From Pachysolen tannophilus NRRL Y-2460 (taxonomy: Eukaryota): 64,000 bases of DNA. The position numbers and the translations under genes are program-made. Under the pieces are notes generated by a model. That model made no database searches. It had not been told where the DNA came from and saw nothing but the letters and a program-made list of their open reading frames with translations. This document shows, piece after piece, positions 1 through 64,000 of this stretch (position 1 is the first letter of the stretch; each line of letters begins with the position of its first letter). The stretch is from assembly GCA_001661245.1 (NCBI GenBank), contig KV454014.1, positions 351,559 through 415,558 of the forward strand. Reading direction: 5' to 3'.

Positions 1-358
1 TAGCCAACCCATCAACCAATTCAGGAGATATCTCACCTGTTGGACAAGGTCTTTCTTTACCAATAGAAGAGGTACCGCCAACACCAATATTATTAGAATC
101 ATTATTATTATTAACACCAGTATTAACACCACGAACCAAGTACCAGGGCAAATCTGACCGCTTCCAAGAGTGCTTAAAATCTATATCAGGGAACTCCAAC
201 GAAACAAAATCCTCATTCTCACTCAGAGAAACCAACAAGTACGTCCTCAAAGACAAAGCAGCTGCAATAGCAGGCTTATTATAAACAGCAGCATGTTCAC
301 CAAAGATAATAACTTTACCTGGAGCAGATGTCAAAAACGGAGTCTGAATAAATACCAT
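1..358 (-). CDS. ERG12: Mevalonate kinase, 5' part (runs off the left edge of the window; missing from the ORF track)
   Basis: Manual minus-strand translation from the ATG at 358 gives MVFIQTPFLTSAPGKVIIFGEHAAVYNKPAIAAALSLRTYLLVS. This is the GHMP-kinase N-terminal motif SAPGKVIIFGEH typical of Erg12. The frame is open to position 1. Confidence 0.93.
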   Translation of the reverse strand, partial: MVFIQTPFLTSAPGKVIIFGEHAAVYNKPAIAAALSLRTYLLVSLSENEDFVSLEFPDIDFKHSWKRSDLPWYLVRGVNTGVNNNNDSNNIGVGGTSSIGKERPCPTGEISPELVDGLA

Positions 359-1136
359 GACAAAAAAACTTTTCCTTTCTCTTTCTCTATATATATATAA
401 AACAAACCAAATGATTACAAAACTTTTCTTCCTCTTTTTTTTTGTTTCTTCTCTTCTAAACTTTCACCGTTCTATTCTCTAACTTTTTTTTTTTATATTT
501 TTTTTACTTTTTTTTTGTTTTTAAAGATTTAATAATAATAATAAAAAAAAAAAAAAAAAATTCAAAAACTAGTTAAATTGCTAATCAATATGAATAGTTC
601 ATCTAGATATCTAGCCCTTTTTCTTTTATATATATATATGTAGATATAGATATACCAATAAGCGAGTGTTGATTGGAAACTAATGAAATATCGTTTTGAT
701 CTAATTATTATTTAAATAAATAAATTATAATTGACCCCCTTTGTTCTCTCTCGTTCATCACTAAAAACGAGATTCGCACATCAACATATATATAAAAGAA
801 AGTAGTGACTGAGAACACAACAAAACTGAATATGGAAACATAATATGTTATTACACGACTATTACTTAAATGTTTTATAAAGTAGTGCATTAGACACACA
901 AGAGTCCCAATCCAAATATTTGGGTTTGTAAAACACTACTTTAATAGTTTTTTTTAAAAGAGTAGTGTTTATAAAACACAAATAACTTGATTCAGTAGTT
1001 TGTGCTCTAACGACACGTCTTTTGTTTTTGCTAACAAAAATTTTTTTTTTTCGCGAATTTTTTTAAATTTTTTAAATTTTTTTTTTTTTTCTGTTTTTCC
1101 ACTCTAGTGCAAGGGCCTTGCTCTCTTTTACTATAT

Positions 1137-1178
1137 AAAATTTTTCACTCTCTGGGGCAGAGAATAAGAAGAGATGAG
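1137..1178 (+). promoter_or_regulatory. RRPE (AAAATTTTTCA, 1137-1147) and PAC-like (GAGATGAG, 1171-1178) elements upstream of YTM1
   Basis: Both motifs are read directly 60-100 bp upstream of a ribosome-biogenesis gene, in the usual RRPE-then-PAC order. Confidence 0.7.
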
Positions 1179-1237
1179 GTATTAAAATAGTAAAATCGTA
1201 AAATAGATTCAAAGTTGATAGAATTTATGAATGGAAT

Positions 1238-2665
1238 ATGTCTGAAAAGTCTTTGGATAAGTCACAGATAAAAATCCGGTTTTTTACTCGAGATGAGGAT
1301 GAGACGTTACGAGTTTCTGAGAATCCATTATTTGTACCAGTTTCATTAAAGAGATTTGGGTTATCAGAAGTTGTTAATCATTTATTGGGGAATGATTTAA
1401 AACAAATTCCATTTGATTTTTTAATAGAAGGAGATTTATTGAAAAGTTCAATAGAAGAGTATTTGACGGTGAAAGGTCTTTCTTCAGAAACTTTTTTATC
1501 TTTGGAATATACTAGGTCAGTATTACCTCCATCATTTTTAGGTTCTTTTAGTAATGAAGATTGGGTTTCTTCAATAGATTTATTACCAACTATGGAAACT
1601 GTGAATAAAATTTCAAGTGCAGCAAAAATTGTATCAGGATCTTATGATGGTATTGTAAGGCTTTATAATTTAAGTGGTCATGTTGAAAAACAATTTGTTG
1701 GTCATTCAGGTCAGATTAAAGCAGTAAAATTTATTTCTCCTACAAGAATTTTAAGTGCTGGTAATGATAGACAAATTAGATTATGGAAATCTAAATTGAG
1801 TGGTAATACTCATAACCACTTGCAAAAAGAAAATTTAAATTTAGAATTAGAATTAGAAGAAGAAGAAGATGAAGAAAATATTGAAGATGGAACTACTTTG
1901 GCTATATTAGAAGGTCATAAAGCACCTGTTGTTTCATTAGATGTTAATTCAAAAACAAATAGAATATTATCTGCAAGTTATGATAAGGCAATTGGTGTGT
2001 GGTCAACAAGACATAAGGAAATGACATTGGTTGAAGCAATTCAATCAAATAATCTTTCAACTCAATCAAGGAAAAGACAAAAATTGGCATTAAAAGATTC
2101 TTCGATACCGAGAAAATCACCATTATCATTTTTAGAAGGTCACTCATCTCCAGTAGAAGGTGTGATTTTTAATCCAAATGATTCAACTGTTGGATACTCA
2201 TGCTCACAAGATCATACGATAAAAACTTGGGACTTGGTAACATCAAGATGTGTTGATACAAGAACAACTTCATATTCGTTATTATCAATAACTTGCTTAT
2301 CAAAATTAAATTTAATTCTTTGTGGATCTTCTGCAAGACATATAACTCAACATGATCCAAGAATTAATTCTAATGTTTCATCAAATCATCAACTTGTTGG
2401 TCATTCGAATTTTGTAGTAAGCTTGGATCCTTCTCCAAATAATGATTACATGTTTTCATCAGCTTCTCATGATGGAACAGTAAAAGTTTGGGATGTTAGA
2501 GCAAATAAGGCAATGTATACAATTTTTAGAGAAAATGATAATATCAAAGAAACTAAAAGAAAAAATAAAGTATTTGCCGTTCGTTGGGATAACGAAATTG
2601 GAATTGTTAGTGGTGGTGATGATAAGAAAATTCAAATTAATAAAGGTAGCGATATTGCCAAATAA
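1238..2665 (+). CDS. YTM1: Ribosome biogenesis WD40 protein Ytm1/WDR12 (PeBoW/Nop7 complex)
   Basis: N-terminal NLE/UBL domain (VPVSLKRFGLSEVVNHLL, PFDFLI, LEYTRSVLPPSF), followed by WD40 repeats (SQDHTIKTWDL, SHDGTVKVWDVR). Confidence 0.95.
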   Translation: MSEKSLDKSQIKIRFFTRDEDETLRVSENPLFVPVSLKRFGLSEVVNHLLGNDLKQIPFDFLIEGDLLKSSIEEYLTVKGLSSETFLSLEYTRSVLPPSFLGSFSNEDWVSSIDLLPTMETVNKISSAAKIVSGSYDGIVRLYNLSGHVEKQFVGHSGQIKAVKFISPTRILSAGNDRQIRLWKSKLSGNTHNHLQKENLNLELELEEEEDEENIEDGTTLAILEGHKAPVVSLDVNSKTNRILSASYDKAIGVWSTRHKEMTLVEAIQSNNLSTQSRKRQKLALKDSSIPRKSPLSFLEGHSSPVEGVIFNPNDSTVGYSCSQDHTIKTWDLVTSRCVDTRTTSYSLLSITCLSKLNLILCGSSARHITQHDPRINSNVSSNHQLVGHSNFVVSLDPSPNNDYMFSSASHDGTVKVWDVRANKAMYTIFRENDNIKETKRKNKVFAVRWDNEIGIVSGGDDKKIQINKGSDIAK

Positions 2666-2773
2666 TTTACATTTTTGTATAAGAATAATAAAATTAATTA
2701 AAAAGAGACGCAATATATATATATATATATAAAACAATTGAAAAAAATAGAAATTTGCAAAAAGAAAGCTACT

Positions 2774-4078
2774 TTATTTTTTCATTTCACAGGCAAACAT
2801 ACTGACTCCATATTGACCTTGCCACATTCCTTTTAAATCTGTCAAGTATCCCAATAATTCAGGTTTTAATGATTCATCTATACATTCCCATCCATAAGAT
2901 TTTCTTAAATCTTGTATTTCTTGTAAATTTAGTTCAACTTTTGGCAGTGTACCATATTTTAAAGGACCAATATTAATCCAAATTTTTTTACCTTTAATTG
3001 GAGAAACAATTTTATCCATTGTATCTAAATAATCAATAATATTTTCTGCAGTATCCATAAAGAAAACAGTAACAATTACAATATTATCATATTCATCATC
3101 ATTTTTTAAAATAAAATTATTAAAATTTTCATTTGAAATTTTTAAATTTAAAGGTTTTGATGATAATTGATTAAATTCTATTGACCTTATTTGATTTTCT
3201 GTAGTTAAATGATTTGAATATGTATGAATATATGGGAAAAGTTGATATTTTTTAGGTTTATAATTATTTTTAAAATTATTATTAAGATTTGAATAAACAA
3301 ATTCATTAAATAAAAACATCAATGAAGAAAATTCAATTGAATTAACCATTTTAAAATTTTTATTAATATTATCCTTTCCACCCATTATTGCAATTTCATG
3401 AGATATTCTACCTAATCCACTTCCTGGAACAATAACACATGTTTTAGATCTTTGTTCAACAGTTAATATTTTTTCAAGAATTTTTTGAATATATAGAATT
3501 ATTGGTTTAATTTCAACATCTCCTAAATTAGACCAATCTCTTGTATAATGACATAAACATTCAATAACTTTATAATTTTCATTTGGAATATTAATTGAAG
3601 AAGAATAAAATTTTTTTAAAGAAATATTATGATTAATCATTGAAAATTTAACTAAATCTTTAATTAATTCATTATTTTTTTCAATACACTTATCAACTTT
3701 ATCTATCTTATCCAAATACCCAGTTTTAAAGACTAAACGTTGTTGCCTTGTAGATAATTGTCTAAAATTTTTCTTTTTATTATTATTCCAATTTCTTGTC
3801 TTTGATTCATAACTATTTAATGACTTCAAAGATTTAAGTAATTCCTCTTCACTTCTTGAAACAATATCAACCCTTGATATGGACCCAAAAACCCGTGATT
3901 TGAAAAATTTGTATATCCCAGTATTGTAAAAAATCGACATGCTCATAATCGTCATTAACGTCAATGGTATCTTGGAATTGGGGAAATTAGATTGAAGCAA
4001 AACATATATTAATAGAGCTATAGAAATCCTGGTCAAAATGTGATTAAGCTCTTTTGAATTCTCCACCGATAAACTCAT
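2774..4078 (-). CDS. N2227-like (carnosine N-methyltransferase family) SAM-dependent methyltransferase with N-terminal hydrophobic segments, YMR209C-like
   Basis: Motifs HYTRDWS, VIVPGSGLGRISHEIA, VTVFFMDTAENI, WINIGPLKYG. The first ATG is at 4078; the ORF-track start is TTG. Confidence 0.8.
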   Translation of the reverse strand: MSLSVENSKELNHILTRISIALLIYVLLQSNFPNSKIPLTLMTIMSMSIFYNTGIYKFFKSRVFGSISRVDIVSRSEEELLKSLKSLNSYESKTRNWNNNKKKNFRQLSTRQQRLVFKTGYLDKIDKVDKCIEKNNELIKDLVKFSMINHNISLKKFYSSSINIPNENYKVIECLCHYTRDWSNLGDVEIKPIILYIQKILEKILTVEQRSKTCVIVPGSGLGRISHEIAIMGGKDNINKNFKMVNSIEFSSLMFLFNEFVYSNLNNNFKNNYKPKKYQLFPYIHTYSNHLTTENQIRSIEFNQLSSKPLNLKISNENFNNFILKNDDEYDNIVIVTVFFMDTAENIIDYLDTMDKIVSPIKGKKIWINIGPLKYGTLPKVELNLQEIQDLRKSYGWECIDESLKPELLGYLTDLKGMWQGQYGVSMFACEMKK

Positions 4079-4292
4079 AATACCAATAAGCAAAAAAACA
4101 CAACCAACCCCACAAAGCTATCTCACACAACACCTATCAACTTATCTAGTTACCAATATATATTTATGACGTTGTCGGTGGTTCTTAAATCACAACCAAC
4201 CAAAAACACTAAAGAAACTAAAAAGACTGAAAAATATCACCAAAACTAGTAATTAAGCAATAATTACCGTATCTAGAAGTCAATCAAAACGG

Positions 4293-4308
4293 TTTCCTAA
4301 TTAGGAAA
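4293..4308. promoter_or_regulatory. Perfect palindromic Mcm1 (MADS-box) site TTTCCTAATTAGGAAA in a divergent promoter
   Basis: 16-bp perfect palindrome with a CC(A/T)6GG core, identical to the idealised Mcm1 P-box. Confidence 0.7.
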
Positions 4309-4472
4309 TTTTGTTGCTCTTTTTTAATTTTTTAATTTTTTTTTTTTTTTTTTGTTTCTCTCAGCGACAGAGCAGTTTTTTGGACGTATAGGCAGGCTGC
4401 TGGCCCATAAAGATTGAATTATAATATAAATTATAATTATATATAATTTTATATTGTAATTTTATTTTGATA

Positions 4473-4504
4473 TCATCTATTGGTAATCATCTATTGGTAA
4501 TCAT
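4473..4504 (+). repeat. 14-bp tandem duplication (TCATCTATTGGTAA x2) just upstream of the PCF11 ATG
   Basis: Read directly. Each unit contains ATTGG (inverted CCAAT). Confidence 0.8.
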
Positions 4505-4509
4505 TGAGA

Positions 4510-6576
4510 ATGACAGATGATGATGATTTAGTAGCTAATTATGTTGCGAATTTAGAAGATTTGAAGTTTAATTCGAGGTATATTATTAATAATTTGACTA
4601 CAATAGCAAGTGAGAATATTGATCATGCTGATGAGATTGTTAAATGTATTGAGACTAGAATATTGAAAGCTTTACCTGAATATAAATTATATTCTTTTTA
4701 TTTGTTAGATTCTGTTTCTAAGAATGTTGGGAATCCTTATAATGTATTATTTGGTTCAAAGATTTATAATTTATTTATTAAAACTTATTCATTAGTATCT
4801 GATCCTATTAGAATTAAATTAATTTCTCTTTTTAAGACATGGAAGTTTACAACCACAAATAGTGGGTTACCTCTTTTCCCACAAGAGGAGATTGATAAGA
4901 TTGAACAATTTTTAATAAGAGTAACGGCAAATAATGCAAAACAAATTACACAACAAGGATTATTAAAAAATTTAGATGAAATTATTGCAATGGTAAATTA
5001 TAGAAAATCTATTGCTCCTCCAATGGATCAATTAAAAATTATTGAAAAATTGAGTGCATTAAATGATTTAAGAAAAATTTTTGCCTTATCAAAAATGACT
5101 AAAGATGAATTATTAGTTGCTAAAGAATCTTTGGATAAAAATAGATTGGATGAAAATGAAAAATTGAAAATATTACAACAACAACGTCAACAAATACTTT
5201 CACCTTTGAATCAAAATATCCCACTTGTGCCTCAACAGCAACCATTACAGCAACAACATCAACCATTACAACCACCACAACAACAACAAGCACAACAACT
5301 TAATACAAGTCAACTATCTAGCATTTTGGGTAATATTAAGCTAAACCCTTCGGTTCTTTCCAATATCAATGATTCTGGAAATGGTTCAAGTAATCCATTA
5401 GGGTTTTCACACAATTTGAGCAGCTTAAGTAATTTATTAACAAAAAATAATAATACGAATAATACAAATAATACTTTAAATAGTAATGTAGAAAACTTAT
5501 TTAGTTCACTTAAAAAGTCTGGTTTGTTAAATAAATTACCACCACAGGAATCAAGGAATGAAAAACAACAACAACCTTTAGTTAAAATCACTTCACCAGA
5601 CGTTTTAAGAGACATTTTAAGTACAGTTAAAGCAGCATCATCCACAATAACAACAACAACAACAGCATCAGTTTCAACAGCCCTACAGAATAAATCAAAA
5701 GAAGAAATTTTGAAAAATTATTCTTTAAAACAAGAAGATATTGATAAACCATTACAACAGGAATTAGTTTATTTATTATACGATTATAATGCGAAAAAAT
5801 GTGGTACTTGTGGGAAAAGATTTCCCTCTAATCAAGAAGAGACTTTATCAAAGCATTTGGATTGGCATTTTAGAAACAATATTAAATTGAAAGCTATCAA
5901 TTTAAATTCAAAATCAATTCAATCAAGGTCTTATTATATGGATAGTTTAAATTTCATTAATTTTAAGGAATCTTATGAAAATGGTGATATCGCTGATAAC
6001 ACTAATAATAACACTAATGACAATGCTAAAGTTAATAACAGTAGTAGTAATAATAATAATAATGATAATAATAATAATAGTAGCAAGGATAGCAATAACA
6101 ATAGTACTACTAGTATGAATACAGATAATAGGAGTTCTCCAGTTTCAACAAGAGGTGGAGCAGGAAGTAACAATAAAAAAACTTCCAATGTACAATCATC
6201 TTCTGGAGTTTCTGGGACCTCGGAATCAGCTGAAGATTCTTCTTCTCATTACGTAATAGTCCCATCTGACAATACCTCGATGAAGACTACTTGTAACATT
6301 TGCAAAGAGACTTTAAACGGTAAATATAACGATGACCTAGGAGAATGGATCTGGGAAGATTGTATTTCGAAAAATAGAAAAATTTATCACTGGAGTTGTT
6401 ACCAAGAAACTTTAGCAAATACAAGTAATAGTAGTTTAAAAAGAAAAAGAGAAGAAGAAGAAAATTCTAACTCAAATAATGTCATTAATATCGATTTCTC
6501 AAGATTGAATGGTATATTTAATAGTGGCAATAGTGCCGGTGAAGAAGGTTTCAAAGCTAAAAGAGAAAAAATTTGA
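4510..6576 (+). CDS. PCF11: mRNA cleavage factor IA subunit Pcf11
   Basis: CID domain (LKFNSRYIINNLT, KLYSFYLLDSVSKNVG), zinc-binding CGTCGKRF...HLDWHF, Clp1-binding QSRSYY, C-terminal CNICKE...YHWSC. First ATG at 4510. Confidence 0.93.
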   Translation: MTDDDDLVANYVANLEDLKFNSRYIINNLTTIASENIDHADEIVKCIETRILKALPEYKLYSFYLLDSVSKNVGNPYNVLFGSKIYNLFIKTYSLVSDPIRIKLISLFKTWKFTTTNSGLPLFPQEEIDKIEQFLIRVTANNAKQITQQGLLKNLDEIIAMVNYRKSIAPPMDQLKIIEKLSALNDLRKIFALSKMTKDELLVAKESLDKNRLDENEKLKILQQQRQQILSPLNQNIPLVPQQQPLQQQHQPLQPPQQQQAQQLNTSQLSSILGNIKLNPSVLSNINDSGNGSSNPLGFSHNLSSLSNLLTKNNNTNNTNNTLNSNVENLFSSLKKSGLLNKLPPQESRNEKQQQPLVKITSPDVLRDILSTVKAASSTITTTTTASVSTALQNKSKEEILKNYSLKQEDIDKPLQQELVYLLYDYNAKKCGTCGKRFPSNQEETLSKHLDWHFRNNIKLKAINLNSKSIQSRSYYMDSLNFINFKESYENGDIADNTNNNTNDNAKVNNSSSNNNNNDNNNNSSKDSNNNSTTSMNTDNRSSPVSTRGGAGSNNKKTSNVQSSSGVSGTSESAEDSSSHYVIVPSDNTSMKTTCNICKETLNGKYNDDLGEWIWEDCISKNRKIYHWSCYQETLANTSNSSLKRKREEEENSNSNNVINIDFSRLNGIFNSGNSAGEEGFKAKREKI

Positions 6577-6831
6577 AAAAAATAGCTGATGAAATACATA
6601 GATTAATAAATAAACTATAGATTTTATAATAGCTTCAGAATTATATATAATCTCAATTTCAATAATATATATCTAATAATTCAGATAAACATAAAACGTA
6701 GCTAACTCTTGTATTCTTTCAGTCGTGCCATATATATAGCGACTGTAAAAAATATTTCTGAAATTAATTCTTTTTAATTAATCATCACCAACTATAAATT
6801 GTTAATAATAATATTTATAATTTTGTTCCAT

Positions 6832-7431
6832 ATGTCAAGAATTATAGCAATTGGCACTGATTTGGTGTTTAAACCACGATTTGAACTGATCTTATTGAGA
6901 ACACTTATAAAACAAAAAATCAATGCCAATAATTCATCAAGTTCTAATCAGCACATTTTAAGGTTTTCAAGTAGAATCTTACATCCATTGCAAGAACTTC
7001 CAATTTTCTTGAAATATTACAATGGAATACAAAACTTTATAGTATCACCCTCAGCAGTTGCTTCTCAGGGAGGCTTTACTAATAGTGCTATGATTAAAAT
7101 GCTTTCTTCGTTGAATGCTAACATGGATAATGAATTTGTAAGATCAATTGAACAGATGCGTGAAGATACTAATTTTAAACACTGTGTGAGTTTACTATCG
7201 ACTAGTTGGTGTTTAAAAGAAGCTTTATATAAAGTGTTGGATCCAAATTTTCAAAAATCTGGATTTAATTTTAAAGATTGGTACAAAATAAATGATTTAG
7301 ACACAGGAAAGCCAATACTAATAGGAGAAACGTATACATCGAAGCATGCAAACGAAGAATTTTTGATTAGTTTGAGCCACGATGGTGACTATGTATACTC
7401 TGTTGTATTGAGGCAGAAATATAATTTGTAA
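6832..7431 (+). CDS. PPT2: Mitochondrial holo-ACP synthase (AcpS-type 4'-phosphopantetheinyl transferase)
   Basis: IAIGTDLV, WCLKEALYK, GKP and ISLSHDGDY motifs. First ATG at 6832. Confidence 0.85.
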   Translation: MSRIIAIGTDLVFKPRFELILLRTLIKQKINANNSSSSNQHILRFSSRILHPLQELPIFLKYYNGIQNFIVSPSAVASQGGFTNSAMIKMLSSLNANMDNEFVRSIEQMREDTNFKHCVSLLSTSWCLKEALYKVLDPNFQKSGFNFKDWYKINDLDTGKPILIGETYTSKHANEEFLISLSHDGDYVYSVVLRQKYNL

Positions 7432-7608
7432 ATAATTTTGATTTAAAGGTAGCATAAAGGTTTATAACAGAATATCATTAATTAATAAATTAAAAGAAAA
7501 AATTAGATAGATAAATTCTAAAAAATCAAGTATAAAAAACCCATTTAGAAGAAAGAGAAAAAAAATACAAAAACAAAAAAAAAAGGAAGAAAAAAAAAAC
7601 TAAAAGAT

Positions 7609-9198
7609 TTATTCCCACTCAACAGTAGCAGGAGGTTTTGAAGTGATATCATATGTGACTCTAGCAACACCATCGACCTCGTTAACGATTCTTGATGCAA
7701 CTTTTTTCAAGAATTTTGCTTCAAAGACAAACCAATCAGCAGTCATGAAATCAGTTGTTTCTATAGCTCTTAATGCAATAACTTGTTCGTAAGTTCTTTG
7801 ATCTCCCATGACACCAACAGATTTTACTGGTAACAAGGCAGCAAATGCTTGTGATATTTGTCTGTACAATCCTGCTTTCTTTATTTCTTCAATAAATATA
7901 TAATCAGCTTCTCTTGCTATCTTGACTTGTTCAGGTGTAACTTCACCAAGAACTCTAATGGCTATACCTGGGCCTGGGAAAGGATGTCTCCAAACTAAAT
8001 CTTCTGGAATGTTCAAGATTTCACCTAAATGACGTACTTCATCTTTAAATAATTCTCTTAATGGTTCAATTAATTTAAGTTTCATATTTTCAGATAAACC
8101 ACCAACATTATGATGTGTCTTTATAGTTTGGGATGGTCCTTTAAAAGATATTGATTCAATGACATCAGGGTATAATGTTCCTTGTAATAAGAATTCAATA
8201 TCTGAACCATCTTTAGTCTTAATCTTTGATGCAACATCTTCAAAAACATCTATAAATGTATTACCTATAATTTTTCTTTTCTTTTCAGGATCTGTAATAC
8301 CTTTTAATTTACTTAAAAAGATATCACCTGCATCAACAACAGTCAAATTAATACCTAAACCTTCATCTAAAGTTTTCTTGACAGTTACTGTTTCATTTTT
8401 ACGCATAACACCATTATCAACATAAATTGCATGGAATCTATCACCAATGGCTTCAGTCATTAATTTTGCAGCTACAGTAGAATCAACACCTCCAGAAACG
8501 GCACCAATAACCTCTGCAGTTTCACCAACAAGTTTACGAATTCTTTTTATTTCAGTTTCAATAAAATTTTCCATTGTCCAATTTTGAGAAACTTTACAAA
8601 TATTAACTGCAAAATTTTTTAATAAATTTTTACCTTTTATAGTATGTGTTACTTCAGGATGGAATTGAATACCATAAATTTGCTTTGATTCATCAGCAAT
8701 AGCTGCAAAAGGTGAATTATCCGAAGTTGCAACTGTTTTAAAACCAACAGGTAAAGATTGTAATTTATCACCATGAGACATCCAAACTTGAGAATGATCA
8801 ACATCTTTAAATAAAGCACAACTTTGATCTTCAACGTTTAAAGTAGCAGGACCATATTCTCTCTTATCACCTCTTCCAACACCTTTACCATTAATCCAAG
8901 CCAATTCTTGCATTCCATAACAAATACCTAATATTGGAACTCCTAATTTAAAAATATCATGATCAACATGAGGTGAACCATCTTGATATACAGAGTAAGG
9001 ACCACCAGAAAGAATAACTCCTGCAGGTTTCCAAGAAAGTTCAGAGATCACCTGAGTACATGGGAGCATCTCAGCATAAACGTTAAATTCTCTAAGTCTT
9101 CTAATAATCAAATGTGAATATTGAGATCCAAAATCCAAGACTAAAATAGTCTGAAAAACGCTTGGAACTTGTCCAACTTCAGAAAGTGATGATGCCAT
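7609..9198 (-). CDS. GUA1: GMP synthase (glutamine-hydrolysing)
   Basis: [34 protein letters not shown]-terminal KPPATVEWE. First ATG at 9198. Confidence 0.98.
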
Positions 9199-9340
9199 AT
9201 CCAAAAAAAAAAAAAAAAAAACCAAACAAACTTGATCCTATTTCCAACTTAAAACTTTGAACTGTTAACTGAGAGAGTTGAAATAACTTTTCAATTTAAA
9301 ATCTTGTTATAAATTTTCATTCCATCCTTGGTGAGAGAAC

Positions 9341-9351
9341 TGAAAAATTTT
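9341..9351. promoter_or_regulatory. RRPE element TGAAAAATTTT upstream of GUA1
   Basis: Exact consensus match about 145 bp upstream of a growth-regulated gene. Confidence 0.55.
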
Positions 9352-9589
9352 TTTGTACATTAAATTTTTACCGCAAACGCAATTATGGAACCGCCCCAGC
9401 TACAAAAAAAACATCGAGGGCGCTAAAGCCAATTAACCACATCTTTGCCGCCCCTGATATAACTTTTTTTTCATTTTTTACACAGCCCCTGATAATTGTT
9501 TGTTTCAGAAAGCCTTTCGACTCACTACCTTTTTTTTCTCTTTTTTTTTCTCTTTTTTTATCTTGAAACAAAGGACAAAATACCTATGA

Positions 9590-9617
9590 AGACAAGACAA
9601 GACAAGACAAGACAAGA
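9590..9617 (+). repeat. (AGACA)n pentanucleotide microsatellite upstream of RAM2
   Basis: About 5 copies read directly. Confidence 0.8.
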
Positions 9618-9649
9618 AATTTGAAAAATAAGTAAATGATTAATAGGAC

Positions 9650-10609
9650 ATGATGGAGATGGATGATTTTTCATGGGATGACATTGAGCCATGTGAAATT
9701 AGTAGCGCCGGCACTTCTGGGGTTGAAATATGCAATATTCAATATTCTGATGAGTATAAACTTGTTATGGGATATTTGATTAAGTTAATGTCATTAAAAG
9801 AATATAGTGAAAGAGCGTTAATACTTACTGATCAAGTTATAAAACTTGTACCTCTGCATTATACTATTTGGCAATATAGGTTTGATATAATTAAATTTTT
9901 AAAGAAAGATATTTTAAAAGAATTAGAATGGTGTGAAAGAGTTGCATTAGAAAATCAAAAAAATTATCAAATTTGGCATTATAGACAATTATTAATTGAA
10001 TTATATATTAATAATAATGGTAAATTTAAACCTGAATTTGAATATCCATTAATTGATACCATGATTGGTGAAGATAATAAAAATTATCATGTTTGGGCAT
10101 ATAGAAAATGGTTAGTTGAAAAATTTAATTTATATCTGGATCAAAGAGAAATTTTTTTCATTAATGAAATGTTAACAAAAGATATTAGAAATAATTCTGC
10201 ATGGAATCATAGATTTTTCATTTTTTTTAATAATAATAATAAAGAAATTACTAAAAATTTAATTAAACAAGAAATTGAATTTACTAAAAATGCAATTGAT
10301 TTAGCTCCACAAAATCCATCACCTTGGAATTATTTATTAGGAATATATGAAAATGAAAAATTTAATTTAAATTTAAAAGATTTAGAACCATTTTTATTAA
10401 AATATTCTAATATTGAAGAAGAATTAAATGATGGGAAAATAGAACCTTTAATAATATCTACATTTTCATTAGAAATATTAGCTAAAATTTATCAATTAAA
10501 TAATTTATCAGAAAAATCTATTAAAATTTATAATTTATTAGCTGATAAGTACGATCCGATTAGGAAAAACTATTGGCACTATAAAAGAGATAATCTAATC
10601 TCTATATAG
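9650..10609 (+). CDS. RAM2: Protein farnesyltransferase/GGTase-I alpha subunit
   Basis: PPTA repeats: HYTIWQYR, KNYQIWHYR, KNYHVWAYRKW, RNNSAWNHR, PQNPSPWNYL; C-terminal YDPIRKNYW. Confidence 0.95.
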   Translation: MMEMDDFSWDDIEPCEISSAGTSGVEICNIQYSDEYKLVMGYLIKLMSLKEYSERALILTDQVIKLVPLHYTIWQYRFDIIKFLKKDILKELEWCERVALENQKNYQIWHYRQLLIELYINNNGKFKPEFEYPLIDTMIGEDNKNYHVWAYRKWLVEKFNLYLDQREIFFINEMLTKDIRNNSAWNHRFFIFFNNNNKEITKNLIKQEIEFTKNAIDLAPQNPSPWNYLLGIYENEKFNLNLKDLEPFLLKYSNIEEELNDGKIEPLIISTFSLEILAKIYQLNNLSEKSIKIYNLLADKYDPIRKNYWHYKRDNLISI

Positions 10610-10900
10610 TTCAGTTACTTTTATTTTTTTTTTTTTTCATTCTATTTTCATTTTCATTTTTATTTATTTATATTTAATTTTAAAATGATATCATAACATT
10701 CTCTAACATCATTCTTATTACTTTACTGCTTTTTAAATTCCTTTGTTTCCTCCAGGTTAAACAAAATCAGAAAAAAAAAAACAAATTAAATTTTTTTGTT
10801 GAATTTTCCCCAACAAAAAAAGCAAAAAATAAAAAAAAAAACTGAATTTTTAAAGTATTCACACTACTTGAATATAACAAGAGATGAGATTAGTAAATTG

Positions 10901-11020
10901 TAACAGCGGTTAACTAAATTTAAAAAAGAAATAAAGAAAAATATATATATATAACAAGATATTTAAAACCGCGGTTAGTCTTATATAACGGCGGTTAGTA
11001 AATTTTTAATGGCGGTTAGC
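10901..11020 (+). promoter_or_regulatory. Four copies of GCGGTTA (context AAnnGCGGTTA) upstream of FAD2
   Basis: Copies at 10906, 10971, 10991 and 11012, all in the same orientation within otherwise AT-rich DNA. Confidence 0.6.
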
Positions 11021-11427
11021 ATTAAGAATAGATCTATCATCTAATGAACATGGAAACTGTAATAATCCAGATCCTGGTACCTGAAACCTTGAAATTAAAT
11101 TGATTTTATTTATTTCTTTTTTGTTGTAAAATTAATGCAAGTTAAGAAATAAAAAAAAAGATTTTTTTTTTTTGGCTTAAAAAAAAAGGTAGCTTCTTTT
11201 TTTCTTTTTATTTTAATTTATTTTATATATATAAATAAATATATATATATATAAAAAGTTGATATAGTTTATAGAGTTGATAGGCTTGCTTTTAGAAGGC
11301 TTTATTGTGGTTTTGCTTTTCTTACGTTTATATATCTATCTTTATATATTTGTATAACTTTTTCTTTTTTTTTTTCTTTTTTCTTTTTTCTTTTTTCTTG
11401 TGTTTTTTTTTTTATTTTTTTTTTTGT

Positions 11428-12711
11428 ATGATGTCAGCGGTTATTGTTACATCTAATGATGGTGATGGTTCCAATTCCAATTCCAATTCTAGAATCACTT
11501 CAACGCAGAAAAGAGGTAATGTTGCTTCATTGAAAGATGAAAATTTAACAGCCATTGATACTTTTGGTAATGTTTTCAATGTACCAGATTTTTCAATTAA
11601 AGATATTTTACAACTGATTCCTAAAGAATGTTATAAAAGAAGCGCGGTTAAATCTTTAAGTTTTGTCTTAAGGGATATTTTACTGATGGTTACTATTGGT
11701 TCTATTTCATATAATTATATTGAATTGATTCCTTGGAAGTTTGCAAGGTTTTGTTGTTGGGCATTAAATTGTTGGTTATTAGGTCTTTTTGGTACTGGTT
11801 TATGGGTATTGCTGCATGAATGTGGTCATCAAGCTTTTAGTGATTATGGATGGTTAAATGATACTGTTGGTTGGATCTTACATTCTTATTTACTTGTTCC
11901 ATATTTTTCATGGAAATTTAGTCATGGTAAACATCATAAAGCAACAGGTCATTTAACAAGGGATATGGTTTTTGTTCCACTGACAAAAGATGAATTTTTA
12001 GCTGCAAGAAATGTTTCTCATTTAGCAGAATTGGCTGAAGATTCTCCAATAGTTGCTCTTTATGAATTATTGGCCCAACAATTAGGTGGTTGGTTAATGT
12101 ATCTTACTTCAAATGTTAGTGGTCAACCTTATTCTGATGTTCCATTTTGGAAAAAAAATCATTTTGTTCCAACAGCACCACTTTTTGATAAAAAAGATTA
12201 TTGGTTTATATGGTTATCAGATTTAGGTATATTATTACAATTTTTAATATTATATAAATGGGTTAATACTTTTGGATGGTTTAATTTTACAGTTTTTTGG
12301 TTTGTTCCATATATCTTGGTTAACCACTGGTTGGTATTTATCACTTTTTTACAACATTCTGATCCAACAATGCCTCATTATGAAGCAGAACAATGGACTT
12401 TTGCTCGTGGTGCTGCTGCTACAATTGATAGAGATTTTGGTTTTGTTGGTAAATACATTTTCCATGATATTATTGAAACACATGTTTTACATCATTATGT
12501 TTCAAGAATTCCTTTTTATAATGGAAGAGTTGGTACAGAACTGATTAAAAAAGTTATGGGAAAACATTATAGATATTCAAACGAAAATATGTGGAAAAGT
12601 TTATGGAAATCTGGAAGATATTGTCAATTTGTTGAAGGTGAAAATGGAGTCAAAATGTATAGAAACATTAATGGCTTAGGAGTAGCCCCTGCTGATTTAC
12701 AAAAAAAATAA
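11428..12711 (+). CDS. FAD2: Delta-12 (omega-6) fatty acid desaturase
   Basis: His boxes HECGH, HGKHH and HVLHH; HQAFSDYGWLNDTVGW. Real start is the ATG at 11428 or 11431; the upstream poly-Phe extension is a poly-T artefact. Confidence 0.93.
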   Translation: MMSAVIVTSNDGDGSNSNSNSRITSTQKRGNVASLKDENLTAIDTFGNVFNVPDFSIKDILQLIPKECYKRSAVKSLSFVLRDILLMVTIGSISYNYIELIPWKFARFCCWALNCWLLGLFGTGLWVLLHECGHQAFSDYGWLNDTVGWILHSYLLVPYFSWKFSHGKHHKATGHLTRDMVFVPLTKDEFLAARNVSHLAELAEDSPIVALYELLAQQLGGWLMYLTSNVSGQPYSDVPFWKKNHFVPTAPLFDKKDYWFIWLSDLGILLQFLILYKWVNTFGWFNFTVFWFVPYILVNHWLVFITFLQHSDPTMPHYEAEQWTFARGAAATIDRDFGFVGKYIFHDIIETHVLHHYVSRIPFYNGRVGTELIKKVMGKHYRYSNENMWKSLWKSGRYCQFVEGENGVKMYRNINGLGVAPADLQKK

Positions 12712-12778
12712 TCAATACAAATTTTTTTTAAATAAAGAAATTACTCGGATTTAGAACCTTTTTAATTCAAATTTCTTT

Positions 12779-12870
12779 ATATTATTATTATTATTATATT
12801 ATCATTATCATTATCATTATTATCATTATTTTCATTACTATTATTATTATTATTATTATTATCTATTATT
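12779..12870 (+). repeat. (ATT/ATC)n microsatellite downstream of FAD2
   Basis: Read directly. Confidence 0.8.
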
Positions 12871-13236
12871 ACTATGTTGTTATTTCTATATTATCATCAT
12901 CAGCCTATCCTTTTATTTCCCATTTCCCTCATTTTCCCCATATTTTTTTTTCTTTTTTTTTTTTTTTAGATCTAAACTTATTGCTTCAACCCTTTGTACC
13001 TTTTCACTCTTTTTTTTTATTTTTTTTTTTTTTTTTGAACTAAATTTTTAAAGTTTTTCCTTCTTCTAATCTAAATATATTCGAGAGAGACTTGATTTTT
13101 AAATATTTTTTAAAATTAATCTTTTAATCATCATCGCTCATACTACTGCTACTGAAAACAGAAATGTAAAAGAAAATCTCATCTCTTCGTGTTTTCTCTT
13201 TTGGGACTAAAAAAACGTTTAACGAAAAATTTTTGA

Positions 13237-13272
<36 letters not shown>

Positions 13273-13429
13273 GTTTTCTATAAACGGTTGAAGCCCTAAT
13301 TATAATAAGAAGACATTATTACTATTATTATAATATAATATTTAATACCCATATTTAATATATAATTTATCACTAATAAGTAGTTCTATCAATTCTACAA
13401 TTCCAATTCCTTATAGTTTGCTTTTAGTC

Positions 13430-14376
13430 ATGAATGAACAGGATTTGATTAACCATATTACATCACCCATTCTTTCTTCAATCGATGACGATAATCAAAG
13501 GTTAGAAGACAGGGAAAATGAAAAGGCTAGTTCTTCCTCATCGTTCATTAATACCTATAATAGTTTTCAACACCAACCACAGCCACTTCATTTGCAGTTT
13601 CAACATCAACAACAACAACAACAGCAGCAGCAGCAGCCATTTATAAGCACACCTGTGGCCACGGCGTTCAATAACACGAGTAGTTTATTGCTCTTGTCGT
13701 CGCCAGAGTTGAATGGTGGTAATAATAATCTTGGTAAAGCAGTTGAAAATTTTGGAAGTTTTTTGTCACCGCAGTTTGGAGAGTTGAGTATTGAAGATGA
13801 TGGGTTCATGTGTGGACCGACTCAGCAGCAGCAACAGCAGCAACAGCAACAAGGCCAAGGTGTTCTGCTGCCAGTTGCAGGCTCGATGACTTCATCCACG
13901 GCCAATACAGCTGCTACAGGACTAAGTTCTTACTTTGATAATAATCATGGTAGTAGTAATAATAACGGATTATCATCGCCGGTATCAAATAGTGGGTTTG
14001 GAGGTACAAGTAGCATGTTCCCGATTTTCTCGAGCTTACAGCAACATGATAACTTGATACATAGACCGTTATCTGTACAAGAGTTTACTACAAGCACTAG
14101 CAATAATAGTAATAACAGCAGTAACAATAATAATAGCGGTAATAGACAGCGTTTTACAAATTATCAACCTTCTACGTTACAACAACAACAACAGCTTTTT
14201 TTGAGTAGTGGTAGTACGGATAGTGGGAATTTTAATTCAGAATTGTTTGAATTCAAAATGTGGTTGGAGAAATTGAATTCAAGACAACAGTTGTACGTTG
14301 TTGATTTAATCCCGAAAACTATATCTACAGATAATTTGAAAATTTTGAAAAATAAGTTGGACTTAGCATTGCCACA

Positions 14377-14420
<44 letters not shown>

Positions 14421-14852
14421 AGCAACAGCAGCTGCAACCGGCTTCGTCGTTTAGCTTGAATGCAATTCCTAACCCTGACTATTTTGAACAACTGAGACCA
14501 AAATCTGCTGACATGATATACCATAAGCAGCAGCAGGATTTTCCCTCTCTGCAAAGGTTACAAAGACCAGCAGGAACCCCAGATTATACCAATAGTAATC
14601 ACATTGCAACACAATCAGTAGGTACTGGAACTATAGCTAGTAAAGGAAATAGGAACAGTAATAATAGTTCAAGTGCAATGGATTACAATCGGTCAACTTC
14701 ACCAATGAACTATGACGATTTAAACGGTCAAAATTTTTTGAAGTTAAAAGCATTGTTAACAATCCAATCTAGGGCAAAATTGGATAACGGTAAGAAGTTT
14801 GAAGAAAGAGGAAGATCGAACAATACTGCTAATCAAAGTTCGAGAGCTAATC

Positions 14853-14887
<35 letters not shown>

Positions 14888-15613
14888 GTCATTAATAGTG
14901 GTAAGGGAAATTTTGCTAATAACATCAATGTTAGTGGGAAGTACAAGACAACATCTGTCCCACCGCCAGCTTCAAGATCAAGTCTTCACAATGATATTGG
15001 ATCCCCACAATATAATGTTCATTCACAGATGAATAGAAATACAAGACCGGGAACACCTGGACCTCCTGGAACTAACACATCGTCTACAATGTCGACTAGT
15101 GCTACTCCCAATTCTACTGTGTTACCAGCTTCCTCTTTTTCTAACCAATCCCACGATAGTAGTAGCAACAAAGTATTAAATGATTCCTTGTTGAAACTAG
15201 CTTCGATAAATAATATTAAAAATCAGTCCGTTACAGATTTGGATTCAAATAAGCCAACTACACCTTTATCACTTCCTTCCACACCACAATATCCAACATC
15301 GTATTTCCAACAGCAATACTTTCACAATCCACGTCCTCAGCCGCAACTGCACCCAGAATTATCAAATCCTCCAAAATCTCCAATGCCATTAGAAATCACT
15401 TCATTGGAATTGCTAAATAATATTCCTCTGTGGTTGAAAACTTTAAGACTACATAAATATACAGATATCTTGTCAAGTCATGATTGGAAAAAAATGATCT
15501 ATTACGATGACGTAGAGTTGGAAAGAATTGGTATCAGTACAGTCGGAGCAAGAAGGAAGTTGTTGAAAGCATTTGCTATCGTCAAAGAAAGGTACGAAAG
15601 AGGTGAAATCTGA
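13430..15613 (+). CDS. VTS1: Smaug-family RNA-binding SAM-domain protein with a Q/N-rich N-terminus
   Basis: C-terminal SAM domain IP[CTG=A]WLKTLRLHKY...GARRKLLKAF, RPKSAD motif, polyQ/polyN tracts. First ATG at 13430. Confidence 0.92.
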
Positions 15614-15957
15614 TAAAAGAATTGAAAACATGTCAGGAACATTTTTTCAATTGAAACTTTTAATACTTAATTTTCTTTTTCTTTTTTTTTTTTTTGTTTT
15701 TATCTTTTATATAGATGTATATTCGATATCTTTGTAATACTTATTTTCTTCTCTACCGATAATTTATCACATAACTCTCACTTTCACCTTCACCATAACT
15801 TTAACCTTCATCATTTTATTCATTTTACCCATCTTACCCAAATCGTTAGGCGGAGAATTTGCCCGCCTAGAACCGCCCTAATTTTGGGTGGAAAGTTCCC
15901 GCCAAAATTAGCGGGCAAATTAGGCTTAAAAAAGATAGGTGAAAAAGGTGAATGCAA

Positions 15958-15963
15958 ACGCGT
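15958..15963. promoter_or_regulatory. MCB element ACGCGT upstream of SLD3
   Basis: Exact MluI cell-cycle box 42 bp before the first ATG (16005) of a replication-initiation gene. Confidence 0.55.
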
Positions 15964-16004
15964 CTATTAAACATTTAAGTACAAGACAAAACCATCATGA
16001 GAAT

Positions 16005-18917
16005 ATGAACCATATTACCTCCAAAGAGGCTAGTGACAGTAATGAGGGTGATGGTGTTGTTGAAACCAATGATATGATTGTGGAGCAGCTTCCGAAATCA
16101 TTTAAGGTGGTTCCTAGTTCGTACAAGTCGAGATTGACTCCGTTATATATTACACCAATAAGACCATTTAAAATTCTGCTTAATTACTTGGATGAAATTT
16201 TGTCTAATACATTCAGCAACTCAAATCAGCATATAACGTTACTTCGTTTGGATAAACTTACGGACATGCATTGGAAACGGGGTTCCTCTCAGTGGACATA
16301 TTATGTAAAGATACAGAAAGACAGCGGTTCGACACCGTCGTATAAGTTAGGAATATTGTTTAATGTTCTGGATGATAGTTGGGGAATATATTACTTGAAT
16401 AAAGAGTTGAAGTTGAAAATTTTTAAATGCCTTGAACAAGAAAGCAACAAAGATGTTGAAAATGCTAATTTTTTTGTAAATAAAGGTAAAGAAGAATTGG
16501 TGCCCATCGATGAGAAAGATTTGAAAATTAATATGGACATCGATTTATTAGGATTTAATATGTCACCACCATCAAGCCAATTACGTTTGAAACCAGGGTC
16601 TGAACTTACAGAGAAATTGGAGATGACTAATATTAACACTCCTTCTACCTCAGAGGAAACTAGTTCGTTGTCACCGTTAATGTATATCGAAGAAAAATAT
16701 TTTGCTACATTGTATAGTAATACGAACTTGATGTTCTTTGTGAAATCTTCATTTGCAAGGTTAAGATTTTTATGTGGTTCAGATTTAAATAAAGTTCAAC
16801 AAAGTTTATCACTGTTAATTATTGATATTGAGTTTTTGAAAAAAAAATATAATGGATCAACCAATTTTTTGACTCAAGATGATATTGGAATTAGTAAAAC
16901 TGAATCTTCATATAAAAGAAACTATTTAGTCAAACTTAATGTTTTAGAAACTGGGAAAAAAAATGATCATAGCTTAAAGTTGCTGCAAAATTCTTTGAAA
17001 ATAAGAGAAGTACAACTACAGATGCTAATGCTAATGGAATTACTAATAATTATTAACTCTAAAGAAGAAAAACAAAATGAAAAAATACAATTGCAACAAA
17101 CGGAAAGTGAAACAAAAAAAGAACAGAAGCAAACACAGATAAGACGCAAACCATCGTTAGTCCGAAGAAAGAGTCTGAAACTGAAGCAGAATTTAAAAAT
17201 GATTCCAACTTTATCAGGAACATTAGTTTCCATATATGAAAATGAAGCAGACACCTTAACTAATACCCAAACTAATGTCGCCTCTTTTTCAAATCAGTAT
17301 ATTGATGATATTGTACTATTAACAACTGATCTGATTACCATACAGATAAATAAGTATTTGGACTTGTTGATGGTACTCGAATCACTCTCATTTGAGGTGC
17401 CGATTATTTCATCTTCTAGTACGTCCTCGACCATCAATAATAGTGGTTCTGATACACCTTCTAATATCTTGGATTTTCTAACAAATATTATCATCCCTTA
17501 TTACTACAAGAAATTAACACCGTTATGCAAAAAGCTAATTTCAACTGTAAAAGGAGTTGGAATTAAAAGGAAACATAGATCACATAAAAAGGATAATCCT
17601 TCGAAGTTAGCTCCTCCTATAAAGTTGGCGGCTTCACTGGTTGACCTAAAAAGACAGCCTACAACAGTAAATGATGCCAATAGTTTTATGACATTATCAA
17701 GAGGGCATAGTCAGTTGGATGACTTGATGAATAACGATAATGATAAATTTAATAAAATCAACATGGAAAGAGGTAGAAAATTACCAACTTTGAAAAGATC
17801 ATCTTCAACGAAGCTTTTAGAAAAAAGAACTGTGGATTTGACAATTGGCCCTTCTGCTAGCACTAATATTAATACTTCTACCCTCAATGGAAATAATAAC
17901 AACAATACTAATAGCTTTGTACATCCTAGAGATGACTTTACCAAAGAGGAGACAAATTCTAAGAGTAAGAAGGGAATATTTGGTACCTCTATAATAACTA
18001 ATAACAACGATAATGGTAAGAATAACAATAAATCTGAACGGCAGTCGGTAAAGGAAATAGATGCTACACCTGTAAAAAAAGTTCAAGGTTTTACTTTTTC
18101 AAATAGTAAGATAAGTTACGGTAATATGAGTAATGGTAAGAGTTTCAATGACAAAATGTTGGAGATTGTATCAACACCTGATGATAAATTGACTTCCAGA
18201 AATAATATGGAGATTGTTAGTAGCACCAGCGCAGGCCACCACGATCGTCAAGAAGATGACGATAATAATAATATTCATTTAACTGAAAGAAGTAAAGCAC
18301 TTGGTAGATTACCAACATTTAAAATTCCTGTGGTGAAAACGAATAATGTTAATAGTAGCGGTGGTGGTCATCTGAGAGGGCAAAATTATGAAACGATTTT
18401 ATCGTCTTCTCCAATAACCCAGAGGATGAATACAAGTGGCAATAACTTGGAACCCCATACATCTACTTCAATAACATCACCCCCGATGCCATATACAAAA
18501 TCTTCTCCGGTGGCAGTACTGTCTAATCCGTCCCTGTTATCATCATCACTGTTACCGGACTCACGCGATAATAGTGACCACTTACTCATTGTTGGCAAGA
18601 GTAAAAAAAGAACTTTAAAAGCGTCATCTAAGTATAATAGTTTGAACAAGAAAACCCGCATTAGCACTTCTGCCGAACTGAAAAATCATTTTCATGAAAG
18701 CATGGATAAGTCTGATGACAATGAGTTAATTCCATCATTACCATTAATCAGTTATTCGAACAAGAGGGCGTCATTAACGAGACCAGGGCAACCTATATCT
18801 GTACTAGAGTCTCCTATGATAACTAGAAAGAAATTGATAGATGATAGACGGAAAGAATCATATGATGATAGAGAAATTTATGGATCACCTTCTCAAAGTA
18901 AGAAAAGAAAAACATAA
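16005..18917 (+). CDS. SLD3: DNA replication initiation factor Sld3
   Basis: Sld3 core motifs KYFATLY...FFVKSSFARLR and LKIREVQLQMLMLMELL; C-terminal region rich in S/T-P CDK sites; lies near TAF6 as in S. cerevisiae. Confidence 0.8.
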   Translation: MNHITSKEASDSNEGDGVVETNDMIVEQLPKSFKVVPSSYKSRLTPLYITPIRPFKILLNYLDEILSNTFSNSNQHITLLRLDKLTDMHWKRGSSQWTYYVKIQKDSGSTPSYKLGILFNVLDDSWGIYYLNKELKLKIFKCLEQESNKDVENANFFVNKGKEELVPIDEKDLKINMDIDLLGFNMSPPSSQLRLKPGSELTEKLEMTNINTPSTSEETSSLSPLMYIEEKYFATLYSNTNLMFFVKSSFARLRFLCGSDLNKVQQSLSLLIIDIEFLKKKYNGSTNFLTQDDIGISKTESSYKRNYLVKLNVLETGKKNDHSLKLLQNSLKIREVQLQMLMLMELLIIINSKEEKQNEKIQLQQTESETKKEQKQTQIRRKPSLVRRKSLKLKQNLKMIPTLSGTLVSIYENEADTLTNTQTNVASFSNQYIDDIVLLTTDLITIQINKYLDLLMVLESLSFEVPIISSSSTSSTINNSGSDTPSNILDFLTNIIIPYYYKKLTPLCKKLISTVKGVGIKRKHRSHKKDNPSKLAPPIKLAASLVDLKRQPTTVNDANSFMTLSRGHSQLDDLMNNDNDKFNKINMERGRKLPTLKRSSSTKLLEKRTVDLTIGPSASTNINTSTLNGNNNNNTNSFVHPRDDFTKEETNSKSKKGIFGTSIITNNNDNGKNNNKSERQSVKEIDATPVKKVQGFTFSNSKISYGNMSNGKSFNDKMLEIVSTPDDKLTSRNNMEIVSSTSAGHHDRQEDDDNNNIHLTERSKALGRLPTFKIPVVKTNNVNSSGGGHLRGQNYETILSSSPITQRMNTSGNNLEPHTSTSITSPPMPYTKSSPVAVLSNPSLLSSSLLPDSRDNSDHLLIVGKSKKRTLKASSKYNSLNKKTRISTSAELKNHFHESMDKSDDNELIPSLPLISYSNKRASLTRPGQPISVLESPMITRKKLIDDRRKESYDDREIYGSPSQSKKRKT

Positions 18918-19323
18918 CCAGAATTCATATATGTATATATGTATATATACGTCCACATCAAGCTACTGTAATAACAAATTTAATAGAATTAAAAGGCATA
19001 AATAATTTTATTCGTCATAAATAATGAATATGATAAAAAGCAAAAATAATTTCAATCTAAATTGAAAAGAAAGAAAAAACAAAAATAAAAAAAAACATGT
19101 AAAAACCAAAACTAATCATAAACTCATTTTTAAAAAGTCTTATAATAAAGAAATTGTCTCAAGCCATAAATATCATAATAAAGGTAATTCATAAATTAAT
19201 CGTTAAAAAAAATAAAAAAAAGTCAACTAAAACTTAATTAGTAGAGATTAATAGAGTAAAAAAAAAAATTAATATAAAATAAAAATTAAGGATTTGATTA
19301 TAAAATCAAATGTATATGTATAT

Positions 19324-20968
19324 TTAAAAATTTCTTCTCATATTTTTCATTTGGCACATATTAATATCGTCAGTATTCAAATTATTCAAATTGTCAATAA
19401 ATGGTTTGTAAGCACCATTGTCCAATTCTGCATCTTTCAAGCAAGTCTTTTTATAATATCCAACATCTCTGAAATAAGGACCATACAATTTAAGACACTT
19501 GAAATACAACATGATTCTCTCGTCTTTGTTTGCAAAACTAGACAAGTTTGAAGAAGTAATTGTTGCATTTTTAAAACATAACCAATCTGCGTTAGACAAA
19601 TACCTCATATTATTGTTATCGTTGAATTTAACCAATTCGGTAAAAGTCCTATAAATTTTTTCTGTTGAGACTTGTACATTTCCAAATGCCTTGATAAGAC
19701 ATCTATAAGCGACAACAGTCTTTGGAACATTGAACAAATCGTAAGCACTTTCAATACTTTCAAGAACAGAAACTTCTCTCCAAGCTGATGATTTTGTTAT
19801 CAAGTTATTCAAGAATGGTTCATCTAAAGGTCTAATCTTTGAATACCTTTCAATTAATTCTTTTAACAAGTTAAAACTAACTGAACCAAATGAATTATAT
19901 TTGGTAAAGAAAATAGTTAAAAATTTGTTATTTAAAGAAGCAGAAATAATGTTTGATAAATTTCTCTTAATTGCAAAATTTTCCCAAGTATTTAACCAAA
20001 TTTCAATAACTTTAAAAATATCCTTTGTTTGATTCCATGTATTTTCCAAATACAAATTAATATAATTTACTAATAATGGAGTTGGATAAGGCATTGATTT
20101 GGATCTAGCATTATCAAAGAAAATCTTGGCAGTTGGTAAATCATTACAATAACCAATAAATGATAAATGAGCATCAGTTAAATATGAAACATATGGTTTA
20201 TAGGTAAATGATTCCTGTTGTTGTCCTTCACCATAAAATAATTCTGTCAATTCAGTAAATAAATTAATAGCTTTATCCTTTTCATTATAAACCAAACATA
20301 CTCTTAAAAATCCCAAGATTAAAGTTGGATGAGCTTTATTAGTTTTAACTTCATTAAATAATTTTTCTAATTCATCAAATTTATAATATTTATTTTCAGC
20401 TAATAATGGGAAAATACTTCCCAAAACTTGATCATTTTTGAAAACATTTTTCAAAGATGGAATATTTCTACCCAATTCCCAAATATTTACAGCTTCTTCT
20501 TTTAATCTCATATCGATATAAGCATGTATTAAAGTTGAACATCCATGAGAATTTACAAGAATTTTTTGATCCAAAATATCTTGAGTAATAGCTCTAAAAG
20601 CACTTAATAAGAATTCATAAATCTTATAATTCAAAGAATTAACATCATCATAATCAGGTTTTCTTTCAAGGCCTTTCAATGCAAGTCTATTAAACCTTAA
20701 ACCATTTCTCAATAACATTATCAATGAAGCAACTCTATGTTCATTCAATTGTTGCAGTTCAGATAAATCTGAATAAAGCAGCATGACAGTTTCAACATTT
20801 TTTAAAAAAGATTCAGATGACATATATTCATTGGCAATAACTTTTTCTTTATTCAAATCATAACGATAATTCTTATTAGTAATTTCATCAAATTGTAATA
20901 ATTCATTACGGTATGGATTATCTTCAGCAATAATAAAATGATGATTTGGTCTATAATTATTATTATAA

Positions 20969-21003
<35 letters not shown>

Positions 21004-21222
21004 TCTATTATTATTTCTATTATTATTATTGTTGTTATATTGTCTATTCAGGCCATTACTACCAAAAATTACTTCATTATTATTAACCGCCGATTGCTCA
21101 ATATTTGTCAAATTTGACGATGGCGTTGTTGAATTGAAAAATCTAGTATTTTTCCCAACTAACTTGGTAGAAGTAGTTCTCTTAATAGCATTACCTGTAT
21201 TTGCACCAATCAATCTAAACAT
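19324..21222 (-). CDS. RMD9: Mitochondrial PPR-type mRNA stability factor Rmd9
   Basis: NGLR...RKPDYD, HLSFIG, SLNNKFLTIFF, DEPFLN, YLSNAD motifs; presequence-like N-terminus MFRLIG. First ATG at 21222. Confidence 0.88.
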
Positions 21223-21679
21223 ATCCAACGACCTGTGTATTCACAATATAACTATTTTTTTTTTTTTGGTAAAAATATTATAATTATTTAATCGAGGATA
21301 AATATTATTCTTTATAGTGAGAATTAAAATGAATTAAAATGCTCTCTCTATTAAAAGAAAAGAAATAAAAAAAAAAAAAACTTCTATGCTTTCGTTATAC
21401 GAGAAACAAAATCTTTAAATTAAAAATCTCTTTTTGAATATAGTATTTGTATTATTATTATAAACGATAAAGTCGGCAAAGTTCTTCTCTATCGGTTGAT
21501 GGAATAATGAATGATGAAATAAAATAAAAATAAAATAAAAAAAATAAAAAAAAATCTATTAAAATTATTATTAATCTTAGAAAATAAGAAATCTCATAAG
21601 AATATAAGCCTTTTAATCCAATAATTATATTTCTATAAAAATAAAAATTATTATTAAATAAATAACTATCAGTTGATGG

Positions 21680-21722
<43 letters not shown>

Positions 21723-22057
21723 GGGTTTCCTTGTACTCTTCTTTAAAGATGATGTGATTCGGTAAAAATTTTTTTTTATTTTTTTTAAGAAAAAAAAATT
21801 ACCAGATTTGCGCCATGTACACGACAATTAATTGGATCTGCTGCTGTACATAGCTGTAAAAGAAGGTGGAACGATTGATGATGATAATTTATTATCTATG
21901 GGCGGGAACCAACAGCGAAATGATGAGATGTATCTAAAAGTTTCAAAGGGTTCTAGAAGAAGTTCATTTTCATTATAGTTTTAATCTTAGGTAAGAACGA
22001 TCGATCAATCTACAAAAAATTTTATTGATATTATTATTAATTTTTTTTTCTCAAAAT

Positions 22058-22795
22058 TTATTTTGCTAATTTATTAAGATCAGTAGCATCAATTATCTTG
22101 ACTGAACCATCTGGATAATTTTTTGATTCATCAATGATTTTCAAGATAGCTCTACCTATTTCCTTATCACTTACTGGAGCCAAGGTGTAAGGTGCAAGAA
22201 ATGTATTATGGACCAATGAACCAAGAGATGAGGCTATAGATGCTGGTAAACCTTTTGATTTTTCGCGTTTACCTAATAATACTCCTGGTCTTAAAATAAT
22301 AGTTTTGTTAAATTTTAAATCAATTATTTCTTCTTCTAATTGACCTTTCATTTTTAAATATGGGAATTTAGATTTTGATGATGCCAGCATAGTAGAAACT
22401 AAGATATATGTTTGTATATTTAAATTTTTCTTGGCAATTTTAGCTAATTGTAAATTTAAATCATGATCAATTTCATATTGTCTTTCTAAACTTCCAGCCA
22501 GTGCTTTAGTTGTACCTAGACTTGAAATAAAAATTTTTAAATTTTCATTGCATAATTTTTCCATTGAATTAACCCAATTAATAATATTAGGCTCAATTAC
22601 TTCAGTTGTCTTTACATTAGGTATAAAATCCGGAACTTTCCTTCTTGTTAAAGAATAAACATTTTTAATTGTTTCCGAATTATTCAATTGAATTAATATT
22701 TCTTTTCCAACAAGTCCCGTAGAACCAACAATTAATACACTATTATCATCTGATGACATTGCGTAAATTAAATAAATTAATCTAATCAATACCAT
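22058..22795 (-). CDS. FMP52: Fmp52/TIP30-like NAD(P)-binding protein
   Basis: GSTGLVG, SSLGTTKA[CTG=A]AG, IDHDLN, YLKMKG, ILRPGVLLG. The start is either 22795 or the ATG at 22759. Confidence 0.88.
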   Translation of the reverse strand: MVLIRLIYLIYAMSSDDNSVLIVGSTGLVGKEILIQLNNSETIKNVYSLTRRKVPDFIPNVKTTEVIEPNIINWVNSMEKLCNENLKIFISSLGTTKALAGSLERQYEIDHDLNLQLAKIAKKNLNIQTYILVSTMLASSKSKFPYLKMKGQLEEEIIDLKFNKTIILRPGVLLGKREKSKGLPASIASSLGSLVHNTFLAPYTLAPVSDKEIGRAILKIIDESKNYPDGSVKIIDATDLNKLAK

Positions 22796-22970
22796 TCACA
22801 CTACAAAGATCCTACACCATCATCTTACATCAGGGTTTTTTTGCATTCTAACGCCACTCAATTCATTGTTAAGTTTGTCTTTTTTTTTTATTTAAAAGGA
22901 GGGTGAGAAGGAAGAACGAGAGAGATAGTAAGTGAATGGTGTGGGTGGTATGGGTGGTGTAAGAAAATAA

Positions 22971-23014
22971 TAGTGCAGGATGTAATGTAGGATGTGGTGC
23001 AGGATGTAGTGCAG
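22971..23014 (+). repeat. 12-bp tandem repeat (TAGTGCAGGATG, about 3.7 degenerate copies) in the FMP52/TAF6 divergent promoter
   Basis: tagtgcaggatg taatgtaggatg tggtgcaggatg tagtgcag. Confidence 0.8.
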
Positions 23015-23206
23015 TTCACACTCAATTTATATATTTTAAAGAACTAAATTTGCAGTATTAGTTCAAAGAATTATAATAAATATATAATAATACTAATAAT
23101 AATTAATTCAATCAATTTTTTAAAATCACATTGCTAAAATTAAATTAAATCAATTTATTTTCTTGTATTTTTTTCTTTTCTTTTTAGTTGGTGTTTTTAG
23201 TGTGAG

Positions 23207-24772
23207 ATGGCGCTGACAAATAGTCATAATAATTTAAACAATAAAATACCGTTGTCACATACTTTATGGTCTCCTTCAGATACTGTTAAAGATGTTGCTG
23301 AATCATTAGGTTTAAGTAATTTAAATGATGAAGTTGCCAAGAATTTGGCCATGGATGTAGAATATAGAATCCATGAGATACTAGAACAAGCAATCAAATT
23401 CATGAGACATTCCAAGAGAAAAACTTTAACTACACAGGATATTGATAGATCTTTAAAACTGTTGAATTTAGAACCATTATATGGTTACGACGCTACACGA
23501 CCTTTGGTTTTCAAAGAAGCTATAGTTGGTGCTGGTTCTAATTTATACTATATAGATGATGATGTTGTTCCTTTTGAAAAATTGATTAATCAACCATTAC
23601 CTAAGATTCCAAGGCATTGTACTTTTACTGCACACTGGTTAAGTATTGAAGGTATTCAACCTTCAATTCCTCAAAATCCTTTGGTAAGTGATATAAAGCA
23701 AATATCTCCATTTTTGAGAGGAAGTATGCAAAATTTAGCTATATTGAATAGTGATGAAGCCTCATCAACTGTAACGCAGCAACTGCAACAACTGCAACAA
23801 CAACAACAACAACAACTGCTGGATAATGGTGCGGTACAAAATGGGTTGAATCAAAATCTTAAAAATAACAAATCATCAAAGGATTTGGATGTTAAACCAT
23901 TGGTTAAACACGTTTTATCAAAAGAATTACAATTATATTTTGATAGAGTAATTGGTGCTTTAATGAATGAAAATTATGATGACCCACAAATGGAACATTT
24001 GAAAAGTGCCGCATTGAATTCTATTAGATCTGATCCAGGTTTACATCAATTAGTACCATATTTCATTCAATTCATAGCAGAAACAATAACAAATAATTTG
24101 AAAAATTTAGCAATCTTATCTACAATGCTAGAAGTGATTTATTCCTTATTGATGAATCAAACTATTTTCTTGGAACCCTATGTCCATGCTTTAATGCCTT
24201 GTATTTTAACTTTATTATTGGCTAAAAAAATTGGTGAAAATGCAAATATTGAACATTTTGCTACAAGAGATTTTGCATCTTCATTATTAGAACATATTGT
24301 TAAAAAATATGGATCTTCATTTTCAACTTTGAAACCAAGAATAACTAGAACTTTATTGAAAGCTTTCTTGGATACTAATAAACCAATTGGAACACAATAC
24401 GGTTCTATTATAGGTTTGAGATCTTTAGGTGATGAAGTTATAAGAATTGTAATGTTGGGGAACTTGAAAAATTGGGCAAATGTTGTATTAAATGATAAAG
24501 ATACTAAATTTAATAATGATGAAAGGAAAATTTTACTCGATTCAGTCTTAAATTCTCTTCGTGTTTTAAAAATAAATAAAGAAATTGGAAAAGAAGAAGA
24601 AGAAGATAAAGATAAAATGGAAGTTGAAGCTGAGGAAAATGAAGGCGTAGTCATTGATGACACATTGAAAAACAAGTTAAATCAAAGAATTGGAAATGAA
24701 TTAAGTCAAGAGATTTTAAAACAGGACGATGCTTTAGATATTGTCAAGGGAATATTCTTTGGTGAGTTATAG
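23207..24772 (+). CDS. TAF6: TFIID/SAGA subunit Taf6
   Basis: Histone fold (LAMDVEYRIHEI, KFMRHSKR), FTAHWL, KHVLSKELQLYF, DPGLHQLVPYF. Confidence 0.97.
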   Translation: MALTNSHNNLNNKIPLSHTLWSPSDTVKDVAESLGLSNLNDEVAKNLAMDVEYRIHEILEQAIKFMRHSKRKTLTTQDIDRSLKLLNLEPLYGYDATRPLVFKEAIVGAGSNLYYIDDDVVPFEKLINQPLPKIPRHCTFTAHWLSIEGIQPSIPQNPLVSDIKQISPFLRGSMQNLAILNSDEASSTVTQQLQQLQQQQQQQLLDNGAVQNGLNQNLKNNKSSKDLDVKPLVKHVLSKELQLYFDRVIGALMNENYDDPQMEHLKSAALNSIRSDPGLHQLVPYFIQFIAETITNNLKNLAILSTMLEVIYSLLMNQTIFLEPYVHALMPCILTLLLAKKIGENANIEHFATRDFASSLLEHIVKKYGSSFSTLKPRITRTLLKAFLDTNKPIGTQYGSIIGLRSLGDEVIRIVMLGNLKNWANVVLNDKDTKFNNDERKILLDSVLNSLRVLKINKEIGKEEEEDKDKMEVEAEENEGVVIDDTLKNKLNQRIGNELSQEILKQDDALDIVKGIFFGEL

Positions 24773-24896
24773 TTACGGACAAATAAAAAGATAAATTTAA
24801 TTCAATTTAATTTAAAAAAAAGAAAAAAGAAAAAGTTTCATTGTTTTTCAAAACATTTAATCAATATATATATATAATTAATTATATACTTGTAAA

Positions 24897-26573
24897 TTAT
24901 TTCAAATTTTTCAAATCAACTTCTTTGCTAATAGTTAGAATATGATCGTATAAAGGTGTAGTTAAAAATTCGCTTAATGGAGATTCACCACTAATTTCTT
25001 TCTTTAATAAATCAGCAGCGATTGCATATTTATTATTTGATCTAGATTTTCCCAATTCTGCAACTTCTTCATCAATATATTTATTGATTAATGCAGCAGT
25101 AACAGTTTCACCGGAATCCTCCAATTTTACATGATGTTTTGCCCATGACCACAATTGTAATCTTGAAACTTCAGCCGTGGCAGCATCTTCCATCAAGTTA
25201 TTAATTGGAACACATCCAGAACCTTGTAACCAGGCCTCCATATAATTTAAACCAATATATAAATTAATTTTAATTCCATCAGTAGTGATTTTCCCACCAG
25301 GTATCCTTGTATCAACCAATTCTTCTTCTGTAATATCTGGTGTCAGTGGAATATAATGAATTTGGTTTGGTGTTGGCATATGTTTATTGAAAACTGAATT
25401 TGCAATTGGAGCTAAAGCTGGATGAGCTACCCAAGTTCCATCATGTCCTGCTAAAGCTTCTCTTAATTTATCTGCCTCAACATTTGCCATTGCTTGATCA
25501 TTTTTAACTTTATCAGTCTTGATTGGTATTTGAGCTGCCATACCACCCATAGCATGAACACCTCTCTTGTGACAAATTTTGATCAATCTTTTAACATAAT
25601 TTGACATAAATGTAACTTTCATTGTAACTTGACCTCTATCAGGTAAAATATGATTTGGATCATTTCTAAAACGTTTAATTGTAGAAAATATATAATCCCA
25701 TCTACCACAGTTCAAACCTGCAGAATGATCTCTTAATTGGTACAAGATTTCATCCATTTGATAAGAAGCTGGAATTGTCTCAATTAAAACTGTTGCACTT
25801 ATTGTACCTCTTGGAATTGCAATACAATCTTGAGCAACATTAAAAATATCATTCCATAATTTTGCTTCCAAATGATGTTCCATTTTTGGTAAATAAAAAT
25901 ATGGACCTGTCCCATTTTTAACCAATTCTTTTGCATTATGGAAAAAATATAATCCAAAATCTAAAATTGATGCTGAAATTGGTTCATCATCAATTAAAAT
26001 ATGTTTATCAACCATATGCCAACCTCTAGGTCTAACAATTAAAGTTGGTACATGTCTACCATTTTCTTTATTAACTTTATAAGATTTACCAGTACTTTCT
26101 AAAGTAAAATCAACTTGTGATCTAATGGCATCATATAAATTAACTTGTCCATAAATCATATTTTCCCATGTTGGAGAACAAGAATCTTCAAAATCAGTCA
26201 TATATGTCAATACATTAGTATTTAATGCATTAACAATCATCTTTCTTTCTGGAGGACCAGTAATTTCCGATCTTCTATCTACCAACCCTGGAGCTGGGGG
26301 CTTACATTTCCAAGTCAAATCCTCTCTAATATACAGAGTCTCTGGTAAGAAAGAAAGTTTACCGCCATTATCTAACCGTTCTTGAATCAATTGTCGATTT
26401 GCCAATAATTGTTTTCTTGTACCATTAAATGACCTATGCAACAAAGTAACAAATTTTACCGCATCCTTAGTTAAAATATCAGCTGGAGTAGTGCTAGAAC
26501 TTGAATACCTTGGCAGATTATCAATTTCACCCAAGATCTTAACACCATCTAATGAACCATAAGTTAAAGTCAT
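24897..26573 (-). CDS. MLS1: Malate synthase (glyoxylate cycle)
   Basis: [51 protein letters not shown]. Confidence 0.97.
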
Positions 26574-26811
26574 ATTATATCCTCTTTTCTTATCTTCGAA
26601 AAAAAAAAAAAAAAAAATTGATATATGATATTTGTTAAATCAAAGACGAGAGGAAAATAAAAAGAAAAAAATAAAAAGAGAACACCAATTGGTTTATATA
26701 TATATATATATGATTTGTTCATTCATATTATCATTTCCTTATTGTGATTGTACAATGATAGCTGCTCATTCACATGTACTGCGATGTGTGTATCTTACGC
26801 ATCTTACCTGG

Positions 26812-26841
26812 CGGTTTAACGGAGAAATCCGGTGGGATGGG
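26812..26841. promoter_or_regulatory. Carbon source-responsive elements (CSRE, Cat8/Sip4) in the MLS1 promoter
   Basis: CGGTTTAACGGA (26812-26823) fits CGGNYNAAYGGR exactly. An adjacent degenerate copy CGGTGGGATGGG lies at 26830-26841. Confidence 0.65.
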
Positions 26842-27495
26842 CCAAAATTCCCACCAAATATTTAAAATAAAAAGAAGGAGTGGGAGAATACCCGCCAAAT
26901 TCTTCCGCCCAGCCTGCCTGCTGCTCCGCCTAACCTGCCCACCCAGACTTCCCTGTTTAAATCGCCCGAGCAAGCTACCCGCAGAGCCTTCTGTTTTTGC
27001 TTGCTGTTTCCGCCCGATTTTCCTTTTTTCCCCCAGAAAAATTCAAAGGAGGATTTTAAAAATCAATATTGCAAACATTCTCCGTATCCCCATTACTATT
27101 AAAACTATTAGAACCTATTAGAACAAAGCGTGGGATCAAGGAAGGAGAAAAGAAAAATATGTTATGTAAACGTGGGATCTTAATTTTTTTTTTAAGTCCC
27201 AAAACTGGGGCGGAACTGGTTCTTTATTTTTTGGTGTGTGTTCCTTGAGCCGCTCCCGTTTGGTTTGTGTTACCATTTTTGTGTCTTTATAGAAAAAAAA
27301 AACAACAACAACAACAACAAGGGCGGAAAAAATAAAAAACAAAAAGTCTGTGAACAGCCCCGATTGGATAGGTAGAACCTCCCCCAGTAGAAACTAGCTG
27401 GCAAAAAAACCAGATACGGAATCTTAAAAGTATGAACTACGGACATATTGAATAATCTAAGAAGTATTAGGTGATTGAATAGAATTGAAGATATC

Positions 27496-27900
27496 ATGAA
27501 GAAATTTTTCCATATAGGCTCATCAAATAAACATACAAACGAAGGTCATAATTTAAACAATCCTGCACCGAGAAAGATAAAAACGACGGGTGGTGGTGGA
27601 ACCGGAACTAGTAATGCTAGTGGTAAACCTTTAGCAAAACCTTTGGTAAAACCAAAAGCAGTAGTTTCTTCAAAAGGTGGTAGGACACTAGGTGATGGGC
27701 TGCCGCCACTGCTGCTGCTGCTGCTGTCAGCGAAGGATACTTCTCTGGGTGGTGGTTCGGCAGTTGCAGAGCAACCTCACCCAAAGACAGCAGCAGCAAT
27801 GGCTGCTGAACTGAGATTGAAGAATCAAAGTGCAAAAAATGGAGAATTGGGTAAGAAATTAGAGAAAAGGAATAAAGAATTTAAAAAAAATTCACTTTAG
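27496..27900 (+). CDS. Small hydrophilic YGL108C-like protein
   Basis: GRTLG, AAAMAAE[CTG=A]R and GELGKKL motifs as recalled for YGL108C-type proteins; near SLD3/TAF6/RMD9. First ATG at 27496. Confidence 0.6.
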   Translation: MKKFFHIGSSNKHTNEGHNLNNPAPRKIKTTGGGGTGTSNASGKPLAKPLVKPKAVVSSKGGRTLGDGLPPLLLLLLSAKDTSLGGGSAVAEQPHPKTAAAMAAELRLKNQSAKNGELGKKLEKRNKEFKKNSL

Positions 27901-28211
27901 ATTAATTTATAGCTCTAATCATACCCAAAAACATAACTTGGATGTTGGCCCTTTTTGGCTTTTTGGCTTGTTGGCTTTTTTTTTTCTATTTTCTAATGTA
28001 TATATGAGGTTGAAATAATTACGGTTATATATGTATGTATGTGTGTATGTACATATGTATACAATGCATTTTTTTATTTTATTTAATTTTTTTTTTTTTT
28101 GGCTTGGTGAAATGGTATGAATGGTATATATCCTTCAATAGAAGTACGGGATTTATACATAAAACAAACGATAATCAACATTTGTAGAATTAAAGAAAAA
28201 AAAATAAACTG

Positions 28212-28260
<49 letters not shown>

Positions 28261-28728
28261 NNNNNNNNNNNNNNNNNNNNNNNNNNNNNNNNNNNNNNNN
28301 NNNNNNNNNNNNNNNNNNNNNNNNNNNNNNNNNNNNNNNNNNNNNNNNNNNNNNNNNNNNNNNNNNNNNNNNNNNNNNNNNNNNNNNNNNNNNNNNNNNN
28401 NNNNNNNNNNNNNNNNNNNNNNNNNNNNNNNNNNNNNNNNNNNNNNNNNNNNNNNNNNNNNNNNNNNNNNNNNNNNNNNNNNNNNNNNNNNNNNNNNNNN
28501 NNNNNNNNNNNNNNNNNNNNNNNNNNNNNNNNNNNNNNNNNNNNNNNNNNNNNNNNNNNNNNNNNNNNNNNNNNNNNNNNNNNNNNNNNNNNNNNNNNNN
28601 NNNNNNNNNNNNNNNNNNNNNNNNNNNNNNNNNNNNNNNNNNNNNNNNNNNNNNNNNNNNNNNNNNNNNNNNNNNNNNNNNNNNNNNNNNNNNNNNNNNN
28701 NNNNNNNNNNNNNNNNNNNNNNNNNNNN
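28261..28728. other. Assembly gap (N run)
   Basis: N characters flanked by poly-A/poly-G on the left and poly-T on the right. Confidence 1.
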
Positions 28729-29369
28729 TTTTTTATTTTTATTTTTTTTTTTTTGAAAATTTTTTTTTTTCACTTTTTAGTATTCTTTTTGTTGTGCAAA
28801 GTAAAAATATTTCATCTCTTTACTTTCTTCTAAAAATAGCGAACCAGTCAGGAGTAATTCGTTTCATTATGTCTATACCCCTTCTTTCGACATAGTCAAT
28901 AATAAACATGAATCAAGCGGAAACGTGTTAATGTTAAAAGAAAAAAAATTAAGAAATAAAAATAAAAATAAAACACCCTTTTTGTATATACAATTGATAT
29001 TATTCCGCTTTTTAATCCCCTGTAGCTTTTTATTGGAAAAAAAATTAAAAAAAAAAAAAGAAAAAGAAAAAAGCGAAAACAATCTATAAGGTCTTTTCAT
29101 TTTGCTTTTTTCCTTTCCTTGGTTTATTTTGGTGTTTTAAATAGCAAGCCTTTTTTTTTTTCAACTTTTAATTTCAAATTTTTTTTCTTTTTTCTTTTCC
29201 TTTTTTTAACTTTTTTCTTTTTTTTTTGTTCTTTTTTTTTATTATTATCATTATTCTTGTTTTTGCTAAACTCTTCATCAAATCATCATAATACTTCAAA
29301 CTCAATATCTAGTAAATATGCATGGACAAACTGTAAAAAAAAAAAAAAAAAAAACACAATAGTTGTAAC

Positions 29370-30262
29370 TTATTTCTTTGAAGAAAAATATTCCCAGTAA
29401 ATTGATCTTAATAAATATTCATCGTCATTCAACTTCTTACTTTCTGCATTTTCACATTTGGATAAAGATTCAATAACTAGCTTTAAATTACCATCGCTTA
29501 AACTTTTAACTCTTGAAAAATTGGAAATGACATTTAATGAAATGTATCCTTCTTCATTCATTTGACTTCTAAGATACATATCCTTAATCAAATTTTCCTT
29601 TGAAAAATAATAATCAATTTGATGAGATAATTGTGTTAACTGATCAGATTTTCTAGTAGCAGGTATTGTAGTAGTTGTACTTGCATTACTATTGTTTCTC
29701 TTTGTAGTACCACCATTGTTAGCAATAGTTTCCTCACCTCCAACAAAATATGGAGCAGGTGCAGGTGGTCCCATAGGGTAGAATGGAGTTTGAGGAATTG
29801 CAGTTACCGGATAATAGTCCATGAATGGTTGTTGACCTGGAATAAAAGGTTCAGCATTATTTTTGAAATTTGGAGAGTTGAGGATTTTTGGAGATGGTGA
29901 TGGTGATGGTGAAGATTCATCTGTAACGGATGTAGTTGATGAAGAATAACTATTATGAACACCATTGCTCTTACTTCCATGTTTACCCCCATATCTGGTG
30001 CCCGCTCCAGCATTGTTCATATAGCCGCCAAAATATGGTGGGAAAAATGGTTGGTAATAAGGTGGTGGTGGGAAAAATGCACCTGGCATCATTTGTGGAA
30101 TAAAAGGTTGTTGAGCATACGGAGAAAATCCATTTTGAGATGCTCTTCTATTTTTACCATTCGGATTATAGTAACCACTTTTACTATTTTTCCTTACATT
30201 ACCATTACCCATATTGTTATTCGAATATCCATTCAACTTTTGTTGTTGTGACAGTGTTTGTT

Positions 30263-30293
<31 letters not shown>

Positions 30294-31595
30294 CAGTTGT
30301 TGCTGATGATGTATTTGCATTTGGATTTGCAGTTGCTGCAGTTGCTGCAGTTGTTGCATTTGCAGCTGTTGCTGGAACTGTAGCTGCTGTTCAAGCAATG
30401 GAGCATGGAGTTGCTGTTGTTGCAATTCATCTAAATTATCATCTGATGATACCAATAGTTTATGTTTTTGTAATACTCCATCTTTTTCATTTTCTATTTC
30501 ATTTGGTGCAATTCCATCAATATGATCTTTGTTATACAAATTCCCATCTATTTTATCATTGTTTGTTTCTGGTTGTAATTCAACCCCTCCTTTATTTTCC
30601 AAACCAACATTTTGAACTGCTATTGTAATTTCTTCAACACTTCTATCTGAATGTGATTTATTTTCTAAAGTTGCATCTTTTGGAGCATTTGCAACGGCTG
30701 ATGTGTTTGATGCAGTTGATGCATTTGTAGTTTTATTTGTATTTGTATTTGTATTTGTATTTGTATTTGCCCCCAGGTGTGGGGTTCTTTCCTCACCATC
30801 TTGTTTCCCACTATTATTAGCCGAATCATTTTTGGTCTTATTCCTTCTATTTCTCCTACTCTTATTATTATTATTATTACTGTTTTCATTATTATTCTGG
30901 GATGAGCCTTGCTCTTTGTTATTATTATTATTACTTTCACCATTTTTCTTTTTTTTATTTTTGGATTTTTTATTTTTATTATTATTATTATTATTACTTC
31001 CATTACCTTTCTTAGTAGACGATGAAGATTTACTATCAACAATAATAGTAGCATCATAAGGAACCCATTTTTCCTTACCAGTAGCTTTAATCTTATGCGA
31101 TGTTGATGAAGAACTTGAAGGTATGCCTGTATTATTCGAATTATTAGTAGCAGTTGCAGCAGCCGAAGCAGCAGCTGTGGAAGTAGTGGCAGCCATAGCT
31201 CCAGAATCACCATTTTTCGTTACTAAAGATTGACCATTGTTATTATTATTATTAGAAGGCTTGACATTCTCCTTAGAATTTTCTGACGATTTTTCAGGAG
31301 TTGGCCACTGATCTGATCTAACCAGTTTCTTTTGACCTGTCTGCAATTGTTGTAACTTCCTTTGAGTCCAAGGATTAACATCAGGCAGTCTTGCCGGTAA
31401 TAATGTAGTTTTCTTTGCTTGAGCAGAAGCATTTGAAGAAGCTATTGAAGCTGGTGGGGTGGTGGGCGTAGTCGATGATGAAGGAACATTGGAGTTGGTA
31501 TTGGTATTGGCATTGGTATTGGTGTTGGTGTTGGCATTGACATTGACATTGGATACAGAAGACCCATTACCACTATTCTCTATTGATGATGACAT
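29370..31595 (-). CDS. SRO9: La-motif RNA-binding protein (Sro9/Slf1, LARP1-like)
   Basis: LPARLPDVNPW, KEKWVP, C-terminal La motif QIDYYFSKENLIKDMYLRSQMNEEGYISL..ISNFSRV. First ATG at 31595. Confidence 0.88.
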
Positions 31596-32674
31596 TACCA
31601 ATGATGATGATGATGATGCCCAAAACGAAAATCAAATTAATGAAAAAGAAAATTAGTAATAAAAAAAATAAAATAAAAAAAAAATTTAAATAGTAATAAA
31701 AATAAAAAGAAAAAAATTTTTTCTCTCTCTCTGTTTCTATGAAAAATCAAAAATCAAAAAAAAAAAAAAAGTTTGTCGAAATGAGTATGATTCAAACTAA
31801 AATGAATTGGAAACTCTTAAAAACCTTTTTATAAAATAGATAAATGAAATAGCTTCCTTGGATTAAGCAAAAAGACAAATAACAACCAAAAACCAAATAT
31901 TGAAAGAAATAAATATAATAAAAAAATAAAAAATAAAAAATTAAAAAAAGTTACTTTGTGTTATAATAATAATAAAAAAAAAAATGAACTGATAGAACTT
32001 ATAATAATAAAAGTTATTATAAAAATTACTTGTGCCTATAATTAAGTAAGTGCAATAAAATTTATAAATTTATAATGATTTATTGGTTTATGGATGGCAA
32101 AGTATTGGCAATAGATTAATAACTGTGATGGATGAAAAAAAAAAAAAATTAATAATTCTATAATTGATCTAGTTCCCTCCTGATACTGAATCAATTAATT
32201 AATAACAATGTAATAACTTTCGCCTTTTCTTTTATTTTTTTTTTTTTTTTTGTAAATCGATGTTATTTCTTGATTTTAATTTTGCCTTCTTAATAAAAAT
32301 AAAACAAAACAAAAAAACAAAATAAAACAAGATAAAAAGAAGAATAAAAAGAAAAAAATTACTAATTAATAGTTAATTAATCTTTTTTTATTTTATTAAT
32401 ATCCAAAGAAAGATATAACTCTCTCCTATTGATTAAAAAAAAAATATTGTATTATTAGTTATTACTTTATATATATATATATTTAAATACGACAAGTATT
32501 TTGTTGTGTTTTAATTTTCTTGTTTGTTAAAGAAAAAAGAGAAAAAATTTTTTCCAAACACAAAGATGATTTTTCGGTCAATTAAGAAATACTAAGAAAT
32601 ACATATTTTAACCATACTAATAATAATTTATATAGAACTAATAATATATATTATAATAGATATATATATGAATA

Positions 32675-32711
<37 letters not shown>

Positions 32712-32813
32712 AGTAAAGATTTTACTATATTATTCTCTAATTAAAGACATTTCATTCACTTTTCTTTTCTTTTCTTTCCTTTTCATTTCATTTCTTTTCT
32801 TCAAATCTCTTAC

Positions 32814-34757
32814 TTAGTGTTTTTTATGTCTTGTTGTATTTTCGTATTCACATTTTTCCCAAAATTCAACATTATTATTGATATTATCCACTAAAAATTG
32901 TAATTCTGGTAAAAAATTAGCCATTTTTTCGAAAAAAATTAATGCAAATTGATTTATAAAATATAATTGTCCCTTTGATAATGCTGGCATGATTTTTGAA
33001 GCTTCTTCTGGGGTAATTTTTTGTAATTGTACAATATCCAGCACTTGATCTTGTGCTGAAACTGGTATTGGTATTTGTAATTGTAATGGAACTTGATTAT
33101 GATTTTTTTGTTGTTTCTTCAATAGTAAGAATTTTTCAAGTGATGCAACTTCACCCATTTCATTAGTTAATGATACCCCCCATCTTGCAGAAACTAATAA
33201 TGGCCGACATACATTTGAAATATCTGCACATTTAATTAATAATGAACATAACAAAAGACGAATTGTAGTTACTTCATCTTTATCGAAATTGCACCATACT
33301 TGATCTTGTTCTTCTTGTAAATTATTGTTATTGTTATTGTTATTGTTATTGTTATTGTTATTATTATCATTTTCTTTACCTTCTGTCGGCACCCTTTGCC
33401 TATATTTCATTAATCGATCAATTTTTTCAATATAACTGAAATGATTCATCATATCTGTTGATAATATGCTTAATTCAACAATTTCTTGTCCATTTTCAAT
33501 AATATTATTTTCAAATAAAAATGAACAAAAATTTATCAATATAGATCTAAATTGTGTAAAATGAAATTTTTCTAAAATTGATTGATTATTAAAATGTTGA
33601 GCTATAGGTGTTTTAAATTCCAGTAAAAATGTATTCGTTAATCCAGGATGTCCAATATCATGACCTAAACATGCAACTAAAAGCAGTAATGTATAAACTG
33701 GTGTCAAGAAAACTCCTGATACTCTCAGAGTTGTTTCATTTTTCGGTATTGATCTTTTATTACCATCTCTTGGAGGTATACAATCCAAACTAAGTAAAAT
33801 ATAAAAAGCCAGTTGTAATACATCTATTGCATGTCTAAAATTATGGAAAGCATTACCCATTCTATAATTATCTCTCACAGTAAATAAAAAACACAAGAGT
33901 TCATTTTTATTATGCCATTTTGTTTTTGAAAAAAAATTTTTTTCCTTATTATTCCCATTAATTAAATTATTATTATTATTATTCTTATCATCACAATTAT
34001 GAACTGCTATTTCAAGCATTAAACAAGCACAATAAAGTAATTCATCATATGATAATGAATGTGATTTAAATTCCCATTCATATATCAAATCAAGATAATA
34101 ATCAGTATTATGATTTAAATTTAATAATTTAAAATAATCTATTTCTTTTACAAGTAATTTTTTAAATTTTTCATTTTTAATTATTGGAGTTTCAATATCA
34201 CCAAGCATTGAAGGTAAATTATTATTATTATTATTATTATCATTATTATCAAATAAAATTTCATTTTTTAAACCAATCCATGATAATGTTCTACTAAATT
34301 TTGAACTCCATAATTCTAAATAAGAAATTAATTCATTAGCAGTTGGTAATTTAATAATTTTTATATCATCATAAACTTGAATTATTATATTCAAATGACG
34401 GAAATATTCATTTATCAATTCTATTAATTCATCAGTTAAAAGTCCATCTAATGAATCTTTCTCATAACAATCCATAAACCCACGATCTTTTCTAATAAAT
34501 AATAATATAGGATGATCTAATTCTAATTCCATCAAATTCACTTCATCATAATTACTAGTATTTGGATACCTATTTTTCAATATTAAATATTCAATCAAAT
34601 CATGAATAGAATAAAAATAAGCTGATATAAAATTTACCTCATCATTCGGAAAAATTAAATTTAAATCTCCTTCCACTTTCTGTCCAACATTATCTCTATC
34701 ACCATCTCGAAACTTGTCCAAAATAAGATACTCTATCATCCTGCTTGATCTATTCAT
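32814..34757 (-). CDS. PDE2: High-affinity class I cAMP phosphodiesterase
   Basis: FHNFRHAIDVLQ, GHDIGHPGLTN, ILSTDM, LIKCADISNVCRP, GQLYFI. Confidence 0.93.
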   Translation of the reverse strand: MNRSSRMIEYLILDKFRDGDRDNVGQKVEGDLNLIFPNDEVNFISAYFYSIHDLIEYLILKNRYPNTSNYDEVNLMELELDHPILLFIRKDRGFMDCYEKDSLDGLLTDELIELINEYFRHLNIIIQVYDDIKIIKLPTANELISYLELWSSKFSRTLSWIGLKNEILFDNNDNNNNNNNLPSMLGDIETPIIKNEKFKKLLVKEIDYFKLLNLNHNTDYYLDLIYEWEFKSHSLSYDELLYCACLMLEIAVHNCDDKNNNNNNLINGNNKEKNFFSKTKWHNKNELLCFLFTVRDNYRMGNAFHNFRHAIDVLQLAFYILLSLDCIPPRDGNKRSIPKNETTLRVSGVFLTPVYTLLLLVACLGHDIGHPGLTNTFLLEFKTPIAQHFNNQSILEKFHFTQFRSILINFCSFLFENNIIENGQEIVELSILSTDMMNHFSYIEKIDRLMKYRQRVPTEGKENDNNNNNNNNNNNNNNNLQEEQDQVWCNFDKDEVTTIRLLLCSLLIKCADISNVCRPLLVSARWGVSLTNEMGEVASLEKFLLLKKQQKNHNQVPLQLQIPIPVSAQDQVLDIVQLQKITPEEASKIMPALSKGQLYFINQFALIFFEKMANFLPELQFLVDNINNNVEFWEKCEYENTTRHKKH

Positions 34758-36684
34758 GATAAAAGAAAAGAAGAAGAAGAATAATAATAATAAAAAGAAA
34801 AGAAAAAAAGAAAAAAAAAAAAAAATTTTAAAATAAAAAAAATAATAGAAAAAAATTAAAAAATAAAAAATTTTCCTATATAGATAATAATAATAAATAA
34901 ATATAAAAGATAAGCAAGGAACTAAAGAGTTATTAAATAGTTTCTTGTAATAATAATAAGAATAAAAAATTAAAAGATTTTAAAAAAAACCAAAACTCAT
35001 ATATTTCAATTCAAAACTAATGATCAAATAATAAATTGAATTCAAATTTTTGTATTGTATATATCTTGAGCTATATTGCTAAAAGTGGTATTTATTTAAT
35101 AGATGAAGTATTATTTAAATAACGGTTTTTTTTCCTAAATTATTATTTTTATTTTTTCTTTCTTTTCCTCCCATAAAAAGAAAAGAGAAAACCCAAGTTT
35201 TAGTACTAATTAACTAATTAAATAATTAACTAAATAATACTAGTAGTGTGTAATTGTATTTATTGTATTTATTATAGGAACCACATATTATAAGCATGTG
35301 TTATTTAGATAAATTTATTGGTTTTTAGTAATTATGAAAAAATCAAACTTTAACTTGATTGATTTATATTATTTGTTAATTAGTCTGTTTGCTTGTAAGG
35401 CTAAATGATCGATGAACCGATAGTTTAAACTTTAAATCTCTTTACTGCGTTTTTACTAGTACGATAATTTGATTCAATTTTTATAAAAGAAATTATTATT
35501 GATGATGAAGATATTGTTATTTTTTTTTTTTTTGGAGATTTTAAGATGTTAAGAGGGGAATTTTTTTGAATTGTAAAATTCTATATTAGATTTTCTTCTT
35601 TTTTTTTTAAAAAAGAAAAAAATGAGTTTTTGTTATATTGACATCGCTCGTACTGGTGGTAATAAACATCATTCAATTGTTTGCTTTTTACTAGTAGATT
35701 TGGTATTAAATGGCAGTTATTTGAGATGTAATATTTGGCCCTGGATTTCTTTCTGGCTCATAACCACTAATGTTTAACTAGGTTTTAATCTATAGAATTT
35801 ATAAATTTTGTGGTTGTCAATGAGTTTTTTTTTTGAAATGAGTAAATAGGATAAATAGTTCTGAGACTATTGTTTTGTAATATCTTCAGTTCTTCTTGAA
35901 ACTTTTTCAAAGCGAATAATATAATAAATCAATTTATTCTTTACGGTATAAAAGATTTCACTGATTAGTTTTAAATTAATACCAATTTATCTTGATCAGT
36001 TTCTTTACCTTCCAACAATTTTGTAAATTAGTATGGTTTCTAAAACTAATGAGATGCTAATGGATGTACCTACGAAAAATTATAAAAATCAACAATATGT
36101 GAATGCAAGTGCAAATGCAAGTGCAAGTACAAGGTCCAAGGTCCAAGGTCAAAAGTCCAACGTTCCCCTCACCTTATTTTCACATTTCATTTACAAAATT
36201 TATCAATTGTCTAATGAACATTTTGCAAAACTTTTCAAGTATCCGATTTTATTCTTTGTAGAATCGTAAAGAAAAGTTAATATGAAAAATAGGGTTTCAT
36301 CTTTTCTTTGTAGATATTTCAATTCTTGATTTATTTATGGTATTACCTAAATGACTTGGGAATTCGTAAAATTGAATTTTTTTGTTTTTTGTTTTTAGTA
36401 GGTTCGGATCTTAAATCAATTGATAAGCTAGTCAGAATCATCAAGTGAGTCAATTGACAATTCTCATTCAATTAATCATATCATGTTAATTCGAAAACTT
36501 CAAACTTTTAAACTTTTAAAACTTTTAAAACCAATAAGGCGTGCGGAAATATTGTGATGTGGTAACTGTCAATTCAAGCCTCTTGAGGAAAATGGAATAG
36601 AATGGAATTCACAGCATATACAAACTCAAGTAATTATATATATATATATATATATACTGTTATTTTGAAATTGTGGATTTAAAG

Positions 36685-37854
36685 ATGTCAGCACTTGGGT
36701 TGTTGAAGATAACTCTATTATCAGCGATGATGGTGGTGTCATCACTTGTGTCGGGATTATTACCCTTATCAGTAAAACTTTCAAATCAGCGCTTGAAATT
36801 AATATCGGTATTTAGTATGGGGATATTGTTAAGTACATCATTAATTATAATAATACCTGAAGGAATAGAAACATTATATGAATATACCAAGAATTCAGGA
36901 GATAATAATAATGGAGAAAAAAATCCACGTTTAATAGGTTTATTATTATTATTTGGTTTTACAACAATGTATATTGTAGAAAATATTAATGTAATTAGTA
37001 AAAATTCAGATTCAAATAAAATTAAATATACAGGAATTAATGATAGTATTGATTCATTTAATGATAATGATTTTGAATTTAGATTGGATTCACTGCTGCT
37101 GCTGCTGGATGATACTACTAGTGATTTAGAAAGAAATAATATTAATAATTTTCATTCAATTTTAAAAATATGTTTAACTATACGTGATTTACTGATGGTT
37201 TCACCTGCTAGTCTTGGTCTTTTAATTCATTCACTTTGTGATGGTGTTGCATTGACTTCATCAGTATTAGCTGCAAATAAATCATTAAGTGTTGTTGTAT
37301 TTATAGCTATATTTGTTCATAAAGTTCCAACAGCTTTCAGTTTAACTTCAGTCTTATTAAATGAAAATATAAGTCGAAGATTAATAAAAATGCAATTAAT
37401 TGTTTTCAGTTTTAGTTTGGCTGTTGGATCAATTGGAAGTTTTATTGTTTTCAGTTCTTGGACTGCTACTAGTGATAAAGATGATGACATGAATAGTGTC
37501 GAATATTTTACAGCAGCATTGTTATTATATAGTGGAGGAACATTTTTATACGTTGGAGTTCACACAATGTTGGAAATCTTGGGTGAAGGAGATAATGGTA
37601 GAGACAACCAAGAAGATATAGTACCACAAAGACTGCGAAGTTCTGGAAGTGAAGAAACTGTTGTTGTTGATGGTAGTGGTGGTATTAATTCTGTCGTTGC
37701 TGCTAATTCAACCATTCCAACGGGAAGAAACAACAATCGTCATCATGGACATCATCATCATGCAGCAGAAGTACAAAAATTAAGTTTGAGTGAATTTGGA
37801 TTGAGTTTACTTGGTATGGTGTTACCAGTACTTATTGGATTGGTCAAGGAGTAA
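36685..37854 (+). CDS. ATX2: ZIP-family metal transporter, Atx2/ZIP9-like
   Basis: GLLIHSLCDGVAL, FVHKVPTAFSL, LYSGGTFLYV, His-rich loop, multiple TM segments; convergent with BUD21. First ATG at 36685. Confidence 0.85.
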   Translation: MSALGLLKITLLSAMMVVSSLVSGLLPLSVKLSNQRLKLISVFSMGILLSTSLIIIIPEGIETLYEYTKNSGDNNNGEKNPRLIGLLLLFGFTTMYIVENINVISKNSDSNKIKYTGINDSIDSFNDNDFEFRLDSLLLLLDDTTSDLERNNINNFHSILKICLTIRDLLMVSPASLGLLIHSLCDGVALTSSVLAANKSLSVVVFIAIFVHKVPTAFSLTSVLLNENISRRLIKMQLIVFSFSLAVGSIGSFIVFSSWTATSDKDDDMNSVEYFTAALLLYSGGTFLYVGVHTMLEILGEGDNGRDNQEDIVPQRLRSSGSEETVVVDGSGGINSVVAANSTIPTGRNNNRHHGHHHHAAEVQKLSLSEFGLSLLGMVLPVLIGLVKE

Positions 37855-37954
37855 AATATTTATAGTGATAAATGAATTTTTTGTAATATTATAAATAGAT
37901 TTTTCAAAAAAAGACAAAAATAAAAATAATAAATTAATGCATAAAATATAAAAT

Positions 37955-38662
37955 TTATACAATTTTCTTTAATGTTTTCCTTTGTAACCATTTATTTTTC
38001 TTATTAACAACCCTATTCTCTCCCACCGGTACACTTAATATCCTTCTCGCTCCAATGGTATAATTATTCCCATTATTTAAAACACTTACTGTAACTGGAC
38101 CTTTTTTCAAAGTTTTAGAATTATTTAATTTATTTAATTGTTTTAATTTTGCTAATTTTAATTTTTTCAACTGTTTCTTATCTGGTTCTTGAAAATTTAT
38201 CCTCTTTGGCTGAGTCAGTGGTAATGTTTTATGTAAACTCACTGAATCATTATCAATAGATTCAAGCAATTCTTCTGGTAAAATATCAGGTAATTCTGTT
38301 ATATCCACTTCTTTTCCCTGTTTCCCTATTATTCTTGCCTTCTTCTCCTGTTGTTGTTGAGCAAATTTCAAATTTTGTTCTCTTCGTTTCTGCTTTACTG
38401 TCTTCTTTTGATCTTGCTCTAATTTCAGCAGCTCCGCTTCTAATTTGGCAAATGTATCCACTCCACCAGATATTCCTTCTTCCTCAGGGGCATCTGAATC
38501 ACTTTCACTATCTTCTTCTTCTTCTTCTTCTTCATCTTCTTCTATTTCTTCATCAGCGGCTTTATCCCTAGACGAATCCGAAGACCGCAGTTTATTATAC
38601 CCACTATTTATTCCCGCATCTGAGTCCAGCACTACTGCTCTCTTAGATCTTGTGGTAACCAT
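37955..38662 (-). CDS. BUD21: U3 snoRNP/SSU processome protein Bud21 (Utp16)
   Basis: Acidic tract ending in SDSDAPEEE, then LPDILPEELL, KKGPVTVSVL and KNKWLQRK; adjacent to ATX2. Confidence 0.8.
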   Translation of the reverse strand: MVTTRSKRAVVLDSDAGINSGYNKLRSSDSSRDKAADEEIEEDEEEEEEEDSESDSDAPEEEGISGGVDTFAKLEAELLKLEQDQKKTVKQKRREQNLKFAQQQQEKKARIIGKQGKEVDITELPDILPEELLESIDNDSVSLHKTLPLTQPKRINFQEPDKKQLKKLKLAKLKQLNKLNNSKTLKKGPVTVSVLNNGNNYTIGARRILSVPVGENRVVNKKNKWLQRKTLKKIV

Positions 38663-39166
38663 ATTTCCTATCTCTTATCACCGGTTAACGATTACACACA
38701 CACACTGCTACTACAAGTAACTTCTTTTCCCCAGTATATATAATAGTGAAATCAAAATAAAACAAAATTTTTTCTTAAAAAAATTTTTTTTTTCTTTTGA
38801 AAAATGAAAATAAAAAGTTCCTAAAACGGACAACTTGTATTTCCACGCACGACACTGCATTGGATAATGGTGTTTAAGGCATCATCATCAGTTAGAAGTA
38901 ACCGACGACAAGTAAGAAACAGAAAGGAAGAGAGAATGGAGGTCGCAAAAAGTTGTTGAAAAAGACGAAAAAAAAGTGTAGATCTGTATTTGTAATGTTT
39001 CTATTTATTATAATGTAAATTTTTACGTTTATAATCGTTTATTATATATGACGTATTTAACGGATGAAATGAAAAGCATCATTTTTCCCCCGATATTTAA
39101 AAGTGTTTGGAATGAAATAAGAGATAAAGAAAGAAGAGAAATAAAAAAAAAAAAAAAAAAAAAAAA

Positions 39167-39517
39167 NNNNNNNNNNNNNNNNNNNNNNNNNNNNNNNNNN
39201 NNNNNNNNNNNNNNNNNNNNNNNNNNNNNNNNNNNNNNNNNNNNNNNNNNNNNNNNNNNNNNNNNNNNNNNNNNNNNNNNNNNNNNNNNNNNNNNNNNNN
39301 NNNNNNNNNNNNNNNNNNNNNNNNNNNNNNNNNNNNNNNNNNNNNNNNNNNNNNNNNNNNNNNNNNNNNNNNNNNNNNNNNNNNNNNNNNNNNNNNNNNN
39401 NNNNNNNNNNNNNNNNNNNNNNNNNNNNNNNNNNNNNNNNNNNNNNNNNNNNNNNNNNNNNNNNNNNNNNNNNNNNNNNNNNNNNNNNNNNNNNNNNNNN
39501 NNNNNNNNNNNNNNNNN
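39167..39517. other. Assembly gap (N run)
   Basis: N characters between a poly-A run and a 24-nt poly-G run (39521-39544). Confidence 1.
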
Positions 39518-39614
39518 AGAGGGGGGGGGGGGGGGGGGGGGGGGAAATATCTCAAAACAAAAACAAAAAACCCTATTTTGAATTTTGAATTTTAAATTTT
39601 AAATTTTGAATTTT

Positions 39615-40451
39615 TCAGGCAACACAGTAACCACCATCAACTACAAGATCAGCACCGGTTGTGAAGGTAGATGCATCACTTGCAAAATAGAGGTATGCAC
39701 CTACCAATTCACGTGGCAAGGCTTCTCTGCCCATTGGAGTTAGACTCCACCACAGTCTTTTCCTATCAATTGAAGCGAAATTGTTTAAATCTGTCTTTAT
39801 ATAACCTGGAGAAACGGTATTAACTCTTGCGAATCCTGCCCACTCAACAGCCAAAGATCTTGCCAAATGTAATACAGCAGCTTTTGAAGCATTGTATGGA
39901 GCTTGCATCTGTGGGACATTGACAATGTGTCCAGACATTGATGCGGTTGCAATAAAGGACCCTTTACCCTTTTTCTTGAAAATCTTTGCAACAGTCTTTG
40001 CACAGTAGTAAACACTATCAACATTACACTCCATAACGTTTTTATACTGTTCATCGTTATTATTAGTGATTTCATCCGAAGTCCATACAACACCAGCATT
40101 AGCAACAAAGATATCTATTGTTCCAAAATCTTTTTCAATTTGAAGAATTGTTTCTTCAACAGCAACCTTGTCATTAATTGCACACTTGTAAGCTTGTACC
40201 TTAACATTGTATTTCTTAGCCAACAGCTCGGCCTTATCGTGGCATGGGTGGGAATTATACCATATCGCAACATCAGCACCCGCTTGACAAAATGCTTCAG
40301 CAACAGCAAAACCAATTCCCGAGGAACTTCCAGTAATTGAAGCAACTTTACCTTTTAAAGAAAATAAATCTCTAACATCATTAGCAAGAACAGGATCACC
40401 TCTTGGAAGAGGACCAATATCTCTAAGTGCACTTCTAGCTTCCCTTGACAT
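39615..40451 (-). CDS. SOU1/SOU2-type short-chain reductase (sorbose/L-xylulose/carbonyl reductase), NADPH-type
   Basis: [39 protein letters not shown]. Confidence 0.88.
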
Positions 40452-40770
40452 TCTTTTACTTTTCCAATTATAAGTTTCTTTTTATTTTTTTTTTCTTTTT
40501 AAAAAAAGAATAACTTGATTTTTATAGTAGAATAAAAATCAAAATAAAATTCAGTTTTAATTGATTAAAAGAAAATTAAAGGAAAAACCGGGGAATTGTT
40601 CAAGATTTTATACCCATACAAAATATGGGGTATTTATTGTACATATTCAAGGTTCTCTGATTAAGGATGCTCCTTCCATTTGTTTCTTCACCAAAAAAGC
40701 AAAAAGTTAAAAAAAGGCAAAATAAAAGGGCAAAAAAGCAAAAAAAAATTCCCATAATGTTAAGTACCAG

Positions 40771-40778
40771 TGACGTCA
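40771..40778. promoter_or_regulatory. CRE (TGACGTCA; Sko1/ATF-type bZIP) upstream of the first SDR
   Basis: Perfect 8-bp CRE palindrome 320 bp upstream of the ATG. A Mig1-like AAAAACCGGGG lies at 40583-40593. Confidence 0.5.
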
Positions 40779-41092
40779 CGTACTAGTTTTTTTTTAAAAC
40801 GAAAAACAATTATTATTTATTGATCCCTTAACAATAACAATAAGACAAAAACAATAGTAATATAAAATCTGTAGGTCGTGGATTAGTGGGAAACAAACTT
40901 CCTAAAGAGGAAGTGGTAACTTTTTTTTTTCTTTTTTTTTTTACGTAGTAGGTAAGTAATCTATTATTATTTGTAAATATATATAAATATATATATATAG
41001 TGTATAGAAAGGGCAAAAACCAAAGAAAACAAAAACATAAAAGGGCAATTTTAAACCAATTTATAACCAAAAATTTTTTTTTTTTTTCGCAT

Positions 41093-41962
41093 TTAGACAC
41101 AGGTGTAACCGCCATCAACTACGATATCGGAACCTGTGGTATATGTTGCTGCATCACTTGCCAAGTAAAGATATGCCCCAACTAATTCTTGTGGTAATGC
41201 TTCTCTACCTAAAGGAATTAGACTCCACCACTTGGCTCTTATTTCTCTTGGTAAAAAATCAGATAAACCAGAATCAACGTAACCAGGGGAAACAGTGTTG
41301 ACCCTCGCGAATCCGGCCCACTCAACAGCCAAGGACTTTCCAAGATGGACGCATGCGGCTTTGGCAACATTATAACAAGTTTGCAGGTTTGGAACGTTTG
41401 CAATATGACCCGATTGTGAAGCAGTAATAATGAATGAACCATGTTTGTTTTTCTTGAAAATATGGCCAACAACTTTAGCACAGTAATATACAGCATTCAA
41501 ATCAACATCGATTAATCTTCTCCATTTTTCAACAGATTCATTGACTGGATCCAAGATTGGGCCCGTGGTCCATGCAATACCAGCATTTGCCACGAAAACG
41601 TCAATAGTACCGAAATCCTTCTCAACGTCTAAAATTATTTTTTCAACGTCTTCAGAGACCGTAACGTCAACCTGATATGCAGCAACTCTGTTTCCATACT
41701 CTGAGGCTAGTTTCTTTGCAGAGATAGAACCATCATTATAATCTATAATTGCAATATCTGCACCTGCTTGACTATAGCATTCAGCAATTGCAAAACCAAT
41801 ACCTCTAGCTGCTCCAGTAATAACTGCAACTTTCCCTTTTAAAGAAAACGCATCAAAAATATTTGTTTTCAATTCTGGTGTTGGAAACGGTAATTCTTGA
41901 GTAAATTCGTCAGAAATATAAGACCTAGTTGGTCCTTGGTATTCTTGTGTTTGAACAGTCAT
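41093..41962 (-). CDS. Second SOU-like short-chain carbonyl reductase, probably NADH-type
   Basis: TGAARGIG, AIIDYN (Asp at the end of beta2), FVANAG, YNVAK, VDGGYTCV. Confidence 0.88.
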   Translation of the reverse strand: MTVQTQEYQGPTRSYISDEFTQELPFPTPELKTNIFDAFSLKGKVAVITGAARGIGFAIAECYSQAGADIAIIDYNDGSISAKKLASEYGNRVAAYQVDVTVSEDVEKIILDVEKDFGTIDVFVANAGIAWTTGPILDPVNESVEKWRRLIDVDLNAVYYCAKVVGHIFKKNKHGSFIITASQSGHIANVPNLQTCYNVAKAACVHLGKSLAVEWAGFARVNTVSPGYVDSGLSDFLPREIRAKWWSLIPLGREALPQELVGAYLYLASDAATYTTGSDIVVDGGYTCV

Positions 41963-42689
41963 TTTATAATAATAAACTCTAATGATAATAAATATTTAAA
42001 TAAAAGAAAAGAAAAAAAAAATTATATTCTACATTTATCTATCTATATATACTTTCTATTAAAGTTGGAATTTTTTTCCACCTTTTTTGATCATCTATGA
42101 TCATCTATTGAAAAAAGCCTAAAAGAATGGATTTCCGAAAGGAAAGGCGTGTGTTGCTTATTAGAAGATAGTTTATCCGTCGTTTCTTTTTTTTTAAAAA
42201 GAAAGTTTTTCCGTTTTAATCCAATAAAGTTATGAAATCAAGCAGAAGAAGAGAACAGGCATCACACATAAATTCACGGAAAATAATTCAATATAAAGAT
42301 TTAAATTTTGAATTCTTATTTATTGTTATTAACTTCAAGAATAAAACAATATTTGCCATTTCTGGTTTGAAAATTTGGGGAAGGTACAAATGTTAAAAAA
42401 TAAAACGCACGCTAAATTTATGTCCGCTTACTTCTACCCCAGATTCGTTGAAAAAAAAAAAAAAAAAAAAATTTGAAAAATTTAAAACGGGATTCCGTCT
42501 GTTTAAAGTAAGTTATCTCTACCTTTTCTTTCATCACCTTCTGTTATACTATTGTACGTACCTCTTATTGGAGTAACGGTATAGAAGAAAATAATAGAGA
42601 TATGAATAAAAAAGAAAAAGCTTAATATTAGAACTACCCTAGATTTACTTAGTTGAAAATGGAGGAAAAAAAAAGAGAAAACAGTGTTA

Positions 42690-43538
42690 CTATTTAAAGA
42701 AATGATGTAAATCTTTTAACCAATTCACATACTCATCGTTTTCTTTAACTTTTGAAAATTCAACAATAAATCGAGCCAATTCATAATCAACACCAATATC
42801 TTGTAAATATAACTCAAAAAATTCTTGTACAGAATCTTCCAATAAGTCAAAGTCTGGACCTGAATATTGTAAATTTTTCAGGTATTGCAGTGCAGAAGAT
42901 ACCGATAAAGCATACTGGTTATCTTTATAAACGGTCATTGACTGCGTTATAAATCTCATATCATCAATTAATAAATATGAGTGGATACCTAAAGATTGAT
43001 TTTTTGCTGGATTTTCAATTATAAAATTGACATTCATTGGAATGTCTTCAGGTGGAAATTCCAGTTCTATATCCTTAGATTCTCTAATACTACCATCAGC
43101 ATCTTCATCTTCTTCTTCTGCTTCTTCTTCTGCTTCTCGTTGTAATCTTTCCCTTTGTAAACCAGCATTATATATTTCATTTAACTCTGTGGAATCAAAA
43201 AATATATGAAGTTTTTGACCATCTGGTAATTTTTTAGAAATTTTGACTAATTTTTCTGAAATTGTATTTTCAATTTCTAACTGGTGTTTATGAATATAAT
43301 CTTTTTCAACATCTTCCAAGAGTAATGGCTGGCTTTGTTCCAATACATATTCACTTTCTAATACTTTAACCAATTCATCTTTTATGCTTGAAGATTCATT
43401 GAAAACAAAAGATTTATTTGTGAAAAAACGGTACAGAGAAAACCGGTTATTAAAGGATATTGTACTTGCTCGATTAAATTGTCTTTGACTAAGATTTAAA
43501 ATCCTAATCAGACATTGACGAGTATTTGAAATTAACAT
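42690..43538 (-). CDS. MAM33: Mitochondrial acidic matrix protein Mam33 (C1QBP family)
   Basis: Arg/Ser-rich presequence, acidic loop, C-terminal YSGPDFDLLEDSVQ...KENDEYVNWL. Confidence 0.88.
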   Translation of the reverse strand: MLISNTRQCLIRILNLSQRQFNRASTISFNNRFSLYRFFTNKSFVFNESSSIKDELVKVLESEYVLEQSQPLLLEDVEKDYIHKHQLEIENTISEKLVKISKKLPDGQKLHIFFDSTELNEIYNAGLQRERLQREAEEEAEEEDEDADGSIRESKDIELEFPPEDIPMNVNFIIENPAKNQSLGIHSYLLIDDMRFITQSMTVYKDNQYALSVSSALQYLKNLQYSGPDFDLLEDSVQEFFELYLQDIGVDYELARFIVEFSKVKENDEYVNWLKDLHHFFK

Positions 43539-43946
43539 ATTTGAGAATCCTCAACGAAAACTTTGACTAAATAAAAGAGTCTTACCAGATATCTAGTTAT
43601 ATATAGTGAGTGGTAAGTAAGTATACCTCATTAGAGCTGATCATCTCATTTTTTTAACTTTTTTTTTTTTTTTTTTTTTTTTTGTGCCGGATTGCAGATT
43701 TGAAGAAATTGCTGTTTTACAAAGAAACTATACAACGAAATTATCTTTTTTTTTCTACGTTATGGTTGGTTGAGTGAACAAATGAAAATCCGTTTAAATT
43801 TTATTTGGTTCTAGTCTAGTGCTAATGACAAAGTCAAAGTTTAGTTAAACACAGAAAAATCAATATAAATAATGATTGAAAGTCAGTAACTGTACAATTT
43901 TTTTTTTCTTTTTAATAAGTATATACTTTAATTTTTTTTTTTTTTT

Positions 43947-46316
43947 TTAAATCTGAAGTAATCTAGTACGTCTTTTTTCGATTTTTGATACATCTAACCC
44001 TCCACCTGCAAAGTGTAACGCCCTTTCTCTTTCGAATTGAATTTCCATGAGTCCGTCTCTTTCACAAAGTGGCATTTGATCAACTATGAAATAATCTCTA
44101 GTGATAAATTCTCCACATTTATGACATGTTAAACATCCTGGATGGAATTTTTCTTTATTTTCATTTTCAAGACATTGTCCTTCAATACCTTTTGTACAGA
44201 TATGACATAATGAATCGTTTAATTCGTGGAAATGCTGTTCACAGTATGGGTGGTCTTGAATAACGTAACAATTGGAACCTTTATCAAAAACCATCAGACA
44301 GTTGTGGCAACTGAAACAATCTCTGTGCCAACGACCTGAAAGCTGACCATCTTTTGACCAGATTGATTTCCCGATTATATTTAGTCCACATCTACGACAT
44401 GGACCTTTACCTGCAGGGTATTTGATATCAGGTTTTTCGTTGGAAATAACTTGTTGTGTCTGTTGATGCTGCTGCAATTGTTGTTGCAGTTGTTGTTGTT
44501 GCAGATGCTGACACTGCTGAGACTGTGACTCTTGTTCATTCAACTTCGAATTTGGTGGTACATGTACATTTGTTGATTGGAAAAAATCAGATCTAGGGGA
44601 ATCCATAGGAGTGCTGTTACCACTTAAATTAATGTTAATAGCTTTCAGCTGTTTTGAAAAATTTAACTGTGGATTATCCAATGATTTAGGAGATGCTGAA
44701 GAAGTCTTACCGGAGAAAAATAATGGCTTAGTCTGTTCTTCTAAATCTATATTATTCGGTAATATCTTATGATGAACAAATTTTTCACTGATTGCTTTAT
44801 CTGCATCAGCTAATCTTTCACTAACTGAAGGCAGAGTAAAGTTATCATCATATTTTAAATTTTGTTCTGCAGATTTCACTGGTGATTTGGTACTAGTTGT
44901 AGTAGTTGTATCCGGTGTTGTTGTGTTATTATATCCATTTTTTTCATCAAAATATTCATCTTCTTCACCTCCTGTTAAGTCACTATATACTCTGCTTCTA
45001 AATTCTTCAATTGTCAAATTTTTATTATTATTATTACTATTATTAATATTATTAATGTTATTATTATTATTATTATTATTATTATCATTAACGCTATATT
45101 GCGGAGAATCGTTAACAAATACATGATACAGTAATTTCGGGGTTTGTTGTGCTTTTGTACCCGTTAATGCTTCATAAGTTTTATCTCTATTCATGTAAAC
45201 ACTGTTGTTATTGACATTACCATAAATACTAGAAGGTTCAAATGAGTTATCTTGAATTGGTCCATAGAAATCTTCTGGGTTATCACTACTATTATCCCCT
45301 GTATGATTCACTGAGATTTTTGGTACATTTATCACTGGTATTTGGAAAGAATTATTTTCACGTTGATGAGGAGCACCTACTGGAATATCAGATTCAACAT
45401 CAACGTCAACATCATGATCAGTATCATGGTCAGGGTCAGTCTCATGATCGATATTTGAGTCAATATCAGAATCAACGGGTTGTGCAATGATACTTGTGAC
45501 AAGTGGTCCATCAGGCTTGTTATTATTAAGTTCAAATTTTTTATCAAATTCTGCAATTGAAGATGTATAACTAGCTGTATCTAAATTCTTTCTTTTCCCA
45601 GGTCCTAAAAATCCATTTTCTTCAATTTTTAAATTCAAATTTTGATTTGTTAAATTTGAATTTTGGAAAATAAAATCTGAAGAATCTGTATTATCCAGCA
45701 GTTCAGGGATTGTAAATTTTTCTTGACTTTTTGGAGAAATTAAACCTTGAACTTTTGGACTTGGATAAGAAGATTTTTCATTAGAAGATTTTTCTTCAAA
45801 ATCAGATTCTGTTGGAGTTCTTAAATGTGTATTATTATTTTGAGTTTTAATTGATGAATTACTTGCAATAATACCAACATCACTAAAATTTCTAGTTTCC
45901 TTATATAAAGAAGGTTGTGAATGATTCAATGAAGCAATATCAGGATTACTTTGAGAAGAAGAAACCAGATATTGAGTATCCCCTTTTTTAATTTTATCAT
46001 CTGTACCTCTAGGAAATCTTTTCGCTTCATTAGGACTTGGTGAATTTTTAGCAGACTTGGCAAACATCGAATTACATTGAGATGGATGATCAATATCATG
46101 TGAATGTGAATGATTCTTATAATCCCCTTTATAAACTTCAAATCCAGCTCTTTCATAAACACCCCTATATTTTTTATCTGGATGTAATGGAGGGAAGGGA
46201 GAATTGAACCTAAATGAAGGATTATTTCGAATAAATCGAGGTAAAGAATCCATCGTTGGTGATTGCGGTACTCCTGAATCACCCTTTCTCAGTTGCAACT
46301 TTGTCTTTTCAAACAT
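43947..46316 (-). CDS. PXL1: Paxillin-like LIM-domain protein
   Basis: N-terminal YRGVYERAGF; two C-terminal LIM domains (GPCRRC...GRWHRDCFSC...YCEQHFHELNDSLCHIC); ends IEKRRTRL. Confidence 0.88.
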   Translation of the reverse strand: MFEKTKLQLRKGDSGVPQSPTMDSLPRFIRNNPSFRFNSPFPPLHPDKKYRGVYERAGFEVYKGDYKNHSHSHDIDHPSQCNSMFAKSAKNSPSPNEAKRFPRGTDDKIKKGDTQYLVSSSQSNPDIASLNHSQPSLYKETRNFSDVGIIASNSSIKTQNNNTHLRTPTESDFEEKSSNEKSSYPSPKVQGLISPKSQEKFTIPELLDNTDSSDFIFQNSNLTNQNLNLKIEENGFLGPGKRKNLDTASYTSSIAEFDKKFELNNNKPDGPLVTSIIAQPVDSDIDSNIDHETDPDHDTDHDVDVDVESDIPVGAPHQRENNSFQIPVINVPKISVNHTGDNSSDNPEDFYGPIQDNSFEPSSIYGNVNNNSVYMNRDKTYEALTGTKAQQTPKLLYHVFVNDSPQYSVNDNNNNNNNNNINNINNSNNNNKNLTIEEFRSRVYSDLTGGEEDEYFDEKNGYNNTTTPDTTTTTSTKSPVKSAEQNLKYDDNFTLPSVSERLADADKAISEKFVHHKILPNNIDLEEQTKPLFFSGKTSSASPKSLDNPQLNFSKQLKAININLSGNSTPMDSPRSDFFQSTNVHVPPNSKLNEQESQSQQCQHLQQQQLQQQLQQHQQTQQVISNEKPDIKYPAGKGPCRRCGLNIIGKSIWSKDGQLSGRWHRDCFSCHNCLMVFDKGSNCYVIQDHPYCEQHFHELNDSLCHICTKGIEGQCLENENKEKFHPGCLTCHKCGEFITRDYFIVDQMPLCERDGLMEIQFERERALHFAGGGLDVSKIEKRRTRLLQI

Positions 46317-47623
46317 CTCTAAACTTCAAAAAACGTAAAACAACAACAACAACAACAACAATATAGCTAGCGCCTTTTTAACTTCTTCTGAAACACCTTT
46401 TTTTTTAAAAAAAAAAAAATAAAAAATAATTTTCCCCTAGATCTAAGAAGAGAAAGAAAGATGAAATGAATGAATCAATTTATGAATTTATGAAAAAAAT
46501 TATAAAGAAAAAAAATAATACAATTTTTTTCTCTTTTAACTTTTCTTTAACGGGATTTGTTTACTCTTAAAAGGGGAACTCGAGTAATGCTAAAAGACCA
46601 AAAAAACAAAAAAAAAAATTTAAATTTTTTTTAAACTAAAAATTAGGGAACAAATGAGTGAATAAGTGTTGAACAAGCTAATAAGCTAGTAAGCTAGTAA
46701 GCTATAAAACGACTAGATAGATCTCCCGATTGTCTTTTTCAATTAGTCCTTTTAAATATCTTTTAAAGTTCGATAACCGAATCTCATGAAATTCTTGATC
46801 GATTCAAAAAGGTAAAAACAAAAAATCAAATTGGTACTTGTAAAAAATTGATTCAAAAAAAAAAAAATTAAATCAAATAAAATAAAAATTTCACCTATTT
46901 TATTAATCTTTAACTTTTATCAATATTGTATTTGACTGCTTTTTCTTTATTTCTTTATTTCTTTAAATGATAACTAAACCTTCTAAGCAACTACTGAGTT
47001 TTGAACAAAAAAAATTTTTTTTAGTTCAATTCACTAAAATATATTTACTTATTTCTTTCTTTGTTTGTTTGTTTGTTTGTTTTGTTTATTTGCATCAGCG
47101 TTACGCCCATTGACAGAATTAATAATTTTGAGGCGGATTTTTTTTTCTTTTATTTATTACGCAAAAAATTTTAGTTAGAATTCAAAGCCTACGAAAAAGA
47201 GAAAGAGAAAAAAGAAAACTAATCATTTTGAAACAACAACGCGATTTTCGGCCGCCGCCCCGTCCAAGCACTTTAAAGCTTGCCCAAGCATACCCAAGCC
47301 CATAAAAGCACATTCAAGAACCCAAGCCCACTAAAGTACTAAAGAGCCAAAACAGTAAAACAGTAGAACAGTAAAACACCCACAGGGCCCAAGCTCATCC
47401 CGGGTACAGCTAGAACGCGTTCTTGCCGTTATTGTAGTCTCGTAGTTTTCTCATAGTCTTCTCATAGTCTCTCTGTCCTGGCAGTCGCACGGTAGAGCGC
47501 GGTCGCGCGTTCTCTCGCGCTCTCGCGCTCCCACTCTACTAAGCCCTTTACTAAGCCTTTTTTTACATTTTTACGTATATAAATATATATATATATTATT
47601 ATTCATGATTACTCTATTTATTA

Positions 47624-48553
47624 CTATACTATTATATTGTCCTCTTCAAAGTCTTCGTCTCTAAACATGGAGTCATCGTCTCCATTACCTTCATCTATAT
47701 CTTCAATACCAAAATTTGCCTCATCTAAGGTAATTGTTGCATTGGCGCCTAATTCTTGCATCTTTTCTCGCATTTTGATATAAATTATATAAGTTGTAAG
47801 ACTAAAAGCTGTAGCGGTAATTAATATGCTTGCAAAATCTACTAAACCAGTGGCAAAGTCTTGTGATTCGCCCAAATCGGCAATTTTAGATCCTATGAAA
47901 AGATGGATCAATAATTTTGGTGAAGTTAATACACTTGCACCAACAAATGTTGGTACAGAAATACCAGGTACCGCTGCTAAAGCACCATTGGAAAGAGAAT
48001 AAGGAAGTGGACAAAGTCTAATTAAACATAATAACCAAAGAGCATTCTTATCATTTAAAATCATAGTAAAAGCTTCAAATTTCCTTGATTTTTCCATAAG
48101 TTCCACAGCTCTTTCTTTTAAAACATACCTGAATAAGATAAATGAAAACATCGAACCAGTAATCGAAGCAGCAGCTAAAACGGGCCAACCCCCGCTAATG
48201 CCCCAAATCATTCCTGTTAACAGTGATAATGCACTAAAACCAATCAATGGAGGAAATGAAACTCCAAAAATTAATACAAACATCAATATTTTACCTCCAC
48301 GCATTTCTCTCCATGTACGGGCAGAAGAAACTAACAAGTCCATGAAATAAGAATGGAAAATGGTGAAAAGTACACCAACAACCAGTAGTATTATCATACC
48401 AATTATTATACCTAATTTTTTTGGTATTGGTTGCTTATAAAACCATTCAAAAGAGTTTGCTAAAATTTCTTTAACCATATCATAATTTGCTTGGAGAATC
48501 GATCTCCTAAATGAAATCGGTTGTCGTTCAGACAACTCAGACAATCTTGGCAT
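47624..48553 (-). CDS. TVP38: Golgi DedA/VTT-family membrane protein Tvp38
   Basis: SFPPLIGFS, LIRLCPLPYSLSNG, TSPKLLIHLFIGS. Confidence 0.92.
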   Translation of the reverse strand: MPRLSELSERQPISFRRSILQANYDMVKEILANSFEWFYKQPIPKKLGIIIGMIILLVVGVLFTIFHSYFMDLLVSSARTWREMRGGKILMFVLIFGVSFPPLIGFSALSLLTGMIWGISGGWPVLAAASITGSMFSFILFRYVLKERAVELMEKSRKFEAFTMILNDKNALWLLCLIRLCPLPYSLSNGALAAVPGISVPTFVGASVLTSPKLLIHLFIGSKIADLGESQDFATGLVDFASILITATAFSLTTYIIYIKMREKMQELGANATITLDEANFGIEDIDEGNGDDDSMFRDEDFEEDNIIV

Positions 48554-49126
48554 CTCTCTCCCTTTCTATACACATATATATAAACTTCCCATAGAAATTA
48601 ACTATCTGTGTACAGAAGTTGATTTAGTATTATTTTAAACGCCTTAATCTCTCTATTTCTCTCTTTCTCTTTCTCTATACTACATAGGAGAAATCAAAAA
48701 AAAAAAAAAAACACATTTCGGAGAAGTTTTAAAAAATCAAACTTCTCCTCTTTCCGTTTGGTTTCCTTCTAGGTTTCCGCTTTAAAATTTAAACTTATAC
48801 ATAAGTAATATAATATTACACAATTAAAACTCAAGAGCACCAAAGATACTAACTAAAACTAAAACTAAAACTAAAAACTATATAAACCCCAACCATTATA
48901 TATGATGATGTTAACAAAAAAAATCACATTCCAAGCAAAAACAAAATTAAAAACAAAAACCAACTTAAGCAAAGTGAATGACATCTAAAATAAAATAATA
49001 CCATGACTACTAAAATAAAAAAAAATGAAAAAAAAAAAAAAAAAAAAAATAATATTAAAATTAAAATTAAAATTAAAACTGCATTTCCCGTGTGTTTGTG
49101 TGTGTAAGAGAGAGGAAGAGAAAGAT

Positions 49127-52100
49127 TCAAATCATTAGCCAAGAATCTTCATTCTTCTCATCTTCTATGCTCTGTTCTATACCCTCACTGTTGTGATCAA
49201 ACTCTTGTATCTTGTTTAATATTAACTTTCTTGAATATTCGAGTTCTTTGTATATGGTTGAAATGGCAACATTGACTCCATCTTCTGATCTTATTTGTTT
49301 ACCAATAACCTCAGCCTTCTTGATAATACGCTGATTTGTGACAACTTCTTTAATGGCTTTGGATAAGGATTTACTATTTAATTTTTTCAATCCAATACCT
49401 GCTCCAATGTCTTCCACTCTATTCGCATAAAAAAATTGATCTCCAAAGAAAGGTTTGATTATAGTAGGTAAACCGGCTCTTAAAGTGGCACCAGTGGTCC
49501 CAGATCCTCCATGATGAACTGCAGCATCTATTTTAGGGAATAGCCAATCGTGTGGAATAGATCCCGCATTATATACCTCGGGTGGTAATTCAATTTCAAT
49601 ATTTTTCAGGCCACTATCTAATCTGTTACTCCACCCTTTATTCAATATACATCTAACATCAGCTTCAATGACTGCATTGACAACAGCTTCGGTTAAGTCG
49701 CGGGGATCAGATACAACAATTGACCCAAAACCTATGTAGACCAACTTCTTGCCATCTTTTCTAGCCTTGTCCATAAATTCCAATAGTTCTTTTGGTGGTT
49801 CATAGGTTAGTCCTTCATCTAAAAACCAATATCCTGTTACTTTAACCCAATCAGCAAAATCAACACTTGGTGGGAAAACTGTTGGTGAAATATTATATAA
49901 AAAGGGTACTTTAGATTGTTGTAAATGATCCAAACTTGTTTTAGGTAATTTCAAAGTTTCCTTTCTCCATTTATTAACTTGACCACTAATACCTTTCCAA
50001 AATACATTTTCAAACATAACATGAGTTAAATAGTTATATGAACCTCCCCTTTTTTGATCAGGAACAATGAACGCATGTGGATAAGCTCTTGTCTTCGTCC
50101 ATGGCATCGTAAAAGCACGGAAATATGGAATACCTAGAGCTTCTGCTATATGAATGCCTGCCATTGCAGATGGTGATTCTACCAATATATCTGCATCCTG
50201 ACATGCAACCCAAGAGCTTTCCAATAAGTCCGTAATCCACCCTCTGAATTTAGAAGAGGCCTCCTTCAAAAAAGCAACACTCATGGAACCATGGGTAACC
50301 ATCAAATTCATTAATTCTGCAGGATCACCAGCAATTTCTCCAAATTCCATGCCATATTTTTCAACCCATGGACGAAACTCAGCATGAGACACAATCTTAA
50401 CTTTATGTCCTTCTTTTAATAGGCCCTTACCTAAAGCAATATATGGTTGAACATCACCACGTGAGCCTATTGTCAATAACGTGAATCTATAAGGCTTATG
50501 AGGCTTAACACATGTCTCTGAAAACGGATTATTTTCAACAATTATTGGAATATCAACACCAATTGTAGAGCTGATTTTATTTTCAAATAATCGAATTCTC
50601 GCTTCCGCAAGATTGTTTGTTGATTCTGCTAATTTAATATCATCCACATTTTGCAGAAGCGTATCCACTTGACTCTTTTTCCTGTTATTGAGATCAATCT
50701 GTTTCAACAATAAAGTCTCGCAATCATCCCTAGCTTCAGATGTTCCAAATTCAAAAAATAATTCCTCATGCCCGTGAATAACTATAACTAAACCAGAATA
50801 TCCAAATCTAAAACCTTTTTCTTTATAAACATTTTCAATGTCTTTGAATGGTAATATCATTAGCGTTTTGGTTCCTGGTAATAAAGATCTATAGCAAATC
50901 TCACTTGTGCCAATATAAAGTTTACCGTACAAAGGAATATTTTTAATTAAATGAGCGTAATACGAAGATATTAATTTCTCTTGATCAGAAAGTGAAAAAT
51001 GCTTGTGAAATCTCTGAGTTGCTTCTAACCTTTCCTTTGGATCTTCAATTAAATAAGGATCTTCGGACCCTCTTTCCAAAGAATTAGCTTCATCATAATG
51101 GTGAGGCTCTGCGGCCCACATTGTTGACAAATTATTAACGTGAGTTATTCCAGAATTCGTAGTATTAACTAAACCTCTAACAAAATATCTTGGAGTCCAT
51201 CTTGAATATAGATGCTGTAATTCTCCTTGAGAATCTTTAAACTGTATGTCCGAAATGGATTTCACTGGTTGCTCTCCAATTACTTGTGAAACAGGCGTAT
51301 CATCCAATTGTTCACATTGCTCATCTTCAGTACTTTGTAAATCAGGTGAAGTAAGAGCTGACGAAGTAGAAGAAGATTCATTAGATATGCTAGTGGATTT
51401 CACTTTTCCCTTATTACTGATCACTATTTCGGGTATTTCAGTAGCATTATTATTATACTTGTAAATCTTTTCAACTACTCCTTCTCCAGAAGCATTTTTA
51501 TTAAGATTAAAGCTTGAAATTTCAGAATTTTCAGCATTGAATCCTTCTCCAGTAGTAGATGTGGACGATTCCGAATCATCAGGAACCGACGATTTTAATC
51601 TTGGAGATAACACACTGCGGAGCTTTCTCAATTTTCCAGCATTTATATTTGTATCACTGTTACTTTTCTTAGAAAAAGAACTATTTTTTACTGAATCGGA
51701 TTTTCCCAGTTTTTTTTCTTCTTCTTCTTTCCTTTGCTTTTCTTCCAGTTTCTTTAATATCGAATCAGTATTTAGCCCTGCCTGTTTCATTACACCATTA
51801 ATGGCCTCCACAGCTTTATCTCCACTATTCAAAAACATAAAATAGTAATCATCAACGGCATAACTTTCAAGACTTTCTAATATTTTGATTCTTAAAGTTT
51901 CTGAACTATCAAAGACAGGAGTCAATTCCAAATCTAAAATATTCTGTAAAGGAATTTTGATTGTTACATGATCACCTTTATTTCTTGCCGCAAAAATATG
52001 TTTTTTCAAAATTCCAACCCAAGATCTTACAGAATCCAATGAGTCAGCTTGAAAATCATATCCTCTAGACTCCGTTAATATTCTGAACCAAGTAGGTTCA

Positions 52101-53539
52101 GAAGCTGAAGAATATTCATGTTTCGACAATAAATTGCTTGGGGTTTCCGCAGTTGAATCTGACACGTATTTACTTGATTTGACATGATGCTTGTGGATTA
52201 CTTCTGCTCTTAATGCATATCTCAAATCTATAGTCATTATTGGGAAATATAAATCTGTGGAGTTAGAGTAAATGGATAAAGTATTGTCTCTTAATATAGC
52301 CCATTTTCTACTAATTCTTCTCGATGTATATGATTTAACACCCAATGACCCACTCATTGCAATTGCACCTTGTTTCTTTGGCAAATATGCAAAAAATAAA
52401 ATATGACAATTTGTAATATATAAATGGCCTTGCAATAAAACATCTTTTAATAACCAACAGGAATAATCACCAATAAATTCGTCGTTCGGACCGATGTTAA
52501 AAGTTTTCTTCAATTTCTCAGATAAAGCTATAGCTATATCTCTACTGTCCTTTGAGCCAGACTCTCCAGATGAAAATTTATTAACAACTGATAATTCGAA
52601 AAAAGTTGATCTTTTTCTCAAGTTACGTAATCTTACAATTTTCCCAGGTGAACCTTTCTTAAGCTCAGCTGCCTTTTCAAGGTCTGGTCGAGAATAAGAA
52701 GTTTGATGATCGACATTATGTTTTGTGTTTTTAATATCATTTTCAACCATATCCTTAATCTTGGAATCTTCTTTATCAACTGAAGAAGCATGGGTTTCAT
52801 CATAATTATCAATTTTTTCATTACCCTCAGGTTCTTTGTCACTTTCTACCGAATATTTAGTTGCATTGGCAAATAAAGCTTGTTTCTCAAGTGTATCCAT
52901 TGTCTCAGAATTATTTCTCTCCTCTTCTTCTTCTTCTTCTTCACCTTCGTCGTCTTCGTCTTCTTCCACATCTTGTTCAACTTGTTTATCTTCCTCGTTA
53001 TCATTATGGGAATCTTTTTCTTTATCCACAACGCCTGCAGTTTCCGGTGTCTCATGTGCATTTTCATCCAACTCCATACCTGCATACATGCTTGCCGCGG
53101 TTAGCATGGTGACAATAGATTTGGCCATGGCATTTATAGGCTTACCACAATCATTTGCATCATTAAGCGAAGTACTGGATTCTTTTTTGGTTCCATCGTC
53201 ATTGCTGCCAGATCCTCCAACAAAATCAGGTAACATTGATGATACAGAATTAGATGCCAACCTTGGTCTTCTAATGTTATGTAGAGACAAATGTAATGGA
53301 ACTGAACTTGCTAAATCCAATTTCACCGGTGGGGACAAACTTCTCTTGGAAGGGGATAACGCTCTTCTCCACGATGAAGAAGACCTTCTGCGTCTAGTGG
53401 ATTCAGTACCTGAAGGTGAACTTGCTTCAGTCTTGACATTAGAGCTATCTTCAGGAGATAAAAACCGTGATGGAGATATTGCAGCAAGTTTCCGTTCTTT
53501 ACCCCTGGGCGTTTGAGATTCTTTCTCTTCTGTCGACAT
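49127..53539 (-). CDS. ATG26: Sterol 3-beta-glucosyltransferase (GRAM-PH-GRAM-glycosyltransferase)
   Basis: GRAM (CWLLKDVLLQGHLY), PH, second GRAM, TIGSRGDVQPYIALG, VHHGGSGTTGA, PFFGDQ. First ATG at 53539. Confidence 0.96.
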   Translation of the reverse strand: MSTEEKESQTPRGKERKLAAISPSRFLSPEDSSNVKTEASSPSGTESTRRRRSSSSWRRALSPSKRSLSPPVKLDLASSVPLHLSLHNIRRPRLASNSVSSMLPDFVGGSGSNDDGTKKESSTSLNDANDCGKPINAMAKSIVTMLTAASMYAGMELDENAHETPETAGVVDKEKDSHNDNEEDKQVEQDVEEDEDDEGEEEEEEEERNNSETMDTLEKQALFANATKYSVESDKEPEGNEKIDNYDETHASSVDKEDSKIKDMVENDIKNTKHNVDHQTSYSRPDLEKAAELKKGSPGKIVRLRNLRKRSTFFELSVVNKFSSGESGSKDSRDIAIALSEKLKKTFNIGPNDEFIGDYSCWLLKDVLLQGHLYITNCHILFFAYLPKKQGAIAMSGSLGVKSYTSRRISRKWAILRDNTLSIYSNSTDLYFPIMTIDLRYALRAEVIHKHHVKSSKYVSDSTAETPSNLLSKHEYSSASEPTWFRILTESRGYDFQADSLDSVRSWVGILKKHIFAARNKGDHVTIKIPLQNILDLELTPVFDSSETLRIKILESLESYAVDDYYFMFLNSGDKAVEAINGVMKQAGLNTDSILKKLEEKQRKEEEEKKLGKSDSVKNSSFSKKSNSDTNINAGKLRKLRSVLSPRLKSSVPDDSESSTSTTGEGFNAENSEISSFNLNKNASGEGVVEKIYKYNNNATEIPEIVISNKGKVKSTSISNESSSTSSALTSPDLQSTEDEQCEQLDDTPVSQVIGEQPVKSISDIQFKDSQGELQHLYSRWTPRYFVRGLVNTTNSGITHVNNLSTMWAAEPHHYDEANSLERGSEDPYLIEDPKERLEATQRFHKHFSLSDQEKLISSYYAHLIKNIPLYGKLYIGTSEICYRSLLPGTKTLMILPFKDIENVYKEKGFRFGYSGLVIVIHGHEELFFEFGTSEARDDCETLLLKQIDLNNRKKSQVDTLLQNVDDIKLAESTNNLAEARIRLFENKISSTIGVDIPIIVENNPFSETCVKPHKPYRFTLLTIGSRGDVQPYIALGKGLLKEGHKVKIVSHAEFRPWVEKYGMEFGEIAGDPAELMNLMVTHGSMSVAFLKEASSKFRGWITDLLESSWVACQDADILVESPSAMAGIHIAEALGIPYFRAFTMPWTKTRAYPHAFIVPDQKRGGSYNYLTHVMFENVFWKGISGQVNKWRKETLKLPKTSLDHLQQSKVPFLYNISPTVFPPSVDFADWVKVTGYWFLDEGLTYEPPKELLEFMDKARKDGKKLVYIGFGSIVVSDPRDLTEAVVNAVIEADVRCILNKGWSNRLDSGLKNIEIELPPEVYNAGSIPHDWLFPKIDAAVHHGGSGTTGATLRAGLPTIIKPFFGDQFFYANRVEDIGAGIGLKKLNSKSLSKAIKEVVTNQRIIKKAEVIGKQIRSEDGVNVAISTIYKELEYSRKLILNKIQEFDHNSEGIEQSIEDEKNEDSWLMI

Positions 53540-54090
53540 TATCAAAAATATTATATTCCTCTATAAACTTAACAATCGATCAACTAATCAATCGATCAAC
53601 TATCAATGAATATTAAATTCAAGATTATCTGTTTCAAATTGTGGAAACAAAAACAAAATTATTAATAAACACTTTTATTATGTGCGCCTCCTTTTTTTTT
53701 TTGATTCTCTTATTGATTTGCAATCATAAAAACACAATAAAAACAAGCAGCTCTTTATCAACCATATATAAGTAATCAGATAGATATATTGGTTGAACTA
53801 TCTTTCAGAGCTCAATTAATGTTTAATGGATATATTATTATGTGATGAGATAAAACACTAAAACTTGAATTGTCATATTATTTAGGCTTATTGTGGAACC
53901 AGGTTTCAAGTAAGATGCGTACGACCTAAAAAAAACACACTTCCTTATCAGTTCATCGATTGATCATCAATTAATCATCGATATATCTATATATCTACAT
54001 ATATATATATATATATAGATATCTACCGTAAACTACTGCGAGAGAAGATTAGTCTATTAAATAGTGGCCTATATAGTGGTTATTATAAAT

Positions 54091-54866
54091 TTACCATTGG
54101 GTGATATCAGCTTCTACTTCACCAAAGACGCTATCTTTTTTAACATTCATGTCATTGTTTTCTTGAGCTTTAACCATTTCTTCCGCGCCAGCTACTCTTT
54201 GAAGCATCAATTCTTTCAAGTTTTCATTTTCGAAATCTAGGATTAATTTGTTAATACTTTCAAATTCTAATAAGAAAGCATCATGGCCCTCTGGTGAATC
54301 GATTTTCTCTAGTCTTGCTTTTGGTAAATATTTTGCAAGACTTTGTTGCTCGCTATAAGTGAATAAAGCATCTGATTTTATACCAATAACTAGCGTTGGT
54401 TGCTGTAATGAGCCTAACAGTTTTTCAATTGAATTTTCAAACTCAGGTCTATCACGAGATACATCATGTGTGTCCAATTTCCTGGTTATTGCTATATAAC
54501 AATTTGCATCAAACCTCTTGACAAATTTTTCGCCCTGATACCTTAAGTAAGATTGAGCAGAGAAAAAATGTGGAGGTCTATGTTTATTACGCTGGCGAGG
54601 ATTTATGTGCTGCTGTTGTTGTTGTTGTTGCTGCTGATGCAGCTGTTGCTGATTAGATGCATTTAACGAAATTGAGGAAGTAGATGATGTTATGCTTGAT
54701 ATTGAGTCTGTAGAATCCCTTCTTATAGATGATGACTGAGGTGAATATAATTCTGTGGATGATGAAAGCGATGATTTTCTTAATACATGCCTGGCGCTCT
54801 TTAGTCCATCATTATGTATTGTCCAATTATCTTCTGCTCCATCTTCATTTTGCTGATGCGCGGCGC

Positions 54867-54899
<33 letters not shown>

Positions 54900-55722
54900 C
54901 AGTTTTAGTTTTAGTTTTAGTTTCATTTTCAGTTTGGGTTCCATTACCCAAGGTTTTCAATTTCCCGTTCCTCTTGTTACCATCATTTCTACCAAATCTT
55001 GCTTCAAATGAATTTCTTGATCTATAAGTTAATAAAGCAGCCATTCTTGCTGCACTCAATCCATTTGATGGCGGATCATCCAAGGAATAATAACCTTCCT
55101 CATATTTCGGATCCGAATAAATACACTGACGTTGTGCTTCACCCCAGGATATACACCAAGCAGAATGTCTTGCACTTGTTGCCAATGCAACACAAGTTTT
55201 CACATATTCTTTACCGAGAAATAACCATTCTAATGATAACATTCCACCCATCGATCCTCCTATAACAATAGCAATCTGCTTCACTCCTAAATCATCCAAA
55301 ATCAACTTGTGCAGATTAACATCATCTCTAATAGTGGTCAAGGGAAATTCAGGTCCATAAATCTCACCAGTTTCTGGATCTTTTGTAACTGGAGAAGCAG
55401 ATCCATAAGGTGATCCAAATGAATTGGAACATATAATGAAAAATTTTGTTGGATCAAACGCCTTATCTTTCCCCAACAATGGACCCCACCAATCACTCAC
55501 ATCTGCAGAACCAGTCAATGCATGACATATAACCATACAATTATTTCCTTCTTTATTCAATTTCCCCCAAGTCTTGTATGCAATTGGAACATTATAAATA
55601 ACATCCCCATTCTCTAATTGAAATTCAGGAATCTCAACAATAGTCTGATTTGAAACAAGCTTACTAAACGGATTTTCAGGTTGAGATTCCAATCTCTTGA
55701 GCTTATTTGTACTTGATGTCAT
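54091..55722 (-). CDS. MET2: Homoserine O-acetyltransferase
   Basis: CHALTGSAD, GGSMGG nucleophile elbow, RFDANCY, SPEGHDAFLLE; carries a low-complexity insertion. Confidence 0.96.
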
Positions 55723-56131
55723 AATTCAATACTAATAATACATTTAATTTTTCACACTTTTTCAATTTTTGAAAAAAAATTAATCCAAATAACTATTCTC
55801 TCCACCAAAACAATGCAAAGAAAAAATGAAAGATAATAGCAAATCTCTAAACAAGATGAATATAACTCCTGATTCAACAAAAATAATCTCAACAGTTTCT
55901 GCAATAAACTTATCTTAATTTCTAATCACTATAAAGAAAAAAATGGGTATTAATTATAATGGTGTTGATGATATTAGTCAACTTCATGTGTTTTGTTGAA
56001 ATACAATTTGTTTGCACTACTGTTTTGTGTGAAAAGTTTCAACAATTTCAATTTCAAATTCAATTTTAAATTGAATGAATTGAGAGAAGAAGAAGAAGAA
56101 GAAGAAGAAGTAGGGATAGAGTGAATTGAAG

Positions 56132-57277
56132 ATGGTGGTGAAGATGTATCCGCGGGCCAACTGTCATGTTAGTGGAGGTAAAGTTTGTTTATCTGGAAGT
56201 AAAGCTGGTGGTGGTAGTGATGGGAATTTGTTTGAAGTTAAGAAGGGACCTATTTCTGGTTTTATTAATCATAATTTTGTTAATCAATTAGATTTAATTT
56301 TACCATTGGAGGTTTATAGTCAGATTAAAGATGCGCCTATATTGAATGATATTTTTACGCATTATCGGGTACGAACAAAGTTATGTAATTTATTGAATAA
56401 GCAGTTACTTGATGTTATTGGACTGGGTAAAATTATAAAGTTAATTACAATCAATAAGAACTCAGAGACAAGTGATATATTTATATCTATTATTGATAAT
56501 AAACTTTGCTTGTCATTGGATAAGGATAATAGTGAAAGGACTGGCTTAAAATTTACTAAATCTATTTTTAAAAAAAATAATAGGTATAATTATATTTTTG
56601 ATTTTAAAACTATAGGTTTAAATGTTAATAATAATGATTTTTTAAAAATTTTAAGATTTTTACAATTGGTTAATATAAATGATCTGGGTGATTATGAATT
56701 TTTATTTTATATAACAGAGAAAAATGGAAATCCATATAATTTAACTGAAAATGAATTATTACAATTTAAGGATTATTTTGAAACAATTTTACCTATAAAT
56801 TATAAACTGTCACTGCTGACAAATTTGAATTCAATTTTAATCCCATCATTAGAAATTAATAATAACGATTTAAAGCCAGATCCTGAATGGTGTTTGGAAA
56901 CAATGGAATTTTTAACATATTTATCAATAGGTGGATCACAATTATATTCCATGGATAAGACAGATCCATTTATTTCAAATTTTAAAAAAACAATAGATTT
57001 TTCTTCTGAAACTACTAGCACAGATATCATAAAAATAACTTTTAAAAATGGATTGATCCATTCTGCATTCATATCGTTACAAATAATATCATTAATTAAT
57101 AATCTTAAAATTTCAAATTGGTATAGTATAATCAATTATGGATTACTAAATACAAATTATAGTTGGAATCTTTCAGAACATTTATTCCATGAAAACGGCG
57201 AAAATCATTCAATTTTCTTACAAAATAAAGATGATTATATCCAATGGCAAGTCACAGGAGGTTTGGATACTCATTAA
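56132..57277 (+). CDS. RPP40: RNase P/MRP subunit Rpp40-like protein
   Basis: HNFVNQLDLILP, KLCLSLDKDNSERTGL (compare recalled human Rpp40 KLILSLDKDTYEETGL), DKTDPFIS. First ATG at 56132. Confidence 0.65.
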   Translation: MVVKMYPRANCHVSGGKVCLSGSKAGGGSDGNLFEVKKGPISGFINHNFVNQLDLILPLEVYSQIKDAPILNDIFTHYRVRTKLCNLLNKQLLDVIGLGKIIKLITINKNSETSDIFISIIDNKLCLSLDKDNSERTGLKFTKSIFKKNNRYNYIFDFKTIGLNVNNNDFLKILRFLQLVNINDLGDYEFLFYITEKNGNPYNLTENELLQFKDYFETILPINYKLSLLTNLNSILIPSLEINNNDLKPDPEWCLETMEFLTYLSIGGSQLYSMDKTDPFISNFKKTIDFSSETTSTDIIKITFKNGLIHSAFISLQIISLINNLKISNWYSIINYGLLNTNYSWNLSEHLFHENGENHSIFLQNKDDYIQWQVTGGLDTH

Positions 57278-57621
57278 GAATACTTGACTACTAGTTTTAT
57301 CTTATATTGTGTTGTATATTTAATAAAATAAGCCATCGCTTTGGTTTCGGAACGACTGTGTAGTTAAACTCATTTTTTTTCTTTTTGGCATTCTCATCTT
57401 TTTTCTTTCTTTCTTTTTTATATTTATTGTATAATTGATTAATAATTTTAAATCATTAGATTGATTGACATCTTTGAATCTACATAAATAAGCTATAGCT
57501 ATTGGTTTGTTATTGTTTTCTTCTTTTAAGAAAATATATTTATATATTTAAATTTGAACAAGATATTTTATATTTTGTTTTAAGATATCAGTAACTAATT
57601 AATTAACTAACTTTTTTCAAT

Positions 57622-58266
57622 ATGGCATATAAAGGATTTTCCACCAATGAAGATATAATAAATGAAAAATTACAAAAAGAATTAAACGATGTGAAGTTCC
57701 CGAAGAGGTTTGATGTTAAAATATCCATGAACAAGGTCAACTTGGATATTATAATGAAATGGGTTGATACTAGAATAAATGAATTAATTCCAGGTGGTGA
57801 TGAAATATTGGTACAATTTATTGAAAATTTATTAACCACTACACAAGATCCAAAAAAAATTTATTTACAAATCAAGAGTTTTCTTGAAGAAGATGCTTTA
57901 AAATTTGTTAAACAGTTATGGGATTTACTTATATCAGCACAGGATGATCCAGATGGTATACCTTCTGAATTATTAGAAATGCGTAAAAAAGAAATACTAC
58001 AAGCTCAGATAGAAGAAGAAGAAAGATCAAGAATTCAAAGAAGGCAAATACGTGAACGACCAAGAACTTACAATAGAAATAATAGAACTAGAAGAGATCA
58101 TTGGTACAGTAAAAACCCACAAAGACCTGAGAAACATGAGAGACCTGAGAAACGTGAAAGATTTCCTCCTCACCAAAGCGACCGTGATCACAGATACCAC
58201 TATTCAAGACCACTATCCAGATCAAGATCACCATCAAGATCAAGATCAAGGTCAAGATCACCATAA
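57622..58266 (+). CDS. PWI-domain splicing factor with RS tail (SRm160/SRRM1-like)
   Basis: KFP..FDVKISMNKVNLDIIMKWV, DPKKIYLQIKSFL, FVKQLWDLLISAQ...GIPSELLE; C-terminal SRSRSPSRSRSRSRSP. Confidence 0.85.
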   Translation: MAYKGFSTNEDIINEKLQKELNDVKFPKRFDVKISMNKVNLDIIMKWVDTRINELIPGGDEILVQFIENLLTTTQDPKKIYLQIKSFLEEDALKFVKQLWDLLISAQDDPDGIPSELLEMRKKEILQAQIEEEERSRIQRRQIRERPRTYNRNNRTRRDHWYSKNPQRPEKHERPEKRERFPPHQSDRDHRYHYSRPLSRSRSPSRSRSRSRSP

Positions 58267-58633
58267 CCTCATACCCTTCAGAACCATCCCTAATCCCTCC
58301 CTCAAGTATAGAATAATAGTCTTGTATAGCTTTTAAACCACCTTTCAATTAGCCGCCCTTGAACTGTTTGAGGGCTGCTGCGGTTTTAGCAACCAAAATT
58401 GAAAGTTTTATAATAAATTAACATGTTTAAATAAATAATACAAATAATACAATATTGTTAATTGAATAAGACTTTATTAATCATTAAGAAAAGTAGGGAA
58501 AGGCAAAGAAAAGAATTCAATCTAATCTATCATATTTTAATTTGCTTTTTCTGTTGTATTAAATTTTTTTTTAAAAAAAAAACAAAAAAAAAAAGGTTTT
58601 AAAAAGTGTTGTTGTATATTTATGATTTGAAAT

Positions 58634-60484
58634 ATGTCTGATCAGAATTCGCAACGGACACTGGATAATCATATAGAAGATACTGATCGTCATCACCCTC
58701 ATCACCATCATCATCATCACCATCATCATAGTAAGGAATCAGGAAATGACCAGCAACAGCAACAACAGCAGCAGCTGCAGCAGCTGCCGCTGCCACAGCA
58801 ACCGATGGTGAGAATAGGTAAATATCAGGTAGTCAAGACTTTGGGGGAAGGTTCATTTGGGAAAGTGAAATTGGCATACCATATGGTGACCGGTCAGAAA
58901 GTTGCTTTAAAGATCATAAATAGAAAGACTTTAGCTAAATCTGATATGCAAGGAAGAATTGAAAGAGAAATTTCATACTTGAGATTACTTAGGCATCCTC
59001 ATATTATTAAATTATATGATGTTATTAAATCAAAAGATGAGATAATTATGGTGATGGAATTTGCTGGGAAAGAGTTATTTGATTATATTGTTCAAAGAGG
59101 TAAGATGGAAGAAAAAGAAGCAAAAAGATTTTTCCAGCAAATCATTGCAGCTGTTGAATATTGTCATAGGCATAAAATTGTCCATAGAGATTTGAAACCT
59201 GAAAATTTGTTATTGGATGATCAGTTAAATGTGAAAATTGCTGATTTTGGGTTAAGTAATATTATGACAGATGGTAATTTCTTAAAGACAAGTTGCGGAT
59301 CTCCAAATTATGCAGCTCCAGAAGTAATTTCAGGGAAATTATACGCTGGACCTGAAGTTGATGTATGGTCCTGTGGTGTTATCTTGTACGTTATGCTTTG
59401 TGGAAGATTACCATTTGATGATGAATTTATTCCAGCTTTGTTTAAAAAAATTAGTAATGGTGTTTATACTTTACCAAATTATTTATCTCCAGGTGCTAAA
59501 AATTTATTAACAAAAATGTTGGTTGTTAATCCATTAAACCGTATTACAATACATGGAATAATGGAAGATGAATGGTTTAAAGTTGGATTCCCAGAATATT
59601 TATTACCTCAAGATATGAAAACTACAAAATTGGATATTGATAATGATGTAATTAATGCATTATCTTTTACAATGGGTTACGATAGAGATGAAATCATAGA
59701 TTCAATCAAACTGGGTAGATCTCCTGAAACAAATGAAATCTTGGATGCTTATGAATTAATTAAAGAAAATAAGATATTGGTTGATGATTTAAAGAAAAAT
59801 TCTTCCAATATGGATCAATTTTTATCTCAATCACCACCATCAACTTGGAATTCACATAACATTGGTAACAATGACAACAATCACAATAATTTGGCAAAGG
59901 AAAACTCTATAACTTATCAAGCACTATCACCTAATCCAGATTCATCTTCACCAAATTCAACAATTGCCATCTTGCCTTCCTCATTACCACAAATCCATAG
60001 AGCTTATATGATGTCTAAAATCCAACAAAATCAAGCAGTTCAAAAAGTAAATCCAATTTCAACAAAAAAATCAAAGACAAGATGGCATTTTGGAATCAGA
60101 TCAAGATCATACCCTTTGGATGTTATGGGTGAAATTTACAGAGCTTTGAAAAATTTAGGTGCTGAATGGGTTAAACCTTCAGAGGAAGAATTATGGACGA
60201 TAAGAGTAAGATGGAAATATGGAGGTGGAGTTAAGAGCGATGTCGAACCAGATTTGATGAGAATGGTTATTCAATTATTCCAATTGGAACCAAACAACTA
60301 TTTAGTTGATTTCAAATTCGATGGTTGGGAAAGTAACGGTAAGGGGAAATCTGACGATAATACCAAAGATGATAATGGCCAACACGACGTTGAAGAAGAC
60401 GAAATCAGCTCATTTTCTGCATATCCGTTCCTTCATCTCTCTACTCAGCTAATTTTGGAATTAGCTGTTAACAGTCAGGGCTAA
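58634..60484 (+). CDS. SNF1: AMP-activated Ser/Thr kinase catalytic subunit
   Basis: N-terminal poly-His, LGEGSFGKV, HRDLKPEN, DGNFLKTSCGSPNYAAPE, C-terminal RWHFGIRSRSYPLDVMGEIY. Confidence 0.98.
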   Translation: MSDQNSQRTLDNHIEDTDRHHPHHHHHHHHHHSKESGNDQQQQQQQQLQQLPLPQQPMVRIGKYQVVKTLGEGSFGKVKLAYHMVTGQKVALKIINRKTLAKSDMQGRIEREISYLRLLRHPHIIKLYDVIKSKDEIIMVMEFAGKELFDYIVQRGKMEEKEAKRFFQQIIAAVEYCHRHKIVHRDLKPENLLLDDQLNVKIADFGLSNIMTDGNFLKTSCGSPNYAAPEVISGKLYAGPEVDVWSCGVILYVMLCGRLPFDDEFIPALFKKISNGVYTLPNYLSPGAKNLLTKMLVVNPLNRITIHGIMEDEWFKVGFPEYLLPQDMKTTKLDIDNDVINALSFTMGYDRDEIIDSIKLGRSPETNEILDAYELIKENKILVDDLKKNSSNMDQFLSQSPPSTWNSHNIGNNDNNHNNLAKENSITYQALSPNPDSSSPNSTIAILPSSLPQIHRAYMMSKIQQNQAVQKVNPISTKKSKTRWHFGIRSRSYPLDVMGEIYRALKNLGAEWVKPSEEELWTIRVRWKYGGGVKSDVEPDLMRMVIQLFQLEPNNYLVDFKFDGWESNGKGKSDDNTKDDNGQHDVEEDEISSFSAYPFLHLSTQLILELAVNSQG

Positions 60485-61253
60485 AAGATATATTAAAAAA
60501 AAGAAAAGAAAAAAAAAAAACTAAATTAATCAATCTTTCTTTACTAGAGTTTACGTTGCGTTTTCCTTTTCGTTTGTCTTTTTATTTTACTTTTTTTTTT
60601 TGTAGTTTTAATTTGCATTTGGCCTCAAATAGCTTCACCGATGAATCGTTGATCTAACTCTCGCTCCGTAGTCTCATAACTCCAATCGTTTCTAATGGTA
60701 TATAAAATGGTAAATTTGGCTTGTGTTTCTCTATCAAAAACGGTTTTTTTCTGCCAAGTGAGATTTTCCCTAAATTGGACCCTTGATGATATCTTTTCAC
60801 GATAAGTCTATAAAAAACCATAATACATTCTCTTATTGGACATTACTTATCTTGAACTATATTTGTATATAATCAAGAGAATTATTTGGAAAAATTGTTG
60901 AAATCATTTGTAATCTATAAGAATATTTGAATTGGTGATTTTTTCAATTATCAGGTAATTTTTTTTTTCTTTGGCTTTTTTGGATGTAATCAAATGGATT
61001 TTAACTGATTTGAATAATATTAGGTGATATTAGTTGATTTTTTTTTTAATAATTTGTGATTTTGAATAAAAAGTTAAAGTGAGAGCTTGGTTTATATAAT
61101 TCACTATTTTTGAAGTGATTGTTCTATAAGGGGATTGGTGGTGATTGGAGATATATATAGGGTGAAGGGAGAAATCATCAATCGGCTGTAATATATTCGT
61201 TGAAATTGAAAAATAAAAAGAAAAAACAATATAATATTGAGGTTTAATACAGA

Positions 61254-63643
61254 ATGGAAAATAAAATAGAGGATAAGGCGGAAGGTCTGGAATTGAAACC
61301 TGTCTTGAAGAATAACAGTTTATCGCCTTCCACGATTCTGACTCCTTTGGCGTCGGAAGATTCGTTGGAATCTGAATCTGGTATATCTTTAATGGTCAGG
61401 AAGACACCATCCGCATCTGCATCCGCTTCATCTCAACGTTCCACATTGAATCAGAAAGAACTGATAAAGATGTTTAATCAATTGAAATTATCCAAAAGAT
61501 CGAATAAACTGTTGTATACAAAAGTGAGGTGTCCCTTGCCTCAAGATTTAGAATTTGAACATGAAAGGAGACTTAAAACAGGTGATTTCGATTTAGAAAA
61601 TACCAATCTTTGTATGGTGAAAACAAAATCTTCAGATGAAGAACAAAGATTGAAAAATGAAAGAGAAAAACGAAAAATAATGCTTGCAAAAAATCAAAGA
61701 AAAGTTTTAGCTAGAATTAATAAATCGTTTATTGAAAGAGTTTCATTTGATACTATTAGTAAAAAAAAAATATTGAAGAATTTGATGCTTATTATGATAA
61801 TGACAGTGATGATGATTCAGATTATGATTATAATGAATTTAGAAATAGTGGGGGTACAGGTTCAATAGGTCGTTCAGGCTCTATTGATCCAGAAGAATTT
61901 TTTAGAACAACAGGTCTTAATTCTCCAAGAAAAATAAGAAGCAATCCATCTTCTCCTTTTAATATAGTTAGACCTGTTAAATCTTTAGATCCTTCATCTG
62001 GCTCTTTATTTGAATATATAAGACCTTCGTTGGATTATCCGACAAGACCAATTATTACCAATGATTCGTGTACTTTAGCAAGAGAGCATAAAGATTTTTT
62101 CGCTTTGTACGATAAAAAAGTTAAAGGAAGGCGACCAGTACTACCAGGAAGAGTTGTTATGGTTTATATTAATGGTAGACGGCATACTTGGGTTGCACTA
62201 GACTGGGTAATAAAGAAATTTCTTGAAAATGGTGACAGAATTGTTGTGATTGCCTCTGTTAACCCGATACATGGGGAGGGAAGAAGATCATTTAGTCAAA
62301 CTCGTAGTAGATCTAGAAAAAGAGGATTAATTGAAACAAAGAAAAATACTACAGAACATATAAAAGATGTTGCATTAAACATTTTAAAATATTGTCTCTT
62401 GTTAGCCGATGAAAATTTAATTGTCAAGATAAATGTGGAATTGTCCGTAGGAACAACAAAAGTAACATTAAAAGATATGTTCAAGTTATATCATCCAACT
62501 GTAATAGTAACTGGTACTAAAAGAAATATTGATAGAACTCCGATGGTTGCTTGGAATTCAGCTAAAGTCACAGATAGATTAGTTTCAAGATTCCCTATAC
62601 CAGTAATAATGGTTCCATCAAATAATATGGAAATTTTTGAATTTTCATTATTTGCTAAATTGAGGGAAAAATTTGCAAATTTTAATTGTGGAAACGAAGA
62701 ATCTAAAGAAAATGTAAATGTTAAAGAGATTATTTCAAGAGGTAAAGACTTTGATTTTGAAAAATTAAATAAAACTTCATTTAATAAACTTATGGATGCC
62801 ATAAAAGAGGATAATAAACTTTCATCAGTTTTAAATCCTGGTAATGAGATCAAAGTTAGTAAAAGTAGGAATGAAAATGATGTAGATGATGAGAGTGATG
62901 AAAGTGATGCATATTCAAGTGAAAATGATTTGGATGATTCAATCTCGGATGCATTTTCAGAATTGTCAAAGACTTTTTCAGAAAGTGATTCCGTTATGGA
63001 ATTGAAAAAAGCTTGTCATAATATAGAAGTGGATTTGGATAAGAAATTGAAAGATCTTAAATCAAGTGAACCTTCAAAAGATTTGTATAAAGATTTATTA
63101 TCAACTGTTTCTCAGGCATCAAGACAAATGGGTATTAGAATGGCCGAAATCGAAAAAAGTGATGGTATGGGTGCTGCAATTGTTAGAATTATCACTGGTT
63201 TACCCGATAGGAAAGCCAAAAAATCAATGTTGGATGTAGCTGATGATCTGCCTCATCCAGGACTATCAAGATTTAAAACAGCAGGACAAGCAGTTTCAGT
63301 AGTACCCTCAATAAACATCTCAGGAGATCCAACTCTCGATGAGGAACATAACAATAGATTACGGCCAACACGTTCTTCTTTGAAATTCCAACTTAGCAGA
63401 ACAGACTCAGAAAGAAGAAAAATGAAGGGTAAAAATGATAATGATCGTCGGCCGTCAGCCGGAATGTTATTCCCAGACAACAGTGACCCAAATCTAGAAT
63501 TCCACAGAAACAAATTGCAAGTAACTTTCTCATCTCCAAATATAGAAAGCACAACTCACAACAGACGTAAAGTTGATCTGGAAAAGGACAAAATAAGATC
63601 CAAATTTTCACTAAGAAGTCTTTTCAAAAAATATTCCAAATAA
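61254..63643 (+). CDS. JIP4/YOR019W-like USP-domain protein; one gene split into two ORFs by a frame break at the A10 run (61761-61770)
   Basis: ORF1 carries RVSFDTI. The -1 frame opens right after TAA at 61760-61762 and runs without a stop (NIEEFDAYYDND...) into ORF2 with DYPTRPII and INGRRHTWVALDW. Adjacent to SNF1 as JIP4 is in S. cerevisiae. Confidence 0.7.
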
Positions 63644-64000
63644 CTTTTCTTTTTTTTTGTCCCCTCCAATAAATGTACTATACTATATATATAAATTTCC
63701 AACAAACTCATTCTTTATAAATAGATGAGCCCATATATATATATACATATATAATATTCATATAATCATGTAACTTCATTAATATATAAACGAATACGAC
63801 TTCATTATCTCGTTCATCTGCTTGCTGTACAGTGATGCATAAAATGTAACTATCGCATTCCGCATAAAAGCAGTGAAAAAAAAAAAGAAAAAAAGTCTGC
63901 AAGCAAAAATACCATTATAAGAAGAGAATACTAGTTGTTGAATTGTTGATATATTTATGATTTCTGTGTCTATATTGTTTCTTTAGTGTTTTTATTGTTG

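What the first reader, a model, noticed from the sequence alone, without database searches (positions are those of the whole stretch)
9854..55314. Non-standard genetic code: CUG is read as alanine (Pachysolen-type, table 26)
Seen in sequence: in-frame CTG codons at FAD2 11614 (DILQ-CTG-IP), 11812 (WVL-CTG-HECGH) and 12541 (TE-CTG-IKKVMG); RAM2 9854 (P-CTG-HYTIW); VTS1 15428 (IP-CTG-WLK); FMP52 22499-22501 minus (TTKA-CTG-AG); PDE2 33810-33812 minus (DVLQ-CTG); MET2 55312-55314 minus (DDVN-CTG-H). Established knowledge: the family consensus at these positions is Ala (AIP, LAHECGH, EAIK, PAHY/PANY, PAWL, RAAAG, DVLQA, DDVRAH), not Leu or Ser. Inference: the genome belongs to the CUG-Ala clade (Pachysolen tannophilus most likely; Nakazawaea/Peterozyma possible), and every CTG 'L' in the supplied translations should be A. 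The reassignment is already described for that clade and would be new only if the organism lies outside it. One ambiguous site: SDR2 41384-41386 (NVPN-CTG-Q), where some homologs have Leu.
Basis: partly seen in the sequence, partly recalled or inferred. Interest (0 to 1): 0.85.

Follow-up and report, generated by a model that had tools for sequence, protein, structure and literature searches.

The report
Yeast reading CTG as alanine
This stretch of budding-yeast chromosome uses the rare but already described genetic code in which the codon CTG means alanine instead of leucine, so its genes must be translated with NCBI table 26.

Summary
The 30 long ORFs of the window hold 112 CTG codons.

I made a Codetta-like tally on four deeply aligned families (FAD2, PDE2, FMP52, MET2). 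It gave 13 usable CTG columns:
- Alanine fits them better than leucine by 33.1 nats and better than serine by 35.2 nats.
- 46 of 48 testable codons decode as standard. The only other exception is trivial (ACC, n=4, 0.4 nats).
- None of 20,000 random sets of 13 ordinary leucine-codon columns reached the observed value.

The public database copies of two of the window's own proteins already carry Ala at all 7 of their CTG sites. A PDE2 tree puts the window beside the Pichiaceae, where the published CUG-Ala clade sits.

VTS1 shows Met/Leu in homologs, and MET2 site 137 is mostly Leu/Ile. The tRNA could not be examined because no genome is held.

Verdict: table 26, most likely Pachysolen tannophilus itself. 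It is already known, and the interest is low.

The parts
11428..12711 (+). FAD2-like delta-12 fatty acid desaturase gene. It has 5 CTG codons, at aa 63, 86, 129, 185 and 372 (nt 11614, 11683, 11812, 11980, 12541).
   Evidence: Pfam FA_desaturase. Columns 63, 129 and 372 are A in 94, 118 and 103 of 119 homologs; columns 86 and 185 are variable. The public copy P0001 has A at all 5 sites.
9650..10609 (+). RAM2-like prenyltransferase alpha subunit gene. CTG at aa 69 (nt 9854) and aa 163 (nt 10136).
   Evidence: Pfam PPTA. PDB alignments: site 69 is S (C. albicans) and A (A. fumigatus, C. neoformans); site 163 is not conserved.
13430..15613 (+). VTS1-like SAM-domain RNA-binding protein gene. It has 7 CTG codons; the one in the SAM domain is at aa 667 (nt 15428).
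   Evidence: Pfam SAM_2. Site 667 aligns to M in S. cerevisiae Vts1 and to L in Smaug, so this column is not an Ala column.
22058..22795 (-). FMP52-like gene. CTG at aa 99 (nt 22499) and aa 137 (nt 22385).
   Evidence: Pfam HIM1. Site 99: A 45, Q 37 of 119. Site 137: G 95, A 5, L 2 of 119. The public copy P0241 has A at both sites.
32814..34757 (-). PDE2-like cAMP phosphodiesterase gene. CTG at aa 316, 344, 358, 379 and 573 (nt 33810, 33726, 33684, 33621, 33039).
   Evidence: Pfam PDEase_I. Site 316: A in 114 of 120. Site 358: G 52, A 31, S 15, T 14. Site 379: I 75, V 13. Site 573: L 33, V 18, I 17. Site 344 lies in a gappy loop and is unusable.
54091..55722 (-). MET2-like homoserine O-acetyltransferase gene. 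CTG at aa 137 (nt 55312), aa 361 (nt 54640, in a poly-Q insert) and aa 435 (nt 54418).
   Evidence: Pfam Abhydrolase_1 and PDB homoserine O-acetyltransferases. Among 150 representatives, site 137 is L 63, A 36, I 19, V 11 and site 435 is V 55, A 54.
41093..41962 (-). SDR (carbonyl reductase / mannitol dehydrogenase-like) gene. CTG at aa 193 (nt 41384).
   Evidence: Pfam adh_short_C2. The site aligns to L in four C. parapsilosis reductase chains and to E in a mannitol dehydrogenase.
42690..43538 (-). MAM33-like gene. It has 5 CTG codons; aa 217 (nt 42888) and aa 220 (nt 42879) lie in the domain.
   Evidence: Pfam MAM33. Site 217 is A in S. cerevisiae Mam33 and in the trypanosome p22 protein (2 of 2). 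Site 220 is T and Q.
23207..24772 (+). TAF6 gene. CTG at aa 85 (nt 23459), at the end of the histone-fold domain, plus 5 others.
   Evidence: Pfam TAF and TAF6_C. Site 85 aligns to V, V, V and L in four TAF6 structures.
37093..37107 (+). Run of five consecutive CTG codons in a ZIP zinc-transporter gene (aa 137-141). It reads AAAAA under table 26 and LLLLL under the standard code.
   Evidence: Codon list and Pfam Zip. No homolog comparison was made.

Best explanation
The window is nuclear DNA of a budding yeast of the CUG-Ala clade (order Alaninales, family Pachysolenaceae), most likely Pachysolen tannophilus itself. In this clade CTG/CUG is decoded as alanine (NCBI table 26).

Shown here:
- Homologs place alanine, not leucine or serine, at CTG columns.
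- The other testable codons are standard: 46 of the 48 with at least 4 usable columns, with ACC a 0.4-nat tie and CTG the only clear exception.
- Public protein records for this locus already use Ala at CTG.
- On one gene, the lineage sits beside the Pichiaceae.

[quoted passage not shown] AlaRS ignores the anticodon, so this tRNA is charged with alanine. The ancestral tRNA-Leu(CAG) was lost.
For: 1. Column tally on 13 usable CTG columns in 4 families: log-likelihood for A is -22.5, for L -55.6, for V -56.2 and for S -57.7. Of 48 codons with at least 4 columns, 46 decode as standard; the exceptions are CTG (33.1 nats) and ACC (n=4, 0.4 nats). Leaving out any one family keeps A best, with A-L between 17.4 and 30.8.
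2. 0 of 20,000 random sets of 13 non-CTG Leu columns reach the observed A-L of +33.1 (their maximum is -11.6). GCN Ala sets have a 95% range of 29.7-72.9.
3. In columns at least 75% conserved, CTG gives A 4, G 1, L 0. Other Leu codons give L 58 of 60 and A 0. Fisher p = 7.4e-6.
4. Mean homolog frequencies at CTG columns are A 0.392 and L 0.083. At other Leu codons they are 0.033 and 0.534; at GCN codons 0.466 and 0.051.
5. Public copies P0001 and P0241 of the window's own proteins have A at 5 of 5 and 2 of 2 CTG sites.
6. The nearest relative P0002 (72.6% identical, unnamed) has L at 3 of 14 conserved-Ala columns, two of them shared with the window's CTG sites. As a positive control, several hits show L at conserved Ser columns, as expected if they come from CUG-Ser species read by the standard code (their organisms were not checked).
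7. PDE2 tree: the window plus P0121 (support 1.0) is sister to Kuraishia, Ogataea, Komagataella and C. boidinii (0.972). This matches the published position of the Ala clade (PMC5951914, passages read).
8. PDB alignments add MAM33 217 (A in 2 of 2), MET2 435 (A in 5 of 5 structures) and RAM2 69 (A in 2 of 3 species).
9. Literature for P. tannophilus (PMC4937558, passages read): the tRNA(CAG) carries G3:U70 and A73, and 97.2% of 907 fully supported CUG positions were alanine by LC-MS/MS.
Against: - Several CTG codons sit at hydrophobic columns where leucine would look more conservative: PDE2 379 (I 75, V 13) and 573 (L 33, V 18, I 17); MET2 137 (L 63, A 36); TAF6 85 (V, V, V, L); VTS1 667 (M, L); SDR2 193 (L x4, E); CARME 378 (L in human, in a gapped stretch).
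- The observed A-L score lies in the lower 4.9% of GCN-alanine column sets.
- Only 28 of the 112 CTG sites were compared with homologs, and only 13 of those in deep alignments.
- No tRNA gene lies in the window and no genome is held. The decoding tRNA, the absence of tRNA-Leu(CAG) and peptides were therefore not examined here.
- The species name rests on indirect evidence, because the names of the window's own records are masked.
Confidence: 0.93

Rival explanations
1. Standard code: CTG is leucine. The Ala columns would be chance, or lineage-specific Ala-to-Leu replacements.
For: Some CTG sites sit at L/I/V/M columns: PDE2 573, PDE2 379, MET2 137, TAF6 85, VTS1 667 and SDR2 193.
Against: Leucine fits 33.1 nats worse than alanine. 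0 of 20,000 Leu-column resamples reach the observed score. Of 60 strongly conserved columns at other Leu codons, 0 are Ala, against 4 of 5 at CTG. It would put Leu into the invariant LAHECGH histidine-box context of FAD2, where 118 of 119 homologs have A. Public records already use Ala at these sites.
Confidence: 0.01
2. CUG-Ser code (table 12): CTG is serine, as in the Candida / Ser1 or Ascoidea / Ser2 clades.
For: RAM2 69 aligns to S in C. albicans. Ser is the second-best residue in the three-family tally.
Against: Ser fits 35.2 nats worse than Ala in four families. No CTG column has S as its plurality residue, and the mean S frequency at CTG columns is 0.028. The PDE2 tree places the window away from the Ser1 genera and from Ascoidea and Saccharomycopsis.
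Confidence: 0.01
3. Table 26 decoding is correct, but the organism is another member of the CUG-Ala clade (Nakazawaea or Peterozyma) or an unsampled relative, not P. tannophilus.
For: The names of the window's own records are masked, so no call names the species. The published clade holds three genera (PMC5951914, passages read).
Against: In three protein searches no named P. tannophilus ortholog appears beside the masked self-hits. The only named Pachysolen hit (P0113) is 57% identical, which fits a paralog. The pair window-P0002 (72.6% identical) mirrors the pair Pachysolen P0113-P0120 (73.3%). That is the pattern expected if the window is Pachysolen and P0002 and P0120 come from one relative.
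Confidence: 0.12
4. Ambiguous decoding: CUG is read mostly as Ala, with a meaningful share of Leu through wobble by tRNA-Leu(UAG).
For: CTG columns are somewhat less Ala-like than GCN columns (lower 4.9% tail). About a quarter of the sites examined are at aliphatic columns.
Against: Published LC-MS/MS for P. tannophilus found alanine at 97.2% of 907 fully supported CUG positions (PMC4937558, passages read). A simpler cause exists: CTG is one mutation away from Leu, Val, Met, Gln, Pro and Arg codons, so young CTG codons arise at such columns wherever Ala is tolerated (inference).
Confidence: 0.03

Closest known systems
Pachysolen tannophilus nuclear code (NCBI table 26; CUG-Ala clade of Pachysolen, Nakazawaea and Peterozyma; order Alaninales)
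   Same: CTG codons fall mainly on conserved alanine columns and all other codons are standard. The position is sister to the Pichiaceae Leu2 genera. CTG density is 3.7 per ORF here (112 in 30 ORFs) against 16,824 in 5,288 proteins, about 3.2 per protein, in the paper (PMC4937558, passages read). The public proteins of this locus are already translated with Ala.
   Different: Nothing found that differs. The tRNA-Ala(CAG) and peptide evidence that define the published case could not be re-examined from this window.
CUG-Ser codes (table 12: Candida / Ser1 clade; Ascoidea and Saccharomycopsis / Ser2 clade)
   Same: The same codon is reassigned, also in budding yeasts. According to the literature it is captured by an anticodon-mutated tRNA after loss of tRNA-Leu(CAG) (PMC4937558 and PMC5951914, passages read).
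   Different: The amino acid is alanine, not serine: Ser fits 35.2 nats worse. The lineage is separate on the PDE2 tree.
Eremothecium mitochondrial CUG = Ala
   Same: CUG is read as alanine (mentioned in PMC4937558, passage read).
   Different: That case is mitochondrial and arose by changing the acceptor-stem identity of a tRNA-Thr. The window holds nuclear genes such as TAF6, SNF1 and PCF11.

Membership tests
NCBI table 26 / CUG-Ala clade | In-frame CTG codons align preferentially with alanine in homologs | tested here: met
   On 13 columns in 4 families, A beats L by 33.1 nats and S by 35.2 nats. 0 of 20,000 Leu-column resamples reach the observed score. In conserved columns CTG gives A 4, G 1, L 0.
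NCBI table 26 / CUG-Ala clade | All other sense codons keep their standard meaning | tested here: met
   46 of 48 codons with at least 4 usable columns decode as standard. The only other exception is ACC (n=4; V over T by 0.4 nats). Codons with fewer than 4 columns were not tested.
NCBI table 26 / CUG-Ala clade | A tRNA with anticodon CAG carrying the alanine identity elements (G3:U70, A73) | not testable with these tools
   No tRNA in the window by ARAGORN or Rfam. No whole genome is held. The feature is described for P. tannophilus in PMC4937558 (passages read).
NCBI table 26 / CUG-Ala clade | Absence of a competing tRNA-Leu(CAG) | not testable with these tools
   No genome is held.
NCBI table 26 / CUG-Ala clade | Peptides with Ala at CUG positions | not testable with these tools
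   Literature only: 97.2% of 907 fully supported CUG positions in P. tannophilus (PMC4937558, passages read).
NCBI table 26 / CUG-Ala clade | Phylogenetic position within the Ala clade, sister to the Pichiaceae Leu2 clade | tested here: met
   One-gene (PDE2) FastTree of 25 sequences and 531 columns. The window plus unnamed P0121 (1.0) is sister to Kuraishia, Martiniozyma, C. boidinii, C. arabinofermentans, Ogataea and Komagataella (0.972). No named Ala-clade ortholog was in the tree, so membership of the clade itself is inferred.
CUG-Ser (table 12) | CTG codons align with conserved serine | tested here: not met
   No CTG column has S as plurality. Mean S frequency is 0.028, and LL(S) is 35.2 nats below LL(A).
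Standard code (table 1) | CTG codons align with leucine, like the other Leu codons | tested here: not met
   Mean L frequency is 0.083 at CTG columns against 0.534 at other Leu codons. Plurality is L in 2 of 13 CTG columns against 112 of 166.

The most novel reading that the evidence does not exclude
CTG columns here are measurably less alanine-like than GCN columns (lower 4.9% tail). About a quarter of the 28 sites examined sit at aliphatic (L/I/V/M) columns. The boldest reading not excluded is a residual or condition-dependent Leu reading of some CUG codons in this lineage, meaning dual decoding as in Ascoidea asiatica. A second possibility is that the window comes from an unsampled member of the clade with a different tRNA(CAG) history. 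The plainer reading is mutational: CTG lies one step from Leu, Val and Met codons.
Probability: 0.04. Interest if true: 0.55.

Novelty: already known. Interest (0 to 1): 0.1.

Why it matters
The practical point is annotation. Under the standard code each of the 112 CTG codons in these 30 ORFs would be given the wrong residue. That includes the alanine of the LAHECGH histidine box of the FAD2 desaturase and a conserved alanine in the PDE2 catalytic domain.

Scientifically nothing is new. The reassignment was published in 2016, has its own NCBI table, defines the order name Alaninales, and is already applied to the public protein records of this locus. What is worth keeping is that a reader with no tools can detect a sense-codon reassignment from a single 64-kb window, and that a four-family column tally is enough to confirm it.

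Tried and rejected
- Whole-genome access for a tRNA(CAG) search: no genome is held. The window has no tRNA by ARAGORN and no Rfam match at gathering score.
The same point was made instead from the two self-hits P0001 and P0241.
- PDE2 search: it returned neither a self-hit nor a named Pachysolen hit, so it adds nothing on how that gene is publicly translated.
- Sequencing runs: 5 runs in 2 studies hold the stretch, with organism names coded and no RNA holder listed. No reads were laid, because near-identical DNA cannot say how a codon is translated.
- Earlier findings of this scan: none for this genome or for these words.
- A literature search for the GC content of P. tannophilus gave nothing usable. 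The window's GC of about 0.22-0.34 is therefore not used as evidence of species.
- PDE2 site 344, MET2 site 361, MAM33 site 159 and malate synthase site 20 lie in gappy or unaligned stretches and were dropped.
- Sites that proved uninformative because homologs vary: FAD2 86 and 185; RAM2 163; malate synthase 80 (K, A) and 410; SDR1 76 (H, E) and 233 (K); MAM33 220 (T, Q); SNF1 360 (S, Y).
- The two N runs were considered as possible masked features. They are flanked by long A and G homopolymers, so they are read as assembly gaps.

Full report
**What is in the window.** The 64-kb window is AT-rich, with GC between 0.22 and 0.34 per 4-kb bin. It is densely packed with intron-free-looking ORFs. 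I kept 30 ORFs of at least 150 aa after dropping three nested antisense ORFs from the list of 33. Pfam identifies them as ordinary budding-yeast nuclear genes. Examples are an NLE/WD40 protein, PCF11, GMP synthase, RAM2, a FAD2-type desaturase, VTS1, SLD3, FMP52/HIM1, TAF6, malate synthase, a La protein, PDE2, a ZIP transporter, two SDRs, MAM33, a sterol glucosyltransferase, MET2, an Rpp40-like protein and SNF1. There is no tRNA or other Rfam family in the window. Two N runs (28261-28728 and 39167-39517) are flanked by long homopolymers and look like assembly gaps.

**The observation.** The 30 ORFs hold 112 CTG among 14,812 codons. CTG (112) is commoner than CTA (62) or CTC (22). That is odd for a leucine codon in so AT-rich a genome, but on its own it proves nothing.

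**Homolog columns, deep alignments.** I spent all three word-indexed protein searches (FAD2, PDE2, FMP52) and the single exhaustive representative search (MET2). Each query was aligned with its 119, 120, 119 or 150 hits, with the self-hits P0001 and P0241 left out.
- FAD2: site 63 is A in 94 of 119, site 129 is A in 118 of 119, and site 372 is A in 103 of 119. Sites 86 and 185 are variable.
- PDE2: site 316 is A in 114 of 120. Site 358 is G 52, A 31, S 15, T 14. Site 379 is I 75, V 13. Site 573 is L 33, V 18, I 17. Site 344 lies in a gappy loop.
- FMP52: site 99 is A 45, Q 37. Site 137 is G 95, A 5, L 2.
- MET2: site 137 is L 63, A 36, I 19, V 11. Site 435 is V 55, A 54. Site 361 lies in an insert.

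**Codetta-like tally.** I used columns with at most 20% gaps. For each codon I summed the log frequency of every amino acid over the columns where the window has that codon.
- Of the 48 codons with at least 4 columns, 46 come out with their standard meaning.
- The exceptions are ACC (n=4, a 0.4-nat tie between V and T) and CTG (n=13), where A wins over L by 33.1 nats and over S by 35.2 nats.
- Dropping any one family leaves A best.
- Mean homolog frequencies at CTG columns (A 0.392, L 0.083) resemble those at GCN codons (0.466, 0.051). They do not resemble those at the other leucine codons (0.033, 0.534).
- Among columns at least 75% conserved, CTG gives A 4, G 1, L 0. The other leucine codons give L 58 of 60 and A 0. 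Fisher p = 7.4e-6.
- None of 20,000 random sets of 13 leucine-codon columns reaches the observed score; their maximum is -11.6 against +33.1.
- The observed value lies inside, but low in, the range of GCN sets (95% range 29.7-72.9; 4.9% of sets fall at or below it).

**PDB alignments.** I read them by eye.
- MAM33 217 is A in 2 of 2; site 220 is T and Q.
- MET2 435 is A in 5 of 5 structures. Site 137 is I, A, A, V, A.
- RAM2 69 is S in C. albicans and A in A. fumigatus and C. neoformans.
- TAF6 85 is V, V, V, L.
- VTS1 667 is M in S. cerevisiae and L in Smaug.
- SDR2 193 is L in four C. parapsilosis chains and E in one other chain.
- SDR1 76 is H/E and site 233 is K.
- CARME 378 is L in human, in a gapped stretch.
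- SNF1 360 is S/Y.
- Malate synthase 80 is K/A and site 410 is variable.

In all, 28 of the 112 CTG sites were compared with homologs. The other 84 were not. Many of those lie in poly-Q or otherwise low-complexity stretches.

**Results against the reading.** About a quarter of the sites examined sit at aliphatic columns where leucine would be the more conservative residue. My explanation is inference, not a test. CTG is one substitution away from TTG and CTN (Leu), GTG (Val), ATG (Met), CAG (Gln), CCG (Pro) and CGG (Arg), but two substitutions from any GCN codon. New CTG codons should therefore arise at such columns wherever alanine is tolerated. This would also account for the many CTG codons inside poly-Q tracts. 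The 2016 paper likewise says that Pachysolen's CUG codons lie 'mainly at conserved alanine positions', with some shared positions at poorly conserved columns (PMC4937558, passages read).

**The locus is already annotated this way.** The top hits of the FAD2 and FMP52 searches are the window's own proteins in the public collection. Their names are masked, both lie on a contig of 1,446,495 bp, and both are 99% identical to the query. Every difference from my standard-code translation, apart from a later start codon, is L to A at a CTG codon: 5 of 5 in P0001 and 2 of 2 in P0241.

**Which organism.**
- The PDE2 tree (25 sequences, 531 columns, FastTree LG+gamma, rooted on Nadsonia) joins the window to the unnamed P0121 (support 1.0). 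It places the pair sister to Kuraishia, Martiniozyma, C. boidinii, C. arabinofermentans, Ogataea and Komagataella (0.972), apart from the CUG-Ser genera. Krassowski et al. place the Ala clade (Pachysolen, Nakazawaea, Peterozyma) in that position relative to the Leu2 clade (PMC5951914, passages read).
- The nearest FAD2 relative, P0002 (72.6% identical, unnamed, presumably translated with the standard code), has L at 3 of 14 conserved-Ala columns. Two of these are shared with the window's CTG sites, so it appears to be another CUG-Ala species.
- As a positive control, several other hits show L at conserved Ser columns, as expected if they are CUG-Ser species read with the standard code; I did not check their organisms.
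- The only named P. tannophilus hit in the three searches is P0113, at 57% identity, which fits a paralog. Its own nearest relative P0120 is 73.3% identical to it, mirroring the window-P0002 distance.
- No named Pachysolen ortholog appears beside the masked self-hits.
- I read this as the window being P. tannophilus itself, with about 0.8 confidence. Another member of the clade is not excluded. NCBI taxonomy files the species under Alaninales / Pachysolenaceae.

**Mechanism.** The column evidence is shown here. The mechanism is taken from the literature. [quoted passage not shown] LC-MS/MS found alanine at 97.2% of 907 fully supported CUG positions. The authors favour capture of the codon after loss of tRNA-Leu(CAG) (PMC4937558, passages read; I did not read the supplements). 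None of this could be re-examined, because no genome is held and the window holds no tRNA.

**Verdict.** The feature is a known genetic code in a known clade and is already applied to this locus in public records. The novelty class is 'already known', and the interest is low except as a reminder to translate this genome with table 26.

Noticed in passing
window 37093-37107 (+): Five consecutive CTG codons in a loop of the ZIP transporter gene. They read AAAAA under table 26.
   Followed up: no
window 30252-30363 (-), 44487-44502 (-), 23783-23819 (+), 58775-58790 (+), 54640 (-): Many CTG codons are scattered inside poly-glutamine tracts (QQQ-CTG-QQ patterns) of the La-domain protein, the LIM protein, TAF6, SNF1 and MET2. 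CTG is one transversion from CAG, so these may be young codons giving Q-to-A changes in low-complexity sequence.
   Followed up: partly
window 28261-28728 and 39167-39517: Two N runs (468 and 351 nt) are flanked by long A and G homopolymers. They look like scaffold gaps in a draft assembly. The 177-aa 'ORF' at 39048-39581 is an artefact of the second run.
   Followed up: yes
window 39615-40451 (-) and 41093-41962 (-): Two paralogous SDR genes lie close together on the same strand. Both are most similar to Candida parapsilosis stereospecific carbonyl reductases (E 8e-116 and 1.3e-102).
   Followed up: partly
P0212 (hit): A yeast-like PDE2 homolog is labelled in NCBI as 'MAG... [Asgard group archaeon]'. 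In the alignment it looks like the CUG-Ser-clade yeast sequences, so it is probably a fungal contaminant in a metagenome bin.
   Followed up: no
window 32001-36000: This is the lowest-GC stretch of the window (0.219), around PDE2 and the long intergenic region up to 36685.
   Followed up: no
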